Assembly: GCA_977018835.1 (NCBI GenBank) | Contig: OZ361256.1 | Coordinates: 5,952,001-6,016,000, forward strand | DNA: 64,000 nucleotides | Reading direction: 5' to 3' | Source: Minutocellus sp. GHC0000111 | Taxonomy: Eukaryota | Shown here: positions 1 to 64,000 of the stretch, one piece after another | Numbering within the stretch: the first letter of the stretch is position 1 | How the letters are laid out: every line of letters begins with the position of its first letter | Program-made: the position numbers and the translations under genes | The notes under the pieces: model-generated | The model's input: only the letters and a program-made list of their open reading frames with translations | What the model was told of the DNA's origin: nothing | Database searches by the model: none

Positions 1-3000
1 CATCTCTGTATCCGAAACGGAATATGAATTAGCTCCGACAAGTGATGAGGGATGGCAGACAGTCAAAGAAGCCCCCGTGCTAGAGAGTGCTCCAGATGAT
101 GCCGAGACAGAAAGCCTCCGAGCGCTCTTGACTAAGCAAGACATTGGCTCGTCGCCACCGCCTTCCGTTTCTGAGCTGGATGGGATGATGCCGGTGTCAA
201 TGAGTCAAAATGCAGACACTGAAACAAACGAAGAAGAAAATGACGAGTCTCGGCCTGAGCCTGAGCCTGCTCAAGATACTGGGGAGCTCCCTCCGGGATG
301 GCTCGAGTGCACGGACCCAGAAGGAAATACCTACTATTTTAATGACTTGACGGGCGCATCCAGTTGGGAGCGACCTCAAGGCGGCACCACTGGTGATGCG
401 CCTGAACCCGCCGAAACGGAATCTGCCGTCGATGAGGCTGAAACAGAAAGTTTACGCGCCCTGTCGGCCAAGAGAGATGTTGGCTCTTCTCCTCCTCCGT
501 CTGTATCTGAGCTCGACGGAATGGTTGAAGTTCCCCCCACCGAAGGAGAAGAGTTGGCAGTTGAGAACGAAACCTCAGCACCTGTCGATGCCGATGCCAT
601 CAACCCCGAACCGGCTGAGGCTGAAGTGCCAGGCAAGGAGGAAGTAGCCCCACTGCCCGAGCCTTGGGTCGAGCTAATGACTGATGCGGGAGAACCATAT
701 GTAAGTCAAGTGTTCCTGTGTGTCTTTGCGTCGTTTGGTCGAAGCTTTCTATTCAATGCTCCTCCCACTAACCTATTGCTTTCTTCGCATCTCCTTTCGC
801 CAATCCGTAGTATTACAACCAAGAGGATGGTACAACATCGTGGGAGCGACCACAGGCTCCTCTCGAGAGCGCAGTTGGCGCTGGTGACGACATTGGCGGT
901 GCTGCTCAGGAAACAACAGGGGCTACTGGCGACGACACTGCTGCCGAGCCGAACCCTACTAGTATGGATGTGTCCAGTGAGGCTGAGCAGCGTCCTCAGA
1001 CCCTCCCAGAGAATTGGACGGAGGAAACAACCGATGCTGGAGAGGTATATTATTACAACACTGAAACGGGCGCAACACAGTGGGATCGCCCCGTCTCAGA
1101 AGACGCTACAGTCGAAGATTCGCAAATTGGAGGCGCTCAGTCCACTGACGAATTTGTCCACGTTGAGAAGGAGCCCGAAATGAGCGAGGATGGTGCACCT
1201 TCAGCCGCCGCTAATACGGCCGGTGACTCTGATGAACTTCCCGCTCCATGGGAAATGCTCTACACTCCAGAGGGAGAAGCCTACTATTTTAATCAGGAGT
1301 CCGGTGAAACGAGTTGGGAGAAACCTTTGGCTCCGTCAGCTCCGTCGGGACCGGTCGATTATCGCACATCTGCTGCGTCCGCAGCAGCAGCGGCGGCGGC
1401 GGCGGCCTCGACATCCAACGCAGCATCCTCTCAAGTGGAACTTCGTCCAAGACCAGCGCATGCCATTGCTTCCTTCGGATTTGGTGGTAAACTTTCTGTT
1501 ATGTACCCTCAGCAAGCGACCTCGCTCATGTCAACGCCCGCGGGCGGAGGATCTGTCGGTCTCCGTCGAGGACCCGTCGTCATCCACACCCTCAAGGACA
1601 TCCTCGATGCATCGGACGCCGCTCTCTCTGGCGATCCCTCCTCTACTAATGACCAATTCCAACCGATGATTACCATGAACGAGGCCGATGCCTTCCAAAG
1701 AATTGAAGAGAAGGCTTCGTCGGAGAACGCCAGTCTTTTGTGGAATTTGATTCTAATCGCTTCGAAATGGAATGGTCGTCTAAGGAGTATCAACGGTCCC
1801 AACGACCCGAATTCTCCCGAGGCTGCCATCGTCCAACTCCTTCTTGACTCGGACAAAAAGACCTCGTCGAACGACAAGGACCAGCAGCCCGCGTACGCGA
1901 TGCCCTCTCCAATGAAGGTTGGTGCTGATGGTGTTGATACACCGAGCGTACAACAAGGAGGCGTCGTAGCCGATCTTGAGGATATTCAGAACCACCTCAT
2001 TCGAGGACAAAGAGAAGAGGCGGTGGCGAGAGCCGTTTCTAGCAAGAACTATGCGTTGGCCTTCTTGATTGCAGCCATGTGCGATCGTGAGACATATCAT
2101 GCCGTGGCTCAAAAGTTTGTCGACGATGCGTTGCAGAGCGGTACGCCTCTGCATACCTGTTGCTCGCTCTTTTCTGGGCAGATGGTCCCTCCCGATGACA
2201 TGCAACTCGACCGTACCGGAGAAAAGCCGTCTTGCTTTAGCGATGCTTCTCTCAACCTTGCCCAGACCTGGAAGTTCCAGCTAGCGGGAATTCTCAGCAA
2301 CCGAACTGCGGGATGGGAGCACATTATCCTCGCCCTTGGCGATAGACTCCTCCAGCTTGGTGAAGTATGTCCTGCTCATTTTTGCTACATGGTTTGCGGT
2401 TGTTCCATAACAGATCCGAGTCATCCAATGACGAGGCTCTCTCTTGTTGGGTGTGACCACGTCATTCCTGAGCACATTGGTCTTTTGACGAGAGAGGGTG
2501 TCGAGAGTTACGAAAGAACTGAAGCGTTTGAATGGGCCAAGCGCAGGGGCAATCCAAATGCTGCGATCCCCGCCCTTCAACAATTCAAGCTTGCCTATGC
2601 CAAGCGTCTCGCCGATCATGGACTAATGAGGGAAGCGAAATCCCACGTCGATGTCATTCGACACTGCACAGGCCTTGGTACGGTCGGTGACGAGCGAGAT
2701 GAGGCACGAAAGAGAAGGTACTACTCCGAAAAGTTTGAGGAGGAACTAGATATCTTTGAGGATCGAGTCTGTTTCGTCCTGGGCATCCCTTCGTCGATGG
2801 AGAAGCGCTTGGAAGCAGAAGAGAAGAAGGGAGCAGTCTCCCGAGCTCTGGAAAATATGTCGTCCGTCTTCTCCAAGGGACTCTCCAAACCAGCCAGCGC
2901 TGATAACTATGGCGTTGCCGCTGCAGGTAAGCAGTCCGAGCAACGCGATGAAAGCAGCGTCGGTGGCGGTGCCGATGACCCAGATTCGTCGTTTGTATCT

Positions 3001-4194
3001 GCAGTGAGCATGCCCACAACTGGCGGTGCTCCACCTTCTGCTGCTCGCGTCGGCGCAGGAATCGGAATTGGCGGCATGGCTCCCATTGAAGAAGATGCAG
3101 CTCAACAATCATTCGAGCCACCTCAGCAGCAGCAGCAGCAGACGTTGCTGTCCCCAGTCACTGCCTCTAACAATCGTCCAGATGATGACATGAGTTTCGT
3201 ATCAGCCACATCGAATGTACTCGACACTACCGGTGCAACCTTTAAATCGGCCCACCCTCATCCTACTACTACCACCGGTGAGGCCGAGGCCGAGGGTGCC
3301 CCCCCTCCTTTGATGGGTGCCGATCCTTTTGCCGCCGCTGCATCCTTTTCAGCATCGGCATCGGCGGCAGCGGTACTTCCACCGGCGGCGGCAGCATCTC
3401 CGTTTGGTCATCAACCCGCCGGTGGCTTTCCAGTGCCGACCAAGGAGCCCGCGCCGGCGTCAGAACCGCCAATGCCTGTTGCATCGACTCCAGCACCCAA
3501 GACTGCGCCTGCTGGACCTTTGCCGGATGCATCGTCCGGTATGACCGCCCAAGCGACTAACAAACCTCCAAAAAGCGACCCTGTGGTTCTGGAAAAGCAA
3601 GATAAGACAACCGAGACACCGAGTTCGAAATCAGGCTGGTCCCTTCGCAACTTTATAACTAAGAAGCTTAATCCGGACGCTACTACGGCTATTTTGGAGA
3701 ACTCCGGCAAGATGGTATACTCAAAGGAGTTCAAAGTTTGGTACCAAGAGGGTGTCGAAGATCCTGCGGAGCTGGCCAAGGCTCGGGCTCCGCCGCCACC
3801 TCCTACAATGTCAATGGCGACTCCATCCACTCCCGCTGCACCCGCCACTCCAGCGGCAGATCCCTCCGATCCATTGGCCGCACTCATGGCACCCGCAGGA
3901 CTTCGCGTCCCTAGTCGTAGTACGCCCGCCGGAATGGGCCGTCCTCCTTCAGGGATGCCAGGAATGCCGCCAACCGGTGGCATGAACATGATGATGGGAG
4001 CAACTCCAATTGCCAAAAATTCTGGAGGAGGAAAAGGAGGTGCTGCTGTGCCGCCTCCCAATTTCTCTGTATTAACCCCTGGACCAACCCCTGCCAAAGC
4101 AGAAACTGAGAAGAGAGAAGAAGATGGGAACCAGCTACCGTTAGACTCTTGCACTGATAGCTATGTAGTTTTCAGGCAAAATAGAATCTACTAG
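1..4194 (+). CDS. SEC16: Sec16-like COPII/ER-exit-site scaffold with N-terminal WW repeats (5'-partial; intron 701-810)
   Basis: Four WW motifs (LPxxW...YY.N..TG..SWERP). GTAAGT...CCGTAG intron 701-810 joins GEPY|YYNQEDGTTSWERP in frame. Central Sec16 motif HAIASFGFGGKL, LALGDRL...AHFCY, YERTEAFEWA; C-terminal KMVYSKEFKVWY motif; Pro-rich tail. Confidence 0.85.
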
Positions 4195-4399
4195 TATTTG
4201 TAGCCTGACTAGCTACGCTGGAACCAGAATGTAGATCTAGAGTCTACAAATGCCATGGTGTAGTTTAAAAATTGCAAGACAAGCAAGCAAGCACCTGCAA
4301 GTACATCTTTCACATGTAGTCGTAAGTTTGCAAGGAAGTAGAGAGCTAGACTTTACCGGTAGCTAAGTAGGATGAGACTAGAAGAGTCTATGCACTGTC

Positions 4400-7000
4400 T
4401 ACTTGTTGTAGGTTGTTTTGCCAGACAAACATGCCACTGAAGATTCCTTTTGCACTCCCAGCCTTTCAAATGATACTTCTGCTGGTCAGGCATTGCATGG
4501 CATTGTCTTTCTACTGACACGTGTACATACATGTAGATCCTCCACCCACTTGACTGACCATGAGATTGATTGATTGCTGCCCCCTCCGGATGTTGTTCAC
4601 CAGAGTGTTGCAACACCTGCTTGCTTCCCCATGACATGGACTGGCTTTTGAGTGTTGCAACACCTTCTTGCTGTCCTGTCAAACTAAAAAAAGCAAACTG
4701 CCCCGATGTTGTTCTCGTCTTGTAACTTGAGGCCTCTCAGCTGGTGCTGCCTTCTACATGCTCTTCATCGATGTCCTCTCCTTCATCACTGCTGTCCTCT
4801 CCTTCTTCTTCATTGCTTTCTGCTGCCTTGGCCCTGCGTGCTTTTTTGACAATCTCCTCCAAGGCTTTGATGAGCTGTTGTCGACACTTGGCCTTGGCTC
4901 CCTCATTGACCAAGCACATCTCGAAACGAAGCCGACGTGACTCCTTGTCATCTCGCAACGAAAAGCGGACGTGACTGGTTCCTTGTCGTCATCATTCAAC
5001 GGGAACTTGGCCACCAAGGCGGCCTTCAACTCTCCTCATCAGACCTTCGCAGCACCAATGGCTCCCATCGAGGATGCACAGTTGCCGGCACCGTCGGCCA
5101 CGGGGGCTGGAACACGACAAGAGACTTTCCATCCAGCTCAGGACTCTCATCCACTTACTGTAGAGGTAAGGGTAGACTAATGCTAAACCTGATGCTATTG
5201 TCTTTCACAAGTGCACACCCGCCGAGCCACACTTCATCCTCTTCTTCCACTTCTAGAGACAATGATAGCCTGGGAAGGATCTTCGGTCACATTCCGAAGC
5301 TCACTGGACGAGAATCGTTGTCTACGGCACTCATAAAAGTATGTGAAGTATGAGCATACCAAGATCGTTCGCATCTACACATCCCCACCTCGATTCTCAG
5401 ATGCCCAACTCAGCTCTACTTGGCCTGATGAACGTGGCACCGAGCGTTCCTTCCCATGGCATGGATAAAGCAATGGCTGCTACCAATACTTCCAGTTTGA
5501 AACATTATCGCGTACACATCATGTACAGCATCTTGCCCACTCTTCCGCTCATGACAAACGGGGAATGGCGGACAGCAACATGATAGTAACCTGTGGCTGC
5601 ACGTTCCGTGGGCGAGCGACCCGACGCGCTCAATGTTTCCGGAGCAAGAGACTGCACCACTGTCTGAGCTTTCGGTACCGGCGATCGGTTCTCTCCATAA
5701 GCCCTCAACGACCCGGATAGTAATGCTGACAAGGACCAGGACCCTAACCCTATTCATCTTTGGTAAAAACGTGCCTTGTACATAGCTGCATTCAATACAA
5801 AAGGGATGTATCATCTGCAACTCTGGTAAAATTGTAGATCCTATTGAAAAATTGAAGCTATGAACTAATATATTGTCGCAAGCAGACTGAAGTGGTTGCA
5901 CTTGAAACATCTCAGGTCGCCCATTCGGCGCCAATCTCATAAGCCAGACGGGGACGGGCGCCGCTTCAGCAAAGCTTGCTCTTTTACGAACGCCGCTGCT
6001 TCCGATCTCAAACTCTTCGAGGGTGGTCGCTGAGGCATCACTAGCCTATGAAGCAGCAATCGCGATACAGCCTGTCGAGCCATCGATCCGTCACCAATTG
6101 GCTGCTCTCCGACGACGGCCTGCCGTTGAACTACCTTTTCAAATCAATTCATCGCACAGCAACGATCGCAAGGCAAAAGTAGCAGTCCCCATGTTCAAGT
6201 AATTCGTTGTGTTATAATGGCAGCCAACGACAGCAGGGTTGATGTCGGCACGGAGATCAACCTTCCCTTGAAAGCCAACTTGCGCCGCGCACATGAAAGC
6301 AAGCTCTCGAATATTACTAAAGGCCTTGTTTGTCGTCGCAATCAAGAAGGTCTGCTTGGGTAGACTGCAACATCAACCTCACATGCATGGCGTGTCCTCT
6401 GGGGAGCCCTGGCCCAAGGCAGGGTGGAGCACTGATCCTAGCCGAATGGGTTGCGAACCTGTGGCTTCTCAGGTGATCTTGGAGGCCTTGTTTGTCATCC
6501 CAAACAAGGGCTGGCCTGGCTTGGTCAAACTGAGCAACACGTCAAGTACCCCCAACGTCAAGCATGTTGCTGCTGTGTCAATGTTGTTTCCGCCTCTTGG
6601 GTCATCCCATGCTGAATCTTGTGACCTTAGTCCTTTTGTTTGTCGTTGTCAACCAGCCTTACACTTCAACAACAGGATGGTTCCCTCCAAGGAGCAATGT
6701 CGTCTCGGCCTTTCTGCTTGACACCACCAATTGCCATGATTCCGACAGATGGGGGTGGTGGAAGGAGGACAAGGTCAGCAAGAAGAGCACGGTTGGCAGC
6801 CTTCTCGAGGGTATTATTGACCTTTTTGTTGGTGAGGGCATTTTGTTTGTGTGGGGCGCATGGTGGGGATGTTGCTGTGCTCTGCCAGGAAGCAAGCTCT
6901 TCTGAAACTTTCTTTTCTCCGGAACGCAGTGTTCTACTGCATGTGTACATGTAGTTCTAGTCTGGTTTGACACACACTGATGCATTCACTGCTCATTCTT
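4400..7000. pseudogene. Decayed, CpG-eroded repeat/pseudogene-like region of unknown origin
   Basis: No long ORF. Stretches at 4400-4950 and 6350-6950 are rich in TG/CA and poor in CG, with broken protein-like fragments on the minus strand. Adjacent to the LINE. Confidence 0.35.
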
Positions 7001-7059
7001 TGCCGATTGGCTCAGAAAAGCTACATGTAGTCAGCTCAGTATCGGCTGAACGACTCATG

Positions 7060-8500
7060 CTACATCGACGCCAACTTTGGAATGAAGCAGATGGCCCAAC
7101 TTCTCCAACACCAGTATGAAGTACACCTCATCTTCGTCGACCGAATTGTTGTGGAAAATTATGACTCGATGCGGTCCCCAACAGTCTGATTTTGGTGATC
7201 CAGAAGCATATCGCGACGTCAAGATTGATCTACACATCGGGAAGGAGAAAGCCACCTTTGGCTCTACCTGCGGGGTAAAGCAAGGCGACAATCTTGCTCC
7301 CATCCTGTTCATCATGTTTATGAATTGCGTAGCGGAGAGCCTCGATGACTTGTGGGATTTTGAGCAGCCTAACCTTCAGTATGTCCCAGACGAAGAAGAA
7401 GGTAGAGCCCGAGGCCAACTCACGAAGATGCCGGTGAAGACTAAGAAGGGTGAGAGATTTTCTTTTTTCAAGTCTTCCTATGTTGACGACACCGCATTTA
7501 TGTTGTTGAACCGTGAAGATGCCATCAGAGCCACAAAACTTATCGTCTCCCATTTCAAGCGATTCGGCCTGACAGTACACACCGGTAGTAGATCCCTCGG
7601 AGAAGGCTCCAAGATAGAAGCCCTGTACATCCCACCACCTACCTAGGTAGGAAGGAACCGTACACCGAGGAGGAGCTACTGGCAGCAACTGCTGACATTG
7701 TTATCGACGACGACCGATACATATCGTACACCGATGAATTCAAATACCTCGGCAGCCTGCTTGAGAAGCATCTGAACGATATAGTGGACATAAATGCCAG
7801 AATCAAGCAAGCCAAAGGCCAATTCCAAGCGGTGAGTGACAACATCTTCACCAACAAGGATGTACCACTACCCGAGCGACTACGATACTACAATGCCCTC
7901 ACCGTCAATACAGCACTATGGGGATGCGAAAGCTGGGCGCTCAAACCATCACTGATCAAAAAGCTAGAGTCCATGCACCACAACTGCCTCCGTCAAATCG
8001 TAGGGTATAACTTCTACCGAGACGGTAAAGTCACAAATGAAGATATTAGAGCGGAAGCTCTTAGTGCCTACATGTATACGATGGAAACCAATCTAGACCT
8101 AAGGAGATGTAGATGGTTAGAGAAGGTTGCAAACATGGGAGATAACAGATTGCCTAGAAAGTTATTTGGAGCCTTCTGCCATGGAAAATCTAGACGACGC
8201 GGCAAAGCCAAAGCTACAATCCGACATGGATACCGTGACACTCTAGAGAAACTAGGCTTCGGATCTAGAGCAAACGACCTCAGTGAATGGATGCCAGCTG
8301 CCAGAGACCCAGTTCTATGGGCTGAAATAGTGGAGCTCCGACTAGGATTAGTATCCGGCACGTATACAAAGTACAAATTCCGTCAAACGACGATTTCTGA
8401 TTCTATTTTCGGTTGATTTATTCGGACAATTGCTACAGCGGATTTTACATTTAGAGATTAGGGAACTCAAGCCCAATAACCTAGGTGAGTACTCATCATC
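7060..8500 (+). mobile_element. 5'-truncated, disrupted non-LTR retrotransposon (RTE-like reverse transcriptase)
   Basis: RT motifs HLIFVD (partly deleted), ELLWKIM, GVKQGDNLAPILF, YVDD, FKYLGS, RIKQAKGQF, LWGCESW, RRCRWLEKVANMGDNRLPRKL. Frame broken by an 8-bp insertion at ~7641-7648. Short (CAT)n at ~8494-8503. Confidence 0.9.
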
Positions 8501-8928
8501 ATCAGAATGTGCGGTTTCTTCCCATCCGTGGGTGACCTCCCGTCACGTTCTCAAGGTTCAGGCTGAGAGTTTGTCATCAGCTTGAGATGAGATATTTCAT
8601 CACAAACACTTCAATTTGTTGTACGGCAAAGATTAAACATTCTATTAAAGCAAGGAATCACGAACACTTGCCTTACATGTAGTTTTGAAGATACATCCTC
8701 TTTGCATGGAATGCTTAGATTTCCATGTACATGTAGTAGGTGCAATAAACTCCAGTGAGATTTGACCATTTGCCTTTTGTATCGATCACCTAACACCTGG
8801 GTACGAGACCAGATTCTTTTCCGATGTCGTTGCGTTTTTTGTAACATCGCAAAACAAAAATGCAACATTGCTGGAGCTGCTGGCTCAGATTTACATAAAG
8901 TTTGTGTGCGTGCTACACGTAGCATGTG

Positions 8929-10702
8929 TTATATTTCTGCAGAGGACTCTAGATCTACCGTTTCAGCAGTAGTATCCAGATCAACTGAAGTGGTCTCTTT
9001 CTTTACTGTCGTCGATCTCTTTTCCACCTTCTTCTTGTCTGCTTTGGATTTTCGGGAGCTGGTAGACGTAGCAAAAAAGGGAGGCGGCGGGACATTCTTA
9101 TTAGAGCTGATTGGCGGAGCAGCAAAGAAGGGCGGTTTCTTCACCTTTTTCTTTTCAGATGAAATGCGACGCCCGTCCGCATTTGAGTTTGCGCTTTTTG
9201 TCTTGGCCACGACGAGTCCTTTTGAATCCTTGTTATCAAGTTCATTTGCCGCTTCCACGAGCTCAAGCATCAACCCTTCATCGTCAGCAAAACTTTGTTC
9301 ATCTTTTCCGTCATTCAAGCTTTCTTCAAGCCCCGCTTTGAACGAATCGAAGCTTATTTCCTGACCTTCGACTTCCGTGGAATATCCCGAGCATCTCGAA
9401 GCCAGAGGCTCATCGAGAGATTGTTCCACAACCAACGGTTCATTTTGTTGCACATACGTGATGTTGTATTGAATCTCATTTTTGGCTACTGCCGCACCAA
9501 TGGCATCCAAGCCCTCATCATCATCATCGACGCTGAACTCATCAATATCAACAGCCGTTGAAGGCATGTTCCTCGGCTCCTTGCCCAGCTCCAACTCGAT
9601 ACCAGTAGACTCGCCACGCTCACTTCTAACTGCTGGACTACTTCGATTCGACCCAGTAGGTTCCGTCACCAAGTCCTCTGTCGAGGGTATACTACTACTG
9701 CCCATGTCGGCGGATTCATATCGCATGCCTCGCCCAGTGTCGCCAGCTCTTCTTCCTGGCCTGCTGCTGCTTCTTCGTCCTGCCCCGTCGACCATCCCGA
9801 TGGCCGCAATCGTAAACACTGCGCTATCGATAGTAGGTATTTTTGAAGTACCGACAGTGCTTCCGACACCTCCTACTGTGCCGCTTGTACTAATGGTGCT
9901 GACGCTGTTGAGTGTGTTCATAGTCAATTTTGTCTGAACTGTAGAACTCCGTGCCATTCCAGTGCTGTTGCCGTCCTCGATGTCGTCGTCGTCGCCTACG
10001 AGATCTTCATCCTCATAATCGATGTTGTTGGCATTGGCTCTGTGTGCGTTCCTTCCCACTGTCGACTCACACTGACTTCTTGCACTTGTATTGATAGAAG
10101 CAGCAATTCCTTCGGTGAGACCAGTGGCGCCGGTGTATCCGGTGTAATACCCAGTATCCGCCCCCGTGTCCATCGTTCCAAGAGTTCCAAGAGTGTGCGT
10201 GTCAGAAGACAGTGTGTTGTCATCATCGAATGTGGCAGTTTGCTGCGGCGTCTTCTTTCCACCTCCACCAGCCACTCTGGTATAAAGCCCCTGAGCTAAA
10301 TCATCAATACGCCCGAGGTCAAAGTCGCCCTGTTCAATGTCGCCACATTGACCGCCCGGAATGATACAAGTTGTCACAGAGGCGATAGAGGCATCGATTT
10401 TCGAAAGAATACTGCTCATAACGCCGCCTCCTCGTTCTTCTTCTTCCTTTGGTTTCCGTCTGTCGCGCCTCGATGCCGACTTGGTCTTGCTGCCGCTATT
10501 GGCCAAAGGTCGGACCGAGGTGGGTGCTCTGGGAGGTTTACCGCGGCTGCTCCTAGCTTTAGGCGATGATGACGACGACGGGACGCTGGCTGCAATTTCG
10601 TCATCGTCGGACGAACGCATCCGTTCAATCATTCGATCGGTTTCAGAAGGAACGCGACGTGATGCCGAGATGGTAGTGTTGCCAGGCGGATTCATTGTCA
10701 TG
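8929..10702 (-). CDS. Hypothetical low-complexity (S/T/D/K-rich) protein
   Basis: Long uninterrupted ORF (8929-11124). Likely start MTMNPPGN; no recognisable domain. Confidence 0.65.
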
Positions 10703-11170
10703 ACGCAATGCACTTGTATTCTGCTGGACTGGTTATCCGTGGGTCCAGAGAAGAAAAGTGAGGCCGGGATCGAGGAGTAAGTTGGAAGGGCGACTGGAAA
10801 GAAGTACCGGAAATAATGTTGGAGTGCCCACCCAAAATCTAAAAGGAAGGCTCGCGCGCACTTGGAATGGATCAGCACGAGATGTGCGGAATTAAGAGAA
10901 AGGGGCCCGACCGCAATCCCAACCAATGCTTTCTTTGTGGCCGGAGTGCGTGAACTGTTCTTCATTCGCCGCCCTCCAAGGCGCACCTCCTGGTACTGCT
11001 TCACTCTTGTGGCGGGTCCGCTTGCATGGGTCATTGGCATCTTCCGTTGAAAAGGTGACAATGATTTAACCCAGACTAACTTCAGACACCCGGAACGTCT
11101 GGTGAAAAATTGCGCCCCCTCCACCCGTCCTCAACACGATTCGAGCATATTAGATGCAGCCGCAGCCGCA

Positions 11171-11231
11171 GCTCTAAAAAGCAACACCGCACTGCAGTAA
11201 TGCTCTAAAAAGCAACACCGCACTGCAGTAA
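11171..11231. repeat. Perfect 30-bp direct tandem duplication in a divergent promoter
   Basis: GCTCTAAAAAGCAACACCGCACTGCAGTAA at 11171-11200 and 11202-11231. Confidence 0.95.
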
Positions 11232-11346
11232 GCCTCAAATCACAGTAAAACTCCCAGTAAATTGATTCCAAATCGTATGATCGGCGCACCATCGCTAGGA
11301 GCAAAGCATTTGATCAGCTACGAAGCAGCTGCACCGTGTAACAGCC

Positions 11347-13209
11347 ATGAGCTCACAACACGGAGATGCCGTCGATCCAGGCTGCTTCGGTGTGGTGCTC
11401 TCATGCTTCCTGGGCGATGACAACGCTACCACCGCTGGCCAGTCATCACATCAGAACTCAGCCACACTTCCATCTTTCGACGAGACCAATACTTACACTG
11501 CCGAGGCTTCTCTTGCCGGTGACTCCGATTTCGATCGCAGCATGCCTCATTCTTCTACTTCCCCCCTTGCCAACATTGAAGACCTCGAAGGAGATGATGA
11601 CGTTGGCCCATTTGATGAGGAAGAAGAAAGTGCTATTAGCAAACTTGGCGAGGACAGCTTGGTTGCCGGTCTCGAGGAAACTACCCAAAAAGTTATGACT
11701 GGACATAACAAAGACGATGGTAGTAAGAGAGTTCCGGTAGTAGATGCAGTCCAGAACAATTATCAGCAATGCCAGCGAAAGATAACAGCGCCCAAAAAGT
11801 CCAAGTCCAAGAAGACGGCTATGGGCACAGCTTCGTCTCTCATTCGCTCCTTGTCGAGTCGCCGCCAGAGTCGTCGTCAGTCCAACGACAAAAGCATGTC
11901 AGCTGATAGTGTCGACAAAAATGAAGTCGATGAACAAGAAGCAATCATCGACGCTCTGGTCCTGGAACAAGAACAAGAGGAGCCGTTTAGTTCTATGACA
12001 AGTGCAAGATCTCTAGATACGAGAGAAAGGAGTGCGGACAACCGCTTCGTCATTGAGTATGTGTGCTCAGAGGACAATGGCGATATGGACAACGACGACG
12101 GTCTTGAAGCTGGCGGCTATAACGCAAAAGACGAAGGAATTTTCGTCCCAACAGGAAATGTCTCAGCTTTTTCTGATCATACTAGTAGCCCCGATTCTCC
12201 CTTGAACAAAGGCGAGGATGAGGAGAATCTCACAGAAGTCCTTCCGCCTATTGAAGTAGTACTGGATGAATCGGATGGCGAGAGTGTTACAAGTTCCGCA
12301 ATAGTCACAGATGAACGATCGTTCTCGCAGACCAAGGACAAGGGAAGCAGAGGCAAACCAAAGTCAAAAATTGCTGCCAGTCTCAAGCGTTCTGTCGGGA
12401 GCCTTCGTCGGGTTGGTTCTAGAGGGATGCAGCGCACCAGAAGCGAAAAGGTAGGATATTCCACCACCCAAGATCTCAACACGACGCTCCAACTCGACGA
12501 CACATTGCTCACTTCCCCGGATGTTAGTACTGCATCGTACCGGAATAGCATCAGCGATCGTGAATATGATTTGACTGAGATATATGTCGACGGGAAACGC
12601 TGCGATAGCGTCGTTAACGACGATGAAATTTCGGACGATTCCAGCTCTATAGATGAGACATCGTCTGAAAAGTTGCGTCGTCGCGTGGTTGATGTGGAAA
12701 GCCGCGTTCAGAGCCAGATATCGCAAGCAAAGTCCTTTGATTCACAGCAGTCACAGTATGCGCTCGTACATAGGTCTACTTCAGGCCATCGTGGCGTCGT
12801 TCGAAGCAGTGGTGATCACGGCGAGATAGTCCCAAAAAGTGAGGTGATCGTTGATCTGGGTGGACACGATGGCATTATTACTGGAGGTGGATACCTAGAA
12901 ACGTCGGACGAAGTAAAAAAATTCAAAGGCATGCCGCTATTTGTAGAGCAAGGAATCTACGATACCGTCATTCCAGTTCGCTCTGCTGATGAGAAATCTG
13001 TCGTGTTTATTGAAGCCCCTGCGACAGACCCAATCACTTCTGGGTTGGTCACTCCATATGGAAGCGACAGCGACGAAGAGGATGACATCGACGAAAGTTA
13101 CCTCGAGGAAGAGGATGGCGAACCAAGGAAGAAGAGTAGCAAACGTCGCCCTCTCGCCTTTTTGCGAAAGAAACACAGAGACACAAGCTACGAGGCTGAC
13201 TGCAAATAA
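11347..13209 (+). CDS. Hypothetical acidic/disordered protein (620 aa)
   Basis: Long ORF with ATG start and an AT-rich 3' region; no recognisable domain. Confidence 0.7.
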   Translation: MSSQHGDAVDPGCFGVVLSCFLGDDNATTAGQSSHQNSATLPSFDETNTYTAEASLAGDSDFDRSMPHSSTSPLANIEDLEGDDDVGPFDEEEESAISKLGEDSLVAGLEETTQKVMTGHNKDDGSKRVPVVDAVQNNYQQCQRKITAPKKSKSKKTAMGTASSLIRSLSSRRQSRRQSNDKSMSADSVDKNEVDEQEAIIDALVLEQEQEEPFSSMTSARSLDTRERSADNRFVIEYVCSEDNGDMDNDDGLEAGGYNAKDEGIFVPTGNVSAFSDHTSSPDSPLNKGEDEENLTEVLPPIEVVLDESDGESVTSSAIVTDERSFSQTKDKGSRGKPKSKIAASLKRSVGSLRRVGSRGMQRTRSEKVGYSTTQDLNTTLQLDDTLLTSPDVSTASYRNSISDREYDLTEIYVDGKRCDSVVNDDEISDDSSSIDETSSEKLRRRVVDVESRVQSQISQAKSFDSQQSQYALVHRSTSGHRGVVRSSGDHGEIVPKSEVIVDLGGHDGIITGGGYLETSDEVKKFKGMPLFVEQGIYDTVIPVRSADEKSVVFIEAPATDPITSGLVTPYGSDSDEEDDIDESYLEEEDGEPRKKSSKRRPLAFLRKKHRDTSYEADCK

Positions 13210-13521
13210 TTTATTATGCCCGATGCATTGGGATGCACAGAGACATAAAGCATAAATCACACGCGCAAAATAGATGTATAGTGGAAAGATCAGAAGTCAT
13301 ATTATTATTTTAGAATTTATCATTGCTATTCAATCTCAAGACAAGGTTACATCTGCAGAGACAGATTGATGGGACCAAAATTGAACGGATTGCAACGCAG
13401 CTCATTGTGGAGACATGCATAGTTGTTTACAAAATGATTAGATCTTTGATTCACCCACGATCCTCCTAAGTCGACCTTGATCTCTCAAGGACAACAAATT
13501 CTTCGAATCGATCGACTAGTG

Positions 13522-14372
13522 CTATAGCTCCCCACACTCGACAATTCGCACAGGCATACGAGGCTTGTTTTGATTACCGCTGACTGGTACCGCTTCACAC
13601 TTGCGCACTGTCAACATTGACTCAGCATCTAATACGCGCCCGAACACACAGTGCTTCCCATCGAGCCAGTCTGTCGCTTTGCACGTGATGAAGAACTGAC
13701 AACCATTTGAATTCGGGCCAGAATTGGCACAACTTAGCATTCCTGGCCCATCGTGTTTATGCACAAAGTTCTCGTCTTTGAAACTAGGTCCATAGATCGA
13801 GACCTTGCCGCTGCCATCGTGGTTAATGAAATCGCCTCCTTGAATCATCTATGCGTTTTGGAAAAGATGATGCATTAGTGTGATGAGCTCAAAACACATG
13901 ATTTGATTTGAAAGAAACATACAAGGTCAAGTCTACTAAATTGCAATGCAGCAAACACAAAACAATTCCTACTTACAAAGTCTTTGATAATCCGATGAAA
14001 GATCGACCCTTTGTATCCAGTCGGTTGCTGATTGAATTGCGAGGAAGTAAATTCGCCGGTGCAGAATTGTCGGAAGTTTTCACATGTTTTGGGGCACTGC
14101 GTAGGGGAGGATAGACGATGGCGACGTAAAATGAGCACAACATGTGGTGGAATACAAATGTTGGCCAATGATCATCATTTCATAATCAAACTCACATCCT
14201 TGACGAACAGCTCCAGCTTGATCCGTCCCAAGGGACTGCCTCCAGACTTGTCCTCCTTTCCACCGCCCAACACCACATCCAGGAAAACCACGGCGTTCCC
14301 CCTGTTGATTGCCTCCATGACAGCTGGGTCCGGGCCCTGCTGCAGAGACGAAGCTGCACCGGTGCTTGTCAT
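13522..14372 (-). CDS. PPIH: Cyclophilin-type PPIase, cyclophilin H-like (3 exons)
   Basis: VFLDV...GRIKLELF | [15 protein letters not shown]...[14 protein letters not shown] | MIQGGDF...[18 protein letters not shown]...[12 protein letters not shown], with two GT-AG introns. Confidence 0.9.
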
Positions 14373-14617
14373 GTCGGAAAAGTTGAGCGAAGATGCAGCT
14401 GGTAACCGGGCTTCTAGCTAGGAAAAGGATTGAATATCATAATATGAACCATACCGATACCACCGCCGCGCCACCCCTGTAGCAGGAAGGTCCGTCATCG
14501 ACCGTTTCGTTGGCGGTTGCGGGAAGCGTGGTCCCGCCCCCATCGCGCATCTGCCAGTCAGACGGAGATGGCACAAAAGAGATCGAACGAGAACGGCGCG
14601 GTATCGGCCACAAATTC

Positions 14618-15654
14618 ATGTTTCGAGCCACACTGAGAGCCATGGTCAAGGTCGGAGATCGCATCCCCGCAGTCAACCTGCACGAGGGCTTTGGCCCGCC
14701 CAAGATGGTTTCCTTGTCGGAATTTACCAAGGGCCGCAAGACCGTCATCGTCGGACTTCCCGGCGCCTTCACCCCCACCTGATCCACAACTCAGGTTCCC
14801 GGCTTCATTGAGAATCAAGACGCTCTCAAGGCCGCCGGGGTTGACGAGGTACTCGTGTACTGCGTCAACGGTGAGTTTATTGGTTTTCTTTGGACGGTAG
14901 TTGGGCTTGACATGGTCAGCGAGTAATGCGCGGTCTCCACTTCAGGAAAGGAAGATTTGATGCGTCGGCGAAGTTGTTTGCGGCTTGTAGATTCGGACAA
15001 ATAAGTGACACCTTGGACAACTTTCGCCCTGCCACCACATGCATGCAATTCAAAATGAAATCGTGGGTCTATCAGATAAATAAAACACGATTGTATGTTT
15101 CAACTTTCCTTCTCACACCAAATGTTTGCCATAATGAATTTCTCGCCCTAATTCCAATCATTTTCGATTATCTGCACCAACTCTCTTCTTTTTTTGCTTG
15201 TTTCGTGCAGACGGAGCCGTCATGAAGGCTTGGGGCAAGGACCAAAAGATTGAGGGAACCAACATCCGCTTCATGGGCGACCCTGCCGCCGAGCTCACCA
15301 AGAAGCTCGATATGGAGATGACCCACCCTGGACCAGCTTCCGTCGGTATCATCGGCCGCTGCAAGCGTCATGCCATGATCGTCGACGACGGTGAGGTGAA
15401 GTGGTTCGCCATCTCCGAGGACGACGACGACCCGGCGGGTGATGGTGAGTTTGTTGTCAGAACTACCGTTCCGACTTTTTCACTCGTGTTGTGCTCGTTT
15501 TTTTAATAGATTTACCCTCGTCGTTTTCTTCGTTTGACAACATCTGCCATCCCTGGAACTTTTGACTCACATTTTTATACCACTTCATTCGCCAATAGAT
15601 GATCCGGAGGACACCTGCGCTCCTGCCGTCCTCGAGGCTCTCAAGGGCCTCTAA
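14618..15654 (+). CDS. Type II (Prx5-like) peroxiredoxin with selenocysteine; exons 14618/14642-14870, 15211-15444, 15599-15654
   Basis: GLPGAFTPT-TGA-STTQVPGF: the TGA (14780-14782) occupies the peroxidatic Cys position and the frame continues through YCVND, FMGDP and GRCKR. Canonical introns; SECIS-like hairpin downstream. Confidence 0.92.
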
Positions 15655-15727
15655 GTTGGACTGCCTGCTGCTGATTTTGCTATTGATTGTTGGATGGATA
15701 ATGCATTATTCTCGCGAATCTCGACTT

Positions 15728-15791
15728 CTTCGGTAGTAATGACGTTCCCTCATGACTTATTCAAGCATGTGAGGGGACTGAAGATATGAAG
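15728..15791 (+). promoter_or_regulatory. Putative SECIS element (form 2-like) in the peroxiredoxin 3'UTR
   Basis: ATGA core at 15739-15742; helix GTTCCCTCA (15744-15752) pairs with TGAGGGGAC (15770-15778); TGAA 3' core; apical mini-stem CTT/AAG; lower helix CTTCG/TGAAG. Confidence 0.75.
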
Positions 15792-16699
15792 CATCTGGGG
15801 AAGCTGGCATCACCTGTAGCCGGATGATGGAAACCTGTGCCGTCTGCGTCTTGGACGGAACGAGGGCTTTCCCTCACCTTTTTTGGACCGAAGATGAAGA
15901 GAGTTTGCGAGCGCCGCACGATGAGCGATGAACGTGTTTCCGATGATACTCGCACATCAGCAGCCACCAATTGTGAACAAAATGCTGTAATAAACTTACC
16001 AGTATTTAGATAAAGATCTACATACATGCAGTCTGGCATTCTTCTCCATCGTTGTATCGTCCGTTGCTACATGTACAGTACAGGTGGATTCGTAGATTCA
16101 ATCATTCTAGCTAGGAACTGTCGCGATCGCGATCGCTTGCGCTGCAAAGAAACCCGGAAAATGAAACGACACGCATGCTCATTTTCCAACCCGAGGAACA
16201 ATGGCCGCGAGGCGACACGAGCCCAATTTCCAAGCACCCGAGGAACAATGACAAGAATCCAACCCCTCTCAATTACTTTGCTCTCCCCGCTGTTGCTAGC
16301 GGCGAGCAGTGTCCTGGCTTTTCAGCCGGCGATTAGTAAGGTGACATCTTCTTCGACTCTCATGTTGTCCAATCGACGGCGCGGCGCAACTAACTGGAGA
16401 GATGTGTCTCTGATGCTACCGTCGATGACTCATCGGCCGATGGCGATGGCTTGATCGACTTCCCACCTCCGCTCACCGGTCTTCAGCGGACGAAGCGTGC
16501 TATCGAATTCTACAAGCGTGCTCTCCCTGTGCTGGCGGCACATGCAAGGCAAAAAGGAAAAATCGAACTTAAGCTGTGAGACCGACCTGCTGCCAGTGAA
16601 GAAGAGGAGCAAAAGACATGGGCCGATTTGGACGAATGGGGCTCAACAACAATTGCGGAGACCATCGCAGACATGAAGGGGTTGGTCTACACACACAGC

Positions 16700-19600
16700 A
16701 GCAGCAGAGCGCCAGGGAAAAAATGCAGCTAACTGGCGTTTGTCTAACTAACCCTGCTACTAATTTGTGCGCTAATGAAATGACTTTTACTTCGAACAAC
16801 CGCATCAGAAAGAAACATTTCACGAAATTGTTCTGCGAACGACACCTTCACAGAAAGTCACAAATCACAACACTTGGCAGTCCGAGCTACTTTGTAGTGC
16901 TGCGCATATTCTTCACAGTCCACTCAACTTCTTGCTTTTATTCGGTGGATTTTGTTTTGACAGATTCAGTCTGGCTGTCGTCCGTCATGCTGCACCTTTT
17001 CCGCTTTCGCTGATGCACGCCGACCGTCCATCACATATCAACTCGTTGATACTGCCTTGCATCATCGCCATGATGTAGTTGCGTGGTATTGTATCTCTCG
17101 CCCTCCGCCGCCTCTGGCGGCATGGCTGGCGCCTTTTGGCGCGCGCGCGAAAGCATTTTCCCACACGTCACGCCAGAAACAATGTGACGTGGCCGATTTC
17201 GCTGTTTGATTTTTTTTGGCCGAGCCGACGCCGCTCTGCGGAGCAACGATGATCGATCATTCTCGCTACTGCCATTGATGGTATACCGCCTGCCTGGTCA
17301 CCCATCCACCCATCGGATCGCAACGCAACCCTATCGCCTTTATCGGACCATCCGTCGGCGCTGCCATCATCCCGCCCGTCCAGAAGGGCTGCTCGATATT
17401 AGCAGCAGTCGTCGGCCACCAAATCCAAATCCAATCCGGGGGATCATTTCAAAGTAGACCGTCTCCAGTCTGCTCAATCCAATCAAACTCCCAGCACCCA
17501 GTGCACTCAACAACGAGCTCGCCTTCTACTGCCACCATCACCTGTAACCCCTGTAGTGCTCACCGTCATCATGTGGTCCAGCGGCCGGTCGAAGTTGAAG
17601 AGGATCCGTCGGTCGGCCAACCGCGGTGCCGACGCATCGGCCCGCCACGCCAATACTGGCTGCCCTGGTTTCCTTTCTGCCGATCCGCCCACGGGAGCCC
17701 GGAAGAAGAGCAAATCGGTCGTCGGCCCCGATGGCATCGGTACCGACGGTGGTGTTGCCGACGGCGGCAACAAGGACCCGGCCCCGCCGGCGAAAGTGAG
17801 CGCTGACGGCACCAACGATGATGCAATGGAGGTTGATGCCATTGTTGCTGCTGTCGGCGTACGGTTCCTTGGGCAGATGGCAAGGGCAATCAAAACGATT
17901 GAGGCCGAACGCGACCCTGTGGACGTTGCTACAGAAGCAGAGCGACGAGATGCCCTCGTCCGCCAAATTGAGGTCACGACTGAACGCGTTGAACGCGACG
18001 AAATGATGACTGCCGAGGAGAAGAGGGCCACCGCGTCGGCACACTTCACGGCCCTTGTGGAGAGCAATCCCAACGTGAGGGCAATGGTGAGTTTAGCAAA
18101 ATAATAATATTATGCATTGCCTTTCATGTCCAATGTGCATTCATCTTGGTTTATCTAACTGTCCTTTCCTTTCATTCATGCTTTCATTCTATATGTTGTA
18201 CGTGCAGATGGCCACCAGCGCAGTGCCCTCCAAGGCGGCGCCCTCGAAGGCGGCTGCAGCATGGCCGCCAGTCCTCCCCCCTACGTATGCCTCCTCCACG
18301 TCGTCTGGCATGGTCCCTGCCGCGCTCCCGACCCAGCAGGTGTTCCGCCATTTTGACATCAAGATTGGCCAAGGAGGCACCCATCCCTCGGTTGTCCCGA
18401 AGATGAGCAGCTCGATGATACCAAGTTGCCCCCGACTACCTGCTAGCAGCACCACCATGATACCGAGCCTCGGCCTTCATCACCTCAATTCCGACCAGCG
18501 CCGTTGGTCTTCTACTGGCAACGTCCCTTCGTGTGTGCAGAAGAAGCTGGAGGACGAAGCAGCGATGTACGAGAAGGAGAACGAACGTGCCGCAATCGAG
18601 GAAGGCGGTCGGCATGGGACCTTGACGGCGTACAACCATCCCATGAGAGGCAGTGGCCAGGGGGTTATGAAAGCCCTACTTGCGCATCCTCAGTGTGGCC
18701 GGTCTATTGCTGGATGTCTTACTGGGATGGATGCTGTACAGATGCTTCGCGCATGCAAGTGGGATGCGCTAGGCGTCCAGGTTCTTGATAACGTCATTGA
18801 CTCCACCGCCATACGAGAGATGAAGACCAAGGCCGCCAAGGATGCGATCGCCGCGACCGACATCTTGACAGAGGTCCAGCACCAGACCAAGGAGACGGCT
18901 GCCTTTTTGGAGAATATTATGGCACAAATTCGGCCAACGGTCACTTCTTCGGACGGTGATAGCGACGACGACAGCGACGATGACGACGGGGGGTACGGGT
19001 TTGGGAATTGTGATGATGACGAGGATAGCGGAGCTGTGCCGCCATCACCGCCGTCCTCACCTCCGCCCTCTCACAGCCGTCGCGCTCTCGGAGACCTGAC
19101 GAACTCGTCGACCAAGCCTCCCAAGGCCGCTGCCCGCCGCCGCACCGCCGATTCCGAAATATCGAATCAAGATGCCATCATCAATGGTAAGAGGGAGCGT
19201 CGCACGAGATACAGCAACAGCTTTGACGATGATGTTCTCGCAGAGCACGGTTACTACGATCCATCGCAGCCTGAACTCAAGGAAAGTGCCGGCAAAGCTG
19301 TGGACGACTATGACTCCGATGACGAGGAGGATCACTACTCTGATGAGGAGGCCAATTTGAACTTCGATGATGAGGAGGAATACCACTCTGATGAGGAGTT
19401 CGACGCCAATGCCGATGCGGTGGCCAATTTCGATGCTCCCATGAGCACGCGGAAGGTCGAGTCCAGCAAGTACTACCTTACCGAGGATGGTAAAAGAGTA
19501 GACGTGCCCAGTTGCAGCCAACGCAAATCTGACAACCTCAGAACAGTCAACCTTCGTTCATTGATTCCAGACCGTGGAAATTTCGGAGATGGCACGGTAG

Positions 19601-20615
19601 TGGCTGAGACGGACATTGACACCACCCGCTTCGAGTTGCCCGTGATCCAAGCGGCGCATGACATGGCCAATCGTGGAGTTATATCGTTGCAACGAGCAAA
19701 ATCCGGCCATGACTACCTGTTTTCGGATCTGGTACTGGGAGGTCGAGTCGACCCAATCATCGAGGAAAACAAGGACGTCGCGGGTCCTCTACTCGCTTTG
19801 TCTTGCTGTCTTAGAGCCATCGGTGTTCTGAAAGCACGCCTTCAAATCTACTTTGGCGAAGGCAGGACGGACATACACCATGACCATCCATTTGCTACGG
19901 TGCGCCTCCTCATCAAATTGTCCGGCACGATCAAGTGGTACAAGTCGACGTCCAAGATCGATCCTGTTCTTCACGACTCTGTGGGCGACGACGAGGCGCG
20001 CGTTGTCAGCCTTGTTTGCGGCGGCGCAGAGTCCTTTGCGATGGGCAGGCTGTACTATGGCGCACCACCCACCAACGTCAACCCCCACTCGTCAGAGCCT
20101 CGATCTGATGGAGAGCCATCGGTGTCGATCATCTGCCAGCTTCCATCAGGAACGGACAAGGACGAGGCCACTGAGAAGGTGCTGAAGATGCTCACTACGC
20201 TTTTTGATGAAACCACCCTCACCACCCGCCCCGAATTCAAGCGGCAGAGCAGGGACGGTGGAGCTCCATCACAATATTTCCAATCCTCTAGGGGGTCACT
20301 GTGAACTATCTGGCTGTTATCTTGACTACCTCAGCAAGGAGGAGATCAAGAAGTGTAACGACGAGGGCTTCTTTGAGCTTAGCGGCGAGGAGAAAATCCA
20401 GGCGCTGAGGGATGCAGGCAATTGGAATGACAATCCCCAACAGGTTCTGACTTGTGGATGCGGTGTAGATTTTGACACTTTCAATGGCATCAGGATCCAT
20501 GTCGCTCGCTGGTGCAATGAAGAAGGAGTTAAGGGATACTGGAAGAAGTTGGGGGTCAAAGCATTCTCTGGCGAAGAGAAGTATCAGCACCTGCTCAAGT
20601 AAGCTAAAGTAATTT
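16700..20615 (+). mobile_element. Insertion within the ABC1K gene (unclassified element; ends not resolved)
   Basis: Lies between nearly contiguous ABC1K motifs (MKG... and VISTRVDLF) and carries its own spliced gene. No clear TIR/TSD recognised. Confidence 0.6.
17571..20602 (+). CDS. Insertion-borne protein: coiled-coil/acidic N-terminus, possible 2OG-Fe(II) dioxygenase-like domain, C-terminal CxC..H..C Zn-finger-like motif
   Basis: In-frame intron 18087-18207. LQIYFGEGRTDIHHD...VRLLIKLSG...FAMGR...PHSS...SVSIICQ. Frameshift at a G-run near 20290 links to CGCGVDFDTFNGIRIHVARWC. Confidence 0.55.
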
Positions 20616-23062
20616 CGTTATCTCTACGCGAGTTGACCTCTTTCCTCCCGCGTACACTGACAAATTGGCTCAGCTACAAGATGGTATCGAACCAATGCCT
20701 TTCGAACTCGTTGAAGGGGTCGTACGGCAGGAACTTCTTGATAGCGCCCCTTTGTCGGATTTGTTCCTTAATTTTGACAAAGAACCTCTTGGGGCTGCCA
20801 GTATTGCACAAGTCCACAAGGCTTCGCTACTCGACGGACGTATTGTCGCGGTGAAGCTGCAGCGTCCCAATGTCGAGCCGAAGTTACTAGGCGATGTAGC
20901 AAATCTGAAACGCATCAGCAAGGCCTTGGCGAAGTCTCTTCCCGTGGATTACTACACGGTGTTCTCAGAGCTTGGAGAGGCACTTATCAATGAACTTGAT
21001 TTCCTTTCAGAGGCAAGCGCAATGAGAAAGATTAGCTACGCGGTTAGTCATTGCAACGATGGAACGCCCGCCGACCCACCAGTAACCATTCCACGTCCCA
21101 TCGGCGAGCTTGTCTCCAAGAGGGTGCTCGTGATGGACTTTGTATCAGGAACTCATCTCAATAGGCTTCAAGAGACAATGAAAGAGCGTGGTATCGAGCC
21201 TGGTTCGCCCGAGGCAAAGCTTGCGGGGAGAAGAATTCTCAACAGCTTGTCCTCGGCTTTCGGTGAGCAGATTCTACTCAGAAGCAATACTTTTGCTTTC
21301 ATTTACTTTATGCAACTCACCCTTATGCATCTCCTACATCAAATGAATGACTTCAATCACCTACCAACTCAGGGCGCATGATATTCGGGGCAGGTTTTAT
21401 CCATGGAGTGAGTTTTTACCTGGCTTATGCTCGCTCGGTTTATCTACATCAACACATTTCACCCTCTCATTTTCTCGCCTTTCGTCTCCTCCTTCTTTCC
21501 ATCGTCTCCAATACCTCTACCTCTACCTCTTTATAGGATCCTCACCCAGTAAGTTTAAAAATATGCTTGTATGCTACAACTGCGATGTGTCCGTTACTTA
21601 TTTCCTATGCCAATATGCCGATAATTTGCTTGGTCGGTCTCACGTATCTTCTGCGTTAATTTATTTCTTCAACTCAACTCACATTCCAGGGCAACATATT
21701 CATCGGAGAAGGCGGCAAGGTTGCATTGATTGATTGCGGTCAGTTCAAGGCCCTACCACGCACTCAAAGAGTGCAGCTGGCAAAACTAATCTTGCAGGTG
21801 GACGAATACCAAAAGGCCGAGTGCGTGGATGATGCAAACGAGGCAAAGGCGAAACTTGCAGGTTTGATTAGAGATTTCGGCGTGAAACTTATGCCCGAAC
21901 ACGAGAACGACGATGATCTAGCGGCTGCCGTTGCCTATTCCTTTTGGGGATTCCGATAGACCTTTGCCAGGTGGATACAGCACATCGGAATTGGACGAGA
22001 AATCCCCAATCAACCTGATTGCCTCGTTTCCCCAAGAATTTGTTTTGCTTGGCAGGGCAACAGTTTTACTCAAGGGTATTGCCAAGCGCCTCGATGTTCC
22101 ATTCTCGCTTGCCGAACGTTGGTCCAAGGGATGCAAATTGACAGTAAGTGCGGCATCTGCGCCGCAGCTACCTCTCTGGGGGAAGGATGTGGTGGATGAT
22201 CGTGACTCCGGGGGAACATCATCAGCCTCGAGTAGATCTAGCATGAAGCAATCTCAACAAGGAGGTGGAAGAGCCGCCGACAAGGACAATAAGATCCAAT
22301 TTCGCCAAGTTGCGCGTTTCTTTAAGGCCTGGGGCAAGGGCAAGGCACGTCGCTTCATCGAACGTGTGGTGAAGAAATTGCCAGAAGGCCTGCGGGCCAA
22401 AGTCTTGGAAGCGGAGTTGCGACGGATGGAGAGGGAGGATGCTGCGAAGTAGATCTAGCTAGAGTTTAGCTAGAAGCTATTATTATTATTAATCATTATG
22501 TATGTCTATGCTACATATATATATAGCTAGAGTCAGATTCATGCTCCGGAATCCGGACGACCTACCTGCTGCATCGAGGTTGAGTCGGTGAACTTGGTGG
22601 CGCGCGCGCGCCGGCGCGCGGCGACTTACACTACCAATGACCCATAAATTGGAGAACATCCGAAGCAGCACAAGAAGACATTCGAAATCGGAAGATTTGC
22701 TGGCGTGCGCGCTTTCAGCTCCGTTGAGCCGTTGAGCGCGAGCGTTGGCCGACCTTCCCTCAAAGCAACACTAAGTACTGCAATACTACGTAGTACCTCC
22801 CTTGCGCTTGTATCGTCGATGAAGAGAAAATTACTTACGTCGATTCGGCCGAACCGCTTGAATTTCATCGGTCGGCTCATCTTCTCTTCAATCTGCTTGC
22901 TTCCAAGCGAACACCTGAATCGAATCGGCCGGATCGAATCGAATCATCGGATCGAAGCAGTGAAAAGAAATTCTCTCCTGATTTTAGGATTGCTTCTTTG
23001 GTTTTGACTCTGCTCTTCATCAGTCACTACTCAATAATCACTCATCGCGAACACTCAACATT

Positions 23063-26000
23063 ATGCCACCCTATGGCGAATACAACGGCTATGCTGGTCC
23101 GGCTGGTGGTGGGTATCCACCTCAATATCCTCCGCAGGCAGCGCCCCCCGCCGGATATGCCTATGCGGCGCCTCAGTACGGCATGATGGCTCCACAGCCC
23201 ATGCCAGTCATGCCAGTAATGGCGGCGCCCGCACCTCCTCCTCCGCAGCCAGCTCCTGTCGCATACGCTGTAGCCCCACCCGCCGCTACAATCCCCGTCG
23301 TCTACCAGCAGCAGAAGAAATCCAAGGCGGGAGGTCTCTTTGGCGGTCTCCGAAACAAGTCGGCTGCTGCCTACATTCCAACGCCTGCCCCGGTAGTCGC
23401 CACTGCTCCTTCCCCAGCACCAACCGCAGCAGCTCGTGGCGCAAGTGATCTTCTCAAGTCGACGGAGAACGGCATGGAATCCATCTACGCGTCGACTCCC
23501 GACCAGATCCGCCGGGCGGCCGACTACAACGAGAAGGAATCGCAGCGCCTGCTCACTTCCCTCATGTCGACCAGCAGGGGCAAGAAGGAGATGCAGCAGA
23601 TCACCTCCAAGGCCTACGCCCACGCCAACGAGGCCAAGCGCCTGCAGCGCAAGGCCGAGCTGCTCGATGCCTAGCTCCGACTGCAGAAGGAGGAACGGGA
23701 GCACGACGACCTGGAGCAGCGCCGTCGGATGCGCCAAAGTAGGAACCCGTACGCCGGTTGTGGCGTCGCACCGGGCATCTGTGCCGGCGGTGACGTGGAG
23801 ATGCGCCAGCAGGACAACGGCGATGGCGGTGACTGCAACATGGCCCTTTGCGGAGCCTTTGGTGCTGGCGCTGGCATTGGCGATCAAGACAGCGTCCTCC
23901 TCCACGATGACGGCGACAACGACGTCCGCGGCCAACACGCCAGCCATTATGATGCCAACTCCATCATCCACCACAGACCGGCGTCCATCCAGGTCCGGAC
24001 TTCAGCTCCAACGTACGATATCAAGGAGTACAAGGATGCTGCACCCAGCGACGACAATGGCGGTGAATCCAGCACTCGAGGCCGGTCCAAGAATCGTGGA
24101 GGGCGCGTCATGGGCTTCCTTCGAAGCCGGAGCAAGTCGAGAGATGCATCATCCAAAAAGAGCATCGGCGGCGGAGACGACGACCAGACGAATGGCGAGT
24201 ACACCCATGCTAGCGATGCTGGCTTCTCTGGGGATGGTGCGAATCTTCGCAACCCCGACATTGTCCACAATATTCACAAGGTGGAGGCTGAGATTACCAA
24301 TATCCTTGATCACGAGGACGGCGACAATGCCAATAATTATGATAATGACGACGACGCCGACTCGGCAGGGTATGCCGTTGCCCCATCCAGCCTCAAGGTA
24401 ATCTCCAAGGTCGATGCCGTCCGTCCTCCCAAGGAGCAGCCCAGGAAGATGCGCCCGGGAGATGTCGTCCTCGACCTTTCCGCCATGCTCATCGACGAGG
24501 AGCGCGATCGTGCCGCCGGTAGGAAGCTACCTGGAGAGTCGTCCTTGTCCAAATCCGTCGATATGAAGAAGCGAAGCACCTCGTTCCGAAAGACCATTTC
24601 CCGCTTGACTGGAAAGGGTGGCAAGAGCAAGACGGCTCAAGGCTTCATCGGTACGGACGACAGTGATGACGAGGATCAAATCGAATTCGGCAGTTCACAC
24701 CAGCAAAAGGGCACTACCTCGCCACCTTCTAAGTTGCTGGAGGTTCCCAGTACTTCCAGTAGAGACTGTACAACGGCGAAGCAGATGAAGGGCCAGCAGA
24801 GCGACAAGGATAGGATCGATGCTCTGGAATGGAGAAACCCAGCGCATATGGCCAGGGGTTGGGCCGATGACATGTCTCTTCCGGCCATGTCCCCTCGTCA
24901 TCGCTCGGGATTGGCCTCTCAGTCCTTCAACGGATCTATGGCATCGTGCACCGTCAAGGCCAAATTCGCTCAGGATAGGAAGCTCGTGAATAGCGAGGAG
25001 ATTGCCACAGCCGTGAGGAATGGCAAACTCAGACGTACCGAGCCCAAGTCCAAGCCATCGACCTTGGATCGTCAAAGGTCGAGGAAAGACCAGACGCACG
25101 ACGAGCTTGATGCTGATGCAATCAAGGTGTCCGAGTCCTTCCATGGTTTCGTCGACCAACGTCGGTCGGATATGATGGAGCAGAAGAAGCAGAAGGAACT
25201 ATCTCAGATGAAGGCGTTCTACGATGCTTACGGTGAAGAGGCCTACCGAGAGGTATACGGACCTTATGAACAGCAATTGGGCTATGGATTGTTTTACAAT
25301 GAGCCGGGCCCGCTTGATCAAGATGGCGCAGAGCAATTCAATGGAAACCTACAGGAAGGATCCACGAGCATGGTGTTTGGCAGTCAGTCCAAGAAGAATT
25401 CCCGAAGACAAGCCCGTCACAAGAGGTCGGAGTACTGTCCGATCGGCAGCGAGAAAGATGAAGCGCTCGCTAAGCAGAAAGAGGGACAAGAAGCAGAGCC
25501 AAAACAGTGAATTGCAGAATTCCACATCGTATCATTCCACTGAGCACCATCAGTCTCACCAGGACAACAAGTCAATGCATTCTCGATCTATGGCTTCAAG
25601 GTCGAGGGGAGTTGATTCCAGTACGAAGCAGAGCAGTGCCAATTGAAACAGTGATGGTGCAGCATTCCACTTTGTCCCATCCTCCAATGGACACGCCGGA
25701 TGGTCAAGGACAAGATCAAGAGCAGCAGTGGAACGGACAACCCCAAGCCTTTGTGGAGCCGATCGACACAACAGATGATGCACCGTACTATACCGACACT
25801 CCTTCGCCGATGAATAGCCATCAGCCGAGCTATTTTGATCACAATCAAGCTCAGCAACAGCAGTGGGGAGATGGCATCAACGAATATGGAACTTCGATTC
25901 CTTCACCTACTGCTCCAGCTCAACATCAACCTATCAGAGTTACGGAAAGTCGGCTCGCCCGCCAGAGATCTTCCAATCGGAACAACAAGCAGTCCGTCGA

Positions 26001-26076
26001 CATGATGCTTCGGAGGATGAGATCGGAAAGCACCGAAGAGATTGAAAGTCGGAGCGCCGCTGCCAATCAGTGGTAG
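23063..26076 (+). CDS. Hypothetical protein with P/Y/A-rich N-terminus and coiled coil; interrupted by an in-frame TAG and a 3' frame change
   Basis: ORFs 23063-23674 and 23729-25510 share one frame, separated only by TAG 23672-23674. Protein-like sequence continues to 26076 in other frames. Confidence 0.6.
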
Positions 26077-26235
26077 ATCTATCTATCTTCTAAGTCTTCT
26101 ACCGGCTTTCTTTACCGGTAGCCCCTTCCTGTGCTATGCTGTGGTACGATAGGAGATCTAATAAAAATATATGTGTAACCTATTAGTTAAGTTTTTTTAG
26201 AACGGTATTACATGTATGTGCTCGTAATTCGATAA

Positions 26236-27905
26236 TCAATCCATCAGCGCCCAGTGTTCTCGTCTCTGCGAACGATTGTCATATTCGTCATTATCGTCGT
26301 ATTTCCGTCAATGGGAGCGGCTATGGCCACCATAGCCAGCGTAACCATCTCTACCATGGGAATGTCTGCCACCTGGTCCGCCGCCGCCGCGGCCGCCATA
26401 TCGCCTACCCCGTCCACCACGTCCTCTCCCACCTCGATAGTAACCGTCACCTCTGGCTCCACTGCCTCTGTACGTATAGTCAGAACGAGACTCATCCCAA
26501 TCAGTATTGCGATTCTGGCTTGCATACCACGGACGTTCAACGTTTGTATATCGTCTCGCATCGCCACCGTGGTATTCTTCATGGCTTTGGCTTCGTAGAG
26601 GAGGGGAGCTGCGACGGTAGGACGATCTTCGGTCTTGTTGCTGGTACGTTGTTGGGCGATCGTGGTATCCACCTGTCCGTCCCTGAAAGTGATATTCCAC
26701 CTTTTCACCGTTTGTGCCTTCTCTGGCGGTCTCATTATCAACGCATTCTTTTTCTCTTTGCTTTGTTCTGCTCTTGTCGATGATCCCTCCTTTTTGTCGA
26801 CCTTATCTGTAGATGTAGACGTAGACGACGATGAAGACTCCTCGCGCTTCTTCCTGAGATTGATCTCTTGAAACTTCTCCAGCAGATCGTGAAGCTCTTT
26901 TCGCTTGGCCTCCATGTCCAACCGCAAGTCTTCCTCTGGCAATTCCTTTTCGTTGGCGTCCCAGTAGGCATCCTCGGCCTTGGACAACGCGAGCCGAATG
27001 CTTTCTGCCTCGGCGTCCTGTTCATGCGTGAGGTGCTCTGCAGCGATCTTTCGATCCAAGATCTTGTCCACGTTTCGATAGTCGACGCCCTTGTTGGCTA
27101 GGACGATCTCGCGTGGCTTGGCATCGCCAAAGGGGTTGATTTTCTTCTTCTTCTGTGTTGTCGGGTTTTGGGTTTGGGCGGTTTTCGTGGCGTATGGACT
27201 GGTACTGGTAGACCTGGCTGGCCCTCCCGGATGGTTCAGCGCCACCAGATTCTCTGTATGGATGACCACTTCTTTCTCCAGTACTTGTTGTTCGATCTTG
27301 GAATCAACTTCTTTGGCATCAATGCCTTTATCAGCGAGAACTTCCTCGCGAGGTCGAGCGTCACCGAACGGATTGGCGCTGGGAGAAGAGTGAGGCTGAG
27401 TAGAGAGTGTGCAAGTGTGGTGGCTGAGATGAGTGTGGATGGTGCTGACCGAGGCGGTTTCATGCGTGTACTCGTCGTCGTCGTTATCGTTATTGTCCTT
27501 ATCAAAGGAGTACCGATGGTGACGGGGTGAATTGTGTGAATAATGCGAGTAAAAATGCGCGTGGTGGGCTGACGGAGGATGAATCGCTTGGGATGGTGTC
27601 AGCCGGCCGCGGCCTCCTTCTCCTCCGCCATTCATACTTTGGGAATGATACTCGCCTCGATCGCGATGAAAATGATACTCATTGTGATATCGTTGCGGTT
27701 CGTGGTAACTCTCCGCGGCGGCGGCGGCGGCAGCAGTAGCAGTGTCGCCATGCTGCTGCTCGGTCTTTGCCTTCTCGTCCAGCCTCGTGTCGATGGTACG
27801 ATAGTCGACGCCTTTCGACGCCAGGACGGCCTCCCGAGGTTTGGCGTCTCCAAAGGGATTCACTCTTCTTGTGCTGGTACTGCTGCTGGTGTTGTTGGTT
27901 GTCAT
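26236..27905 (-). CDS. Plant-type eIF4B-like RNA-binding protein with an RGG tail (frameshift ~26750)
   Basis: Three NPFGDA(K/R)PRE.VLA.KG(V/I)D repeats, a coiled coil, and an RGG/YRG-rich C-terminus in the 26308-26700 frame. Confidence 0.7.
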
Positions 27906-28337
27906 GCAGTGCTATTGCTTTGAATTTGGATTCTGATTCTTTCCTATTGTTCTGTTTGTAATTTTGCGGCTCTTGCTTGTTCTGTTGATTTGTGGGAAGA
28001 AGACAAGGAAGGGGCGATCGCGAGGTTGATGCCAGTTTGATGTCGCAAAAGCGGGCTTCTTTTCCAGCTCTTGCCGGGTGTTTTACAAAAGTCCTTTTGT
28101 TCCCAACATCTCATTCGTCTAAAATCAAGTGGAAATGTCGAAAAAAGCCTGCCGGTCAGAAACGTTAAAGGCAGCCCAACTCGTGCTCGATTTGAATTTG
28201 CGCTGGCTCTCTCGCCCGCCTCTTTGGCCAGTGACGGTTTGAATTCCCTTTGTCGTCAGTTGTTTTGCAATTCCAAATCCCCATAAGCAAGCAAGTGGAG
28301 ACAAGTGGACCGCAACGACGATCCATCAAGCAATATC

Positions 28338-31300
28338 ATGGCGAGGCTTGCATTCCGCCGACCGCCATTGTCACCGGCATCGTCGCCACCATCACCCCCG
28401 AGCGCCAAAGGAGGTAGCGGCGCAGCAGCGAGAAGCGGTACCGACGATATTACTCGCACCGACGCCACCGATAATACCAATACTGGCAGTAACAGTGCCG
28501 GCGAAGAGAAGATCGAGAAGACGAAGATGAAGGCTACTACTACTAGCAGTGGTGCGGCAGACGACTCCTTGTCGTTGGAAGGCGATGTCGATGATGCCAA
28601 CTCCACGACCTCCATTGAGGATTACGACCTCGGCTTCCTGGACGACATGGCGTGCGGGGTTTACAGGCCCATCCGCAAGCTGTGGGGCGTCCAGGCCATC
28701 GCCGGGCTGATCGGCGAGCAGTGCAGCAGCAGCAGCGCCAACAACCAGAGCACCGACGAGGCTGCCGCTGCTGCCGATGATGAGAACGAGAACGAGGCAA
28801 ATAAAGCCGTCGGCACAAGCAAAAAGAGTTCCGGCAAAGCCAACGTCAACTCCTCGCTGCTGCAGGACAGCACCAGCGTAGTCGACTGTGACCAGAGCCG
28901 CCGAAGCGTCACCAGCAGCAGCTACTCCGAAGTCAGCGGCGACGTGGAAACGACCACCAGCATCAATACCAGCACTAACACCAGTGCCAACAATACCAGT
29001 GCCAGCATCGACATTGACGTGTCGGCCGACCTCGACGAGATTGCCCAGCGGCAGGCCGACCTGCTCTACAACGAGCTGGCCCAGACCCGGCAGGAGGTGC
29101 TGCTGCAGAAGCAGCGGAGCATGAAGAAGAACAAGCAGGGAGGCGGTGGCATATTCAAAATGGGTCTGCTGGGACGAGGAGGTGGTAATGGTGGTGCAAG
29201 CAAGGTGAATGCCAACGTCAACGCAACCAGCACCAGCACCACTCCAAAGACTCGTCGCGGTCTATCCCTTCGCAAGAATAGTAACAACAACCACAATAAG
29301 AAGTCCAAGAGCAAGAGCAACAAGTCCAAGTTGAATGCCTCGGCCGACCGGCCCGTCCTTGCCGTTGTCAACGATTCCGGCATCGATCTGGTCAACGTGT
29401 CTCTTCAGCGCAAGAAGAAGGATAGTGATGATGCCAAGGCCGTCGATACCAGCGGCAGTACTGCTGGTACCACTACTGGCCGCAGTGCCACCTACAGCGC
29501 TACGCTCCGTCCCGAGGGGATGGACACCTCCATCGACCTCGTCGTCAAGACCGGGCCTGCTGCTGCTGCTACAGGTACTACCACTACATGTAGTAATGCC
29601 CACAAAGCTGCAACCGCAACCGCCGCTGCCGTCACTGCCACCACTAGCAATAACAAACAGGGACAAGCGGACAATGCAAAGAATGCCGGAGGTGGTGCAA
29701 CGGCGGTCGGATCCGCCCAGGCCAAGCTCGATGCCATCGCCACGGACGAGGCGCTCGCCAGCGTCTTCTTCGGTCCTGCCGCCCAGGCGGCCACCGCCCA
29801 GGCCCAGTACCTTGTCAAGGCCATGCAGGAGGATGCCCGGAGGTACTACCAGGAGGCCGTCGCCGCCGAAAAAGGTGGGGACGTCAAGGGGGCGCAGAAG
29901 TGGTACGGCCTGGCCTCCATGGCCCAGGAGAGGGAGGCCCAAGCCATGGGCATGGACATGGACAGGGCGGAGGCCGAGCAGAGCTTCATGGCGTGCGGTC
30001 TGGAGGTGCAGATGGCTCCCTCCACCCTTACCGACGGACGGAGCGTCGGCAGCACCACGGCCTTTGATGATGAAGACGAGGACGACGACGACGGTGGTAC
30101 CTTCGTGTCCATCACGTCCAATGATTATACTCATCAAGATGGTGCCGGTGCCGTTGATAACAAGGGCACCGGCATTCGTTCCGATGATCTTGGCCTTGGA
30201 GGCATTACCAGCTTTGGTGGCGGGGAAGCTTCTACTGGCCCTGCCCATACGCCTGCCCATGTCCGTCCGGCTGCTACCACGACTACAACTACATGTACCA
30301 CTACCGCTCGTGGCGCCAAGGCTACCTCTACCAGCTTCACGGTGGAGGACCCTACCTTCGTGCTGGAGATGAGCAGTATCGATGAAATGATGGCCTCCTT
30401 CAGTACCGACGCCAAGCCCGAGGCCAGTCAGAAGCAGGAAGAGAAGCCTGCAGTGTCGCAGATGGACAAGAACAAGAAGAAGCCGACCCAACCCACTGCA
30501 ATTGTTGAGGACGAACCCCCTCTGGAACGATCGGAGTTTGTAACTCCCGTCTTCAACCTGCTGGTGAGAGCGTATGGGGCCGAGCACTTTAGCGGCGACG
30601 ACCGGTGGGAGCGGGTCAATGTGATCCTCGATAGTTACAAGGGCCGGGAAGACAGGCTGATCCAATCCCTCCTCACAAAGGCAGCGGAACGGGAAACGAA
30701 GCAGAAGAAGGAGCAGAAGCAGCTGCAGGAGGTCGGTGTTACTGGAAACAAGTCTGGAGCCGAGACAAATATTACTGGCACACCATCGGATTCCTTCCAA
30801 CTTGATGTTTCCTCGATTGCTCCCGAAGCTGCCGCGACTTCTTCTACGCCATCTGAAGCACCACAGAAGCCCGACCTTTCGTTCAGAGACCTCGCTGCTC
30901 GTCCCATTGATGACGATGATTCGGTCTTTGGCGATTTGGAACAGAATGCCGTCGAGCGTGTCGACAACGCAGGGCCATCGGCTTGCTCTCCTCCTACCGC
31001 TGTCAATGCTCTCGCTCTCGGCAATTACGCCCTTTCACCTCCTCCAACCAAATCGGCCTATGCTTCTAGCAGGGGGTATAGTCCCCAAGGGAAAGCTACA
31101 GCGCCCAAAACTCCCTCTACGTTTGGAGTCAACTCGGACTCGGATTGTTCGCCAGCGCCCAATACTAGCATGCAGAGCAATGATTCATCCTCCGCCGCCT
31201 TTGACTTTGGCGGCTTTGCGTCAAGCAATCCGTTCAAGAGACTCGATTTTGCCGATCATGCGGATGATACGAACGCTGTCAGTGCTGGTAACCCGAGATC

Positions 31301-31556
31301 TTCCTCCCCTTTCAACTCGGACACGGACGGTGCAAATAATCAATTTGGATACACTCACGAGTATGCCACCGGGTCGCAAAAGAGTGGAGGATTTACCTCC
31401 ATGGTGGACAGTGAAGATGAGGAAAGCTCACCAGCCAAGCCAATGCGCCTGCCCAATCATCGTCGTGCCGGCCGAGCCTCGACGAGGCTCCGGTCCATCT
31501 TGCAGGGAGGTGCTGCGTCGGCGAAGGCCGAGAGTGCCTCTTTGCTGCACAATTAG
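28338..31556 (+). CDS. Large disordered hypothetical protein with a small helical 'YKGRE..L' module
   Basis: Long ORF of about 1070 aa; motif ERVNVILDSYKGREDRLIQSL at ~30610-30675. Confidence 0.75.
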   Translation: MARLAFRRPPLSPASSPPSPPSAKGGSGAAARSGTDDITRTDATDNTNTGSNSAGEEKIEKTKMKATTTSSGAADDSLSLEGDVDDANSTTSIEDYDLGFLDDMACGVYRPIRKLWGVQAIAGLIGEQCSSSSANNQSTDEAAAAADDENENEANKAVGTSKKSSGKANVNSSLLQDSTSVVDCDQSRRSVTSSSYSEVSGDVETTTSINTSTNTSANNTSASIDIDVSADLDEIAQRQADLLYNELAQTRQEVLLQKQRSMKKNKQGGGGIFKMGLLGRGGGNGGASKVNANVNATSTSTTPKTRRGLSLRKNSNNNHNKKSKSKSNKSKLNASADRPVLAVVNDSGIDLVNVSLQRKKKDSDDAKAVDTSGSTAGTTTGRSATYSATLRPEGMDTSIDLVVKTGPAAAATGTTTTCSNAHKAATATAAAVTATTSNNKQGQADNAKNAGGGATAVGSAQAKLDAIATDEALASVFFGPAAQAATAQAQYLVKAMQEDARRYYQEAVAAEKGGDVKGAQKWYGLASMAQEREAQAMGMDMDRAEAEQSFMACGLEVQMAPSTLTDGRSVGSTTAFDDEDEDDDDGGTFVSITSNDYTHQDGAGAVDNKGTGIRSDDLGLGGITSFGGGEASTGPAHTPAHVRPAATTTTTTCTTTARGAKATSTSFTVEDPTFVLEMSSIDEMMASFSTDAKPEASQKQEEKPAVSQMDKNKKKPTQPTAIVEDEPPLERSEFVTPVFNLLVRAYGAEHFSGDDRWERVNVILDSYKGREDRLIQSLLTKAAERETKQKKEQKQLQEVGVTGNKSGAETNITGTPSDSFQLDVSSIAPEAAATSSTPSEAPQKPDLSFRDLAARPIDDDDSVFGDLEQNAVERVDNAGPSACSPPTAVNALALGNYALSPPPTKSAYASSRGYSPQGKATAPKTPSTFGVNSDSDCSPAPNTSMQSNDSSSAAFDFGGFASSNPFKRLDFADHADDTNAVSAGNPRSSSPFNSDTDGANNQFGYTHEYATGSQKSGGFTSMVDSEDEESSPAKPMRLPNHRRAGRASTRLRSILQGGAASAKAESASLLHN

Positions 31557-31895
31557 ATCTAGATCTACAAAATGATATCATATCTTTATTTTTCTCTTAT
31601 AGTAATAGAGTTACCGGTACATATCTAGCTAGTTATCGGTAGACGTCTACTAGTACCGGTAGCTAGCTACGGTAGAACTGCAGATGCGTGGCACCTTTGA
31701 TCTCCTGAGCAGCTTCAAAAACAGCACGATTTTCTGTTGCGGAAAGCCAGCCGGCCAGCTGAGCCATCCGCCATGACTCACCAAAAATCCAAAAATTCAG
31801 CTGAGGCAAGATTTCACTTCGAAGGAACACACACCTCAACCAACCACAATATCTAAAACTCAATAAGAGTAGCAATGGTTCGATATTGCTGCATG

Positions 31896-32500
31896 CCATT
31901 TGCATTTGTTTTGGCCGCACATGCTGTGGAAGCGGCAGTTCCATCTGATACTAGTACCGCCGAGCTCGATCACCCGCCCACCGCAACAGCTCGTCGACTT
32001 CGTCGTACGGCCGGCGGCACCGAGTCTACAAACGTGATCGCACCATCTGATCTTCGAGCATCTTTTGCCGAGCGCGCTCTTCAAGGAGTATTCGATCAAA
32101 ACGATTTGATTGAGTCGGCCGACTCTTGTTCTGTACTCCTGGCGACTATGGTCAGCCGTTTGCAATCAACGTTTCCATAGACCAAACGCCGGCTTCTGTG
32201 CCTCCCGAAGACCAGTGCAGCAGTGCCTGCGACTGCAAGGGAAGATGCTGCTCAAACTCGCTGTATTACATCGACGCGCAAAGTGCTTTTGGCCCAGGTA
32301 GCAAGGAAGGTGGAGGCGGCGTATGCGTTGAAATTCCATCAGACATTACCGCCATCAGCACAACAGTTCAAGCATGCATGCATCTTGCATTCATCGCCTT
32401 TGCTTTCCAGCACGATGCCTGGCCGTCGCCCGGCTCATCCGATCAACACAACAAAAATGAGGCAGGTAACTGCGCTCAACCTCTCACAAACTAAACCGCA
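31896..32500 (+). pseudogene. Possible broken gene for a small secreted Cys-rich protein
   Basis: Signal-like MPFAFVLAAHAVEA, RRLRR motif, then Cys-rich fragments in shifting frames. Confidence 0.3.
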
Positions 32501-32574
32501 GCCCAGCAGCTCAAGCGTCTCAACAAAGCACCTCATCCACAAAGAATAGAGACCAAACTTGAAGCAAATCGACC

Positions 32575-33537
32575 ATGCCAGCCGCTGCCGAGACTGCCTC
32601 TCGCCTCGTCGTTGTGTCGGGTGCTGCCCGAGGCGTTGGACTCGGAATTTGCCGCCAAACGCTTGCCGCCGACCCTACTACGCAAGTGCTCTGTACCGCC
32701 CGAAAGCTGGAGCAGGCCCAGGCCTTGGCATCATAGCTCAACGCCAAGTATCCTGGTCCGCCCAAACGTGCGCATGCCGCTATGCTGGACGTCGCCGACG
32801 AGGCATCGTGCATGGCACTCGCCGAGTCTCTCAAGCCTGGCGGTTCGTTGGGAGATATTCGCAACCCGAATGATCCCCTTTTAATTGTCAATAACGCAGG
32901 AATCACTTTCGACCTCCCGTGGTTCCCTTCGCCATGGCCACCAGAGGGCGCGGCAAAGACTTTAGACGTGAATCTATTTGGTGCCGAGCGACTCACTCGT
33001 GCATTTCTGCCGCAGCTTTTGGAGAGTGATGACGGCCGTGCCATTTTTGTTTCATCGGGTGGCGGCAGAGCCAATATGGCTCGCATGTCGGAGGAGAATC
33101 GCAACAAGCTGCTTTCGGAGGACCTGGAATGGGAAGATGTTGTGGGTTTGACGCAGACTTTCACAAGGGAATATGAAGAGTTTGCACAGGCTGCCATCGA
33201 TGCCGAAAGCAAGGGCGAAGAAGATGTAAAGCATCTGCCTTACATGGCCCCCTCGGGCCTCTGGTTGCAAAGCTATGGATTCTCCAAGGCATGTATGGGC
33301 GGATACTGCAGCATCTTGGCTCGCAAGTACCCTTCATTATTGTCAATCACGTGTTCGCCAGGTTTCATAGCTACTGACATGTCCAGGACTTATGTCAAAT
33401 ACGACGAACTCAAAACAATTGACGAAGGTGGCGAGGTGATCGCTTGGATGGCAACGGAAAAGAGGAAGAAAATGCAGAGTGGTGTCTTTTATCAGCCTGA
33501 TCGTAAGGCTGTTGGTTGGGTTGCTGATCTAAATTAA
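32575..33537 (+). CDS. Short-chain dehydrogenase/reductase (carbonyl reductase-like) with an in-frame TAG at 32734-32736
   Basis: VVVSGAARGVGLG Rossmann motif, LDV, VNNAGI, FVSSG, YGFSK catalytic YxxxK, CSPGFIATDM. Confidence 0.85.
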
Positions 33538-33686
33538 TTACGTAGCGCTAGCTACTAGGAGGACTATCACGCTACCCCCAAGCGTGCATAAGATCACTGT
33601 CGTTGGTGTCTTGCCGGCCATGCCCACGCCTATTTTGGCCTTGCCTTACATCTTCGGATTGAGCACGAGATCGACGTGAGTTGCGG

Positions 33687-36600
33687 TTACCGCCATTGCT
33701 TCCCAAGCTCATCGAAGCCATCGAATACACGCTGTCTTCCGCCTCTACTGCCACTTCCGAGGCTCGCCAAATCTGAACCAAAATCAATGCCAGGAATTGC
33801 CGAGTGCCACCCCCGCCGCTGACGTGGTGGATTGCGTTCAACCTCGGCCAAAAGAATCTCAATTTCATTTTCAAGCTCGGCCAGGCTCAGCGCAGGGTCA
33901 AATCCTAAAGCGGTGAGATTTCTGGTTCGAACAAAAGCCCCTCTTCCATCCTGTGTGCCTCTTCGTCGCACAAGTCCTCCCGTCTCATTGGCTAGTAGAA
34001 TGGCAGGTGATGTGTATTTTTGATTCCTCCATCGTTCTCCGATACTCACCACGTCGGCAATATGTGTCTCGTTCGGTGCAGGCGGTTCTTTGTCAGGACC
34101 CTCCACTTGGAAAAGCGTCCACATAGGAAGCCTCCGGAAGAATTTTATGCTGAAGACAAAACAGACGATTGTCCCGCCAACCAGAAACACCATCCAGTAG
34201 CAAAACAGAAATCTCTTGATGGCTGATCCGGGAGTTATTGTAGAAAAGGCATCGACTGCACCGCGATATGCTTGGATCGCGTTCGCGTGTGAAAGGCATG
34301 GGAACACAAATGCTGCATGCGCCGGAGAAAATGGTTTGTTCACAATCGTGTTCCAACGTTTGCAGAGCCCCAAAACGCTCGACCAAACTCCAAGCACAGA
34401 GAGTACAGCCATTGTATGCATGCATGGCAAGTAAAATTTCCGATGCACCAAGAGAAATTGCTCAGGGTCTAGATTCGACTCGACTGCATAGCTCGGCGGT
34501 TGTGCCAGGAGGGTGAGGGTGTAGAGTACAATCGAAGGCCCAGAGATTTGAATCCAACAGACGGGCGCAGAAATTTTGTCCACCGTCCACACCCGAAACA
34601 GACTCATAGGAAACAGTGTAATTAAGGACACAAGCGACACAGCCATTAGAAATAAGCCAGGGTAGGGATAATATAGCCACAGCTTCACGGCGGGGTATCC
34701 AATGCCTATCGTATTCGGAAAGAACGACGGATCTGGCAGGGAATTGTAGGCTCGAACGGAGTACATAAACCAAAGTGTAAGAAGGAGATGCAGCCCGCCA
34801 GTGCACATCACGACGACTTTGCCAAATAATCCTCGGCCAGCAAAGACACACGCCGATGCCATGAATAGCAAACCGTACGGCGCGGAGCTCGTTGGATTCT
34901 CCAGGTCGTCCAGGATCACCCGGCCGGACGATGAACTTTATGAGCACAGAGACAATCATCAAGCCAGAAATCGAACTACAAGTGTAGTGAAAGCCCACGG
35001 CTATTCGATACCATTCTGAGTCATCTCGGCATTCGAAACAGCCCGGAAATTCTGGAAATGTGCATGCTAAGCTGTGGAAGTGCTTTGGCACGCAGCTGCC
35101 AGACATTTCCTCGTAAAACTTGAACCACACAACTCCCTGGGTCACCCACGACATTGCCATAGCACAGATGGTCAAAGGAAGATTCGAAAAGAAGGTTTCC
35201 GCAAGGACCAAGAACCTCACGATTCTCTTCCAGATATTGCCATGGAGTGTTTTGGTCTTCTGCTCAAATCATTTGTCACAAGATACATGGGAGAGGAAAC
35301 AAAAATAGGGCCTCTAAGTTAGTCAAAATATCTACAATAAAAAGATGACGCAGAGGATAAGTCCATATAGCAGAGCGATGACGAGAAGAATGAAGACGAC
35401 AGCCAAGCAGCTTACTCTAGCAACTCTTGCTTTCCTCGCATTGTCATCATTCTTTGTTCTATCAACATTCACAGTAATTGGAACGGCAGTCGGGAGGGTA
35501 CCATAACCAGCGCTGTATCCGTGCACCTCAGCCTCCATGGCCTGAACTCGGAGCAGCCTTCGGTTTTCGTCCTCCAATTCTCGGATGCGACGCAAATACT
35601 CTTCCTCCTTGCTTTCGGCCATGAGTGGCAGCGTCTCATGACGCACATCTCTCCCACGTTCCTCATCATCGGTAATCTCCTCCGAACTTATACTGGCAAT
35701 GGAATCCAGAGCTCCAGAAAAGTCTGTCCTCGTGCGAGAATGATTTGACCCGGCCGCCATAACAGCTGCCTGCTCCATGTTACCACTCCTTTGCATCTTG
35801 CGATGCCATTCGGTTCGCTTGAGGAAGGCTTGGTTTTTGTCGTGGTATCGTCTGGCTTCCTTGGCTAGCGCAGGATCCTCAATTGAGCCATAGCTGCCCG
35901 TTGTATTGGATTTGGACCCGCCGCCGCGCATCTTGTGCGCCAACTTGTTGAACCAGCCACCATTTCCTGCACTGGCGCCATCCCTTCTCTTTCGAGACAG
36001 AGGCGACCTGGGATGCTTGATCTTGGGAACATTGGACGGTGGCACATCACTGCGGCCATCGACTCCAAGCCCAGGGATCGGCGGCACATCGGCCCCGCTC
36101 GCTAATGTCGCCGGGCTACGATCACCGGGCAGTTCAGCGTATTCCATCCCACGGAGCCCACCTCCGCTTCTTGTTCCAAGAGTTGTATATGTCGATGCCG
36201 ATAATGATGAAAAATCTGACGGCGGCGTCTTAAGGATAGTGACTGCCCCCCTGGTTTTGGCCGGAGACAACGGTGGTTTTCGCATAGGACTCATGTTCGC
36301 AGAGGGTGGCGGCGGTGGCGGTGGCGGGACTTGAGGACCACCTTCCCGCTGACTGAGGCGGACATTGTACGGCAGCACCCTATCATCATTGATGTCGGCC
36401 TCATCATCATCATTAGCACCCACACCCTCACTGCCATTTCCACTGCTGGTAAGACTAGAGCTCTTCCCTCGCTCAACGTAGTCTGCCGATGGAGTCTGAT
36501 TGATTCCCATTTCCGATCCCCACCTCTTCTGATGTTGGTGCTCCTGTGGTGGTTGACTTGTCTGGTGCTGATGAGTGCCACCAGGCAAATACTGCCTAAA

Positions 36601-37386
36601 GGGCATCTGTTTGTGCTCTTGCAAATCTTTTGGCGTCGCATTACCGGAGCTGATGCCGTTACCGGCTGCATTGTTCGCAGTCAACGTCAACCGATGATTG
36701 CTCCGGTCCAACGCTCCGTCCGCTGTTAGTCCGCTGTCGACAGTACCGGCGGTACCAGCCCTTCCCCGATTGCCAGCAATGTGCCGTGGCGGTGGCAGAT
36801 CGTACGTGTAGTCCCCATCATTTGTTGGGTTGCTGCCCAGCCCATAATGAAAGACAACGCTCCCCATGCTGGAATCGTCGTCATGGAACGCAATGCCATG
36901 AGTCTGCCGGATTGCCGACGTAGATTCCGCCAGGGCCGTGGCGATGTAGGCCGAGTCGAGCGTTTCATTGCCGAGCGTTTCATTGCCCGCCGCGGTGTCT
37001 ACGGAGGGTTGATTCGACCGATGATGATGAGTGGCACCTGCAGCACGTTGCTGCTGCGCCGAAGCGTCGGATATTTGGCGGACGAGAGGAACACCGGCGG
37101 CACTAGAAGTAGCAGCAGTCGGATGAAGCGGCGGCAGGTCGGCGGACGCGGACAGAGTCGAACGGTGCTGCTGTGGACCAGGAGGTGCTTGTGGCGTCTC
37201 GACTTGTGGCCCAAGATTCGGACTGCCCCCTCCCCCGGGGGCAGATCCAGCGCTGCCACTCGAACGCCGGACCAGCGGTGGCCGTGCCGTGCTAGGGGCA
37301 GTAGTGGCATTGCCAGTATTGTTGTCAGCGTCATCTCCCCCGGCGCCGCCCTTTCTTCCGGAAGCGCTTGCCGCAATTGCCGTCAT
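33687..37386 (-). CDS. SLAC1/TDT-family (tellurite-resistance/dicarboxylate transporter) membrane protein with a long disordered N-terminus
   Basis: Multiple TM helices, PDPSFFPNTIGIG and FSPAHAAFVFP motifs. Intron ~35260-35415; frameshift ~34920. Confidence 0.75.
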
Positions 37387-37702
37387 TTTGGCTTGACTTT
37401 TATTGATTGGTTTTGGCTTGCCGATTTTTTTTTTCGCGGCCAATCACCACCCCCTGCACGTTAAGCACAATTCATCTTTCACTGGGAAATAGTTCAAGTA
37501 GCAGTCAATCGGCCGGCGCTGCTATTCTGATTTGACTTCGTCCTCGGCCCAAGTCGTCGCCTTTGGAGATACGCCCGACCAGCCAGGTACAAAAGATGTG
37601 TTGGTTTGGCTCGCCATTTATTTTAGTTTCCATGACGATACAATGACGTAGAACAATGTTGACCGGGCAGGCTCGCAAAATGAGTGGCGTTGGTCCGTCC
37701 CG

Positions 37703-37740
37703 TACCTAGGTAGGCCTAGGCCTACCTAGGTACCTAGGTA
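37703..37740. repeat. Cluster of nested TACCTAGGTA/TAGGCCTA palindromes
   Basis: TACCTAGGTAGGCCTAGGCCTACCTAGGTACCTAGGTA. Confidence 0.9.
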
Positions 37741-38023
37741 AGGCGCCACCAGAACTCGAAGGGACGAAGACCATCAACAACGTGGTGCCTGCCGCGCTAC
37801 CCAATTTGCATTCTCCATCCTTGCGCATTTGATCATTTGGGTCGATATTGTTTCAATATTTCGGCACAATATTCCCATTTTATTTCCAGCACATAATATC
37901 TTGCCGGAACCAGTCATTTGATCGTAACAACCCGAAGAGGCCCTTTGGACTTCCGCGTGTGCGTACGAGATAGGAGCTGAGTGAGAGAGGCAATCACGCA
38001 GTATCGCTTGAGAGTAATAAGCA

Positions 38024-38473
38024 ATGCCAGCCGAGGGAGGGCGGATGCCACCACGGAACGAGCCGTGTCCGTGCGGCTCCGGCAAGAAGTTCAAAAAGTG
38101 CTGCCTCTCCGAATGGGAAAAGGTCAACGACTCGAAGAAGGCCGCGAACAACGACAGTCCGCCGCCCAACCCGCGCAAGCGGTACCGATTCTCCGTCGGG
38201 GACAACGTCCTCGCGTACCACGACAAGGACTACCAGGCCGGAAGGATAGTCAAGCTGAATTACTGGGAACCTGGATGGACCGAGCCGGTGCCGTACCAAA
38301 TCCTCCTCGTCGATGGCAAGTACTGCGGACGGCTCATCTATGCACCCGCTGATGATGATCAGATGGTCAAGGCCCTTCCCGAGGACTTTGGCAAGCTCGG
38401 TAGCAACATCTACGTCAAGGCCGATCGGGGCGGTACCGTTGGAAAGCGGAGGCTGCGAACGCGGGGGTCGTAG
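38024..38473 (+). CDS. SEC-C zinc-motif protein with a Tudor/SH3-like domain
   Basis: RNEPCPCGSGKKFKKCC; RFSVGDNV...PYQILL.DG...LIYAPADDD. Confidence 0.85.
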   Translation: MPAEGGRMPPRNEPCPCGSGKKFKKCCLSEWEKVNDSKKAANNDSPPPNPRKRYRFSVGDNVLAYHDKDYQAGRIVKLNYWEPGWTEPVPYQILLVDGKYCGRLIYAPADDDQMVKALPEDFGKLGSNIYVKADRGGTVGKRRLRTRGS

Positions 38474-38782
38474 TAGTCGTCTTTGTCTCATGCACCAGCG
38501 AGCAAAGGGACAAAAAATCGAAAGGCCAAGGCCGACACTCACTGACTTACAGGAGAAGGTCGACACGGCCGACGCCCCCCCCCGGGCGGGGGCGGCGTGG
38601 CAATAAGCCGACCGACAACGACTGTGCGCACAATACAACACGAGCAAGCTTAATAATCAGATTACTAATAGTGAACATATTTTACCAGCCGAAGACAGGC
38701 ACAAGTAAGAGGACGGATCGAAGGGAGCAGTTGTCTATCATTCCTATTCTTATTTGTACGTCACTAGCTTGGAATTTCGGTA

Positions 38783-40352
38783 TTACGGACCCGTCCACAG
38801 CGGAACACCACGGCACTCCACACGCTCGCAGCAGACGTAGTATCCAGATTCTGGAAATTGTCTGTGAAATTTGCCCTGAAGGGTGAAAACGATGACGTTG
38901 CAAACAATACCTTTCGGAAGCTGAAAATGTTGCCAGCCCGTGTTAGTGGCATCACACTCGCGAGGAGGAGAGGTATACACAGGAACATGTCCAGCCAGGA
39001 TCGCTGCAATAGGGTTGGAAGCGGAAGAGTCAGAAGAACCACCAACTCTTTGCTCTTCATTGGCACTGTGGACAATAGGGCTGTTGGAACTGGGAACGAA
39101 CGGGTCTTGTCGGCGCTTGATGGCGGCTCAGTTACATTCCCACTGGACCAGACAGAGGTCGCTCTATTCTCATCGTCTTCAACACAGTCATCGCCGTCTT
39201 CAAAATCTGGTAGGCTGTACACACTGAGCACAATCTTTGGCCAAGTATGTGCCACGTGTGTTTCATCCAGCCTGAGCTCACGGAAAGGTTTGATGGCAAC
39301 GTCCGTGATGAGAGAGTGGCAGCACCCCTGCGCCGCAAAAAGCAAGTCTTCATTTGTATCACAGCTCTCGGATGCCTTGGACGACCAGTATGTAGTTTCT
39401 TGGCGCATAACCCTCATAAAGAAGCCTAAATCGATATGACCGTTCATATTGGGTGGTCCGCGATCTTCTTCTTGTCTGCTGATGTATTCCCACATGGCAT
39501 CATACGACGGGTTGACTTCTCTATATCCCGATGCGGGGGGAGCAGCCTGTCCCTGGCGGATCCGCTCGTCGTCATCCTCATCGGCATCGTCAGTAGTATC
39601 GCCGCCTCCACCACCGCCATTCTCGTCAGAATCCTCTTCCTGACGCCCGCCATGGCGACCATGAAGACGTCGAATCACTTCGTCGTCGCGATTTTTTATG
39701 CGGGCCGCATGACGCAGAACTCGTGTGACGTCTTCGTGTTCGTGATCCTCAGAGGAGGCCAGACAAGCCCTCCTCCTGAGCATTAAGCCACCATAAACCT
39801 CCACGGATGTCGACCTGGCCGTTTCTTTCAGTTTCTTGGCAGGAGGTCGACCGGGCGCAAACTTTTGGGTAGGACACCATTGTTACCATAAGCCTCGTTT
39901 GTGCACAAACAGACAAGCATCTGCAGCTGTCTCCGCTCAAGTTTTAGCGGCGGTGCGCCGGGCTTATCATTGTTACCCCCATCACTATAATTCCCACTCG
40001 ATCCAGCTGTTGCCGCCTTCCTCTTTTTATTTCCATTGTCTTCTTGTCGAATTCGCTCCTTGAGCGAACGTGGAAGTTTGGGATGATACCTCCAATAGCG
40101 CAGATCGGTGTCGCGCGACGTGGTGATACCGGCCAGCCGCTTATTCACACGACACACATGGCGGAGAATTTCTAGGGGGGAGACGCAATACAGAACCTCT
40201 AGCAATATCTCGTCGGTGAGGGATGCAAGGTTGCTACATGTCTTGGTCACGGTGGCGGCGGATGTGTCGGTATTGGTTTTGGCGCCATCAGATGTCGAAC
40301 TGGTGCTACCGGATGGCATGCTTGTCGCATCGGTCGGGCTGGGAGATGCCAT
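38783..40352 (-). CDS. F-box protein (two apparent frameshifts)
   Basis: F-box LASLTDEILLEVLYCVSPLEILRHVCRVNKRL; ASSEDHEHE, YWSSK...EDLLF...ITDVAIKPF; C-terminal QHFQLP...TLQGK...YYVC in a third frame. Confidence 0.7.
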
Positions 40353-40610
40353 ATCTATCAAGTGTGATCAATTGCGTCGTTAGCAATTGTAGCAAATTGT
40401 CCTTGAATGCCGTGCAATCGATCGATGCACGTCCGGGGATGGGAGATACGAGATGAGAGGTCGGTCGGGAGATGTTGACGAGTTGCGACGCTACGTACGT
40501 ACACTTTACGTACATACGCACGATACGTAGAGTCTACGTATCTGATGACCCCGCGCGCGGAGGCCAGGCATCGACGAGGGGCCTAAATAACAAATCAGGG
40601 ATCAGCCGTA

Positions 40611-43600
40611 CCTTTCGGTTTCAGAGGATTTGTAGAGGGTATACCAATAACCCCTAAAAAAGGTCATTCTTGCACCCATTTCTCATTTCCCACCACACGT
40701 GTTTTGTTAGTCGATGTTCTCTTCGGGAGGAACGCAAATGCTCCTCAACTCGTGGACATCTCTACTGGACCTGCTCATTCAGTAGGTTGCCACCGACCAG
40801 TAGTATCCACTGAATTCGCAGGTCCAGTAGATTCTGGCAGGAACACATGTATTTTTTGGTCCCCCGCACACCCTCGCCGACCGACCGCACAACCAACCCG
40901 CAAATTTTGTGACGATGACGACGACCAACCAGACCACGCCCAAAAAATACAAACGCAGCAGAACTTCGTTCTCAGGGAGCAAGAGAGGCAACACCAAGGC
41001 ATCCAGGAAGGCGGCAAAGGCGGCAGCTGAGCCGAAAACACCATCGCCGAGCGCAAACACGTCGAAGAAGCGGCCACGGTCAAATTCGCCCCCGCCAAAC
41101 CGTCACCGTCGTCGGCGAAGAAGAAGAGGACGGCCCCTCCTCCTATCCCCATGGCCTTTCTCCTTGCAGCAGATGTCATTCGAAGGGCTGGTAAGGATCT
41201 GTGGTGGAGAGTAACCCCCGATTCCTGCGCGGCAAAGACGACATTTGTGTTGGTTCTCGCGGCAGAAATGGGAAGACGTCCTCCCCCCCTGCTTTCATCG
41301 AGGCCGACTTGTTGCGTTCCAAGTCCGTCGGTGGAGGAAAGTATGAGCTACAGTACAACGAGGAAAAATGGAAGGATATGCAGCAACATCTCAAGGAGCA
41401 TTGTAGTTTGAAGTTGCACTTGTCGACGTGTCGGCCGAGAGGGAAGACAAGACGCAGGGCGCTTTGTGTTTGTGCTCACAGGTTGCGTAAAAAGAAGGAG
41501 GACAACCACCACCCGAAATTCTCTGGACCGGAGGGACAGAAGGTGCACGAGAAAAGAAATCCCGATGAAGTTCTGTTCTCTGGGCGCTCCTCGACTGTCT
41601 TAGCTACTAAGCTAGGTGAGAGGTTGTCAGCTCACAGAAAGGAGGTGCAGTCAGCGCATTGCGAAGCAAGAGCAAAATCACTAGTCGACGAGGCCAAGAA
41701 ACTGGGTTGGATGCCAGCAAGTCTCCTCAGCATGCTGAAGGGAACTGGTGATGCTTCCGCCACTGAAGCAGCTGCAGCCTCCCCCAATGATGAAGGTTTA
41801 GGAGGAGCCGATACTTCCGTTGTCTGTGCCACCTCCAGTGACATTGATGAACAGGTAAAGGTCGCTCTCGGCCTCGACTTTGTTGTTCGGATGGCCAACG
41901 ACGATGACATGCTCCGTCCTCCTCGTCCCAATGCAACCGTCACCGAACCAACACCAATCAGAAAAGAAAAGCAGGCGAATGAAAGAATGCGGTTCAGCGC
42001 CGTGGCTCTCGCGGATTGGTGGGGATGCGGCGACCCAACAACTCGCACGCATGAAGACCGGCAACAAATTGCAACTGCCGCGTGTCGGCAAGTTGCGTGC
42101 GATCACGGTTATGCCAAGTCAACCGGTGGTTCTCAGCTTTACAAGTGGAGAGACCAGCTCTACAAAAGCCTTACTGATGGCATCAGCAATCCCATCGGCA
42201 GAAAGGAGGTTCGTGGAAGGAAGGCATGCACGGACATGATCGAGGAGAAGGAGCCAGGATGTCTCCGCGAGCTGTGTCGGCATGCTGCTCGGATGAAGGG
42301 TGCGATGGCAACCTTTAAGGAGCTAGCTGACTGTGTGAGCGCAAAATCAGCTACTCCAGATGAAGATAGGCTGACAATTTGTCTCCATCGTCTTCAGCTT
42401 TTTCGCTGGTGGAAAAAGCAAGGCGGTAAGGAGAAGTCGTCGATCGAGAAGCCGAGGCTCACCCCCGAACATTGCAGGAAGCGACTTGATTGGATCGAAA
42501 AGTGGGAGGACATTACGACCGATCCCAACATTCCTGTAGCGTGTCTTGATGAAAAGTGATTTTACACTACTACTCGGCGACGAAAGATCAAGATGTTGCC
42601 ACTTTCTGACGAAGAACTAAGTAGTCCGAACCTCGCGTCTATCCATGCTTCCGAGGCAAGCCCGAAAATTCGATCCAGAAGACACCCTGTCAAAGTTATG
42701 CATCTTGGAGTTGTTGGCCGACCAATGAAGGATGAAACCAAAGACGTTGATTTCAATGGGCGCATCATGATCAAGAGAGTCGCCAGGGAGCAGAAGGTGG
42801 AAAAGCTTACGCGTAATCAGAATTTCTCTCCAGATGCTAAGGTCAACGATGCGCTAAAAAATGACAAAGATTGGCGATTGGCGCGAAATTTACGACGAGA
42901 ATGCTGACATGACCGCCGGCCATCTTTGCGACCACATTGCCGAAATCTACGGCCTTTCTGAGTTTGTTACAGAGCGATTGGAACTTCAATACGAGGACTA
43001 TAAATCCGACGGTCAGGCAAAAAGTCGCAAGCATGCCGCTGTTGGCTACAATCAAAAGATCTCGAGTCTCAAGCGACACACTCCTGATAGCAATGGAGAG
43101 AAGGTGAAGGTTGAGATCGACGACCTTGAGCTCGGGGTGCGGTATCAACGGGGCGATAAGGTTACCAAGGACTGTAGCTGCGACTCCAAATGGATGTTGG
43201 AGACTATGAATGAGGTCGGGAAGGCGATTCGAGACGCACATCATTGGGTGAAGTGGGATCCACAAAATATTCAGGAGTCTGATGTTACATGTCTTATGAT
43301 GGACAATGCCGGTGGTCATGGGTCCAATGAAGCAGTTGAGAAGTACACCGAGGACCTCAAAAACAAATATAAGATTGAGATAATCCAGCAGGTTCCTCGG
43401 TCGCCCGAGACAAATGTTCTTGATCTCGGCATCTGGATGTCTTTGCAGTCGGCCGTCGAAAAGGAGCATCGCGGTCAGAAGAATGATGCGAATGCTCTTG
43501 ACAAGACTGTGATGAAAGTATGGGCCAATGTCGCATCAAAAGAGGCCTTTCTCAATGTATTTGGAAAACTTCCAGTGATATATAACAACATCAAGAGAAG

Positions 43601-44104
43601 TCGTGGCGGTAACAATCTTGTGGAGACCAGACGGGGAAAGGCTGTTCTCTCGCAAAAATTGCCGAGGAAGAAGCTGAAGAGGATGGTGAACCACTCTGGC
43701 CAATTGATGCTCCCGGCGAAGATGATGACATTGAGGACGACATAGATGAAAATGATGAAGACTATGGAGTCATTGATTTGCTATAACTTATCATAGCATG
43801 TCCATTTCTATTCATTACATTTTGATTTGGTGCTTCCAAAAATGTGTATTTTTTCCCGGGGTGAGGAATGCAAATGTCGAAAAAAATCATCACATAATGT
43901 ACATTTATTGGTTCTGGTGCACAATATCTCTCGACTATATGTAGAAGTTGGTGACCATAACTTGGTTCTTGCCCCGACTTCCATCTTGGCCGTCATTTAT
44001 TCCTCGGAGTTAGAAAAAGTGAGAGCTTGGATTTTTGGTCTGGTGTGGTCGTGTTTCTAATACGTCATCATCACGTCACTTTCAAATCCTCTGAACTCGA
44101 AAGG
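40611..44104 (+). mobile_element. Full-length Tc1/mariner-superfamily DD39D DNA transposon (3494 bp) with an inactivated transposase
   Basis: 22-bp TIRs CCTTTCGGTTTCAGAGGATTTG (40611-40632) and CAAATCCTCTGAACTCGAAAGG (44083-44104), 2 mismatches. TA on both sides (40609-40610, 44105-44106). Confidence 0.95.
40915..43790 (+). pseudogene. DD39D transposase pseudogene
   Basis: LDEK*F (W codon read as TGA at 42557-42559), KVMHLGVVGRP, MMDNAGGH...QVPRSPETNVLDLGIW with exactly 39 residues between the 2nd and 3rd Asp, GGNN. Frameshifts near 41100-41200, 42860 and 43710. Confidence 0.9.
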
Positions 44105-44291
44105 TACTTCTAGGTCCTACGTAGTAGGCAAGGAGAAAGTCATCACCACAACATCCTCAAGAGAACTAGCCAGGAGTAGCCCACTAGCCTAGCTAGACTA
44201 GTACGTGAAGTAGTCGGACGAGGATCAAAGGTACCGCTTGGCCATTTGACGTGGCCATTTGACTTACGATCGTAGTCTCCCCCGAGCAAAC

Positions 44292-44927
44292 ATGCCAGCC
44301 CGAAGCAAAGTCGTGGCCCTCCTGGCAGCCGCTGCTGCCGCCCTGCCCACAGGTGTGAATGGCGCCAACGCATGGATCAATGAATTTCATTACCGCAACA
44401 TTTACGAGGACGTCGGAACCTTCATCGAGATCGTTGGCCCTTGCGGCGAAGAGGCGTTCGAGTACGAGGTAGTTCTATACCAGGGGCGTGATGGCCAGCA
44501 GGTTGGGTCCTGGGATGGGCTTCACGAAGCCAAGTCCCTCACAGGTCACTACTTCAATGGGCAGGACGAAAGTGTCGATTCTGGTCACTGCTACCTCGTC
44601 ATCGACATTGCCGGAAATGAAATTCGAAATGGAAAGAAAGTCGCCGATGGCATCGCCCTCACTCGGAACAATGTGTGCATCCAGTTTATTTCCTATGGCT
44701 CCGAGTCCGGCAGTGCCGAATTCGAGGAAACGTCTGGTCCGTGCAAGGGATTCCTCAGCCAAGATATCGGCACGTTCGAGCCGAGGATGACCCCCGAGGG
44801 TTTCTCCCTTCAGCTGCAGGGCACCGGGCATAAGTACGAGGACTTTGTGTGGAATCCCACCCCCTTGCCCGATACTAGAGGACGGGCTAACCATGGACAA
44901 ACCTTTGACGACGCCGCTTACAATTAA
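44292..44927 (+). CDS. Secreted lamin-tail-domain-like protein of bacterial type
   Basis: Signal peptide (VVALLAAAAAALPTGVNGA); WINEFHY...FIEIVG...VVLY.G, DGIAL, QFISY, SLQLQGTG...DFVW; intronless. Confidence 0.7.
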   Translation: MPARSKVVALLAAAAAALPTGVNGANAWINEFHYRNIYEDVGTFIEIVGPCGEEAFEYEVVLYQGRDGQQVGSWDGLHEAKSLTGHYFNGQDESVDSGHCYLVIDIAGNEIRNGKKVADGIALTRNNVCIQFISYGSESGSAEFEETSGPCKGFLSQDIGTFEPRMTPEGFSLQLQGTGHKYEDFVWNPTPLPDTRGRANHGQTFDDAAYN

Positions 44928-45310
44928 TTTGAGTTCAGTTGAGTTGCACGCATGTGTTCAGCAGGAGAAGGGGAGGCGGAGGAGATCGAATGAGGCCTTC
45001 GCTATCTTTATGGGCCGAACACTACACAACTCGATGTTTTGCCGATGCATGATTCGAAATAAATTCACTGATTCGCTGCTGCGCGCTGAACAAAATAAAT
45101 TTACATGATTCAATACGTACGACATAGAGAAATGTTATTGCAAATCGCAAATCTCATTGTCAAAAGTAGAACTGCTGCGGTGTACTTGATATGTTTCAAC
45201 AAGTTTTAAATGAAAAAGCATGTAGTAACTCTAAACAAATAATATCACATGAAACAAGGACCCAGCCAGAGCAAACTTGACTCCACTACTTTGTCTCTTG
45301 CCTCGCTTCT

Positions 45311-48300
45311 TTATATTTCAACAGGACCGTCCAAGAGAAGATTGTCAAGATCGGCACTAATATCTGCGTCGTAGATGCCATCGCCAGTAGATAGATTAAT
45401 GTCGCCATTATTCGAAGAAGACTCCATAGACAGGCTTGGCTGCACCTCCTCTTGGATACGTGTAGGTTGATCTTCTTTTCCTTTGGTTTTCGCAACCTGT
45501 GGTTTCGACTCGATAGAGAGATTATCATTATTTCTCGTCTCACTCATGCCGGCATTGGTATCACCAATGCTAGGTTGAGCATGTAACTCCATATGTCGCC
45601 GGAGAGCCAATAGGACAACCTGCTCGCGTCCTTCAAATCGCTCAAGGACTGCCTGGAGGCGGCGTTGGGCATGTTCCTCTGTCTCTGCCTTGCCATATAT
45701 GGCCTCTAGACGCATGTAGAGTTCCAATTTGACTGAGAGGTCTCGAAGGAAGTGTTCAATCTCAAAATTGGATCGGATTTGATTGGTAGCAACGCCATCG
45801 TCGCCAATGATGTCAAAGTAAATTTCCACACCGTTGCTGGAAAGCGAAATGTTCATATCAACATCAAGTTGGTCCCCAGCCTCAGTTGGTTCATCAAGCT
45901 GCACGGAAGATAGATTCAATTCGACGCCGATTTCTTCGCCAAGCATGCTCGCATCCGGCCCATGAGTACTAGCCAGTAGGTCAGCTCCTACATGGCCTTC
46001 CTCCACATTAACTTGGATACCTGCAAGGGCATTGTCTTCGTCAACGTCGTCATCAAACTTAGCAACAGACGCTGCCCTGACTTCAATATTTTCGAAGGAA
46101 CAAGCCTCTTCGTCGGGATTTACTGGTAGGCCTTCGCTTAATCCTTCTTCTTTGCCATCACCGTCGACAATTGGCTGCCAACTTTTCGTTTTTTTGCGAC
46201 GTCTTGCAACATCTTTCTTCTTCGGGAGAGTTACTGCCGCAGTCGCCAAACCTGCCGCCATAATACCAAAGGTAGTGACGACTGCGCTCATTTTCTTTTC
46301 ACCTTGGAACTTTCTTTTGTGGGCTTTAACTTCTCCCCTTGGCGATTTTGACAAGCCAAGGGCCAAGTCGCCAGTGGTAGCCTTGGACGGCGTTCCCGCA
46401 GAAATCAGAGGCAAAGAGTCGTCGCGTGTAGAGTTACCATCAGCACTAGCACCATGGAAGGAAGAGTAGTCCGAGTCGGGGCAACCCTGTTCACCTTTTA
46501 CTGCTTCACCGAATGCATTGAGCAAGTTCTCGATAGCTTCTCCATACTTTTCAAGACCCTCAACGACGTTGCCAGCTATGGCCATAGCCGAAGCAACATC
46601 GTCGCTTTTCGATAAAGGGGAAGTATCTGGGGAGGACAAATCTTTAGTATCTTCAGTGCCATCGGTCAGAGATGTGAGATCAAGCAACGTCGACAACTTC
46701 TTGGGCGTCGGTTGGGAGGTCTCCGTGACACCGGTAGAGGCCAACTTCTTCTCCTTGACTCTCCTCTCTAGAGATGCAACGAGCCTCTCAACGTTCTCAG
46801 GGTATCGCTCGATAATCTTGGTGGCTCTCAAAATACTCATCAATGGTGATAGTGCGTCATCATACAGCTCATCGACAAGACCAGCAACCATTACAAGAAT
46901 CTCTTCATCCATCTGAGGAGGGACTCCTGTGGCGTCGGCGTCGGCATCGGTAGTACCGGTACTACATGTACCAAGGGGTGCAGGCACCTGCCGGATCTTT
47001 CGCCGCTGCATCTTGGACAAGGAAGACCGGAACAGTGCTGTCGACTTAGTCCATTTGGTGGCAATGGTGGACTTGACCTGCATATGGACCTTTGGAACAA
47101 CAGCGTTTTCATCGTTGGTACCTTCCTCCTCATTCGCTTGACTCTCAACGGGAGCATTGGCAGGCTTGGCTGAGGCTTTCGTCGATTCGTCACAGTTGAT
47201 TCCGATTGGAGTATCCGTTGAGATATTGAGGGAATTGTTGTCATGATCGAGAGGAGGCATAGCTGAGCGTGGTCTGATAACAGTGATTCGAGCTCGATGA
47301 TTGATCATTTCATCATCCGAGTCAATATCTACCCCCTCAGGCACCTCAGCCTTGTCCATAGCACCCTGCGGTGGCAAAGGAGAGTCCTCTTGAGTGGTGG
47401 GCGTTCGAGTTCGTTGATTCATCGTGGTATCGGAGTGATCTGGGTGAGAGACATGCTGGCAAGAGTCATGGGAGTCGTTGCTTCGTTGGCCAAACCGAAG
47501 GAAGGAACGAGGGCTGGTGGTAATGCCAGCCTCACTTGCATGGTCGAAGCAACGTCCAATCTGGAATCTAAACATTTTGTGTCGAGAGTCAAGAGTTTCC
47601 ATGGTGCCGGGAGATTTAGAATGCGCATGTTTTGAGCGAAGCGATGGAGCGCTCTTGATGACGAGTGAAGTTGCCTTGAGCTTCTTCTGCGACCAAGCCA
47701 CAAGTTTCTTTCCTCTTCCGTCACGACTCTCATCATTCGGTTGGGAGGATGGGCGGTTCAACCCGAGCACTTCGATCCTGGCGGCGTTCTTCGCCTTCCT
47801 AGCAGCATCTTTCTTCTTGGATTTTGAAGCAATACGTTTAGACGAAGCATGCTCCCTGTTCTTGTTGGTGCTGCTGGTCGAGGGAGGAACATCGTGGAGA
47901 GTGGGACGGCCAAGGACGGCGTAGGCCATATCATTTGCGTCGGCAGTTTTCACGGCGTCGACCGCACTTTGGATATCAGCAATTGTCTTTTCGACAGTCA
48001 TACCATAAGAAGTAATGAAATCATCAATGTCCGGAAGAAGATCATCTGCGTCGCTGGCATCTAGGCCCATGCTGGCTGTAGAGAGACCGGGGATGAAAAA
48101 TCCGGACTTGACGGCCCTGCCCTCATCAGGACTGTTCCCATTATCGACGGACGTCTTTTTCACAAACGGCCTGGGTACGACGGGTACGGTCTTCTTCTTC
48201 GGCACCCCCCTGTTCTTATTCCTGTCCTTCTTGCGCAATAGAATACGAAGGCCAATCAACTTATCATCCCCATTGTTCTTGCCGAGCGATGGGCTCTGAT

Positions 48301-48977
48301 GGGCTTTCTTGGCTTTCTTTCCACTTGCCTTATCCTTGCTGCTCTGGAATCGACGCGCAGCATTTCCTCCAGCAGCCCTGGTACTTTTCTTGGCTTCGTT
48401 GCTCCGGAACTGACTACGGCGACGGCGGAGGGCTTTGGTATCGCTCTTGCTTTTCTTCTTGGCCTTGGACGAATAAATGGCCGAGGCAGACGGCCTATGG
48501 CTTTTGCGCTGCTGCTGCCGACGTGCATGCTCATGTTCCGATGAAGACGTAGAATAGTCATCAGCGTCAGAGTAGTACATGTACTCGCTAGTCGGGCAAA
48601 ATGTACAAATCCTGGAGCACCTCGGTGATCTCCCGAGCAGTTGGCATGTTTAGGGCGCATGCCATTGCTGATGCCAGATCGTTGGTCAGGGACTGATCGA
48701 CTGAATCGGATAGCAATGGGGGAGATGCGATCGATTCGTCTAGTGGGAACATCACTGAAGGTGACGCAGTTCCAGTCGACGAAGTGGTTACCCGCGAATC
48801 TCCTCCATTCGGCATGATGGTGCGATGGCCGTCATCGACGCCGCCGTCGTTGTTGGCATTGACAACGGTTTCGGCATTGTTGTTGGTGGTGAGGATGCCG
48901 AAGACATTGTTGGCTAGACGATCAAGCATGCGTTCATCCTCTGCTAGACGATCGGTGTTCGTTGTAGCTGAAGTCAT
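45311..48977 (-). CDS. Large disordered hypothetical protein with two helical 'ERF/Y.GRE' modules (frameshift ~48598)
   Basis: ORFs 48588-48977 and 45311-48580 join if one T is removed from a T-run. Motifs TKIIERYPENVERLVASL and QAVLERFEGREQVVLLAL. Confidence 0.7.
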
Positions 48978-49856
48978 GTTGGGCGCGATGGTGTTTTGGC
49001 TTTTAGTTAGAGACCACTAATCGACATTGTTGGTGTTGCCAGAGGCATTGGTTGTGACGTCCCAAAGAGAGCAGAAGGATGCGATCGATCATGATGCGAT
49101 GGCAATGGTGGCATGAGATGTGTTGGTAAGACGTCTGATGCTTCGCAAAGAACGATATTGAATGACAGAACACATGACAGCAGCATGTTCATGCTTACCA
49201 AGTTGCTGGGCGAGGCCAAGTCAAAGCACCAACAAGCAGGTCTACAACGACGAGAGATTGAACCCGAACCCATTTGGAAACCTGACTTTCAGACGCCAAA
49301 AATGATGTCACTACGGTAGCAGCAGAGGGCCGATCAAGAGAAGCTTTGCAAATGTGGTGCTAGTGCCAGGGCAGGCAGAGTCAGTCGAAGTACGGGGTGA
49401 AGATGGCCGGCCGACGCTCCAAGACTCCACCACAGGTTTGCCTTTGGTTCTTTTGCCTTACTGAACAACTGCAACCAGTAGAAGCAAGCGATGGCACGTC
49501 CCATCAGGTTGAGACACCGGCCCCGCATCACCTGCACACTGGCCCGCATCAAAAACTAGTAACCGACTAAATCAAGTAAAAACAAGTAATTCAAAAATGG
49601 AGGTCCTTTTCCTCCGAAAGTTTAGGGGCAAATATAAAACGGGGAGACTCCCAATATAAGAGGTACCCTTTGACAGAACTCGGGGTGATAGTCTGCTGGC
49701 TGCGCAATTTCGAGGTGCAAGATGAGAACCCAACCCGCCAACCCGAGCCAACAACCTCCTTCGTGGTTGGTTCTGCTTCCCTCTCATAAATTGATCAAAC
49801 CAACCAAAATCAAACACCCCCTCGCCCCTTTCAACCAATACTACCACCAAGCAACC

Positions 49857-51138
49857 ATGAAGAGCTTGCTCTGTGCTTTCACTCTTTTGCTTTCCGCCGA
49901 AGGTAAGTCAAGAATATCGTCGTTTTCGCTTTGCCGCAAAATCTTCATCCTTGCGAACCTTCATCTTGCTTATGCGACCCTTTCCTACCAAATGTTTTCA
50001 TCTCGACAGGATTCATTCCGCAAATACACCGGTCAGCCACCAAAACTACGCTCTTGGCCCAACCGCAAGGAAGCAATGCAAATGAAATCGTAAGTAAAAA
50101 TGTAACGATCGTCGTGTGTCAAGTGCATATTGTAATAATTGTAGCAGCCGACATTTATTTCATCTCCCTCACTAAATGCAATTTCACGCCCCATCGTTTC
50201 CGTCCACATAGAATCCCATGACACCAGGATCAACTTGTGCCCTCGTTACGCCGTACACGGCGAGCGGCAAGATCGACGTCCCAGCTTTGAGGAATTTGCT
50301 CAGATTCCATGTCGAGAATGGAACCGATGGCTTGTGCATCCTCGGCACAACGGGAGAAGCTGCCGTCATGTCCATGGAGGAGCGAGCCACCGTTCTCACT
50401 ACAGCGGTCGAAGAAGTCAAGGGCAAGATTCCAATTCTTGCTGGAACCGGCACGATTGATCCCGTCCACGTAAAAGAGATGACGCTCCAGGCCATCGACA
50501 TTGGCTGTGATGCCTCTCTAGTCGTCACTCCGTATTACGTCAAGCCCCCTCAGCGTGGCCTCGTCAAGCACTTTCTTGATATGGCCGACCTGGGCCTTCC
50601 CGTCGTCATTTACAACATTCCCGGTCGTGCCCAAGTCGATTTTGTGCCCGAATCCATCGCTCTGGTGGCCGATCATCCCAACATCATCGGCGTGAAGGAG
50701 GCAACCGGTGACGTTGGACGGGTTGACCAGCTGAGAGACCTGACGGGAGACAAGCTCCTCCTTCTCAGCGGTGACGACAAGACGGACGCCGAGTTTGTTT
50801 TGCACGGTGGTGATGGGTGCATATCAGTAACAGCCAACGTAGCCCCAAAGCAGAAGCACGAGCTAATGATGGCGGCCCTCCGAGGCAAGAAGGATATTAT
50901 TGCAGAGATCAACTCCAAGCTCGATCCCTTGACAAGCGCCCTCTTCATCGAGTCATCTCCCATGCCCTGCAAATACGCCCTCAAGAAGATGGGCATGATT
51001 GAGCACAGCTTTGCTCGCCCACCTCTCGACGACCTCGACCCCAAGTATTACAACGACGTTGAAACCGCCTTGCGAGGTGCTGGCATTCTCGAAGACATTT
51101 ACACAGAAGATGCCGTCCTTCTTGGAGCGTTTGAGTAG
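49857..51138 (+). CDS. dapA: Plastid-targeted dihydrodipicolinate (HTPA) synthase; exons 49857-49902, 50010-50089, 50212-51138
   Basis: ALVTPY, LGTTGE, VVTPYYVKP, IYNIPGR, GVKEATGD, LSGDD. Signal peptide MKSLLCAFTLLLSAEG-FIP; both introns keep frame. Confidence 0.95.
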
Positions 51139-51314
51139 CTGAGAAGTTGACATGATCGTTACCATTCATCGTCCGTAGATTGCCTCTTCTTCGTCTTTTT
51201 GATCTTGATAGGAACAAAACCTTGCATATAGAATAAAAATAAATAGACATGTGGGATGAATATCATTAGGTAGCTAATACTGCCCAACAATTACGATGGC
51301 TACACATTTGGGAA

Positions 51315-51860
51315 CTATTCAGGCATCACAATTGGGTCGTGCTCATCGGCAAGCACATGGAGGGGGAAAATCTGCCCTCCTCGTTCGATATATTTCGCCC
51401 ATTCAAGCAACTCCCTTCCTCTCAACCCTTCTGGTGGAGGAATTCCTGCCTTTTGTTCGAGTTCCTCAACACTCATCCACGCTGCGCCTTTACTCTCGGC
51501 ATCTGGCATGGACTTGGGAGCTTGGTATGGGTCCTCTGGTTCAGCAAAAAATATGACCCGTTGGCGCCCGCCATACTTATTCATGCTGTTTTCGATCCTC
51601 AATATTCCCATCAACTTCACTTTTATGCCTGCCTCTTCCTCCGTCTCGCGAATAGCAGCTGTGAAATGAGAGTCGGTATTCTCTACGAAGCCCCCTGGTA
51701 ACCACCAGCCTCTCTCTTTGTTCTCTTCCACAGCGAGCCATCTCTTGGATAATGGGTGGCGGCAAACAACCAAACTGAAAGGGTGGGTCGGACAGCCCGT
51801 CGATCGGTTCCACTTGGTCTTGGGCATGATGGATCGTTTGAGATGCTCAACTGTCTTCAC
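51315..51860 (-). CDS. Nudix hydrolase (last exon; 5' exon unresolved)
   Basis: Nudix box WLPGGFVENTDSHFTAAIRETEEEAG, preceded by acceptor TTACAG. Confidence 0.88.
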   Translation of the reverse strand: MKTVEHLKRSIMPKTKWNRSTGCPTHPFSLVVCRHPLSKRWLAVEENKERGWWLPGGFVENTDSHFTAAIRETEEEAGIKVKLMGILRIENSMNKYGGRQRVIFFAEPEDPYQAPKSMPDAESKGAAWMSVEELEQKAGIPPPEGLRGRELLEWAKYIERGGQIFPLHVLADEHDPIVMPE

Positions 51861-52148
51861 CTGTAAATAAATAAAATATTATGTAAAATTTACAATGAGT
51901 TCGCAGAAGTCTGTTCTCGCAAATACAAATATAATAGGAATTCCAGCATCAGTGCGGACACGCCATTGTTTGATCTGCAAACTTGGCTGGCAAAATCCCC
52001 GAGTCTCCCTGATTTCCACCGAGCGACCTCTCCGGCTGCTACGGCGCGAAATCGAAAAGCCTCCCCGGCCCTTCTCTTCTCTTCTTTATTCCCCCCCGTG
52101 CTCCTCCACTCGGGTTCAGCCAACCACTCGCTCCCCAAGCAAAGAAAG

Positions 52149-55100
52149 ATGGCCGCCCAACGAAGGCGCGGCGAATTGCTGGGCAATGGCGGCGGCGGAC
52201 CCCTCCTCGGGGGCGGCGCCGGTGCCGCAGGCGGTCCATCGGGACCAAACGGTAGAGGCTGGACTGTCGCACGCCGAGCACTCCTAACATCGGCACGTCG
52301 AAAGCAATCCATGCGCAATCTCGGAAATGCATCGGGAGATGGTCTCAACTTTGAAGGGATACCGGTTTCCATCCCCGAAGAGGATGCCGAGACAGATCTG
52401 CATCTGGCATTCCGAACGCAGTCCTCTCTGTCGGTGATCAAGGAGTACTTTTACATGGCCATTGAGGAGAATGGCGGAAGAGAGCACATCTGTGGTGAAA
52501 CCGACGCATCGGGCAGGCTCCTTTTGCACTGCATCGGCCTCAACCACACCCTGATTCTCAACGCAGACGGATCAATCAATACCACGACGGCGGGGCTGGT
52601 GGAAGATTTCATACTGAACGAGCTGCTTCCATCGTACCCGTCGGCCATTATCGAGGAGGATGACGACCGCAACCTGCCCTTCATGGAACCAATATCTTCG
52701 TGGGCCAAGGAGCGGCAGGAGGAACGGAGAAAGGCGGCCCAAGAGCGGGAGAGTTCGAGCAACCTGGCTGACATTGTGCAGCAAGCTGCTAAGGCATTCT
52801 TCTCCAAGCGCACGCTGGAGGCTCTAGCACGTGGCAGTGGTGCGACGCAAGAAGAATATGAGAATGGCACCAGTAATATTGACGACGAGCCACAAGCGCC
52901 TGCAACGACCTACGATTTGCCACCTCACGTGGAGTGGTGTTTAGGGATGCTGTCGCACATCATCATGTCCAAGCTTCGACCCCGCCCGGTCCATCGGGGT
53001 GGCCATTTCGATCCCAATTCTTCGGTCGATGGATTGTTCGACGAGAGCGCCACCTCGTTTGGTGACGCGGCTGATCTCATATCTGAGGGGACCGCAAGCA
53101 AATCCGAGGCGGAGTTTGACTCTTTGTTTGTGATCAACGAGGAAGGCATCATTGAGATGGTCAATGAGGCTGCCACCAAAGAGTTTGGGTGGACACAACA
53201 GGAATTTATTGGAAATAACATTAGCATGATTTGCGGTGGTGGACATGGGCCCAAGCACGACCAGTATCTCAAGAACTATCTCAAAACTGGAATCAAGAAG
53301 GTTATGGGCAAGCACGACAGAATATTACATGCCAGGCGCAAAGATGGCTTGGAGTTTGAGATTAGCCTTGGCATTACCGAAACTCCCGTTGGGTCGGGGC
53401 TGCCGAGGCGATTCTGTGGCTTCGTCAAGCACAAAAAGAAGGGCGCGGGACGGCCAAGTACAAAGAGCGAAGATCCGAGGGCACCTGCCGGGGGCTTGGC
53501 TCGGCCACGTCGTACTAGCATCGGATACGACTCGCACTCCGACTTGTCTTCACTTGGTAAGCGATCCAATCGTGGTGTGTATCAGTTCGGAGCTGTTTAT
53601 AACGAGCTCATTGTGGAACATATGTCACAAATAAAGGGGATAATCAAGGAGCTACTCCTCATCGAGGACGAGACCACAAGAGATCGAGTGTTTCAGCTGT
53701 CGATTGTTCAGCAAGTTTTACTGTGTTCAGATTCCTTCGGCGATGGCTCCTGGTTAATCAAACTCTTAACATCAAGCAGCGACGTCGCCCATTACGCGAC
53801 TGATGTTCCACCATCTAGAGAGTCCTCAATGAGAGGAAGTGCCCTCTTCCGTGAAAGAATCGACCAAGAGAACCACGACATTGATCCTGCCGAATGTGCC
53901 GTCTTTTATCTTGAGAGAATATCAAATCTGTCTATAATTGACGATAACAGTAACATGTCTGGGACCGCATCTCGTGCAGGTGCTGCTACCGCAGCGTCAA
54001 TGGCTGAAAAGAGGACTCAACTGTATGACGGTATCAGTAATTTGGAGGGTATTATTCGCAGCCTCTGTGCACTTGAGAATAACCTACTGAAACGAGCAGC
54101 TGTCACAAGAGTTGTCCAACGTGCCTTGGATAGAAAGATTTTTAGCCCCTTTGCCTTGACGGCGGCCCTCTTCGATGGAATATTTCATTTATTGTTCATT
54201 GCAGCCTTTCGTCTCGGCCCGGCGGAGGGTATGTTCCACATCTCAGTCCACGATACGTTGTTTCCGGCACAGCAATATCTCTTTTCGAGCATTGTGCTGA
54301 TAGCCGCGATCGGATATTTTACTCGTCAAAAGATTCACCTAATCAAGACCAAAAAGTTTACCCGCGAAGAAACTATCAAGGCGAAACTATTGAATCCCTG
54401 GAGCTTGCTCACGGAAGTCTTGCCGATCGTGCTAGCATCTTACTGCATCATTGCAATTGATTGGCATCTGCGTTGGAGGTCCAAATTGCACATCGAAGAC
54501 AGTTCGATTCCATTTCATTTACGGTCCGCTGTTGCTTTGACCACTCCACTATTATGGTTTCGGGTGCTTGGGCATCTCAAGATGTTCAATCATCAGCTTG
54601 CGACCTTTGTCCTCTGCTCAGTGGAAATCATGAGGGATATCAAATGGTTCATGCTAGTGCTAATAATCATCATCGCTTCGTTTGCTCAAATGCTCGTGTC
54701 TTTGACGTTTGATGGGTATGACCAAGATAACATAACCGGCTCATCGGCGACCGGATTATTCTCCTTTGACTCATACCTAAAAGCATACACCCTAATGCTC
54801 GGTGATGTCGATATGGAATTCCTTCAGGCGCACTCCGGCATTGTCGTCCTTTTCGTTCTGTATACTTTTGGCGTCACTGTAGTGCTTCTCAATATCCTTA
54901 TTGCGATTGTCTCAGAGTCATATGCCAATGCGGTCTTTTCCTCTACATTGATGCTCGGTAAGGCCAGGATTTTGTTTGTCAGCGATATTATGGCCATGAA
55001 AGGACGCTATTCGATGAAAGGAAGGGCAATTGAAAAGAGTTCAAACAAAAATGCTGCTATTGCGCTCATGTTGTCGGCTGTTTGGATCAAATCAGTCGTC

Positions 55101-55745
55101 AGCTCCGTGCTTATCAAGCTTGACTGTATGAACTTGGCTCCACCGACACTGGTTTTCGGTTTGTCTACAATTGAAATCAAGGCCATCGTAATTTTCTTCG
55201 TCCTTTTTGGCATCATAAGAACACACAAGGCCGCCATGACGTACTCTCTTGCTATTAGCCCCTGTTCACTCCAAGAAAGACGAGCATCTGCAAAACTCCC
55301 AGCATTCAGCATTCTCGCCGAAAGGCTTCAGGCATATATTGGCAGAAACATCGATTCCCTTACAGATAGCGACGGCGCCAAAACTCATCAGTCAGAGATG
55401 TCAGATGCAAATACTGCAGCCCACAGCAAAATTGCCAACGACCGACGTTTGCAGCGAGCATTGGCCGCCACAAGAAAGGATCTCAAGGCCGAGATAAAAA
55501 CATCGGCAGACCAAATGCGACATATTATCCAAGAGGGGGAAGATAAAACGCAGGCTAGCATCGCCATTTGCGAGAATCATCTATCCTCATCCCTAGCCGA
55601 TGTCGCTAGCATGCAAGAGCGCATCGACTCTGCCATTGCTGCATCCGAAGAGAGGATCATTAAGGCATTGTCATCGACATTGGACACGCTGCTCAATGAA
55701 GGCCGACCGATCGATAATGGAAATATGCAACCGGAGCAAGAGTAA
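52149..55745 (+). CDS. TRP-like cation channel fused to a FixL-type PAS domain
   Basis: PAS at ~53110-53430 (VINEEGII..VNEAA..FGW...IGNNI...HDQYL..Y...RRKDG). Channel TM region ~54150-54960 (WFRVLGHL...ATFV...IMRDIKWF...LMLGD...VLLNILIAIVSESY). C-terminal coiled coil. Confidence 0.85.
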   Translation: MAAQRRRGELLGNGGGGPLLGGGAGAAGGPSGPNGRGWTVARRALLTSARRKQSMRNLGNASGDGLNFEGIPVSIPEEDAETDLHLAFRTQSSLSVIKEYFYMAIEENGGREHICGETDASGRLLLHCIGLNHTLILNADGSINTTTAGLVEDFILNELLPSYPSAIIEEDDDRNLPFMEPISSWAKERQEERRKAAQERESSSNLADIVQQAAKAFFSKRTLEALARGSGATQEEYENGTSNIDDEPQAPATTYDLPPHVEWCLGMLSHIIMSKLRPRPVHRGGHFDPNSSVDGLFDESATSFGDAADLISEGTASKSEAEFDSLFVINEEGIIEMVNEAATKEFGWTQQEFIGNNISMICGGGHGPKHDQYLKNYLKTGIKKVMGKHDRILHARRKDGLEFEISLGITETPVGSGLPRRFCGFVKHKKKGAGRPSTKSEDPRAPAGGLARPRRTSIGYDSHSDLSSLGKRSNRGVYQFGAVYNELIVEHMSQIKGIIKELLLIEDETTRDRVFQLSIVQQVLLCSDSFGDGSWLIKLLTSSSDVAHYATDVPPSRESSMRGSALFRERIDQENHDIDPAECAVFYLERISNLSIIDDNSNMSGTASRAGAATAASMAEKRTQLYDGISNLEGIIRSLCALENNLLKRAAVTRVVQRALDRKIFSPFALTAALFDGIFHLLFIAAFRLGPAEGMFHISVHDTLFPAQQYLFSSIVLIAAIGYFTRQKIHLIKTKKFTREETIKAKLLNPWSLLTEVLPIVLASYCIIAIDWHLRWRSKLHIEDSSIPFHLRSAVALTTPLLWFRVLGHLKMFNHQLATFVLCSVEIMRDIKWFMLVLIIIIASFAQMLVSLTFDGYDQDNITGSSATGLFSFDSYLKAYTLMLGDVDMEFLQAHSGIVVLFVLYTFGVTVVLLNILIAIVSESYANAVFSSTLMLGKARILFVSDIMAMKGRYSMKGRAIEKSSNKNAAIALMLSAVWIKSVVSSVLIKLDCMNLAPPTLVFGLSTIEIKAIVIFFVLFGIIRTHKAAMTYSLAISPCSLQERRASAKLPAFSILAERLQAYIGRNIDSLTDSDGAKTHQSEMSDANTAAHSKIANDRRLQRALAATRKDLKAEIKTSADQMRHIIQEGEDKTQASIAICENHLSSSLADVASMQERIDSAIAASEERIIKALSSTLDTLLNEGRPIDNGNMQPEQE

Positions 55746-55979
55746 TTTACCAGCAAGTCGTACGAAAGGGGCGTTTGTCTGTTAGGAAATTAGAATGAAT
55801 ATGAATACTTTAAATGTTATATCACTGCCGCCAAAATTGTTCCTTGCACGCGCATCTATCTCTTCCCTCAACTATGACCGTCCGAAATGTGTAATCTGTT
55901 TCCACATCCTCCGCAAGAGTAGAGGGGTCAAGCTGAGCTGTAGCTTGCTTTAGACTGCCTTTTCCACTGCTGGTGCAAT

Positions 55980-57427
55980 TTATTGGAAAACAATCTCCTT
56001 GTCTGTTTGCCGGGATCGAGATCCACCACCGCTGCCACCATCTCCGCCATCATTCTTGAACAGAGAGCCAATGGCGGTAGCGCCGGCAAGAACGCCGGCG
56101 GCAACACCGGCACCGACCAAGGCATCGCTCGACGGGGACATCTCGGAAAGACTTCCGAGCATGGTGTCCTCATCGTACAGGTAGGCAAGGAGGTTGTCCG
56201 TCACAACGGAGTTGCCGCCCTCTGCCTTTTTGAGACTCTGTAGGTTTGAAGAGCGATGAAGAATTGGATGGGAAATGATTAGTTTGTGAAAAAAACCAAA
56301 AATACCGCGTCTGCATGCATTTGCAGCACATGTTAAAAATTATGCCAATAGCGTGATATTTCATCCTCTTTCTTTCATTCCAACATACTTACCTGGAAGG
56401 TGATTGGCTTGAAGTAGTCCTCCACCCGGTTCTTGCCGTCGGGATTGCCGCGGTTGATGACGATGCCACCGAGAAAAATGACCTCGGTAATGCCCTGCCA
56501 GAATCCTGGCTTCTTGATGGCACCATCGACCTCCCTGAGGAGGAGATCGCTGACCATGTCGTACATCTTGTTGCTGACCATGGCAATGAGGGCGTTCTGG
56601 TCCGGTCCGTCCAGACCCTCGCGCTCCATTCGGGCGCGGAGGTCACGGATGATGAAATCCTCCTGCACATCGGGCTGGGTGGTCTCGTAGGGGAATCCCT
56701 CGAGCTGGGTACCGGCCAGGCCGGTTACCATCTGCTTCTCCCGCTCGGCCTTGATGGCCTTGTAAGCGCCGAGGGCGGCACCGCAGGCACCACTGGGCTT
56801 GTCCATTCCCACTCTCTCAACTTTCCCAACTACACCGTCGGCGGAAATGCCAACATGAGGTCCGTACACGATGACAATGTGTCCGTCCTTGGGACTGTGC
56901 GAAAAGAAGGCCCCGAAGCCCGAGGGACCGACGAAGGGAACACCGCCGAGACCACCGAGGTTGAACACACCACCGCTGTTGGCCTTGGTCAGACCGTCCT
57001 GCAGACCGGCGAAGAGGGAGAGGTCGGTGTCGTTGATCTCGTCACTGCAAAGCGAGGAGGCCAACAGGGTGTTGTCCGGCTGGTATCCGCGCGCGCGGAG
57101 GGTGCGGATGACGCGGTCGGCCACCTTGGAATTGGGCAGGGAGGCCGGGAAGTACTGGCGGCAGGACCGCTCAAATGCCGAGTAGTCCGTGGCAGCCGAT
57201 GCAGCCTGGGGATTGACGGCCAGCGAGGCTGGAAGGCCAGCAGCTACGAGCGAGGCGGTGACGGCCGACAGGGGAGCCTTGATGCGTGCATCGCGGGCCG
57301 AGATGGAGGCAGCACTGGCACTGCTCTCGGCATTGAGGCTCGTCGCTACCGAACGAGGAGCCGAGGTGGAGCCAGGAGAAAAGGCCGTGGCAGCCACGGG
57401 CAAGAACATCAACGTGGAGAACTTCAT
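55980..57427 (-). CDS. LCIB-family theta carbonic anhydrase, predicted thylakoid-lumen targeted (intron 56238-56392)
   Basis: LCSDE, LGGLGGVPF.G..GFGA..SH, YGPHVGI, ACGA (Cys/His/Cys ligands), LGGIVIN. Presequence MKFSTLMFLPVAATA-FSP plus a second hydrophobic segment ending AASA. Confidence 0.9.
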
Positions 57428-57730
57428 CTTATTGGTGATGTGTTCTTTGTAGTGGGAGGAGCAAGGCAATGGGAATATGGCACAACCTTGGCCTTTGCGC
57501 GGTAAAAGAACAAAGGAGAAGGACGGAGAAGTCGACACATACGTGGATTCCCGGAACTTCAGGGGGTATTGTGTTCCCGCCCCTTTATAAAGGGGATAAC
57601 GAGCAATTGTAGTCCCGCCGGGAGACCCCAAAATCAGATGCGCAAACCAAGCACATGCGATGCATCATGTGTTCATTTTGCCGTTTGCGTTTGCGTATCT
57701 TGATCAGCCAAGCTTTGTGTCTCAAGCACG

Positions 57731-59122
57731 ATGAGCAGCCAGCAAGCACCACCCACAGTTATAAAGGCTGACTCTCTCCAATCGGGGAGAATTCCGTCCC
57801 CGTCGCCGTCCATGGTATCCGATGGCTCGGCGCAGGAGGGCTTCGAGGTGAAATTCAGCGCATCCGGTGATGCGTCCTCTGTTGGCGGCGGCGGCGTTGG
57901 CGGCCCCACCCCCCTCCTCCAGCGGATCGACCGATCGGCCTCGACCAAGGGCATGTCGGCGGCCTTTTCGCTCGACTACGACAAGCCACCCAATCAGGCC
58001 CTTGTGTTTGTCAAGCCCCACGCGCACAACGCCGCCGTTTGTGAGCTGGTGGAAAAATCACTCCACGAGAACATTGCTGGTGGATGTCAAATTATCTTTA
58101 GCTGCGTTGTCAGCGGTACGAGGATTGGCAGGAAGAGACTGATCGATCGACACTACCAGTCCATTGCGCGATATGCCACGGAACTCGATGCTGACAAGCT
58201 GGCCTTTGACGTGAGCAAGTTTGACAATAAGTTCAAGGGTGAAAAGTGGTCCAAGGTACTCACGGACAAGCGTGCCTGCAACGCCGTCCAAGCCTTGTCC
58301 AAGTTGGGATGTGATCCTGACCAACTGGAGGTAGCGTGGAGACGTGCCGAGGCGGCCGATCGCACCGCCAAGCTTGGGCCCGGTCTGTACATTGGTCTGG
58401 TGGAAAGTCCGACCGATGATCAAACGTCCATGTATGTCGTCAATGGTTTTTACATGGTCATGAGGGGCAAGTACATCGGCGAGGACAAGTCCATCCGTTG
58501 CTACGTCGTGCAGTTCGACGAGCGGAGCTGTCCCTGGAAAGATTTCCGATCAAAGGTCATTGGCGCTACTGATCCGACCAAGGCGGCCGAGGGCAGCTTA
58601 CGCCATACCATTTTGAAGAGGTGAGAATACCATTTTGAAGAATTGAGGGTCGATATGGAGTCTCTCAAAATTTGGTGCCATGATATTTTTATTACCTTTT
58701 GTTATTTATCTCAGTACGGCACGTCATGCTCTCTGCGTTGTTTATTTTGCAGGTACAAGGAGCTCGGTTTGGATTTAGAGCCAAGCACGGGCAACAACGC
58801 TGTGCATGCCTCGGCATCGCCACTGGAAGGGTTGGCGGAACGGTGCAATTGGCTCAGCACGACACCTTCGGAGGATTCCTTTGGCAAAGCCCTTTTGGCG
58901 AGGGGCATACTGGAATCGACCATACTGAAGTGGATGGATGATCCTGATATCACCTTTCCGCCATCGACCGCCGACGGCAGCCGCAAGAAGGGCAGTCTAT
59001 TTGACGATGTGGAGGACATGGATTCTGCTGCCTGCATGCAGCGGTTGCTATCGATTTATGATGACGAACTGTTCTCAAAGAATGGGGATGTTGTTTGTGC
59101 ACCGTGCTGCGTGGTGTCGTAA
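57731..59122 (+). CDS. Nucleoside-diphosphate-kinase-like protein with a C-terminal CaaX (intron 58621-58752)
   Basis: ALVFVKPHA, IDRHY, NGFY, IGATDP..A..GSLR, NAVHASASP.EG..E; ends CAPCCVVS. Confidence 0.85.
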
Positions 59123-59314
59123 TCTTATCAAGTAAGCATCTATCTCTTTGGAACCAGTGTTATTATACATACCAGAGCTGCCGACTGCCGATGGGAGTTT
59201 TTTTGCCTTTTGTGTTGTGCCTCGAAATCGCTCGATGTCGTCTGTCCTTCATCGGAGATTCGCGCGCAAGAGTCAGCAGAGAGAAGCAGCAAAGAGCACA
59301 ACTCAAAGAACAAG

Positions 59315-60247
59315 ATGACGACCAGCAATGAAAACAACTCTTCGATTTCCGCTGCCACCAGCACCCAGTCTGGCGTGGATGTTCCCACCCTCCTCGCGGC
59401 CGGGTCGACGGAAGGTGCGCCAGTGAAGAATCTGCTCTCGGCAATCGCTCTCTCGTCTCAGTTATCTAATGCCACCCTCCCAGAGGCGAGGGATGCCGCT
59501 TTGGCTCTGCGTCAGGACTTCACTGGGTCATCCAAAGGTGGGAGTCAGAAGGGATGCACTGCAACGATAATCATCTCCAATAAGACAGCGACCTTGCTCA
59601 AGCATGATAAAGGGTCCGCGAGGCGAGGGCAAGTTCATGGACCTGCAACGAGGAATCCTTATGTGAAGAATTTTCCCATGGAGATTGGTGCTGGAACCAA
59701 TGCATATTTTTTGCAAGTCAACCCGTCAAAATCAGCCATGGGCCAGCCCACATATGAAGGCGTTGAAGGCTTGTTTGCTCTTCGCATTGTAGTCTATGAT
59801 GTGTCGAAAAAAGCGTGGGTAGACTCCTCTCAAGCTGTGGCTTTTTCATGGAAAACCTCCCCAGGATCACCACCCAAAAAGAGCAGCGGTGGCGGTCTCC
59901 TTACTGTCCCGCGTGTGCCCAATACAGCAAGGTTCGAGTCAGCGAGTTCTAATACTGAAAGATGGATCAGGCGAAGTGGATGCATCTACGACGGTACCAA
60001 GATATGTTGTGATTTGAAGATAGAGGGAAAAGACGAGATTCACCCGACATTTACATTTACGTTTACGCAGATGGACCGTGGCAACAATGCCAATGACCAG
60101 ACTGTTCCTTTCGGAATGCGAGTGAAGAAGTGGTTTGGCGGTGGCCGGGCTTCTACAGACGAAGCAAGGGAGGCCAACGCAAAGGCGAAGGAAGAGAAGA
60201 GAGAAGACGACAAAAAGTTTGGCGGTATCGATGGGATGACCATGTAA
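59315..60247 (+). CDS. Hypothetical protein
   Basis: Uninterrupted ORF with protein-like composition; no recognised domain. Confidence 0.6.
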   Translation: MTTSNENNSSISAATSTQSGVDVPTLLAAGSTEGAPVKNLLSAIALSSQLSNATLPEARDAALALRQDFTGSSKGGSQKGCTATIIISNKTATLLKHDKGSARRGQVHGPATRNPYVKNFPMEIGAGTNAYFLQVNPSKSAMGQPTYEGVEGLFALRIVVYDVSKKAWVDSSQAVAFSWKTSPGSPPKKSSGGGLLTVPRVPNTARFESASSNTERWIRRSGCIYDGTKICCDLKIEGKDEIHPTFTFTFTQMDRGNNANDQTVPFGMRVKKWFGGGRASTDEAREANAKAKEEKREDDKKFGGIDGMTM

Positions 60248-60311
60248 ACTATCTGTCTAGCTAGACACAAATGTTTATGTTACGTACTAGTATTCAAACT
60301 ATTACTTCCTT

Positions 60312-61595
60312 TCACATCTCATCCGTCGCATGGAATGGGCCGAGAAGATACTTCTGGAAATATTTTACGTAGCTTGGTTGTTGCTGGTTGTCATCGCATC
60401 TTTCACGTCGAAGTATTGCGGCCTCTTCCAATTCCCTTGAACGTTCAAGAGACGCTTTGGTCTTTTTTGACTCTGCCTCGAGAGTGGCTATTTGTTTCTC
60501 CAATATTTGGATCTGGTAATCTTTTTCTAACGATGGCTGCTTGATTGCTCTCACTTCGCTGTCAGACACGGAGTCAAAGATGTGAGCAAACCCATCGAAA
60601 TGAAGGCGAGGTATCCTGTCAACCACAACCAGTCTGATAACGCCAACCTCGTAGCAGACCAAAACAGCACAGATGAAGAGCACAATCAGCATTCGCTTTA
60701 GCCGCTTCCTCCTCCGTCGCTTTCTTCTAATGTATCGTCGAATAGCTTCGTCTCTCTTGGTAGTTTCATGGCTTAAGCTCTCAATGTTATCCGCGTGATC
60801 ATTTAGTGCCCGCAGTAATTGCTTATCCTTCACGGCCAAGAGACGCCGAAGATAATCAATTTCCTCCTCCAACTCACCTGCACTTTCCATGTCATCGTCC
60901 GATGTATCTACAATTGATGATGAAAACAATTTGGCTGGGAATACCGCGCTACCCTTTCTGACGCTCGGTGAAGGGGAACTTCTCCGTGACGAGGATCTCG
61001 TGGGTGTCCGCAACAACATGTTGCTGGCAGCATCGTATGGTCCGGAAACAGTGGGGCCGAACATACTGATCATTGCAGCGATTCGATCTGCAGTCCTTTT
61101 TTTGAGTCGAAATAATTCCTCTTCTGAGATTCTAAAGTCACCGGAGGTGTATGCAATATTGCTGGATAAATGTTGCAGTGTCTGCATTCCACAAACAACC
61201 AGTCTGTAGCTCCAGACAAATTCTGGGAAACTTATCTGACCCTTTTTGCTTTTTGTTTCTGATGCAATTCTCTCATTGTTTGTCTGCTTGCTTAGCCGTT
61301 GAAGCATATACATGAGCTGTCTATCTGCCTTGATCAATTCAACATTGGATATGCTCTGCCGAGTAGCAGTGGAGCTGGCCTTGTTCAAACCGAATTCATC
61401 CTGATTACCAGCAAGAATTTTGTAAGAATAGACAATGCGCTCATAACTGAGTTGGCCTTGGAGCACTTGGGCGTCATCGGTATCAGCGCTGCTAGCCGCC
61501 GATGATGCAGTGCCGATCGATCGACTTGACGACTTTTCTCTGCTACATGTACTTCCGAATCCAAAGAAGCCTGTTCGAGCCGATTTTCGTTTCAT
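60312..61595 (-). CDS. Hypothetical coiled-coil protein with a single TM helix (may extend upstream)
   Basis: 427-aa ORF; a basic stretch followed by hydrophobic MLIVLFICAVLVCY; coiled coils. Confidence 0.65.
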   Translation of the reverse strand: MKRKSARTGFFGFGSTCSREKSSSRSIGTASSAASSADTDDAQVLQGQLSYERIVYSYKILAGNQDEFGLNKASSTATRQSISNVELIKADRQLMYMLQRLSKQTNNERIASETKSKKGQISFPEFVWSYRLVVCGMQTLQHLSSNIAYTSGDFRISEEELFRLKKRTADRIAAMISMFGPTVSGPYDAASNMLLRTPTRSSSRRSSPSPSVRKGSAVFPAKLFSSSIVDTSDDDMESAGELEEEIDYLRRLLAVKDKQLLRALNDHADNIESLSHETTKRDEAIRRYIRRKRRRRKRLKRMLIVLFICAVLVCYEVGVIRLVVVDRIPRLHFDGFAHIFDSVSDSEVRAIKQPSLEKDYQIQILEKQIATLEAESKKTKASLERSRELEEAAILRRERCDDNQQQPSYVKYFQKYLLGPFHATDEM

Positions 61596-62188
61596 GCTCG
61601 CATTGCGATCAGCAGGCAGTCCCTCTTAATCGCATTTCCGACCAATGGTCTGCAGCGTAACAAACAGTGGCCAAAGGTGAGCACAACTTGCCTGAAAGTC
61701 GGCGTCTGCCGTCCGGCTACAGCTCTCGTATAAGAGCAGCTTCTCAATTTGTTGTGACTGTGGATCATCGGCACTTTTTGGCACTGAAATTGTGTCAATC
61801 GACTGAGGCGGCGATATCCTCTCTCGGTCATGAGATCCCTTCATGACTACCTCGCAAAATTTGTAGCAACCTCAGGGGATGAGCTTCCAAGCTGCGCGAC
61901 CAGAGGTGGAGCATCGCGCACGGCCGTTGCGACGACGCGATCGCGACTGCGAACCGATGACAGTGCGAACCCTTCAGCCGTTAATGTAGACTCTGCAGAT
62001 CCACCGAATCCTGGCTCGCCAAGATCTGCTAACTTTAGACACACTCTTATGCGATACCCTCCGACGTTCTACTAGCTATTGCTTTAAGCAAATTTTATAA
62101 TATCACTTCTCTTACTTTTACACATAAACTTGCAGGCGTTGTCGGCATTCGGTACTAGGATGTACCATGCCACCTGAATCTTTTTCCT

Positions 62189-63668
62189 TTACAACTTCTC
62201 GTAATTCACACCACCATTGAAAATACGATTGGGATAGGATTCACCAAAAAAAGGATCAAGACCATAGCCAACAATGATACTGATGCTATCGTCCTCTGAG
62301 AATATCCCACCGGTTGGAATCTGCGATGGCGAATAGCGGATGGGCCCAGGAATGAAGACAGACGGTGTGTCGCAATAGAATGCTATCCTGTGCCCTGCTT
62401 GAATCACTAGAGAAACTGGTATGCTCGTCTTCAAAGCATCACCCCTTCCAAGCACTTTGCCTGATGCTAGCTTTGACCATTGCGAAGAATCTCTTTCCTT
62501 TCCAACAGCGGAGCCAGACAAGGCATAAACCGTAATCGGAATTACTTCCTTCAGAGGAGTATGGATGTCAATGCTGGTGATACGAATGGTACTCTTTGCC
62601 TCAACCTCGAAAATGACTCCATTGTTTCTTATTCCGCCATTCATTCTGATGTTTTGTACGGTTGAAAGGATGCAGGCATAGGTGAGCAATTACCTCATGG
62701 CGTTATAGAAAAGTTGAACTCATACGTGTTCAAAAAATATACAAACATAAAACTCACACTGTATCGAGAGATTGATTGGGGTTTTCGATCGGTGGCGACA
62801 TTGTGGGTGGAGCTGGCGTGGGACTTTCAACAACTTCAGCTCGATTGGCACCTTGGATCGTGAAAGGCCCGCTCGTCTCTGCTTTGATGGTATATGGCTC
62901 GGGACCATCTTCCTTAGATAGGACCGCCTTGTATCGGCCAGAAGGGATATTCGTTCCAACTTCCCAGACGACGGTGCCATATTTCGGACAATCGAAAGTC
63001 GGATCCGATCCTTTGGCACAAACGTAGGCATATGCAATGTAGTCGTCATGGGAAAGTCCACCGCTGGTATCGACCCTGGAAGAGACCAGAGCAACAAAGT
63101 CTCCAGGTTGTACATCGATCGTGTTCATATACAATATTTTCAGTTGCTCGCCGGACTGGACTAATGCCTGTTTGACGAGGATGGCATTGCGGCGACGGGA
63201 GGTGGCTGCTTGATCGACCATGACAACATTTTCGGTCTCGTTCATGACCACGCTGTCAACCTCGATGATGGGTTCTTCGTTCGCCATGGGAATGATGTCT
63301 TCGCGCTCGTCGCTACCTGCGTCGTTTTCTCCGTAGAGCATCTCGTGGACATCGGCATCACTGACGGATTCTTCGGTCATGACAATGGTGGCAATGAACG
63401 GTGAATCTCCATCATCTCCAAACTGTTGCAGCGATCTTTCCTCGACGAAGGCATCACTGCGGGTATTCGATGAAAAGTGGTTGTAGTATCCTACGGTGGC
63501 GACGGCACCAATAATCAGAGCCAGTGAAACAGCAAGGACAGCCGAAAAGATGCCGGGGGACGCTTTGTTGGCGCTGAAACCATTGTGTTGAAGATGATGG
63601 CGAGTATCTGGACTGCTCGACGACAGATCCTCCTCGTCGCCAGATGTGATGCAAAGAGACTGCTTCAT
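62189..63668 (-). CDS. Type II membrane protein with extracellular beta-rich domains (intron ~62663-62758)
   Basis: N-terminal TM (AVLAVSLALIIGAVATVGYY), PTPAPPT linker, second exon NGVIFEVEA...ITSIDIH...W...FNGGVNY. Confidence 0.65.
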
Positions 63669-64000
63669 GCTCAATACGTAGGTTGCGCAAAGTAGGATTT
63701 GAATGCAGTGAGTCGCCAGTGCATTCAATGGCTTACGATGTCGTCCTCTGTCGGAATACAATGATTCTAATCATGGTGATTTTAATTATCCCATGCCTCC
63801 CGACTTCTGCGTTGAGCCAACAAGTCACATCAAGTCATCTAATTTACGCCTATTTGGTCGCCGTTTCTTTGTAACGCGCGCCTTGTCAGTTGAGCGTGCT
63901 TGGAATGTTGCGAACCCCCTGGCTGGCCATGCAAAAACTCATGGATGCTGCGAACCCTCTCCCCCCAGTGTGTGAAGCATCTCACGCGATACTGGTAACT

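Follow-up and report, generated by a model that had tools for sequence, protein, structure and literature searches.

Organization of the Locus

The window, the whole 64-kb stretch of diatom-like DNA that was analysed, carries host genes, a broken LINE and a mariner-type DNA transposon, together with many short palindromes bounded by TA (hereafter words; their positions and those of their clusters are given without strand unless a plus is stated). Gene models are approximate, with at least two genes missed near 13500-14400 and 16250, and a six-frame Pfam scan of 4550-6993 returned no match. The LINE (6990..8480, plus strand), identified by an RVT_1 match and by alignment to P0047, is 5'-truncated and broken and contains three words.

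The transposon (40609..44106, plus strand) consists of an element at 40611-44104 with CCTTTC...GAAAGG ends, set between TA at 40609-40610 and TA at 44105-44106; the CCT...AGG-ended element named in the original prediction is thus present. Its inverted arms (40608-40632 and 44083-44107) are 92% identical, and among the 26 candidates from a scan of the window for TA-flanked inverted repeats this pair is the only one tied to a transposase. A stop at 42557 and frameshifts disrupt the transposase, which shares 82-91% identity with the intact P0001. The second catalytic Asp is separated from the third by 39 residues, and on this spacing and the nomenclature of the group, as also given in PMC9632168, we take the element to belong to the DD39D clade. 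A Pfam DDE or HTH match was found neither for the window pieces nor for the intact P0001, P0002 and P0008; PF01498 is precomputed on two distant homologs. Related elements also end in TA|CCTTTC, with both ends present in L009, L022, L023 and L028. In X2, contig depth over the element is about 21,000-25,000 against about 210 on its flanks, i.e., an approximately 100-fold amplification. X2 also contains a joint spanning the element (from 40495 to 44137), whose short side is only 23 letters long, with unknown letters between. No allele pair was found that carries the element on one copy and a scar on the other. In one contig of X15 (loose end 40608), another copy of the family follows immediately on a series of TACATGTA, TACGTA and TAGCTA words.

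Enrichment of TA-Bounded Palindromes

Short TA-bounded palindromes exceed expectation 11 to 35-fold in the window. Under an order-2 Markov model of the 64 kb, TACATGTA occurs 13 times (0.56 expected), TACCGGTA 5 times (0.44), TAGATCTA 7 times (0.35), TACGTA 14 times (6.5), TAGCTA 19 times (4.6) and the 10-mer TACCTAGGTA 4 times (0.01). The window further holds six copies each of TACTAGTA (0.17 expected) and CTAGCTAG (0.26 expected), and two of TAGGCCTA, both within one stack; TACTAGTA and TAGGCCTA were absent from the original prediction, whose coordinates and counts all proved exact on recount. It had assumed about one occurrence of each 8-mer by chance: the excess is real, and since the expectation is lower (0.35-0.56), it was understated. 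The word cores begin almost exclusively with C or G. The 70 occurrences form 37 clusters, and 19 of the 70 have a TA in common with an adjacent word, so that the occurrences are not independent of one another.

The enrichment is confined to exact, two-sided forms. One-mismatch neighbours are at chance level, scar decay by TA to CA/TG, sought as neighbour words, gave no excess, and no element-like 7-mer is enriched in the window. The same holds there for the canonical one-sided footprints TACATA/TATGTA (18 against 14.1 expected) and TACCTA/TAGGTA (13 against 10.9). In non-coding DNA, every word length class is enriched over a compartment-specific Markov null. As raw counts without a null, few words and zero TACCTAGGTA were found in 80 metagenome loci (197 kb), mostly transposon DNA.

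The proposed clustering of words just after stop codons applies to some words and fails for others. The 150 nt that follow approximate stops contain 11 of 19 TAGCTA, 5 of 7 TAGATCTA, 3 of 6 TACTAGTA and 3 of 5 TACCGGTA, but only 1 of 13 TACATGTA, 3 of 14 TACGTA and none of the four TACCTAGGTA. Of non-coding TA, 28% lies in 3' flanks, as against 25 of 49 words, and three TAGATCTA coincide with TAG stop codons. Seven words surround and follow the stop codon of a Sec16-like gene (4158..4535), and a TAGATCTA on a stop codon is followed by three TAGCTA (22450..22529). Three words each lie between convergent stops at 26074..26216 and 60258..60292. An eight-word cluster runs from a stop codon into the 3' flank (31554..31671) and includes, at 31640-31671, successive cores separated by TA; the stop codon on which the doubled TAGATCTA at 31554 lies is ancestral by comparison with P0067. 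TACGTA and TAGCTA directly follow a stop codon at 33539..33554. Five TACGTA occupy a 5' flank (40492..40540), 70 nt from the left end of the mariner, and a cluster of TACGTA and TAGCTA marks the right flank of the element (44118..44206), where a relative differs (loose end 44199 in X16).

Words as Insertions at TA

Where relatives allow a check, the words are small insertions at TA. Compared with intact relatives, five words appear as 6- or 8-nt insertions, three of them clean and two looser; the alternative raised with the original prediction, that the motifs are conserved rather than indels, is not what these sites display. In the LINE, the TACCTAGGTA at 7640..7649 is a clean 8-nt insertion that frameshifts the reverse transcriptase (P0047 residues 430/431 map to 7640 in frame 3 and 7649 in frame 2). 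The TACATGTA at 8069..8076 in the LINE ORF adds two residues (+6), cleanly matching a two-residue gap in both P0047 (91%) and P0048 (46%), and the TACATGTA at 7022..7029 in the 5' remnant corresponds more loosely to a three-residue alignment gap. In a minus-strand host ORF, a TACCGGTA (46954) adjoins a TACATGTA (46963) at 46954..46970, with P0071 and P0072 as relatives. The former is a clean +6 insertion opposite a two-residue gap in P0071 (71%); the residues of the latter are common to P0071 and missing in P0072 (three-residue gap). In the same gene, a TACATGTA beside a frameshift (48576..48583) gives the looser case, in which the window reads EYMYYS and P0071 ECYS. Two further TACATGTA (29585 and 30290) lie where a host ORF (29585..30297, plus strand) encodes threonine-rich runs; these runs are unalignable, and the word at 30290 is also found in P0066. 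In the transposase, TAGCTA at 41601 and TACGCGTA at 42808 are ancestral coding sequence with no insertion; therefore, singletons are counted as chance.

A reading-frame filter is also apparent. Across 24 ORFs (37,452 nt), with 300 synonymous shuffles as the null, frame-keeping +6 words number 10 against 2.0 expected, a value that none of the 300 shuffles reaches. Frameshifting +4 words stand at chance level (7 against 6.0 expected; 122 of 300 shuffles), as do TACGTA and TAGCTA within ORFs, and +8 words are absent. Other TA-bounded 8-mer palindromes occur once against 3.2 expected. Words thus survive in ORFs only if their length is a multiple of three.

One stack differs between haplotypes. At 37703..37740, in the divergent 5' region between two genes, five TA-bounded units carry the cores CCTAGG, GGCC, GGCC, CCTAGG and CCTAGG; in place of these 38 nt the other haplotype reads CA in X1, X2 and X3 (three of four runs, two studies). 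There the CA allele forms a joint from 37692 to 37740 with 16 other letters at about half depth. Since X1 is possibly the run from which the window derives, and X2 comes from the same study, X3 is the sole independent support for this allele. The empty allele is CA and not TA, other differences lie nearby, and the allele difference is not outgroup-polarised. Single-word indels were absent from the 12 differences listed of 95, and from the 12 listed of 71, in the contig comparison.

Origin of the Words

Taken together, we consider it probable that the palindromes are scars of Tc1/mariner excision that retain the stubs of both ends between two copies of TA. When a Tc1/mariner-type transposon excises, repair would likely retain one to three terminal bases from both ends between the TAs. 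Staggered cuts may leave end stubs on both flanks, and end joining that fills in both stubs without annealing would yield a palindrome. Each event would turn one TA into two, so that sites could be reused and stacks grow. The CCT...AGG ends of the resident mariner match the cores CG, CCGG and CCTAGG. It is the one donor family seen within the window, against the several mariner families of the original prediction, and no donor was found there for the cores CATG (the commonest), CTAG, GATC, GC and GGCC; TACATGTA and TACTAGTA would come from further, unseen families that end in CA...TG and CT...AG. The reading of the G-starting words (TAGCTA, TAGATCTA and TAGGCCTA) as scars is the weakest part, with slightly less than an even chance of being right, and for these only the 37703 stack displays an insertion. 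Most likely, some scars persist in host proteins as a pair of added residues. Because one-mismatch neighbours are at chance and one stack is heterozygous, the scars look young, which makes the "historical" traffic of the original prediction doubtful. An origin from flank hairpins, as in hAT-like excision, was rejected by reasoning, since the palindrome would then centre on TA.

An unlikely source is insertion without any transposon at fragile sites rich in TA, whether by short tandem duplication, by template switching or by templated end joining; TAGCTA and TAGATCTA would then be 4- and 6-nt duplications of pre-existing sequence. Short tandem duplications are indeed common, making up 11 of the 12 window-only insertions listed for the mariner, but these 12 yielded no TA-bounded palindrome. 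The excess of CTAGCTAG and the doubled TAGATCTA on the ancestral stop at 31554 fit such a process. So does the site at 7640, where the flanks themselves are CC and GG and the TACCTAGGTA core could be flank-templated; that rare 10-mer nevertheless corresponds to the ends of a resident element. The CATG core at 7022 and 8069 copies neither flank, and the first letter of a core is nearly always C or G, not whatever comes after TA.

Quite unlikely, in our judgement, is that the words are selected cis-elements, i.e., promoter sites like the Phytophthora AM-20/motif-1 (TACATGTA) and 3'-end signals (TAGCTA and TAGATCTA). PsMyb37 binds TACATGTA in Phytophthora sojae (PMC11134190), and both the concentration of TAGCTA and TAGATCTA directly past stops and the exactness of the words, which lack decayed forms, would suit such elements. 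Against this, TACATGTA is not restricted to upstream regions: 7 of its 13 copies lie in ORFs or the dead LINE, and it is missing in relatives at the tested sites. Moreover, the reading-frame filter operates on the words, their insertions disrupt a LINE, and the five-word promoter stack is missing on the other haplotype. Some scars may have been co-opted later. Finally, a composition by-product of stop codons, codon repeats and AT-rich flanks is very improbable and was rejected for the 8- and 10-mers: despite the three TAGATCTA on TAG stops, the two ancestral transposase words and the chance-level TACGTA and TAGCTA in ORFs, a large excess persists under the compartment-specific Markov and synonymous-shuffle nulls, and insertions are seen directly.

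Relation to Known Systems

Excision scars of the kind preferred here resemble the footprints of IS630-Tc1-mariner elements (Tc1, Sleeping Beauty, Passer, DD39D Ppmar2 and Osmar5), which consist of TA, a few element-end bases and TA. Excision of the DD39D element Ppmar2 leaves 1-4 nt between TAs (PMC9632168), TACGTA is among the Sleeping Beauty footprints (10.1101/659086), TACATGTA is mentioned as a rare footprint of Tc1 (PMC3520976), and in somatic cells of C. elegans TACATA/TATGTA make up 78% of the Tc1 footprints (PMC12632400). Unlike animal Tc1/mariner footprints, in which one-sided forms dominate, only two-sided palindromes are enriched here, and they are stacked and persist in host ORFs. 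The Phytophthora motif-1/AM-20 is the identical 8-mer TACATGTA, abundant in another stramenopile genome, and the authors who described it dismissed a footprint origin on grounds of abundance; here, in contrast, TACATGTA is an insertion where tested and is present in ORFs and a dead LINE. Among the mostly open-access papers that a literature search covered, none listed describes such words as footprints spread across a diatom genome.

If the excision reading is true, some of the most abundant stramenopile "promoter motifs" would be mutation products first, and motif-discovery nulls must allow for them. The scars would also let cut-and-paste traffic be counted family by family and offer a route to two-residue protein insertions, and the palindromic bias would imply that transposase breaks are repaired differently here than in animals. 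The heterozygous stack and the 100-fold amplified donor make the proposal directly testable within one diploid genome. A wider scheme is more doubtful, and we offer it as speculation: diatom end joining would turn mariner excisions into two-sided, TA-doubling scars that breed stacks, two-residue protein insertions and motif-like words (perhaps including the Phytophthora TACATGTA site), TpA hypermutation would be a host counter-move erasing TA targets and transposase tyrosines, with the CA allele at 37703, free of scars, as an immunised site.

TpA Hypermutation in the Mariner

TpA hypermutation is a side finding and not the cause of the palindromes. As inferred from protein alignments, TpA to TpG/CpA changes in the mariner occurred at 18 of 80 chances against 5 of 500 elsewhere (Fisher p 1e-12). 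Host SNPs had no clear TpA bias by eye among 40 listed of 468, and in the LINE the signal is weak (3-4 of 45 differences). Similar TpA hypermutation has been reported for foreign DNA in Bigelowiella natans (10.64898/2026.01.13.699255); that work used mutation-accumulation lines, whereas the present observation concerns a DNA transposon of a diatom-like genome and was made by aligning proteins.

Abundance and Placement of the Palindromes

The excess of TA-bounded palindromes in the window is a real feature. The original prediction, which took these words for mariner excision footprints, gave coordinates and counts that were all reproduced exactly on recount. Relative to an order-2 Markov expectation for the whole window, TACATGTA occurred 13 times (0.56 expected), TAGATCTA seven (0.35), TACCGGTA five (0.44), TACCTAGGTA four (0.01), TAGCTA 19 (4.6), TACGTA 14 (6.5), and TACTAGTA, which had been overlooked, six (0.17). 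Words whose core, i.e., the letters between the outer TAs, starts with A or T were not enriched in the window. Eight words together account for 70 occurrences, which group into 37 clusters; 19 of the 70 share a TA with a neighboring word. Clustering downstream of stop codons had been proposed for the words generally; on approximate gene models it holds within 150 nt 3' of a stop for TAGCTA (11 of 19), TAGATCTA (5 of 7), TACTAGTA (3 of 6), and TACCGGTA (3 of 5), but not for TACATGTA (1 of 13), TACGTA (3 of 14), or TACCTAGGTA (0 of 4).

Evidence for Insertion

An insertion origin of the words is well supported. In 24 ORFs (37,452 nt; certain starts uncertain) compared with 300 synonymous shuffles, the five 8-mers, each adding 6 nt, occurred 10 times vs 2.0 in the shuffles, none of which reached 10. 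The two 6-mers (+4 nt) were found seven times vs 6.0 (122 of 300 shuffles), the 10-mer TACCTAGGTA was absent from these ORFs, and the remaining TA-bounded 8-mer palindromes numbered one vs 3.2. In non-coding DNA every class was enriched (e.g., TAGCTA, 15 observed and 2.2 expected; TACGTA, 11 and 1.9; TACATGTA, 6 and 0.26). Such an ORF-specific length filter is predicted by an insertion process acting together with purifying selection.

Comparison with related proteins at ten coding sites read five as insertions. Three words sit in a broken LINE (~6990-8480). At 7640, where the LINE relative P0047 (intact, 91% identity) is uninterrupted, TACCTAGGTA shifts the window's frame by exactly 8 nt; at the TACATGTA of 8069, P0047 has two residues fewer, as does P0048 (46%); and the TACATGTA at 7022 encodes residues missing from P0047, a looser case in which the gap spans three residues. 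In a host gene, TACCGGTA at 46954 corresponds to exactly two residues missing from P0071 (71%), and TACATGTA at 48576 gives EYMYYS where P0071 has ECYS, with a separate frameshift adjoining. The TACATGTA at 46963 is common to the window and P0071 and absent from P0072 (gap of three residues), and the words at 29585 and 30290 fall within unalignable runs. Two words within the mariner transposase (41601 and 42808) were rejected as insertions; they are ancestral coding sequence and count as chance.

The long host gene that carries the words at 46954 and 48576 (45311-48977, minus strand) has a stop and a frameshift at 48575-48600 relative to P0071 and P0072, and P0070 likewise starts downstream of this break. 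Beside the window's Thr-Gly (46950-46970), P0072 carries an inserted Thr-Cys; judged at the protein level only, this may be a separate TACATGTA scar that arose at the adjacent TA.

Haplotypes were compared by aligning contigs from four sequencing runs, the fourth of RNA, to 20001-40000. Three runs (X1, X2, and X3) contain a joint at 37692-37740 at about half depth, where five TA-bounded units are stacked over 38 nt in the window and the other haplotype reads CA. The expectation of heterozygous indels was therefore borne out for the stack at 37703, but its empty allele is CA rather than TA, and the stack may have been gained on one haplotype or lost from the other. Single-word indels were absent among the 12 listed of 95 indel rows in this interval.

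The Mariner Element as Donor

A DD39D-type mariner lies at 40611-44104 between two TAs (40609-44106 inclusive, plus strand), with ends CCTTTC...GAAAGG. Its transposase is broken and 82-91% identical to the intact relative P0001; the last two catalytic Asp are 39 residues apart. In X2 its main contigs reach depths of ~21,000-25,000 vs ~210 on the flanks, a rough sign of amplification rather than a copy number, and the cluster of the related protein P0005 has 275 members. Since half-depth contigs occur at both ends and a weak joint bypasses the element, it is probably present on one haplotype. Among 80 metagenome loci, related elements have the TA|CCTTTC end in common, at both ends in four loci, and one contig of run X15 places a family copy directly after a run of TACATGTA, TACGTA, and TAGCTA words. 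The predicted 1-, 2-, 3-nt series was confirmed: the family's end stubs yield CG, CCGG, and CCTAGG cores. No donor was found in the window for CATG, CTAG, GATC, GC, or GGCC cores; several donor families, and an excision origin of the G-starting words, are unproven.

The 5' region of the element contains an inverted repeat of 23 nt whose arms are separated by 25 nt (40761-40831), and similar subterminal repeats occur in two of the metagenome loci (L002 and L023). Relative to the family majority, the window copy has gained bases at all 12 listed indels (of 71) across 40759-44022. Tandem duplication of 2-7 nt accounts for 11 of the 12, and the pattern suggests error-prone copying of this insertion.

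Origin and Age of the Words

The words are likely transposon-excision scars, a reading based on their excess, insertion at TA, the frame filter, stacking, and a single matching donor family. From knowledge of Tc1/mariner elements, staggered cuts would leave end stubs on both flanks. Repair in the window would then have kept both stubs, producing palindromes, because one-sided forms show no excess over the order-2 Markov expectation (TACATA/TATGTA, 18 vs 14.1; TACCTA/TAGGTA, 13 vs 10.9). Each scar would double the TA, which would explain the stacks. Three TAGATCTA coincide with stop codons; a TAG or TAA stop would survive insertion of a G-starting core, which may account for them. Plain short duplication explains these three as well, and tandem duplications are common in window DNA, as the mariner insertions illustrate.

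The scars look young, not ancient, because one-mismatch neighbors of the words occur at chance in the window, which makes the "historical" traffic originally proposed doubtful.

Comparable footprints are described in the literature. Somatic excision of Tc1 produces TACATA or TATGTA 78% of the time (PMC12632400), Sleeping Beauty leaves eight footprints, TACGTA among them (10.1101/659086), the DD39D elements Ppmar2 and Osmar5 leave 1-4 nt (PMC9632168), and Passer leaves 0-4 bp (PMC9976928). The window's words resemble Tc1/mariner footprints in the insertion evidence and in the end-match of three cores, but do not show the canonical one-sided pattern; they are therefore treated as a variant. Among the papers listed by the literature searches, none describes genome-wide palindromic footprints in diatoms. 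In Phytophthora, TACATGTA is an abundant upstream motif whose authors noted and dismissed a Tc1 footprint (PMC3520976), and PsMyb37 binds it (PMC11134190). A binding motif would not predict the frame filter seen in the ORFs.

TpA Hypermutation of the Transposase

At 648 positions where P0001 and P0002 agree (window 41231-43790), the window transposase differs at 46, 18 of which require TA to TG or CA. Changes affect 18 of 80 chances at TpA, whereas outside TpA the figure is 5 of 500 (Fisher p 1e-12). About half of the Tyr residues have become Cys or His (13 of 25 retained), while other tested residues are at least 90% retained. P0005 shows the opposite outcome at part of the same codons, and at 42470, one of the 18 changes, most distant homologs have His, which may be ancestral. 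These changes match the TpA hypermutation described for Bigelowiella natans (10.64898/2026.01.13.699255). A tie between hypermutation and the scars through target-site loss is speculation, with which the CA allele at 37703 agrees.

Genomic Setting

The window is eukaryotic, gene-dense, and 52% G+C, with genes for Sec16, eIF-4B, DHDPS, and an LCIB-type carbonic anhydrase; these genes, together with a Chaetoceros homolog of the window's transposase, point to a diatom. Runs carrying window DNA or a relative are labelled sponge, marine, and biofilm metagenomes. At 4550-6990 the DNA is decayed and element-like, with low CpG (0.39 in 4001-5000), high CA/TG, and no Pfam match in six frames. A 31-nt tandem duplication lies between divergent genes (11171-11232). 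Haplotype differences are far denser at 34107-35175 than at 23447-28476. At 31517-32724, which contains an eight-word cluster, and at 20001-20801, contigs of X1 and X2 are at half depth without differences; thus, the haplotypes either diverge strongly there or one lacks these stretches.

Follow-up and report, generated by a model that had tools for sequence, protein, structure and literature searches.

An 8-bp gain at a TA step of a decayed LINE copy, a candidate excision scar of an abundant DD39D mariner family

Introduction

Tc1/mariner-type elements leave small excision footprints, in which the duplicated TA target encloses a few terminal nucleotides of the departed element. In plants, DD39D elements leave 1-4 terminal nucleotides between the two TAs (PMC9632168, PMC1925063), and the Triticeae sites presented in the latter include a single TA that was used repeatedly and an insertion beside an old footprint. 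For Sleeping Beauty and mariner, the cut is placed 3 nt inside the element, staggered overhangs remain on the flanks, and the break is sealed by end joining (PMC7827188). The word taCATGta has been cited as a rare Tc1 footprint, in an article that dismisses that origin for an abundant Phytophthora motif (PMC3520976). A literature search that reached few subscription papers returned no account of TACCTAGGTA, or of such scars, in diatoms.

Here we describe a 64-kb stretch of DNA from a likely diatom, termed the window, in which a LINE copy is interrupted by the palindromic 10-mer TACCTAGGTA at position 7640. The insert is identical to a duplicated TA together with the three outermost nucleotides at either end of a DD39D element that lies, flanked by TA, in the same window.

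Results

An 8-bp gain at a TA interrupts a LINE copy

The features described below are collected in Table 1. Full-length relatives of the host LINE carry RVT_1 plus an N-terminal endonuclease (PF03372/PF14529 on P0004-P0006). The 3' end of the window copy lies near 8501, after a (CAT)n run, and loose ends are found behind 8501/8504 in the public runs X17, X1 and X3. The ORF translation of frame 7086-7646 terminates inside TACCTAGGTA with IPPPT followed by a stop, and reading resumes at 7649 as RKEPYTEE...FKYLGS. In a tblastn alignment with the relative P0001 (91% identical), residue 430 falls at window position 7640 and residue 431 at 7649, leaving exactly 8 extra bases, as a sequence-only reading of this DNA had claimed when it described the frame as broken by the 10-mer.

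Table 1. Coordinates of the features in the 64-kb window
Feature	Position	Strand	Basis or remark
Non-LTR retrotransposon copy, 5'-truncated, decayed (RT C-terminal half and C-terminal domain)	7000..8501 (approximate)	+	Pfam RVT_1; tblastn of P0001 from 7000
TA-CATG-TA, third TA-site gain of the same LINE copy	7022..7029	.	Protein evidence only
TA-CCTAGG-TA word TACCTAGGTA	7640..7649	.	8-bp gain at TA that shifts the frame and brings in a stop; candidate excision scar (TA duplication enclosing 3+3 nt of element ends)
TA-CATG-TA, in-frame 6-bp gain at TA, same LINE copy	8069..8076	.	6 left out in 4/4 runs
38-bp chain TA-CCTAGG-TA-GGCC-TA-GGCC-TA-CCTAGG-TA-CCTAGG-TA, intergenic	37703..37740	.	Contains the remaining three copies of TACCTAGGTA
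Left TA target duplication and left TIR	40609..40632	+	
Tc1/mariner-type element, DD39D triad, 22-bp TIRs beginning CCT, TA on both sides	40611..44104	+	TIR search; D-D-D spacing
Right TIR and right TA target duplication	44083..44106	-	

That reading had also expected other LINE copies to show a plain TA. Contigs of four public runs were aligned on 4200-9500, and copies with the 8 bases left out at 7640 were present in all four; a situation in which every copy carries the 10-mer did not occur. The 8-less type accounts for a depth of 1932/2203 over the site in X17, 14.4/171.7 in X1, 31.5/58.4 in X3 and 22.3/28.2 in X4. The filled allele of the window itself is displayed in none of the contigs of these four runs. 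Over 7640, X17 has three contigs, all of types other than that of the window (1932+271=2203), and bubble-popping in a repeat would give the same picture. At the protein level, all 21 close relatives spanning the site are free of the insertion, 20 reading IPPPRKE and one IPPRRKE; they are the 21 that cover the site among 27 listed relatives, comprising 12/12 of the P0001 cluster and 15/56 of the P0002 cluster. Because these relatives were predicted as open proteins and are thereby selected for the absence of frameshifts, the DNA comparison outweighs the protein comparison. Altogether, TACCTAGGTA at 7640 is confirmed as an 8-bp gain at a TA relative to other copies, with the TA duplicated around the extra bases and a single TA in the empty site.

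Two features of the site had been overlooked in the sequence-only reading. The empty site is CC-TA-GG, its flanking letters being identical to the outer letters of the insert, and a diverged LINE copy in X17 and X1 contigs carries TACCGGTA, a 6-bp CCGG insert, at the same TA. A loose end in X3 has a similar CCGG insert at this TA, together with TAGATCTA at a TA near 7626. A second insert at one TA points to a possible hot spot or a target preference for CC-TA-GG.

The same LINE copy has further gains of this kind. At 8069 the relatives read EALSAYTMETN and the window EALSAYMYTMETN; at 7022 they read GSKLISSVSAERL and the window GSEKLHVVSSVSAERL. In total, three TA-site gains are found among about 80-85 TA steps of this copy, TACCTAGGTA once and TACATGTA twice. 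Metagenome contigs provided four loci of a sister subfamily (L001-L004), which has no TA at the position of 7640 and provides no test of that site. Between the intact L001 and L002, 2742 bp align without a gap, and comparison of the dead L003 with L001 revealed six indel sites, three of which are TA-palindrome gains. L004, apparently the same locus as L003, has one additional TACATGTA. Gains at TA in these two records of dead LINE sequence (L003 740-1090, L004 3448-3626) are CATG four times, GGCC once and TG once.

As a separate observation, the alignment of the diverged copy in X17 and X1 can be read at window 7752-7753 as letters put in, TA and AGT, which jointly give TACAGTA. This would be a 5-bp scar resembling the Sleeping Beauty type.

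A TA-flanked DD39D element with CCT and AGG ends

The element is a 3494-bp unit that starts as TA+CCTTTCGG... at 40609 and finishes as ...CGAAAGG+TA at 44106, with two mismatches between its TIRs. Its CCT beginning at 40611, its AGG end at 44104, the TA on both sides and the spacing of 39 residues between the second and third aspartates of the window copy all agree with what had been read from the sequence. In 59 homologues this spacing is 39 in 34 and 38 in seven, and the pattern was not found in 18. The three catalytic positions D444, D693 and D733 (P0043 numbering) are invariant in 31 aligned homologues. The transposase is about 850-960 aa long and has a long stretch between the first two aspartates. 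Intact relatives exist (P0043, P0044); the window copy is disrupted by a stop (42557-42559) and, near 42869, by a duplication of 7 bp that other copies lack.

Domain searches gave HTH_Tnp_Tc3_2 in 8/31 homologues (best E 7.8e-6), DDE_3 on 16% of the members of the Atlas neighbours, a SETMAR match at an E of 0.91 only, and no Pfam hit in P0043. No search returned a named plant transposase among the relatives of the window transposase. The nearest Atlas clusters are commonest in Bacillariophyta, on few recorded members, and one homologue is named Chaetoceros tenuissimus. No transposase relatives were found in viral contigs. Matches to the TIR pattern (two in genome_contigs and three in viral_contigs) are attributed to chance, as they have no likeness to the window beyond the pattern.

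Depth and cluster size both point to an abundant family. Single contigs over the element reach about 10,200-12,300 in X15, where flanking contigs have 109-121, and 20,800-24,000 in X17, where they have 184-211, a ratio of ~100 that is no copy number as such. The 98%-identical cluster of P0050 has 275 members, and the 15 listed sit on contigs of 13 different lengths. The family probably has copies on the order of 100. A joint between 40495 and 44137 that skips the element occurs at half depth in X15 and X17; it has 23 letters on its short side, under the 31-letter bar for a bridge, with unknown letters between and ~150 bp of flank also absent. This joint hints at an element-less haplotype.

Private tandem duplications of 2-7 bp, absent in other copies, span 40759-44021 of the window copy; they would reflect a mutation process biased towards insertions or, alternatively, errors of assembly. 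The 5' region of the element also has a 23-bp inverted repeat at window 40761-40831.

Copies of the family are also marked by changes at TA. Tyrosines common to P0043 and P0044 are His or Cys in 113/263 cells, compared to at most 13% for a change of any other residue; the tally covers 18 listed family members (P0050, P0102-P0115, P0117-P0119) plus the window copy 41195-43640, and its cells are not independent events. A single tyrosine column can hold His in one copy and Cys in another. TA-to-TG or TA-to-CA changes make up 18/42 of the replacement changes in the window element copy vs 2/17 in the LINE copy (Fisher p 0.03). A matching TpA hypermutation has been described in Bigelowiella natans (10.64898/2026.01.13.699255), in a source where the word diatom does not occur; our literature search returned nothing on TpA hypermutation in diatoms.

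TA-bounded palindromes recur across the window

The 10-mer belongs to a class of TA-bounded palindromes that is in excess in the window. TA-N4-TA palindromes number 40 (4.2 expected), TA-N6-TA palindromes 12 (1.1 expected) and TA-N2-TA palindromes 41 (14.3 expected); non-palindromic TA-N4-TA forms have a smaller excess (125 seen, 71.3 expected). The commonest 8-mer of the type is TACATGTA, with 13 copies vs 0.42 expected. For TACCTAGGTA, four copies are seen, compared to none in 100 shuffles and 0.01 expected under an order-3 Markov model. The four copies represent two independent loci, three of them being packed into the chain at 37703.

In this chain, TA separates five palindromic units (CCTAGG three times, GGCC twice). 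Only one haplotype carries the chain; the alternative haplotype reads CA where the TA would stand and lacks the units, and it is seen at half depth in X15, X17 and X1, with 72-88 letters on the short side. One X17 contig matches the window up to 37740, runs through 34 other letters and then enters the left end of a DD39D element, and may represent another locus with scars beside an element.

Twenty words were built from the ends of the DD39D element. The symmetric forms 1+1 (14 copies), 2+2 (five) and 3+3 (four) are present, and the words 3+2, 4+3 and 4+4 are absent from the window. The symmetric-only spectrum fits fixed staggers, and the 2+2 word may derive from another family. An origin of the 10-mer in two one-sided events, TA-CC-TA and then TA-GG-TA, was ruled out: TACCTA occurs 13 times vs 6.9 expected, with the 10-mers accounting for 8 of these.

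With ORFs of at least 300 aa as a rough proxy, distinct from gene annotation, 12/35 listed palindromes with four inner nucleotides and 0/9 listed ones with six lie inside long ORFs. The 8-mers inside such ORFs are at window 957, 12180, 29585, 30290, 46954, 46963, 48576 and 61544. Scars of 6 bp preserve the frame and may have lengthened host proteins by two residues. TA-bounded palindromes form further chains, with GATC, CCGG, CTAG, GC and CG units, at 31554-31672, 22450-22475, 40492-40540 and 44105-44205; several such chains directly follow stop codons or flank the DD39D element on both sides.

Origin of the insert at 7640

The insert is a gain at a TA, it duplicates that TA, and its inner letters match the first and last three bases of the DD39D element. 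We consider it likely, with good confidence, to be the excision scar of a transposon of some family, because TACCTAGGTA belongs to the class of TA-bounded palindromes described above and the same LINE copy has two TACATGTA gains. That the departed element came from the abundant CCT...AGG-ended DD39D family, or was a non-autonomous derivative with the same ends, is held with less assurance, as the reading that we favour at somewhat better than even chances. The LINE copy would already have been in place when 8 bases, CCTAGGTA, were gained at its TA. An element would have entered at this TA and duplicated it, and its transposase would later have excised it with a 3-nt stagger, leaving CCT 3' overhangs on both flanks. 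Since two CCT overhangs cannot pair, end joining may have retained both, and filling of the gaps would then yield TA-CCT-AGG-TA. In a unicellular alga any such repair would be passed on by inheritance. Families that differ in their ends and cut with a 2-nt stagger could similarly have produced the commoner TACATGTA, TAGATCTA, TACTAGTA and TACCGGTA.

The sequence-only reading had gone further and tied a palindrome class to this specific transposon family. The footprint as a class is well supported. The tie to the DD39D family, made through a match of just three letters on each side, is plausible, given the agreement of the ends and the abundance of the family, but unproven, and no site with element, scar and empty alleles was found. 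Among the matches listed in the run contigs, which drop variants, there is no element-carrying allele at 7640 or 37703, and no scar was read in these contigs at a site that the element is known to have left. A scar origin is favoured by the threefold recurrence of TACCTAGGTA at 37703 despite different flanks and by the lack of an insert on the TA-less haplotype. Against an origin from this family in particular, published DD39D footprints are heterogeneous, and here the 3+3 form appears four times.

The alternative that survives best dispenses with a transposon. A CCTAGG site would have gained CCTA and TAGG from its own flanks, either through slippage that duplicated each of them or through templated break repair, to become CCTA-CCTAGG-TAGG. 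The outer letters of the insert are indeed those of its CC and GG flanks, tandem duplications outnumber any other indel type listed for the element (11 of the 12 extra pieces listed are tandem copies of 2-7 bp and the twelfth is a C-run expansion, beside 409 further entries), other LINE copies contain 4-bp tandem duplications (AATT, GCAA, CTAG), and polymerase theta is known to leave templated inserts at breaks (PMC4490562). Moreover, two CC...GG inserts at one CC-TA-GG site are what copying of the flanks would lead one to expect, and the scar model requires a target preference there. However, two symmetric events are needed, and neither the 8-bp piece nor the CCGG insert at the same TA is a single tandem copy. 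The outer flanks of the 37703 chain are CG and AG, not CC and GG, yet the same word occurs there. Where empty sites are known, as for CATG at 8069 and 7022 and for the gains in L003 and L004, the inner letters were not copied from the flanks; CATG, GGCC and GATC inserts are all unlike theirs. Both inner halves equal the flanks in one of the 44 listed palindromes, namely the one at 7640. We regard insertion templated by the flanks as unlikely.

The scar could also come from a different TA-targeting family with CCT ends, such as another mariner, a pogo-type element or a MITE, of which the window shows no example. At least five inner words (CATG, GATC, CTAG, CCGG and GGCC) match no element in the window, so the scar model requires families that are not seen here, and related DD39D subfamilies are at hand (P0043-P0046, 71-93% identity). 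On the other side, a TIR-pair search of the 64-kb window gave no convincing second TA-flanked family, and the one clear element has exactly the CCT and AGG ends and is very abundant. The probability of such a separate source is low, a shade below that of flank-templated insertion.

A chance word or an assembly error would fit a filled allele displayed in no run contig and several window LINE letters missing from all X17 and X1 contigs, but it is very improbable given the count of TACCTAGGTA (4 vs 0.01 expected), the palindromic core enclosed by an exact TA duplication, the gains of like class seen in the independent records L003 and L004, and the tendency of contigs to drop minor repeat variants.

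Discussion

Excision-type scars, as the favoured reading of the 7640 insert, are of an ordinary kind, and they are likely to be unusually common in this genome. A broader picture, which we put forward tentatively and rate slightly under even odds, is that transposons move by cut-and-paste so often in this likely diatom, and the breaks are mended so uniformly, that each resident family writes one fixed TA palindrome, the 3+3 word TACCTAGGTA for DD39D and 2+2 words for the others. The scars would then constitute a family-by-family ledger of excisions and a main source of small insertions, and the host would counter by mutating TA to CA or TG in multicopy elements.

A single footprint in a dead LINE is unremarkable, and its value is that of a natural control. 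Intact relatives supply the empty site, so the abundant TA-bounded palindromes here are insertions and not binding motifs that arose by point mutation, which bears on similar words interpreted as promoter motifs in other stramenopiles (PMC3520976). If the link to the family holds, scar counts would date excisions and measure them per family, and the cut geometry of an algal DD39D transposase would be obtainable without an assay.

The closest described systems are the plant DD39D mariner-like elements and Stowaway MITEs, including Osmar5, Ppmar2 and the Triticeae beta-amylase intron (PMC9632168, PMC1925063, PMC3660474). They share with the present case the TA duplication, the terminal nucleotides retained between the TAs and the DD39D triad, and the Triticeae sites resemble it further in the repeated use of one TA and in an insertion next to an old footprint (PMC1925063). 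The published plant scars are variable and often asymmetric, whereas here the form is fixed and symmetric at 3+3. In addition, the Triticeae Stowaway footprints derive from CTC ends, compared to the CCT ends, the likely diatom host and the transposase of about 850-960 aa in our case.

The taCATGta footprint of Caenorhabditis elegans Tc1 (PMC3520976; repair routes in PMC4490562) has the same logic of TA, two ends and TA with both non-pairing overhangs retained, and it is the same 8-mer as the commonest such word in the window. It differs in being 2+2 instead of 3+3; the worm scar is called rare and its germ cells use polymerase theta, whereas the words described here are frequent and inherited. 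Sleeping Beauty and mariner (PMC7827188) provide the cut geometry, in which the first nick falls 3 nt within the element, the donor flanks keep 3' overhangs of 3 nt and end joining follows. Their footprint is a single 3-nt overhang; at 7640 both overhangs would be retained, giving 6 nt.

Promoter motif-1 of Phytophthora, TACATGTA, is likewise an abundant TA-bounded palindrome in stramenopile non-coding DNA, and PMC3520976 considers and dismisses a footprint origin for it. By contrast, dead LINE copies show TACATGTA here to be 6 bp gained at a TA; the analysis concerns these copies. To the known systems the present locus adds a 3+3 form for which the empty site is demonstrated and an abundant family has matching ends.

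Follow-up and report, generated by a model that had tools for sequence, protein, structure and literature searches.

The broken ABC1 kinase gene and its two alleles

The window, i.e., the whole 64-kb stretch of DNA that was analysed, contains a diatom ABC1 kinase gene (Pfam PF03109; best protein matches from diatoms) whose exon 1 (16248..16680) and exon 2 (20617..21267), both on the forward strand, are set apart by 3.9 kb. The intervening sequence (16681..20625, forward strand) is missing from the intact allele and harbours a gene of its own (17403..20304, forward strand), the intron of which (18086-18206) is spliced in RNA contigs; no transposase has been recognised in this insertion. Exon 1 is 32 nt longer than in intact alleles and bears frameshifts and an in-frame stop. 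It lies within a patch free of RTAY (16082..16905), which extends from the promoter across exon 1 and through 112 bp of unassigned, repeat-rich DNA to reach ~110 bp into the end of a multi-copy element. On the left, the patch is flanked by what we take, from its sequence, to be a peroxiredoxin gene, and on the right by the gene inside the insertion. Elsewhere in the window, a 3.5-kb DNA transposon with 25-nt inverted ends is located (40608..44107, forward strand); it is presumably Tc1/IS630-like, to go by its motifs, and its protein gave no match in Pfam. The RTAY loss in this transposon is strongest at 41811-42989, around its centre.

In sequencing run X1, two haplotypes are found between about 16060 and 21230, one window-like and the other insertion-free. 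Over exon 1, the window-like contigs (depth ~96) show at most one substitution and no gap; in the insertion-free haplotype (depth ~73), position 16680 is joined to 20626, and the 3.9 kb are absent. The depths of the two haplotype contigs add up to that of the flanks, and thus exon 1 is apparently single-copy; it is not repeated elsewhere within the window. The original prediction of a disrupted ABC1K gene is borne out by the PF03109 match together with this intact allele. As run X1 is possibly the source of the window itself, it gives no independent support for the window allele; the insertion allele is also present in run X5, which comes from a separate study. In the RNA runs X6 and X7, only the intact allele is represented over exons 1 and 2, and contigs also match the insertion's gene. 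Since contigs cannot show absence, these runs are not taken as evidence that the broken allele is silent.

Intactness of the gene is further documented at the protein level: exon 1 is covered by 11 of the 12 members of the ABC1K protein cluster, every one of these 11 keeping the reading frame. At the insertion junction, 23 nt of coding sequence are absent from the window; a search for the missing piece did not find it, the one degenerate match (18352) looking like chance. Among the 20 ABC1K loci of a metagenome scan, this species' own allele did not occur (highest protein identity 76%). Eight of these contain an exon-1-like stretch with 0-3 RTAY each, and seven of the eight have at least one, so that RTAY is ordinary there; otherwise, these loci are uninformative.

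Lost TA sites and short insertions in exon 1

A recount of the patch agrees with the original prediction: 22 TA dinucleotides are present in 16082-16905, and none of them stands in RTAY. The corresponding gap (16078-16906) is the second longest between RTAY sites in the window, the longest being 41811-42989 in the transposon. Window-wide, 657 of 2166 TA (30%) are in RTAY, and a fixed test for 0 of 22 gives P = 3.5e-4. When the window is shuffled, a longest run of at least 22 arises somewhere with P = 0.20, and two such runs with P = 0.018. As the gap was picked after the fact (P ~0.2), the TA count taken alone is weak and only suggestive, and comparative support is needed. Judged by comparison with intact alleles, the RTAY-free patch is a real feature. 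The promoter part is variable even among intact alleles, and 16681-16905 is without a counterpart in them; polarised substitution tallies refer to exon 1, not to these two parts. In overall tandem-repeat density, the patch does not stand out unless it is compared with the intact allele.

Alleles from four runs were compared over 16030-16720, the substitutions and gaps being those among the matches listed. At least 11 substitutions in exon 1 separate the window from the alleles in at least three of the four runs. TA>TG/CA changes make up 5 of the 11 listed, and six are of non-TA type (three of them C:G>A:T). The intact exon 1 is not equally RTAY-free, since it has three RTAY sites, and all three are gone from the window, two firmly (4/4 runs) and one in 3/4 runs; the proposed check by alignment to the intact haplotype thus reveals TA>TG/CA differences at RTAY sites. 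One firm case is ATAT>ACAT (16615..16618, T>C at 16617, forward strand), which replaces Ile with Thr (KIW>KTW). The supposed derivation of AAG ACA TGG from AAG ATA TGG is correct here, with T at 16617 in 4/4 runs and Ile-Trp in all 11 intact cluster proteins. The other is the RTAY of a Tyr codon (16541-44, forward strand), which differs in 4/4 runs and is likewise Tyr in 11/11 proteins. For this site, now GCA CATGC AAG, the predicted loss of RTAY holds. A CA duplication plus one ATAC>ATGC change is a simpler reading than the suggested TA duplication mutated twice, though either may be right, the aligner itself having given both, at 16541 and at 16544. The third site, GTAC>GTGC (16529..16532, A>G at 16531, forward strand; synonymous), differs in 3/4 runs; run X20 is identical to the window there, so this change may be an older polymorphism.

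Two further TA changes lie outside RTAY and are synonymous: TTAC>TTGC (16278..16281, change at 16280, forward strand), which differs in 4/4 runs, and TTAC>TCAC at 16474. A hand tally of exon 1 losses gives 2/6 for YTAY and 0/2 for YTAR. At the local background rate, the loss of 3/3 RTAY has P = 2.6e-5; at the same rate, a calculation by hand for the two firm sites (2/2) gives P ~9e-4. The ABC1K substitution sample is small, and three of its five TA changes, being synonymous, may be older than the insertion. Between the alleles of exon 2, unpolarised TA/TG-CA differences number six one way and two the other among 38 rows.

The short insertions are more conspicuous. Relative to intact alleles, exon 1 of the window has gained 32 nt in nine short insertions with no net loss, and the gap-letter totals in X17 and X1 (20 + 12) agree with this figure. 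The insertions are located at 16364-16404 and 16543-16583 and form two clusters on the forward strand: 16364..16404 (+5, +7, +4, and +4 nt, the last three being tandem duplications) and 16541..16583 (tandem duplications of +2, +2, +2, +2, and +4 nt), the latter including the lost RTAY of the Tyr codon. Tandem duplication of 2-5 nt accounts plainly for eight of the nine, in two cases in compound form, and the remaining +5 at 16364 may have been reached by a duplication, then an RTAY change, then another duplication. Nine gaps in the 433 nt of exon 1 versus none in 636 nt of exon 2 correspond to P = 2.8e-4. In this comparison of alleles, no other local anomaly of the patch is as strong as this burst of short duplications in tandem. 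TA adjoins only one of the nine insertions; hence, the two signatures are linked by co-location and not by common sites.

The duplication burst had not figured in the original prediction, and the scar lies on one side only, with its centre in host DNA. A nucleosome model drawn from the 178-bp spacing of the two duplication clusters was dropped, the evidence being too thin.

Base changes and duplications in a transposase family

The transposon at 40608..44107 was studied through its own transposase together with 23 close proteins (94-99% identical), 15 of them from the largest cluster (275 members), with four more distant proteins as an outgroup. These data are protein-level only, the cells (protein by column) are not fully independent, and the genome from which the copies come may not be that of the window. 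Within 41811-42989, Tyr after a purine has become Cys, His, or Arg in 165/189 cells, and Tyr after a pyrimidine in 10/98. The ancestral Tyr is partly inferred from the copies themselves, and for each of the 11 core Tyr columns, one or more of the outgroup proteins has Tyr. Cys and His occur as products at the same Tyr columns, which means that both strands are affected.

Counting unambiguous single-base changes, A>G per strand-site in 41811-42989 amounts to 170/411 at RTAY, 40/293 at YTAY, 11/172 at RTAR, and 0/91 at YTAR. In the same region, non-TA A>G stands at 20/5512, CpG changes at 7/1610, other G>A at 15/4130, and transversions at no more than 0.001. Over the copies as a whole, 278 of 1571 opportunities for TA-type changes were used versus 23 of 9328 for non-TA A>G, and other classes reach at most 0.6%. 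As read from the transposase copies, which provide both the size of the excess and the ranking of flanks, the process turns A:T into G:C at TpA on either strand, ~100-fold above the level of other changes, in the order RTAY > YTAY > RTAR > YTAR (none). The RTAY change peaks in the middle of the element (170/411), falls to 27/198 downstream, and fades toward the transposon ends. All 13 near-complete copies have distinct patterns, and all four Cys/His combinations are present in 31 of 54 column pairs; consequently, the changes arise independently between copies.

The window's transposase copy has four private in-frame insertions. Among the other copies, 16 in-frame insertions are found versus four apparent deletions, and 13 of the 16 fit a tandem duplication, compared with a chance share of 16%. 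Thus, both signatures of the ABC1K exon, the TA spectrum and the duplications, recur in a transposon family, and insertion-biased tandem duplications, as far as alignments tell, accompany TA loss in the transposase copies as well as in exon 1. Since the TA>TG/CA differences from intact alleles have the same signature as the transposase changes, the mutator acts on host sequence, as had been proposed.

Probable origin of the scar and comparison with known systems

Taken together, the data make it probable that the patch is a mutation scar on one ABC1K allele, likely left by a host TpA hypermutator, presumably one of genome defence, that also hits the transposon family. The sparing of the intact allele on the second haplotype, and the apparent presence of exon 1 as a single copy, suggest that hypermutation targets short silent chromosomal domains and not sequence homology. 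Such a silent domain may have formed after the 3.9-kb insertion killed the ABC1K allele. The multi-copy end of the element near 16793 would perhaps have served as its nucleation point, and two active genes as its limits, with the peroxiredoxin gene to the left and the gene of the element to the right. As to chemistry, deamination of adenine to inosine seems likeliest, with about an even chance; thymine oxidation might be given about a quarter, and other routes the remaining quarter. Excision of the damaged bases could then produce close nicks on opposite strands, and fill-in with end-joining would convert these into duplications of 2-5 nt.

The original prediction held that the mutator had spread from the insertion into host sequence. 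Such outward leakage, in which the inserted element would act like a hypermutated repeat in RIP, is rather unlikely. Homology to the intact allele stops before 16681, and the multi-copy left end of the element begins at ~16793 (contig ends being loose here), so the patch adjoins and includes this end and stops, as predicted, just inside the insertion, ~110 bp past it. The window copy of the left end has +2 nt at 16842 among the matches listed, and the RTAY loss of the transposon, being highest mid-element and weaker at its ends, also speaks for such leakage. However, beyond 16905 the insertion has 35 RTAY in 3711 bp, which is a normal density (10.3 per kb window-wide), its body has long open frames, and the right flank, on the exon 2 side, is clean. 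Damage reaches its highest density 200-450 bp away from the element end, on the outer side, and a simple halo around the insertion is not what the data show.

It is unlikely, too, that the changes stem from TET/JBP-like oxidation of thymine at TpA, possibly by an enzyme of the insertion itself, with mispairing giving T>C and two-strand excision giving duplications. The C-terminal domain of the insertion's protein (19540-20250, forward strand) has four other relatives in a representative protein library, and H113, D115, and H183, which form an HxD...H motif, are invariant in 5/5 aligned sequences. Its structure model has a pLDDT of 80, two of five models being confident, and Foldseek matches PHD2 (E 1.8e-7, TM about 0.4) as well as viral AlkB-like and other oxygenases (overall TM 0.35-0.45). 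The domain is accordingly predicted to adopt the double-stranded beta-helix fold of 2OG-Fe(II) dioxygenases. In dinoflagellates, TET/JBP enzymes make 5hmU, which is linked with the silencing of transposons and occurs preferentially at TA and TC (PMC11572971), and A>G cannot be separated by sequence from T>C on the opposite strand. Yet, the fold matches are generic, and TET/JBP proteins are not among the Foldseek matches listed. Besides, the element that encodes this domain has been spared, and the signature is found also at a distance of 25 kb and in numerous copies of the transposon.

That a dead allele decayed neutrally, with an RTAY gap arising by chance, is quite unlikely. The post-hoc P of 0.20 is in its favour, as are the mere three RTAY sites of the intact exon 1 and the presence of six non-TA substitutions. 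Exon 2 of the same dead allele, which serves as an internal control, nonetheless shows 0 gaps relative to the intact allele and retains seven RTAY; nine insertions with no net loss in exon 1, and a flank ranking that matches the transposase spectrum, are hardly expected of neutral decay either. A single episode of error-prone repair at the insertion (polymerase-eta-like A>G at WA plus slippage), or a series of excision footprints, would explain one-sided clustered damage beside the insertion and the 23 nt of coding sequence missing at the junction, but it is very unlikely. Non-TA A>G, AA included, is at background (23/9328), which disfavours a polymerase-eta-like WA mutator; the duplicated units range in size between 2 and 5 nt and show no fixed target, and the signatures recur far from the ends of the transposase copies. 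An assembly or sequencing artefact is extremely improbable, for even though X1 is possibly the source sample of the window, it matches exon 1 with 0-1 substitutions and no gaps at a depth of ~96, and X5 from another study has the insertion allele. An ApT-type 6mA mechanism was set aside, as its motif does not fit GTAC; the mutagenic effect of 6mA is described as limited in PMC12695648.

If the scar is indeed the work of a TpA hypermutator, it might belong to a homology-independent, allele-specific diatom defence that edits TpA and makes staggered breaks, the targeting mark being removed by the insertion's dioxygenase. This fuller scheme is an improbable one. Under it, micro-duplications would frameshift small silenced domains and thereby destroy host alleles beside insertions; a protective role of the dioxygenase for its own DNA is a matter of speculation. 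For the hypermutator itself, the flank rule provides a quantitative test that any candidate enzyme must reproduce, and the micro-duplications represent a second signature, pointing to strand breaks downstream of the lesion. The occurrence of one scarred and one spared allele in a single sample argues for chromatin-guided over homology-guided targeting. Should it prove general, the process would allow insertions to destroy host alleles of diploid phytoplankton beyond recovery, and it would point the way to a natural editor of adenine in double-stranded DNA.

Fungal RIP consists of C>T changes that create TpA; it requires a duplicate and can reach neighbouring DNA. The process described here resembles it in making dinucleotide-specific transitions on both strands and in degrading transposon copies independently. 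In contrast to RIP, TpA is destroyed, CpG is left alone in the transposase family (7/1610 in the central patch), and an apparently single-copy exon is affected. RIP was rejected as a candidate, since C>T is not raised at CpA/CpG: G>A/C>T changes in the transposase copies amount to 15/2385 at CpG and 20/7055 elsewhere. In the part of PMC9998398 at hand, RIP is mentioned for fungi only.

Staggered nicks on opposite strands that are joined by cNHEJ give tandem duplications, as reported for Cas9 nickases in mouse ES cells (PMC5730883). The likeness to exon 1 concerns insertion-only direct repeats of adjacent sequence, sometimes nested; unlike the nickase products, those found here are natural, 2-5 nt in size, and clustered. 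Fungal transposons carry TET/JBP dioxygenases that are thought to aid escape from silencing (PMC12730594). Here, similarly, a gene with the predicted HxD...H 2OG-Fe(II) dioxygenase fold lies inside an insertion that escaped damage. The insertion's protein differs from the fungal ones in that TET/JBP proteins are not among its listed structural matches and in that its five aligned sequences share, after the distal His, a conserved S-x-S strand and no invariant Arg; a transposase was not recognised beside it.

As far as the literature was searched, a natural DNA hypermutator of the A:T>G:C type has been published for a single, unrelated alga, and no such mutator is described in diatoms, most subscription journals being outside the coverage. 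This alga is Bigelowiella natans, where integrated NCLDV and virophage DNA undergoes de novo A>G/T>C hypermutation at TpA only (Mettrop et al., bioRxiv 10.64898/2026.01.13.699255). According to the main text of the preprint, the ongoing de novo rate is about 1000-fold above background, and an ADAT2/3-like deaminase has been proposed as the enzyme, though not proven. That main text contains no mention of diatoms, flanking, context, tandem, or host genes; its supplementary tables S2/S3 may contain flank or indel data. Relative to it, the new elements are the diatom host, the flank rule, the co-located short tandem duplications, and an allele of an apparently single-copy host gene as a target. 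The mutated domain is also smaller (~1 kb here versus 25-186 kb in B. natans), and the B. natans rates were measured de novo, whereas the present ones come from sequence comparison only. The targets in B. natans are foreign or viral; here they are a transposon and, in the case of exon 1, host sequence beside an insertion, for the protein of which a search found no viral relative. Both systems, by the account in the preprint, share localised A>G and T>C transitions at TpA on both strands, a target that need not be repeated (the NCLDV region is single-copy), and TpA-depleted sequences that include transposase-type genes. By those features that can be checked in an alignment, the process in this diatom works like the TpA hypermutation of B. 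natans.

Variation at the ABC1K junction

The diatom ABC1 kinase (ABC1K) has a conserved F-Y-V-K-T/S-G-Q-V motif (16680/20626), which is uninterrupted in most proteins of the cluster. The window is without the 23-nt piece that encodes it, and beyond the motif the sequencing runs X1, X14, and X17 differ from one another in their onward sequence. This position looks like a hot spot of intron or insert polymorphism.

The heterozygous block is limited to approximately 16060–21230. Over 21230–22600, X1, which holds two haplotypes, yields one contig only, with no gaps relative to the window and a depth close to the sum of both haplotypes. A frameshift near 21935, in the last exon of the window's ABC1K, may be common to both haplotypes, that is, reflect loss of heterozygosity.

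The two duplication clusters (short insertions in exon 1) at 16385 and 16563 are separated by 178 bp. Considered together with a repeat-rich stretch at 16685–16770, this distance, drawn from two clusters only, could represent nucleosome-scale spacing.

RTAY sites elsewhere in the window

A third RTAY-free gap (4527–5339; TpA o/e 0.32, CpG o/e 0.60) is occupied by degenerate non-coding DNA upstream of a LINE remnant. A remnant of a non-LTR-type reverse transcriptase at 7086–8416 (RVT_1, E 1e-7) is frameshifted and retains many RTAY sites. TACATGTA-like motifs, spotted by eye, recur in intergenic DNA at 4522, 6945, 7020, 8676, 8726, and 16069.

The insertion's gene and transposase relatives

The gene carried by the insertion (17403–20600) encodes a predicted 2OG-Fe(II) dioxygenase. 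In a homologue, P0183 (923 aa), the reading frame stays open for some 200 residues more and takes in a tail rich in Cys and His. The corresponding stretch of the window (20320–20600) is out of frame, so the window copy looks internally deleted.

P0136, P0162, and P0166, full-length (852-aa) relatives of the transposase of the DNA transposon at 40608–44107, likewise have His or Cys at some positions occupied by Tyr in others, which suggests older hits that became fixed in apparently intact lineages.

What the first reader, a model, noticed from the sequence alone, without database searches (positions are those of the whole stretch)
17571..20602. Insertion-borne gene with a possible AlkB/TET-like 2OG-Fe(II) dioxygenase fold and Zn finger
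Seen: an HxD (HHD from 19876) preceded by a beta-strand plus Y, a distal His (20086) about 70 residues later, a terminal strand SVSIICQ, then a CxC-x12-H-x4-C motif. The gene sits inside an element that split ABC1K. Established: TET/JBP dioxygenases travel on KDZ-type transposons in fungi and algae. Inference: cargo that modifies or demethylates DNA (anti-silencing), notable next to an RTAY-mutated patch. Caveat: the usual 2OG-binding Arg is not evident.
Basis: inference. Interest (0 to 1): 0.7.

Follow-up and report, generated by a model that had tools for sequence, protein, structure and literature searches.

The report
Inserted iron-oxygenase gene, rewired cofactor site
A 3.9-kb insertion that breaks one copy of a kinase gene in a probable diatom carries a spliced, transcribed but shortened gene predicted to fold as an iron-dependent oxygenase of a small unnamed family lacking the usual cofactor-binding arginine, and it is likely cargo of mobile DNA whose intact relatives may modify DNA bases.

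Summary
The core observation holds. A two-exon gene (17571-18086, 18208-20304; 870 aa) is spliced in 4 of 4 RNA runs. It lies in an insertion that a second, transcribed ABC1K version lacks (joint 16680>20626); contig depths fit one insertion-bearing and one empty haplotype. AlphaFold2 (pLDDT 77.5) with Foldseek and VIA gives a double-stranded beta-helix of the 2OG/Fe(II)-oxygenase class. H729-x-D731 and H799 are invariant in four relatives. No subfamily wins: AlkB, TET, prolyl hydroxylases and PolD score alike. The strand-VIII arginine is replaced by an invariant serine (RxS to SxS), and invariant Arg738/Lys742 on strand III likely take over. Two corrections follow. The Zn finger is not part of this protein: about 185 codons present in two full-length relatives are deleted and the finger is out of frame. 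No second copy, transposase, TIR or TSD was found; only about 70 bp near the left end recur elsewhere. The TpA-mutated patch is real but stops just inside the left end. DNA as substrate and anti-silencing remain untested. Verdict: a truncated member of a new family of probably mobile oxygenases.

The parts
16250..16680 (+). 5' part of a dead ABC1K (ABC1 atypical kinase) copy; in-frame stop near 16577 and small insertions relative to the other version
   Evidence: loose end of the other version at 16583, spliced RNA joint 16680>20626 in X9
16078..16906 (.). RTAY-free, YTAR-enriched patch (TpA hypermutation signature), reaching about 115 bp past the likely left end of the insert
   Evidence: TGC at 16543-16545 where the other version reads TAC
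16681..20625 (.). Outer limits of the stretch absent from the second ABC1K version (3945 bp; that version has about 281 other letters there, my arithmetic from a 501-nt contig)
16792..16863 (.). About 70-bp segment shared (90-95% alike) with 4 other contigs that have different upstream flanks; likely left terminus of an element family (inferred)
   Evidence: tables 7 and 8; single in the window
17052..17570 (+). Stretch covered by RNA contigs upstream of the ATG (cover begins 17052-17111 in 4 runs); likely 5' UTR
   Evidence: contigs give no strand or exact start
17571..18086 (+). Exon 1, 172 codons, no known family
18087..18207 (+). GT-AG intron, 121 nt
   Evidence: spliced in RNA runs X6, X7, X8, X9
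18208..20304 (+). Exon 2 to stop codon; 870-aa product with acidic low-complexity middle and C-terminal oxygenase domain
19576..20241 (+). Predicted 2OG/Fe(II)-oxygenase DSBH domain: R716-x-Q718-x-Y720, H729-x-D731, R738-x-L-x-K742, H799, S810-x-S812
20242..20255 (+). Deletion junction: about 185 codons of the relatives are missing and the frame shifts
   Evidence: P0001 625>810, P0003 293>484
20256..20602 (+). Out-of-frame, stop-free remnant of the family's C-terminus with the CxC-x12-H-x4-C finger (from 20453); 53% identical to P0001
20626..22452 (+). 3' part of the dead ABC1K copy (Pfam ABC1, E 1e-39); about 7% different from the transcribed version over 20626-21261; frame break near 21940

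Best explanation
A stretch of about 3.9 kb that sits in only one version of an ABC1K gene, likely a non-autonomous mobile segment, carries a spliced, transcribed gene whose last domain is predicted to be an Fe(II)/2-oxoglutarate oxygenase that likely oxidises or demethylates nucleic-acid bases. Shown: the insertion, splicing, the invariant H729/D731/H799 triad, and the loss of about 185 codons that puts the Zn finger out of frame. Predicted: the DSBH fold. Inferred: Fe binds the triad; 2OG is held by Tyr720, Ser812 and the strand-III pair Lys742/Arg738 instead of the strand-VIII arginines; in full-length relatives two helix-turn-helix-like repeats and the CCHC finger steer the enzyme to DNA; this copy keeps the catalytic domain but has lost that targeting tail. 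Step odds: DSBH with Fe triad 0.95; active oxygenase family 0.75; mobile cargo 0.65; nucleic-acid substrate 0.5; this copy still useful 0.35; anti-silencing role 0.2.
For: Fold: pLDDT 77.5, pTM 0.80; Foldseek 497 of 500 counted matches at E<=0.001, top PHD2 1.4e-7, ALKBH5 1.6e-6; VIA Z 9.3 PolD, 8.5 ALKBH3, 8.1 OsALKBH1, 7.8 NgTET1 (rmsd 3.6-4.3, 146-160 aligned). Active-site residues invariant in 6 of 6 rows at 37-61% identity. Counting back from the aligned ends, Ser810 falls on ALKBH5 Arg277, OGFOD1 Arg230, NgTET1 Arg289 and TET2 Arg1896 (4 of 4; roles from passages). Lys742 is 13 residues after the first His, where OGFOD1 has its C5-carboxylate-binding Tyr169 (+14). Insertion: empty version in X1, X2, X9; depths 78.6 (insert) against 81.7 (empty) in X2, and 104 plus 74 against flanks of 156-168 in X1. 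No named protein among the relatives and only 4 non-self relatives among 1.84 billion representatives, as expected for patchy mobile cargo. About 70 bp at the left end recur with different flanks. Full-length relatives end in a repeat region and a CCHC finger. Transposon-borne 2OG oxygenases are known in fungi, red algae and orchids.
Against: No transposase-sized second ORF in the insert, no TIR or TSD (only an 8-bp inverted match, chance level), no second copy of the gene at 80% identity or more in X1 and X2. The genomic context of the relatives could not be seen (contigs 1.8-6.9 kb; no loci). The best structural match (PolD, a small-molecule enzyme) and the best Foldseek match (PHD2, a protein hydroxylase) are not nucleic-acid enzymes; identities are 7-17% and TM about 0.4. 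TET base-recognition residues are absent. The DNA-binding reading of the tail has no Pfam support. The model rests on 6 rows, only 3 of 5 models exceed pLDDT 70, and side-chain geometry could not be measured. Contig depth is not a copy number by the tool's own note, and X1/X2 may be the window's source.
Confidence: 0.42

Rival explanations
1. Same insertion and fold, but the family hydroxylates a protein (prolyl/lysyl-type) or a small molecule rather than nucleic acid; the tail binds protein or only anchors it on chromatin.
For: Top Foldseek rows are PHD2, top VIA rows PolD and PasI; S810-x-S812 matches the RxS class that includes OGFOD1; P0001 has a weak PDZ-like N-terminus (E 0.035).
Against: ALKBH2/3/5, FTO and NgTET1 lie within about 1-1.5 Z of the top; Q-x-Y-x8-HxD spacing equals ALKBH5 Asn193/Tyr195/His204; CCHC finger and mobile context favour nucleic acid.
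Confidence: 0.25
2. This copy is a young pseudogene or passenger: the family may be real enzymes, but the deletion and frameshift removed the targeting half and the transcript has no role.
For: About 185 codons deleted and finger out of frame; the remnant is still stop-free, so the lesion looks recent; N-terminus unrelated to P0001's. This can hold together with the best explanation.
Against: 870 codons open with an intact triad while the host ABC1K copy around it gathered a stop, insertions and a frame break; spliced RNA in two studies; same form in at least 3 studies.
Confidence: 0.4
3. Not a transposable element: a one-off capture or rearrangement (double-strand-break repair, horizontal transfer, or introgressed haplotype) placed a rare gene in the ABC1K intron.
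For: Single copy, no transposase, TIR or TSD; part of the ABC1K intron and exon start is missing; the two ABC1K versions differ by about 7%, 26 of 38 listed differences synonymous, so the haplotypes are old.
Against: The 70-bp left segment joins to different flanks in 4 other contigs; no donor copy is seen elsewhere in the genome.
Confidence: 0.3
4. The family binds iron but uses another co-substrate than 2OG (as algal CMD1 uses vitamin C) or is non-catalytic.
For: Both strand-VIII arginines are missing in 6 of 6 rows; CMD1 shows that loss of the C5-carboxylate anchor can mean a co-substrate switch (passages).
Against: Invariant Lys742, Arg738, Tyr720 and Ser812 offer a full substitute anchor; co-substrate residues are subfamily-specific.
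Confidence: 0.15

Closest known systems
AlkB-family nucleic-acid oxygenases (ALKBH2, ALKBH3, ALKBH5, FTO, OsALKBH1)
   Same: DSBH fold (VIA Z 7.4-8.7, rmsd 3.6-4.5, about 155-165 aligned); HxD..H; amide-x-Tyr on strand I nine residues before the first His; distal His to strand-VIII start spaced 11 as in ALKBH5.
   Different: Arg277 and Arg283 equivalents are Ser and Gln; 7-17% identity; no Pfam match; invariant Arg/Lys on strand III; C-terminal repeat and CCHC finger in full-length members.
TET/JBP dioxygenases on fungal DNA transposons (Kojima 2025, PMC12730594) and algal CMD1 (PMC7854593)
   Same: DSBH with His-Asp-His triad (NgTET1 Z 7.8, TET2 Z 6.7); inserted, probably mobile setting; CMD1 also departs from the usual 2OG anchor.
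   Different: No Tet_JBP profile match; Arg1896/Arg289 equivalent is Ser; residues that hold 5mC in CMD1 (Asp350, Phe416, Arg418) map to Phe, Gln, Pro; no transposase, TIR or TSD here.
RxS-class hydroxylases (PHD2, OGFOD1) and nucleoside-antibiotic enzymes PolD/PasI
   Same: Best Foldseek (PHD2 E 1.4e-7) and VIA (PolD Z 9.3-9.6) scores; Ser of RxS kept; a strand-III residue placed to bind the 2OG C5 carboxylate.
   Different: Arg of RxS is Ser; the strand-III residue is Lys rather than Tyr; different domain context.
PAG3 accessory gene of red-algal Plavaka transposons (bioRxiv 10.1101/2025.02.11.637652) and orchid Gypsy AlkB (PMC9289625)
   Same: 2OG oxygenase domain carried by mobile DNA in algae or plants; PAG3 is also invisible to InterPro and fused to a DNA-binding domain.
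   Different: PAG3 has an N-terminal ParB-like domain inside autonomous elements; the orchid enzyme is a close AlkB relative. Sequences were not compared here.

Membership tests
2OG/Fe(II) oxygenases (DSBH class) | Double-stranded beta-helix core with N-terminal strands and helices | tested here: met
   (predicted model)
2OG/Fe(II) oxygenases (DSBH class) | HxD/E..H facial triad on strands II and VII | tested here: met
   H729, D731, H799 invariant in 6 of 6 rows, at the strand positions
Classical 2OGFeDO superfamily (PMC2938197) | Conserved arginine on strand 8 binding 2OG | tested here: not met
   Ser810 in 6 of 6 rows; register from aligned ends, assuming no gap in the last 10-11 residues
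JOR/JmjC superfamily (PMC2938197) | Basic residue on strand 4 binding 2OG | tested here: not met
   No conserved basic residue at model positions 119-123
2OG/Fe(II) oxygenases (DSBH class) | Fe(II)- and 2OG-dependent turnover | not testable with these tools
   needs an assay
AlkB family | Asn-x-Tyr on strand I | tested here: met
   Gln718-x-Tyr720 (Gln for Asn), same spacing to HxD as ALKBH5
AlkB family | Two arginines on strand VIII | tested here: not met
   Ser810 (6 of 6) and Gln/Lys/Asn816
AlkB family | Nucleotide recognition lid | tested here: inconclusive
   N-terminal hairpin aligns within the range of ALKBH3/5, but no residue-level alignment was available
AlkB family | Profile match (Pfam, NCBIfam) | tested here: not met
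   no oxygenase family at E<=5-10
TET/JBP family | Fold closer to TET than to other oxygenases | tested here: inconclusive
   NgTET1 Z 7.8 is tied with ALKBH3 8.5 and a proline hydroxylase 7.7
TET/JBP family | 5mC-recognising residues (polar at HxD+3; aromatic and His/Arg at strand-VIII Arg+6, +8) | tested here: not met
   Phe734, Gln816, Pro818 against CMD1 Asp350, Phe416, Arg418; by register only
TET-bearing DNA transposons (KDZ, Plavaka, Harbinger, Helitron) | Linked transposase | tested here: not met
   no other long ORF in 16681-20625; no Pfam match; relatives' context not seen
TET-bearing DNA transposons (KDZ, Plavaka, Harbinger, Helitron) | TIRs and target-site duplication | tested here: inconclusive
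   none found, but target DNA and probably the right end are deleted
TET-bearing DNA transposons (KDZ, Plavaka, Harbinger, Helitron) | Multiple copies and empty site | tested here: inconclusive
   empty site met; only 70 bp recur, the gene is single at 80% or more
NUMOD1-type DNA-binding repeats (label recalled, from no call) | Profile match of the deleted middle region of relatives | tested here: not met
   no Pfam match; an internal repeat is seen (E 0.006)

The most novel reading that the evidence does not exclude
A diatom mobile-element family encodes a DNA-base oxygenase with a rewired co-substrate site (strand-III Lys/Arg instead of strand-VIII Arg) plus its own DNA-binding tail, and uses it to erase the mark that draws silencing or TpA hypermutation, which would explain why the mutated patch stops just inside the element.
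Probability: 0.1. Interest if true: 0.85.

Novelty: new variant of a known kind. Interest (0 to 1): 0.5.

Why it matters
Known 2OG oxygenases anchor the co-substrate with an arginine on strand 8 (classical) or a basic residue on strand 4 (JmjC); this family has neither and likely uses strand III, a third solution that is simple to test. If it acts on DNA, it adds an unnamed base-modifying enzyme family on algal mobile DNA and a handle on how such DNA evades methylation or the unexplained TpA hypermutation. If it acts on protein or is dead here, it is still a new oxygenase family, but of modest interest.

Tried and rejected
Fused Zn finger by splicing: rejected; RNA contigs X7 20225-20401, X8 20167-20409, X9 19952-20438 are unspliced, and frame-restoring GT-AG pairs downstream of the domain have weak donors. 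A one-base slip in the G run near 20292 or an assembly error: rejected; DNA contigs agree with the window and relatives show a large deletion upstream. Profiles: no oxygenase match in Pfam, NCBIfam, PHROGs or PDB sequences. ESM Atlas: best 0.89, third hit with DUF1826 in 26% of members, below the lead threshold; second search uninformative. First model from 2 rows was poor (pLDDT 43) and was not searched. No TET/JBP among the 50 rows, but NgTET1 and TET2 appear. P0006 dropped as a proline-rich false hit. No related loci in metagenome, genome, viral or phage collections; one search counted 1 matching viral stretch for the C-terminal remnant but gave no locus, so a viral link is open. No Rfam family. 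No whole genome was held, so copy number rests on contig laying. Link to the RTAY patch: gene body normal (34 RTAY of 96 TA in 16907-20625), and 0 of 38 listed ABC1K differences on the right flank remove an RTAY core; the gap was chosen after the fact (about 0.13 such gaps expected by chance). Literature searches showed no description of this family; they are word searches and supplements (fungal TET tables, red-algal PAG3 sequences) were not seen.
Full report
Setting. The window looks like a diatom chromosome (intron style and gene content; my inference, from no call). No whole genome was held, so copy number and alleles were read from public contigs.

Gene model. Exon 1 runs 17571-18086, a 121-nt GT-AG intron 18087-18207, exon 2 18208-20304, giving 870 aa. 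The intron is spliced in 4 of 4 RNA runs laid, from two studies (X6, X7; X8, X9), so the gene is transcribed. HHD (19876), the distal His (20086) and SVSIICQ (20119) are in this frame. The CxC-x12-H-x4-C motif (20453) is in the +1 frame, past the stop. RNA contigs of three runs cross this place unspliced and without gaps, and DNA contigs agree with the window.

Relatives. phmmer against 1.84 billion representatives gave 6 proteins at E<=0.001: the gene itself (P0002), four true relatives (P0001, P0003, P0004, P0005) and one proline-rich false hit that I dropped. Word-seeded searches added none. None of the relatives carries a name; sources are Logan and ENA only. P0001 (923 aa) and P0003 (603 aa) align over their whole shared length (E 3e-172). 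Against the window they match up to 20238-20241 and resume at 20246-20255 in the next frame, skipping about 185 residues. So the finger belongs to the family, but this copy has an internal deletion that leaves it out of frame. The remnant is stop-free and 53% identical to P0001, which suggests a recent lesion. The deleted region holds an internal repeat (E 0.006) that resembles NUMOD1-type helix-turn-helix units from memory; Pfam did not confirm this.

Fold. No profile library recognises the domain. The HxD..H pattern alone is chance level (45% of shuffles). With 6 rows AlphaFold2 gave pLDDT 77.5 and pTM 0.80 (3 of 5 models above 70; a 2-row model reached only 43). Foldseek returned 2OG oxygenases throughout: PHD2 E 1.4e-7, ALKBH5 1.6e-6, TM about 0.4, and viral 2OG oxygenases. 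VIA against 48,161 representatives gave PolD Z 9.3 (rmsd 3.7, 160 aligned), PasI 8.7, ALKBH3 8.5, OsALKBH1 8.1, NgTET1 7.8, proline hydroxylase 7.7, YcfD 7.5, TET2 6.7 (similar). The class is clear; the subfamily is not.

Active site. Invariant in 6 of 6 rows (5 independent; P0008 is a near copy of P0003): Q718, Y720, T726, H729, D731, F734, R738, K742, H799, S801, S810, S812. Counting back from the aligned ends without gaps, S810 lands on ALKBH5 Arg277, OGFOD1 Arg230, NgTET1 Arg289 and TET2 Arg1896, each named as the 2OG C5-carboxylate arginine in passages I read (PMC3985658, PMC4224472, PMC4396695, PMC7854593). S812 lands on OGFOD1 Ser232, so RxS has become SxS; Q816 lands on ALKBH5 Arg283. 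PMC2938197 (passages) defines the classical superfamily by the strand-8 arginine and JmjC by a strand-4 basic residue; this family has neither. K742 lies 13 residues after the first His, about where OGFOD1 has Tyr169 (+14), which binds the same carboxylate. The spacing Q-x-Y-x8-HxD equals ALKBH5. The CMD1 residues that hold 5mC map to Phe, Gln and Pro, against TET membership.

Insertion. ABC1K pieces flank the gene (Pfam E 1e-39). Contigs of X1 and X2 and a spliced RNA contig of X9 join 16680 to 20626. Depths are 78.6 for the insert and 81.7 for the empty form in X2; 104 and 74 in X1, with flanks of 156-168. This fits one haplotype each, with the tool's caveat that depth is no copy number and that X1/X2 may be the window's source; X5 and the RNA runs of other studies also hold both forms. 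The two ABC1K versions differ by about 7%, 26 of 38 listed differences synonymous (27 more rows were not shown). The window's version has a stop near 16577 and a frame break near 21940. About 70 bp at 16792-16863 recur in 4 other contigs with different upstream flanks, as at an element end. The rest is single at 80% identity or more. There is no transposase, TIR or TSD, and part of the ABC1K intron and exon start is missing, so the right end may be lost. The flanks of the relatives could not be read.

RTAY patch. 16078-16906 has no RTAY and 11 of 23 TA in YTAR, against 330 of 2166 in the window. This fits the TpA hypermutation described in Bigelowiella natans (bioRxiv 10.64898/2026.01.13.699255, passages, which proposes an adenosine deaminase and does not mention 6mA, AlkB or TET). 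The gene body and the right flank are not mutated. Transcribed DNA being spared explains this as well as protection by the enzyme; no link is shown.

Comparison. Mobile 2OG oxygenases are known: TET/JBP on 11 lineages of fungal DNA transposons (PMC12730594; abstract, passages, sections 3.2.3 and 3.4), PAG3 on red-algal Plavaka elements (bioRxiv 10.1101/2025.02.11.637652, passages) and an active AlkB in orchid Gypsy elements (PMC9289625, abstract only). This gene likely works like them but is not a member of AlkB or TET by the tested residues. Earlier scan notes list other diatom element-borne oxygenases, unchecked; look-ups by sequence found no look-alike. Word searches showed no description of this family; supplements were not seen.

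Verdict. Real, transcribed, insertion-borne, truncated member of a small unnamed 2OG/Fe(II)-oxygenase-fold family with an unusual co-substrate site. Mobile cargo acting on nucleic acid is the best reading (0.42); substrate and anti-silencing are untested. New variant of a known kind; interest 0.5.

Noticed in passing
window 40608-44107: Separate decayed cut-and-paste transposon: 25-nt inverted ends (92% complementary), DDE-like ORF with a stop and a frame break; 41811-42989 is the longest RTAY-free gap in the window (1 RTAY in 1401 nt, P about 9e-6), while its 3' third is not depleted.
   Followed up: partly
window 4527-5339: Third RTAY-free gap with low CpG and stops in all frames; likely a mutated relic.
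   Followed up: partly
window 16055-21260: An island of about 7% divergence between two haplotypes inside flanks that assemble as single contigs; both forms occur in samples of several studies, suggesting long-kept heterozygosity around the insertion.
   Followed up: partly
window 20617-20625: The nine bases before the ABC1K match resumes read V-I-S in frame, where the other version reads I-I-S with other codons; the right junction may be 20617 rather than 20626.
   Followed up: partly
window 19999 and 17161: X1 and X2 carry other letters here than the window (19999 also X5, X9 and proteins P0002/P0007: Gly for Arg); variant or window error.
   Followed up: no
window 19289-19422: Five 24-nt tandem units coding an acidic stretch just before the oxygenase domain; shorter in relatives.
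   Followed up: no
protein P0001 residues 165-215: Weak PDZ-like segment (Pfam E 0.035; DegP hits E about 1) in an N-terminus unrelated to the window's, showing that family N-termini are exchanged.
   Followed up: partly

Follow-up and report, generated by a model that had tools for sequence, protein, structure and literature searches.

The only earlier description of a targeted mutator that changes A:T to G:C concerns a single alga, and gives neither an established enzyme nor, in its main text, a rule for the flanking bases. In Bigelowiella natans, integrated NCLDV and virophage DNA undergoes TpA-to-TpG/CpA hypermutation (Mettrop et al., 10.64898/2026.01.13.699255), which in the viral inserts was measured at some 6e-7 per site and generation, roughly 1000-fold over background in clonal lines, and the TpA-poor coding sequences of this organism are enriched in DDE and RT domains. 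Its authors propose an adenine deaminase, with an ADAT2-like candidate, as the unproven agent. Repeat-induced point mutation (RIP) changes C:G to T:A and thereby creates TA (10.64898/2026.01.13.699255). Two further systems bear on the chemistry, as TadA-derived editors prefer a UACG/TACG motif (PMC8052359), and deamination of A in DNA by ADAT2 has been reported (PMC10354150). The mutation baseline of diatoms is opposite, GC to AT by 2.21-fold (PMC6604790). The initial annotation of the diatom locus described here knew of no named pathway for a change of this kind, a statement that the Bigelowiella report amends. A literature search, whose coverage excluded most subscription journals, found no report of TA hypermutation in diatoms.

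The locus lies within a 64-kb window, the whole stretch of DNA that was analysed, and is an element of 3494 nt bounded by 22-nt terminal inverted repeats (40611..40632 on the forward strand and 44083..44104 on the reverse strand). The repeats are 92% complementary over 25 nt including the target-site duplication, a TA outside each end (40609..40610 and 44105..44106, forward strand), and the empty site here is G-TA-C, itself an RTAY. A transposase gene on the forward strand (40849..43786, start approximate) encodes a product with 82-91% identity to an intact 852-aa homologue (P0003), but is broken by frameshifts, a TGA at 42557-42559 and a 7-nt tandem duplication near 42870-42883. Its catalytic Asp codons lie near 42548, 43302 and 43422. 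In five relatives (P0003, P0011, P0020, P0021 and P0023) the second and third Asp are 39 residues apart, and the spacing between the first and second is long in five relatives (226-248 aa). Relatives of the transposase gave weak, sub-cut-off matches to Pfam DDE_3 and HTH_Tnp_Tc3_2, and a Pfam search of the window's own transposase pieces recognised no family. By these sequence features, the element is a broken DD39D-type Tc1/mariner DNA transposon of about 3.5 kb. PlantMar (DD39D) elements of the Tc1/mariner group combine DD39D spacing, short terminal inverted repeats, a TA duplication and a length of 2-6 kb (PMC7325037). The present element is like them in its spacing of 39, its 22-nt repeats, the TA at both ends and its 3494 nt, and unlike them in its diatom host and long first spacing, a likeness drawn from spacing, ends and length.

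The family is present in high copy, with 275 members in one protein cluster. At least half of the element's words were contained in 19 of 24 listed sequencing runs, nine of them RNA runs, although RNA libraries can include DNA. Runs X18 and X19 share about half of the element's words but do not cover the host genes, perhaps because the host is scarce in them or because they stem from a different host. Scanning metagenomes with the C-terminal ORF of the element confirmed no loci, and a search of viral contigs for the terminal repeat pattern gave no match. The 5' untranslated part contains a hairpin (40761-40831) with 23-nt arms, 91% complementary, and a 25-nt loop, beside which deletion joints in run X10 begin (40832-40833). 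Both flanks are TA-rich (40480-40545 and 44105-44240), with TACGTAC and CTAG runs and a TA observed/expected ratio of 1.3-1.4, which fits insertion into TA-rich intergenic DNA.

The stretch 41380-42988 is short of TA in the RTAY context. The initial annotation had counted about 35 TA dinucleotides there and only one RTAY, and this count was reproduced exactly: one RTAY (ATAC at 41811), 16 YTAY, 10 YTAR and 8 RTAR. Across the window 657 of 2166 TA are RTAY (30%), so that about 10.6 would be expected in this stretch (binomial P 5e-5). The deficit persisted after correction for a window-wide scan, whether by 5000 permutations of the TA labels (P 0.024) or by length (P ~8e-4), and the stretch is the longest RTAY-poor one anywhere in the window. 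The interval originally claimed ran on to 43330 and contains 4 RTAY among 48 TA. Depletion holds as far as 42988 and stops near 42989, and the 3' third (42989..44104), with 14 RTAY among 44 TA, is not depleted.

In order to establish the direction of change, we compared sister copies of the transposase with intact homologues. Of 112 related proteins, 65 served as sister copies; the window's own protein, four intact proteins of the P0003 type, members of more distant families, fragments that did not align and one duplicate were set aside. These 65 are part of several hundred, probably come from one assembly and are related by descent. At the 11 Tyr codons of the core with a purine before them (R|TAY), the sister copies read Cys 155 times, His 150 times, Tyr 35 times and something else twice, and Arg was absent there as at all 19 R|TAY Tyr columns. 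At six Tyr codons that follow a pyrimidine (Y|TAY), they read Tyr 133 times, Cys six times and His once. Intact homologues have Tyr where the sister copies mix Tyr, Cys and His, which makes TA the ancestral state and TG or CA the derived one, as had been claimed; the equal yield of TpG and CpA products likewise bears out the strand symmetry first proposed. The two strands are thus affected equally, and each site has changed once. All seven motifs originally cited as former Tyr sites (VACLDEK, KVMHLG, RRHP, VTCLMMDN, GCLRELCRHA, KACTD and WWGCGD) have Tyr in intact homologues and Tyr, Cys or His in sister copies. At the T of the VTCL motif the intact homologues read Ile, and the WWGCGD site is Tyr in four outgroups and Phe in the closest intact relative. 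Measured against the inferred family ancestor, 19 of 32 differing codons in the window copy are TA changes. At 41546, 43032 and 43077 every sister copy reads His (27/27, 19/19 and 15/15) where P0003 reads Tyr, which suggests that these three sites were already changed in the founder copy and that it spread nonetheless.

Flanking bases govern the change. Rates were taken as amino-acid-visible A>G per copy-site, each given for the strand that carries the changed A, and with 14 doubtful columns dropped they fell from RT[A]Y (413/1172, 35% per strand) through YT[A]Y (127/679, 19%) and RT[A]R (22/428, 5%) to YT[A]R (2/313, 0.6%). A>G at TA amounted to 564 of 2592 copy-sites, compared to 32 of 15020 (0.2%) at other adenines. 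With the doubtful columns all kept, RTAR rose to 10.7% and RC[A]Y to 4.9%; the latter class consists mostly of mis-polarised TA sites, since all C[A]N gave 14/4024 once those columns were dropped. Sites changed in at least two copies numbered 50 of 74 for TAY, 4 of 31 for TAR and 4 of 624 outside TA (TAY versus TAR, P 3e-7). The main determinant is the pyrimidine after the A. With a purine ahead of the T, the per-strand share in the core is twice as high (medians 0.39 versus 0.20, P 0.003), and higher still after allowing for saturation. RTAY is changed most because it matches TAY on both strands and has the 5' purine that raises the rate. The proposed restriction to RTAY thus survives as a ranking, and the target is wider, being the A in any 5'-TAY-3', whichever strand it lies on. 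The RTAR site at 42110 does not follow this rule, with changes in 13 of 33 copies. Among YTAY half-sites, those followed by A (TACA, TATA) were changed in 0-10% and those followed by T (TACT) in 12-76%, hinting that a further flank position matters. Transversions were absent from RTAY adenines (0/2014) and rare at all TA (4/4251), in agreement with the A:T to G:C change first reported. RTAC and RTAT were changed about equally (205/472 and 167/422), which rules out ApT-type 6mA as the cause.

Differences between DNA copies show the same signature. Contigs of four runs were placed on the element, and among the 40 of 62 differing places listed, contigs of other copies have TA where the window has TG or CA and TG or CA where the window has TA; four sites occur in all three states. 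Of the listed transitions inside the element 19 of 22 are TAY-type and none TAR-type, whereas in a gene-rich 20-kb control stretch 3 of 22 are TAY-type (P 2e-6), the control rows being 39 of 440 places clustered in one paralogue-like region. Over all places in run X10, transitions and transversions stood at 45:7 in the element and 197:142 in the control. The signature is absent from the differences in the gene-rich stretch, a limited control, and its concentration in repeats, proposed at the outset, is borne out to that extent. The left flank outside the inverted repeat (40418..40570) occurs in run X10 in two versions at equal depth, one matching the window and the other changed at 7 of 7 RTAY and 1 of 4 other TA, on both strands. 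This second version is an allele or a paralogue, and its depth suggests a low-copy repeat.

The changes appear to have accumulated one by one. Of 215 pairs of adjacent changed sites within a copy, 105 shared a strand (shuffle mean 0.496), which rules out strand-coordinated editing in a single pass, and there was no strand skew per copy (P 0.22). Among 34 copies 33 patterns were distinct, and all four Cys/His combinations occurred in 39 of 45 site pairs. The burden per copy ranged from 27% to 100%, a spread exceeding all 2000 shuffles. This fits slow, independent changes in each copy, although gene conversion could also have scrambled patterns between copies. Within the same copies the centre of the element is more affected than its 3' part, with Tyr codons changed in 56 of 74 cases in the core and 6 of 41 in the lightly affected 42989..44104. 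In the core of the hypermutated zone (41400..42760) 372 of 894 RTAY copy-sites per strand were changed, relative to 41 of 278 outside it.

A second signature consists of short tandem duplications. Duplications of 2-7 nt are frequent in the window copy (40611-44104) and in its sisters, and deletions are few. Relative to other copies, 11 of the 12 listed insertions in the window copy are perfect 2-3-nt tandem duplications, none of them on TA, which rules out transposon excision footprints as their source. Sister proteins carry 27 one-codon insertions at 25 places and five deletions at three, alongside 85 distinct non-TA amino-acid changes. Indel and substitution places stood at 42:62 in the element and 48:440 in the control, under different thresholds, and in the diatom baseline indels arise about 3% as often as substitutions (PMC6604790). 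Contigs of runs X2 and X6 lack the window's insertions and those of X1 carry some of their own, and the duplications are less well protected from assembly error than the TA changes.

Elsewhere in the window, some 3.9 kb separates the two pieces of a plastid-type ABC1 kinase gene (16080-16900 and 20608-22452). Its best named matches are Seminavis (76%) and Cylindrotheca (75%), with Nannochloropsis and Prymnesium at 61-62%, which marks the host as a diatom. The dead 5' piece has one stop and no RTAY among 22 TA, and in it His replaces an invariant Tyr and Thr a conserved Ile; the 3' piece has kept its conserved R|TAC Tyr codons (3/3). The two changed sites hint that targeting is regional. Runs X10 and X14 contain a paralogue-like version of this gene, about 10% different. 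Three patches of the window outside the element, chosen after the fact and including the ABC1 5' piece, have 5 RTAY among 60 TA. Two degraded patches (4530-5340 and 6100-7080) have TA observed/expected ratios of 0.32 and 0.39, CG ratios of 0.60 and 0.58, and 0 and 5 RTAY, and TACATGTA-like motifs adjoin both and also occur near 16070, 8670 and 8725. A broken LINE-type reverse transcriptase fragment (RVT_1, 7086-8416) has normal TA content and 24 RTAY among 75 TA, and none of 80 related metagenomic loci (24-62% identity), judged by eye, was depleted of RTAY. Not all mobile DNA is therefore affected, and because these metagenomic relatives are distant and have ordinary RTAY shares they are uninformative on this transposon family.

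We regard a real, region-restricted TA mutator as almost certain, and the rewriting of TA in transposon copies as likely to be a DNA-editing defence of the host. Adenine deamination, which the initial annotation offered beside mutagenesis by a modified adenine, has a somewhat better than even chance of being its chemistry; pure transitions, a context specificity of more than 100-fold, the resemblance to the TadA motif and the ADAT2 reported to act on DNA support it indirectly. In such a scheme a putative host enzyme would deaminate the A of TAY to hypoxanthine in silenced, repeat-bearing chromatin, and hypoxanthine would be read as G at the next replication, fixing A:T to G:C. The first change would destroy the TA, so that the partner strand of a palindromic site would be spared. 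Changes would build up slowly through mitosis, site by site after each insertion, as measured in Bigelowiella, and targeting would be by region and not by sequence class. Transposase function would be lost in the process, which is what suggests a role in defence. Two observations go against a deaminase. TadA-type enzymes are known to need a single-stranded substrate, and the lack of strand bias, though the element is present in RNA runs, suits a single-strand enzyme less well; nor would deamination be expected to yield so many more short tandem duplications than deletions.

In a double-strand spectrum a changed A in TAY is indistinguishable from a changed T in RTA, and a mark on thymine would leave the identical signature. 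A TET/JBP-type enzyme might mark the T of R-T-A in silenced elements as 5hmU or its oxidation product 5fU, and mispairing with G would then give T>C, much as 5mC decays from C to T at CpG. Symmetric decay site by site suits such a standing duplex mark, and in dinoflagellates 5hmU silences transposons and is said to prefer TA and TC dinucleotides, although diatoms go unmentioned in the relevant passages of that source (PMC11572971). Since 5fU is reported to take both C and G opposite (PMC2673420), it would add T>G, and no RTAY adenine showed a transversion; we consider a thymine mark unlikely, though it is the main rival.

Error-prone synthesis or missing mismatch repair in heterochromatin, through which T:G mispairs at RTA as well as slippage duplications would escape repair, would account for both signatures at once, the tandem insertions with their raised indel share as well as the TA changes. 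It leaves the specificity unexplained. Errors of the polymerase-eta type at WA and loss of mismatch repair have broader spectra, and in these copies A>G at AA (12/4786) and GA (6/6210) is more than 100-fold under that at RTAY, with no transversions. We therefore give this explanation a lower standing still.

Basecalling or assembly error at modified RTAY in long reads is very improbable. The sister proteins probably come from one assembly, and random, strand-balanced calls together with small indels could mimic the pattern. However, Illumina contigs from RNA runs of two other studies (X2 and X6) carry derived CA or TG at ancestral TA (for example 42334, 42367, 42427, 42569, 42702 and 43289) and share many of the window's derived letters, and their presence in cDNA argues against miscalling at a DNA mark; window genes of more than 1000 codons are also open. 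On the three points that the initial annotation named as able to refute it, intact homologues do not read Cys or His at its seven motifs, the differences between copies are biased by context and short reads carry the derived letters, and none of the three refutes it.

A reversed direction, in which classical RIP turned CA/TG to TA or CpG decay turned CG to TG/CA, is scarcely credible. Diatoms have RID-related DNMT4 genes (PMC9998398), and C>T in the copies is about 10-fold commoner at CpG than elsewhere (38/4104 at CpG, present but small). Outgroups, however, have Tyr and not Cys, His or Arg, Arg being absent from the R|TAY columns, and the CG observed/expected ratio in the core is 0.94, so that outgroup polarity refutes such a source unless all intact relatives converged on Tyr. 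Selection on the element against its own RTAY-like target site, for which the G-TA-C of the empty site might speak, deserves equally little credence, as conserved Tyr was lost, copies differ, flanking DNA changed, intact relatives keep their Tyr codons and dead copies cannot be so selected.

What is new here is the half-finished, copy-resolved state of TA hypermutation in a high-copy diatom family, which extends the process to stramenopiles. The measured fingerprint, namely TAY and best RTAY, transitions only, no strand runs and a central gradient, provides a yardstick for candidate enzymes. If deamination is correct, the agent would be a natural DNA adenine editor, and if a thymine mark is correct, a new mutagenic epigenetic base. 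In genomes of this kind a local mutator also distorts GC content and the ages of transposons. Our broadest reading is offered tentatively and is less likely than not: a natural diatom DNA adenine editor would act at 5'-TAY-3' in silenced chromatin, on either strand, and would defend the genome in rhizarian algae as it does in diatoms, with repair nicks seeding the tandem duplications, and would form a reverse-chemistry counterpart of RIP across SAR.

Among known systems, TadA/ADAT enzymes and the adenine base editors derived from TadA share with this process the change of A to G with T or U before and C after (UACG/TACG, PMC8052359), which the TAC preference seen here resembles. Their natural substrate is tRNA, however, and here TAT and TAC are changed about equally often, with more changes where a purine lies two bases upstream. 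Ascomycete RIP is similar in that context-specific transitions on both strands cripple repeats and can reach their flanks, but TA is destroyed here, and the polarity from TA to TG/CA is not that of C:G to T:A; the direction is opposite to that of RIP and CpG decay, as had been noted initially. The closest likeness is to Bigelowiella. Changes in both cases are nearly pure A:T to G:C transitions on TpA, yield both TpG and CpA and run opposite to the AT bias of the genome, and both appear restricted to foreign or silenced regions, judged here from the limited control and the intact Tyr codons of the ABC1 3' piece. The present case differs in its host, a diatom and not a chlorarachniophyte, in its target, a high-copy DNA transposon and not single-copy viral inserts, and in the tandem duplications that accompany the TA changes. 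It also comes with a measured TAY/RTAY flank rule, of which the main text of the preprint gives none, although its Fig. 2B or Table S2 might contain such a rule. By analogy, the process in this diatom appears to work like the hypermutation of Bigelowiella.

What the first reader, a model, noticed from the sequence alone, without database searches (positions are those of the whole stretch)
52149..55745. FixL-type heme-PAS domain fused to a TRP-like channel: candidate gas-gated ion channel
Seen: the PAS follows the rhizobial FixL heme-PAS pattern, retaining the proximal His (HDQYL..Y, codon 53256-53258) and an Arg at the distal-Arg position (VMGKHDR). It lies in one uninterrupted ORF with a TRP-like pore region (LLNILIAIVSESY). 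Established: FixL PAS senses O2; PAS-containing channels are mainly KCNH-type, with non-heme PAS. Inference: O2/NO/CO or redox state could be coupled directly to Ca2+/cation flux.
Basis: partly seen in the sequence, partly recalled or inferred. Interest (0 to 1): 0.8.

Follow-up and report, generated by a model that had tools for sequence, protein, structure and literature searches.

The report
Diatom TRP channel carrying FixL-type sensor
Several centric diatoms encode a TRP-type ion channel with a bacterial-style oxygen-sensor domain built into it; the domain likely binds heme and would let oxygen, nitric oxide or carbon monoxide tune ion flow directly, which is still untested.

Summary
Window 52149-55745 is one 1198-aa ORF. 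Its PAS domain (aa 322-428) matches FixL best, by sequence and by fold. FixL's proximal His and distal Arg are kept in 33 of 33 channel-PAS rows. Its membrane part folds like TRP channels: the top 33 structural matches are all TRPs. The fusion occurs in 24 sequence clusters, with named members from Odontella, Pseudictyota, Thalassiosira and Skeletonema, and includes full-length transcript-derived proteins, so it is not an assembly or gene-merge artefact. New here: the PAS is an insert in a wider PAS-less diatom TRP family. It sits in two different cytosolic loops in two clades, and its nearest kin are diatom-type multi-PAS proteins rather than rhizobial FixL. Two independent captures fit best but are not proven (AU p 0.05 for the channel tree, 0.28 for the PAS tree). 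Heme binding is likely. Gating by gas is inferred only: the PAS hangs on low-confidence linkers, and FixL's flanking coupling helices are degenerate in this lineage. I found no description of this architecture in ten literature searches. Verdict: a real, conserved, apparently undescribed channel variant and a strong candidate gas- or heme-regulated cation channel.

The parts
52149..55745 (+). Whole intronless ORF, 1198 aa: TRP-type channel subunit with an inserted FixL-type PAS domain
   Evidence: aligns end to end with transcript-derived relatives
52398..52835 (+). N-terminal helical scaffold, aa 84-229, shared with PAS-less paralogs; possibly degenerate ankyrin-like repeats
   Evidence: helices in the AF2 model; no Pfam hit below E 0.09; family profile hits a 4-ankyrin protein weakly, E 5e-4
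52917..52970 (+). Conserved LPPxVEW helix, aa 257-274; lies before the PAS in clade A (this gene) and after it in clade B
53112..53432 (+). FixL-type PAS domain, aa 322-428, predicted heme-binding
   Evidence: Foldseek rmsd 2.1 A over 107 columns to 1d06
53256..53258 (+). His370, aligned with FixL His194, the heme-ligating His
   Evidence: His in 33 of 33 channel-PAS rows
53319..53321 (+). Arg391, aligned with FixL Arg214, the distal Arg; follows a one-residue FG-loop insertion in clade A
   Evidence: Arg in 33 of 33 rows
53577..54140 (+). Second cytosolic helical block up to pre-S1, aa 477-664, shared with PAS-less paralogs
54147..54923 (+). S1-S6 channel module, aa 667-925
   Evidence: AF2 pLDDT 79, pTM 0.72; TRP structures are the top fold matches
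54765..54806 (+). Pore helix and L-G-D filter position, aa 873-886
   Evidence: G885 nearly invariant in the 39-row alignment
54924..55013 (+). Post-S6 helix in the TRP-helix position, with conserved G-x-A-R
55023..55253 (+). Two extra hydrophobic helices after S6 (aa 959-993 and 1007-1035), likely S7/S8 as in fungal TRPY1
   Evidence: hydropathy; AF2; TRPY1 6whg aligns over model range 2-427; precomputed PF23317 hit (its YVC1 C-terminal name is recalled)
55422..55697 (+). Long C-terminal helix, aa 1092-1183, likely an assembly coiled coil
   Evidence: function inferred

Best explanation
The gene encodes a TRP-fold channel subunit with a FixL-type PAS domain inserted in its cytosolic N-terminal scaffold; the PAS likely binds heme through His370, and the heme's ligand state (O2, NO or CO bound, or Fe oxidised) would likely shift the channel's opening. 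Shown: one ORF, both folds, the conserved heme His and distal Arg, purifying selection on the PAS in clade B, and PAS-less paralogs. Inferred from FixL biochemistry (recalled): a five-coordinate heme binds a diatomic gas, Arg391 swings into the distal pocket and the FG loop moves. Inferred from TRP architecture: four subunits form a non-selective cation pore, and a change in PAS docking or PAS-PAS pairing is passed through the helical scaffold to pre-S1, the post-S6 helix and the S6 gate. The PAS is most likely a modulator added to a channel that has its own gating stimulus, since close paralogs lack it.
For: FixL is the top sequence and fold match of the PAS. His370 and Arg391 are present in 33 of 33 channel-PAS rows, and the FixL pocket positions V209, L230 and V232 align with V385, L407 and I409. 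[quoted passage not shown] PAS dN/dS is 0.03-0.12 in the 6 measurable clade B pairs, similar to the adjacent channel scaffold at 0.04-0.15. VIA-align rows 1-33 are all TRP channels (Z 15.1-9.0; first non-TRP 8.3; Kv1.2 7.9). The fusion is kept across 24 clusters and in complete transcripts. The domain is retained at two different sites, which fits repeated selection for a sensor input.
Against: There are no heme spectra and no currents. In the full-length model the PAS is flanked by segments under pLDDT 50 (aa 220-323 and 430-479; pTM 0.47). The linkers are poorly conserved and the insertion site differs between clades, so no fixed coupling path is evident. In the window's lineage the helix before the PAS core and the D-x-T start of the helix after it, both kept in clade B, are degenerate. 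Pocket differences from FixL: Lys388 for Ile212 (Lys in 30 of 33 rows), Asn376 for Arg200 (Arg in 18 of 33) and a one-residue FG-loop insertion in clade A. The PAS rows were found by similarity to the query and include near-copies, which inflates conservation counts. dN/dS was measured for clade B only.
Confidence: 0.55

Rival explanations
1. The PAS binds heme, but the signal is heme availability or redox state (iron or tetrapyrrole status), not a gas; the channel is heme-modulated in the way reported for BK, KATP and ERG3 channels.
For: Heme-dependent gating of several ion channels is cited in PMC8549057 (passages). The pocket departs from FixL at positions 376 and 388. A Cys precedes the F-helix in all clade A rows and in part of clade B.
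Against: The distal Arg, tied to O2 stabilisation in FixL (recalled), is present in 33 of 33 channel rows but in only 369 of 477 repeats of the giant multi-PAS proteins. An enclosed FixL-type pocket suggests a fixed cofactor rather than an exchangeable one (inference).
Confidence: 0.17
2. The PAS binds heme and gas but does not gate the pore; it serves as a tethered interaction, trafficking or assembly module, for example pairing with the cell's other multi-PAS proteins or cyclases.
For: Long low-confidence linkers; two different insertion sites; degenerate flanking helices in this lineage; many soluble multi-PAS proteins of the same clade exist as possible partners.
Against: Retention of the full ligand-sensing residue set and purifying selection fit a sensing role. 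Indirect regulation would still link the ligand to channel output.
Confidence: 0.18
3. The PAS has lost heme binding and senses another small molecule or none; the His and Arg are kept for structural reasons.
For: 40% of the FixL cluster lacks the His, so ligand changes occur in this family (PMC10468136). Lys replaces a pocket Ile.
Against: His is present in 42 of 42 channel repeats, 120 of 120 close multi-PAS repeats and 477 of 477 repeats of the giant multi-PAS proteins, whose matches to the query are only about 30-35% identical.
Confidence: 0.08
4. The fusion is an artefact: two neighbouring genes read as one, or a misassembly.
For: GC falls from 0.54 (52001-54000) to 0.46 (54001-56000). 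No reads could be laid on the locus.
Against: The PAS lies inside the channel's own scaffold, with conserved blocks on both sides. The same layout occurs in independent assemblies and in MMETSP/EukProt transcript-derived proteins of 1177-1259 aa.
Confidence: 0.02

Closest known systems
FixL / DosP heme-PAS sensors (PAS cluster 3 of PMC10468136)
   Same: PAS fold (rmsd 2.1 A to 1d06), proximal His, distal Arg and hydrophobic pocket positions.
   Different: The output is an ion channel, not a kinase or phosphodiesterase. Lys replaces the FG-loop Ile, Asn replaces the proximal Arg in this gene, clade A has a one-residue insertion, and the flanking coupling helices are degenerate.
Diatom TRP channels (dTRP-1 to dTRP-5 of PMC11085791)
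   Same: S1-S6 TRP fold in diatoms; PAS-less relatives share the scaffold and pore.
   Different: The paper's main text has 0 hits for heme and 1 word-start hit for 'pas', not among the passages shown, and its TRP section names no sensor domain. The three T. oceanica entries in the last alignment part of its supplement start differently from the T. oceanica PAS-TRP P0234. The supplement sequences were cut, so I could not assign a dTRP clade.
Fungal TRPY1/YVC1
   Same: Extra helices after S6; TRPY1 aligns over the whole membrane model (Z 10.9, 305 residues); PF23317 hit.
   Different: Only 13-16% identity; TRPY1 has no PAS (recalled).
KCNH (EAG/ERG) channels with an N-terminal PAS; heme binding reported for ERG3
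   Same: A PAS domain on a tetrameric cation channel.
   Different: KCNH PAS belongs to the LOV-like cluster 11, its His lies elsewhere and heme binding is called inconclusive. KCNH are voltage-gated K+ channels, not TRPs.
Two-protein gas sensing through cyclases and channels (GCY-35; GUCY1B2 with TRPC2)
   Same: A heme gas sensor leads to cation influx (PMC12755159, passages).
   Different: There the sensor and channel are separate proteins linked by a messenger; here they are one polypeptide.

Membership tests
FixL-type heme-PAS (cluster 3) | PAS fold closest to FixL/DosP | tested here: met
FixL-type heme-PAS (cluster 3) | His on the F-alpha helix as heme ligand position | tested here: met
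   His370 aligns with FixL His194; 33 of 33 rows
FixL-type heme-PAS (cluster 3) | Distal Arg and hydrophobic pocket residues | tested here: met
   R391=R214, V385=V209, L407=L230, I409=V232; roles recalled
FixL-type heme-PAS (cluster 3) | Secondary pocket residues (proximal Arg, FG-loop Ile) | tested here: inconclusive
   N376 for R200 (Arg in 18 of 33 rows); K388 for I212; PMC10468136 treats residues other than the His as secondary
FixL-type heme-PAS (cluster 3) | Binds heme and O2/NO/CO | not testable with these tools
   needs spectroscopy
FixL proper | Histidine kinase output domain | tested here: not met
   no HisKA or HATPase hit; the protein is not a FixL, only its PAS is of that type
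TRP channel superfamily | S1-S6 with pore helix and filter between S5 and S6 | tested here: met
   rows 1-33 and all 38 rows shown are TRP channels
TRP channel superfamily | S6 signature of the LLN-LIA type | tested here: met
   nearly invariant columns; aligned to TRPV2/3
TRP channel superfamily | TRP box / TRP helix after S6 | tested here: inconclusive
   a helix with conserved G-x-A-R is in this position; the canonical Trp-containing box (recalled) is absent
TRP channel superfamily | N-terminal ankyrin repeats (TRPV/A/C/N) | tested here: inconclusive
   helical scaffold; weak profile hit E 5e-4; no Pfam ankyrin hit
TRP channel superfamily | Tetramer conducting cations | not testable with these tools
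   needs electrophysiology; no tetramer model was run
KCNH channels | K+ filter GFG/GYG, charged S4, cyclic-nucleotide-binding-homology domain (recalled) | tested here: not met
   filter position reads LGD, S4 lacks periodic Arg, no such Pfam hit

The most novel reading that the evidence does not exclude
A one-component gas receptor channel: a TRP channel gated directly by O2, NO or CO through its own heme-PAS domain, built twice independently in centric diatoms by capturing a PAS repeat from the cell's multi-PAS proteins into two different cytosolic loops. It would give diatoms a direct route from dissolved gas to a Ca2+ or voltage signal.
Probability: 0.35. Interest if true: 0.92.

Novelty: new variant of a known kind. 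Interest (0 to 1): 0.75.

Why it matters
The heme gas receptors named in the review passages I read drive kinases, cyclases or phosphodiesterases, and gas effects on channels there run through separate proteins. A channel with its own FixL-type sensor would be a new output for this sensor class. It would also be a candidate receptor for O2 or NO in bloom-forming diatoms, whose NO and Ca2+ stress signalling has no identified receptor as far as I recall. The family supplies natural controls: two insertion sites and close PAS-less paralogs. It could also serve as a genetically encoded gas-to-current transducer.

Tried and rejected
Complex prediction with the PAS as partner against the two scaffold pieces plus heme gave no verdict (score 0.00); it is not used for or against. 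AU tests did not reject a single origin: PAS tree, A+B as one clade p 0.28; channel tree, A+B+Ditylum p 0.052 and A+C p 0.105. The careful mixture-model tree did not finish; one search shows the quick tree. No whole genome was held and no sequencing runs were obtained, so expression in this strain and paralog counts are open. The protein atlas did not complete, so the N-terminal scaffold's fold is unresolved. Motif searches in the PMC11085791 supplement found nothing, but its alignments are gapped and cut, so this is uninformative. The ERG3 heme paper (PMC7504924) and a DOI I recalled for Chlamydomonas FixL-like proteins were not held; I saw neither. The search of earlier findings returned nothing twice. 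Direct recent transfer from rhizobial FixL was rejected: diatom-type multi-PAS repeats are closer. Gene-neighbourhood linkage was rejected on one comparison: the neighbours in L003 do not resemble the window's DHDPS, NUDIX and LCIB genes. dN/dS was saturated for the PAS in 39 of 45 locus pairs.
Full report
Observation. Window 52149-55745 (+) is one uninterrupted ORF of 1198 aa. Pfam finds PAS_9 at aa 324-406 and Ion_trans at aa 793-928, both above their cut-offs. Against PDB sequences the best hits are seven FixL entries (E 9e-14 to 3e-11), then DosP, then TRPV2/TRPV3 over aa 795-936. His370 is codon 53256-53258 and Arg391 is codon 53319-53321. The neighbours encode a DHDPS, a NUDIX hydrolase and an LCIB-type carbonic anhydrase. 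The named relatives indicate a centric diatom.

The fusion is real and conserved. One search returned 32 hits: 16 cover both the PAS and the channel scaffold, and 16 are PAS-only matches to other signalling proteins. With there are 24 clusters at 90% identity that carry both parts: 10 of clade A (P0002-P0011) and 14 of clade B (P0012-P0017, P0074, P0215, P0232-P0234, P0238-P0240). Named members are Pseudictyota dubia and Odontella aurita (A), and Thalassiosira sp. AJA248-18, T. exigua, T. profunda (two), T. oceanica and Skeletonema marinoi, dohrnii and menzelii (B). Several are MMETSP or EukProt transcript-derived proteins of 1177-1259 aa, some labelled complete. Reads for this strain could not be obtained.

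The channel part. An AF2 model of aa 618-1044 (39-row alignment; pLDDT 79, pTM 0.72) shows S1-S6, a pore helix, a long post-S6 helix and two more hydrophobic helices (hydropathy). All 38 Foldseek rows shown are TRP channels, with modest scores (best E 2e-4, TM about 0.47). In VIA-align against 48,161 chains, rows 1-33 are TRP channels (Z 15.1 to 9.0, rmsd 4-7 A); the first non-TRP row has Z 8.3 and Kv1.2 has 7.9. The tool warns that Z under about 13 can be unspecific for helical bundles; the top nine rows exceed 13. The filter position reads L-G-D, which I recall as the polycystin-2 filter; PAS-less relatives hit PKD_channel weakly. S4 lacks periodic arginines. TRPY1 aligns across the whole model including the extra helices.

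The sensor part. In the full-length model (pLDDT 60.5, pTM 0.47) the PAS superposes on FixL 1d06 at rmsd 2.1 A over 107 columns. I aligned 33 channel-PAS rows (12 clade A proteins, 11 clade B proteins, 10 clade B loci; near-copies included) with an annotated Rhizobium FixL (L001). His370 matches His194 in 33 of 33 rows and Arg391 matches Arg214 in 33 of 33. V385, L407 and I409 match V209, L230 and V232. Departures: N376 for R200 (Arg in 18 of 33), K388 for I212 (Lys in 30 of 33) and a one-residue insertion before the Arg in clade A. Among all PAS repeats collected, His/Arg counts were 42/42 of 42 in channels, 120/118 of 120 in close multi-PAS repeats, 477/369 of 477 in giant proteins and 254/206 of 266 in the rest. 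These were found by similarity to the query, which biases the counts upward. [quoted passage not shown] In the 6 of 45 clade B locus pairs with unsaturated synonymous sites, PAS dN/dS was 0.03-0.12, against 0.04-0.15 for the adjacent scaffold.

An insert at two sites. The channel scaffold has a fixed order of blocks: ELLPxYP, LPPxVEW, ELLL, then the membrane part. In clade A the PAS lies after LPPxVEW; in clade B it lies before it. No two-PAS channel was found among the proteins or the 20 loci. Close paralogs with both loops free of PAS exist (clade C: P0108, P0183, P0236, P0237, P0242-P0244; about 60% identical to clade B in the membrane part), as do more distant ones (P0127, P0216-P0229, P0231). 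The channel tree (18 rows, LG+G4) places PAS-less clade C with clade B (93/91) and apart from A; forcing A+B+Ditylum together gives AU p 0.052. An earlier quick tree left this node open. In the PAS tree (82 rows, 106 columns) clade B groups with three multi-PAS repeats (97/95) and A stands apart, but AU does not reject A+B (p 0.28). For each of 11 channel PAS domains tested, 3 to 23 of 863 non-channel repeats were more similar than the best PAS of the other clade. Two captures from the multi-PAS pool are the simplest reading; one capture followed by relocation, or a two-PAS ancestor with reciprocal losses, is not excluded. The donor pool includes a 7-8-PAS class III cyclase with a Conticribra weissflogii member.

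Mechanism. Shown: architecture, folds, residue conservation, selection in clade B. Likely (about 0.85): His370-ligated heme. Inferred: gas binding moves Arg391 and the FG loop as in FixL (recalled), and this changes PAS docking or PAS-PAS pairing on the cytosolic scaffold, which connects to pre-S1, the post-S6 helix and the S6 gate. Against tight coupling: the flanks are low-confidence (aa 220-323, 430-479) and poorly conserved, the site differs between clades, and the helices that flank the PAS in clade B are degenerate in the window's lineage. Because close paralogs lack the PAS, it is probably a modulator on a channel with its own stimulus. I put gas- or heme-ligand modulation of gating at 0.55, heme or redox sensing at 0.17, a non-gating tether at 0.18, no heme at 0.08 and artefact at 0.02.

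What is in print. Ten full-text searches found no description of a PAS- or heme-bearing TRP channel: searches returned no papers, and searches returned listings of which I saw titles and abstract starts. The library lacks most subscription papers. I read passages of PMC11085791 (diatom Ca2+ channels; its TRP section lists five clades and no sensor domain) and searched its supplement, whose alignments were cut, so it may hold family members I could not see. I read passages of PMC10468136, PMC8549057 and PMC12755159. I saw the ERG3 heme paper only as a citation and through PMC10468136, which calls that evidence inconclusive. Heme-binding FixL-like PAS proteins in Chlamydomonas are recalled, not read. 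Databases label family members only as hypothetical or PAS domain-containing proteins.

Verdict. The finding is a real, conserved and apparently undescribed combination of two well-known modules, so I rate it a new variant of a known kind, interest 0.75. If direct gas gating is shown, and more so if it arose twice, it would be a new class of one-component gas receptor (probability 0.35, interest 0.92).

Noticed in passing
P0247 and P0002: A PAS-less clade C member (P0247) lists the same longest-contig length, 2,909,337, as P0002, which differs from the window's protein by one residue. The same genome likely encodes a PAS-bearing and a PAS-less paralog, so mixed tetramers are possible. The paralog is not inside the window.
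   Followed up: partly
P0068, P0069, P0095, P0110-P0212; L007, L008, L011: A large family of diatom-type proteins with 2-10 FixL-type PAS repeats, His kept in 120 of 120 close repeats, including a 7-8-PAS class III nucleotide cyclase (Conticribra weissflogii member). This points to a wider predicted heme-PAS signalling toolkit in diatoms.
   Followed up: partly
P0071-P0126: Giant proteins of about 2,300-3,600 aa with up to 13 tandem PAS repeats (P0071 has a TmcB TPR hit); the His is kept in 477 of 477 repeats from proteins over 2,000 aa. Source organisms unnamed.
   Followed up: partly
window 56375-57427 (-): LCIB/C-type carbonic anhydrase (PF18599, E 9e-49) about 630 bases downstream, convergent with the channel gene; not seen among the ORFs beside the clade B gene in L003.
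   Followed up: partly
window 50218-51138 (+) and 51315-51827 (-): Dihydrodipicolinate synthase and a NUDIX hydrolase upstream; ordinary genes.
   Followed up: yes
window 57731-59122 (+): Two ORFs, probably one intron-split gene; the first has no Pfam hit. It looks like a divergent nucleoside-diphosphate-kinase-like protein (recalled resemblance, untested).
   Followed up: no
P0236, P0237, P0108 (aa about 100-200): In PAS-less clade C, the loop that holds the PAS in clade B is an acidic low-complexity stretch, suggesting this loop tolerates insertions.
   Followed up: partly
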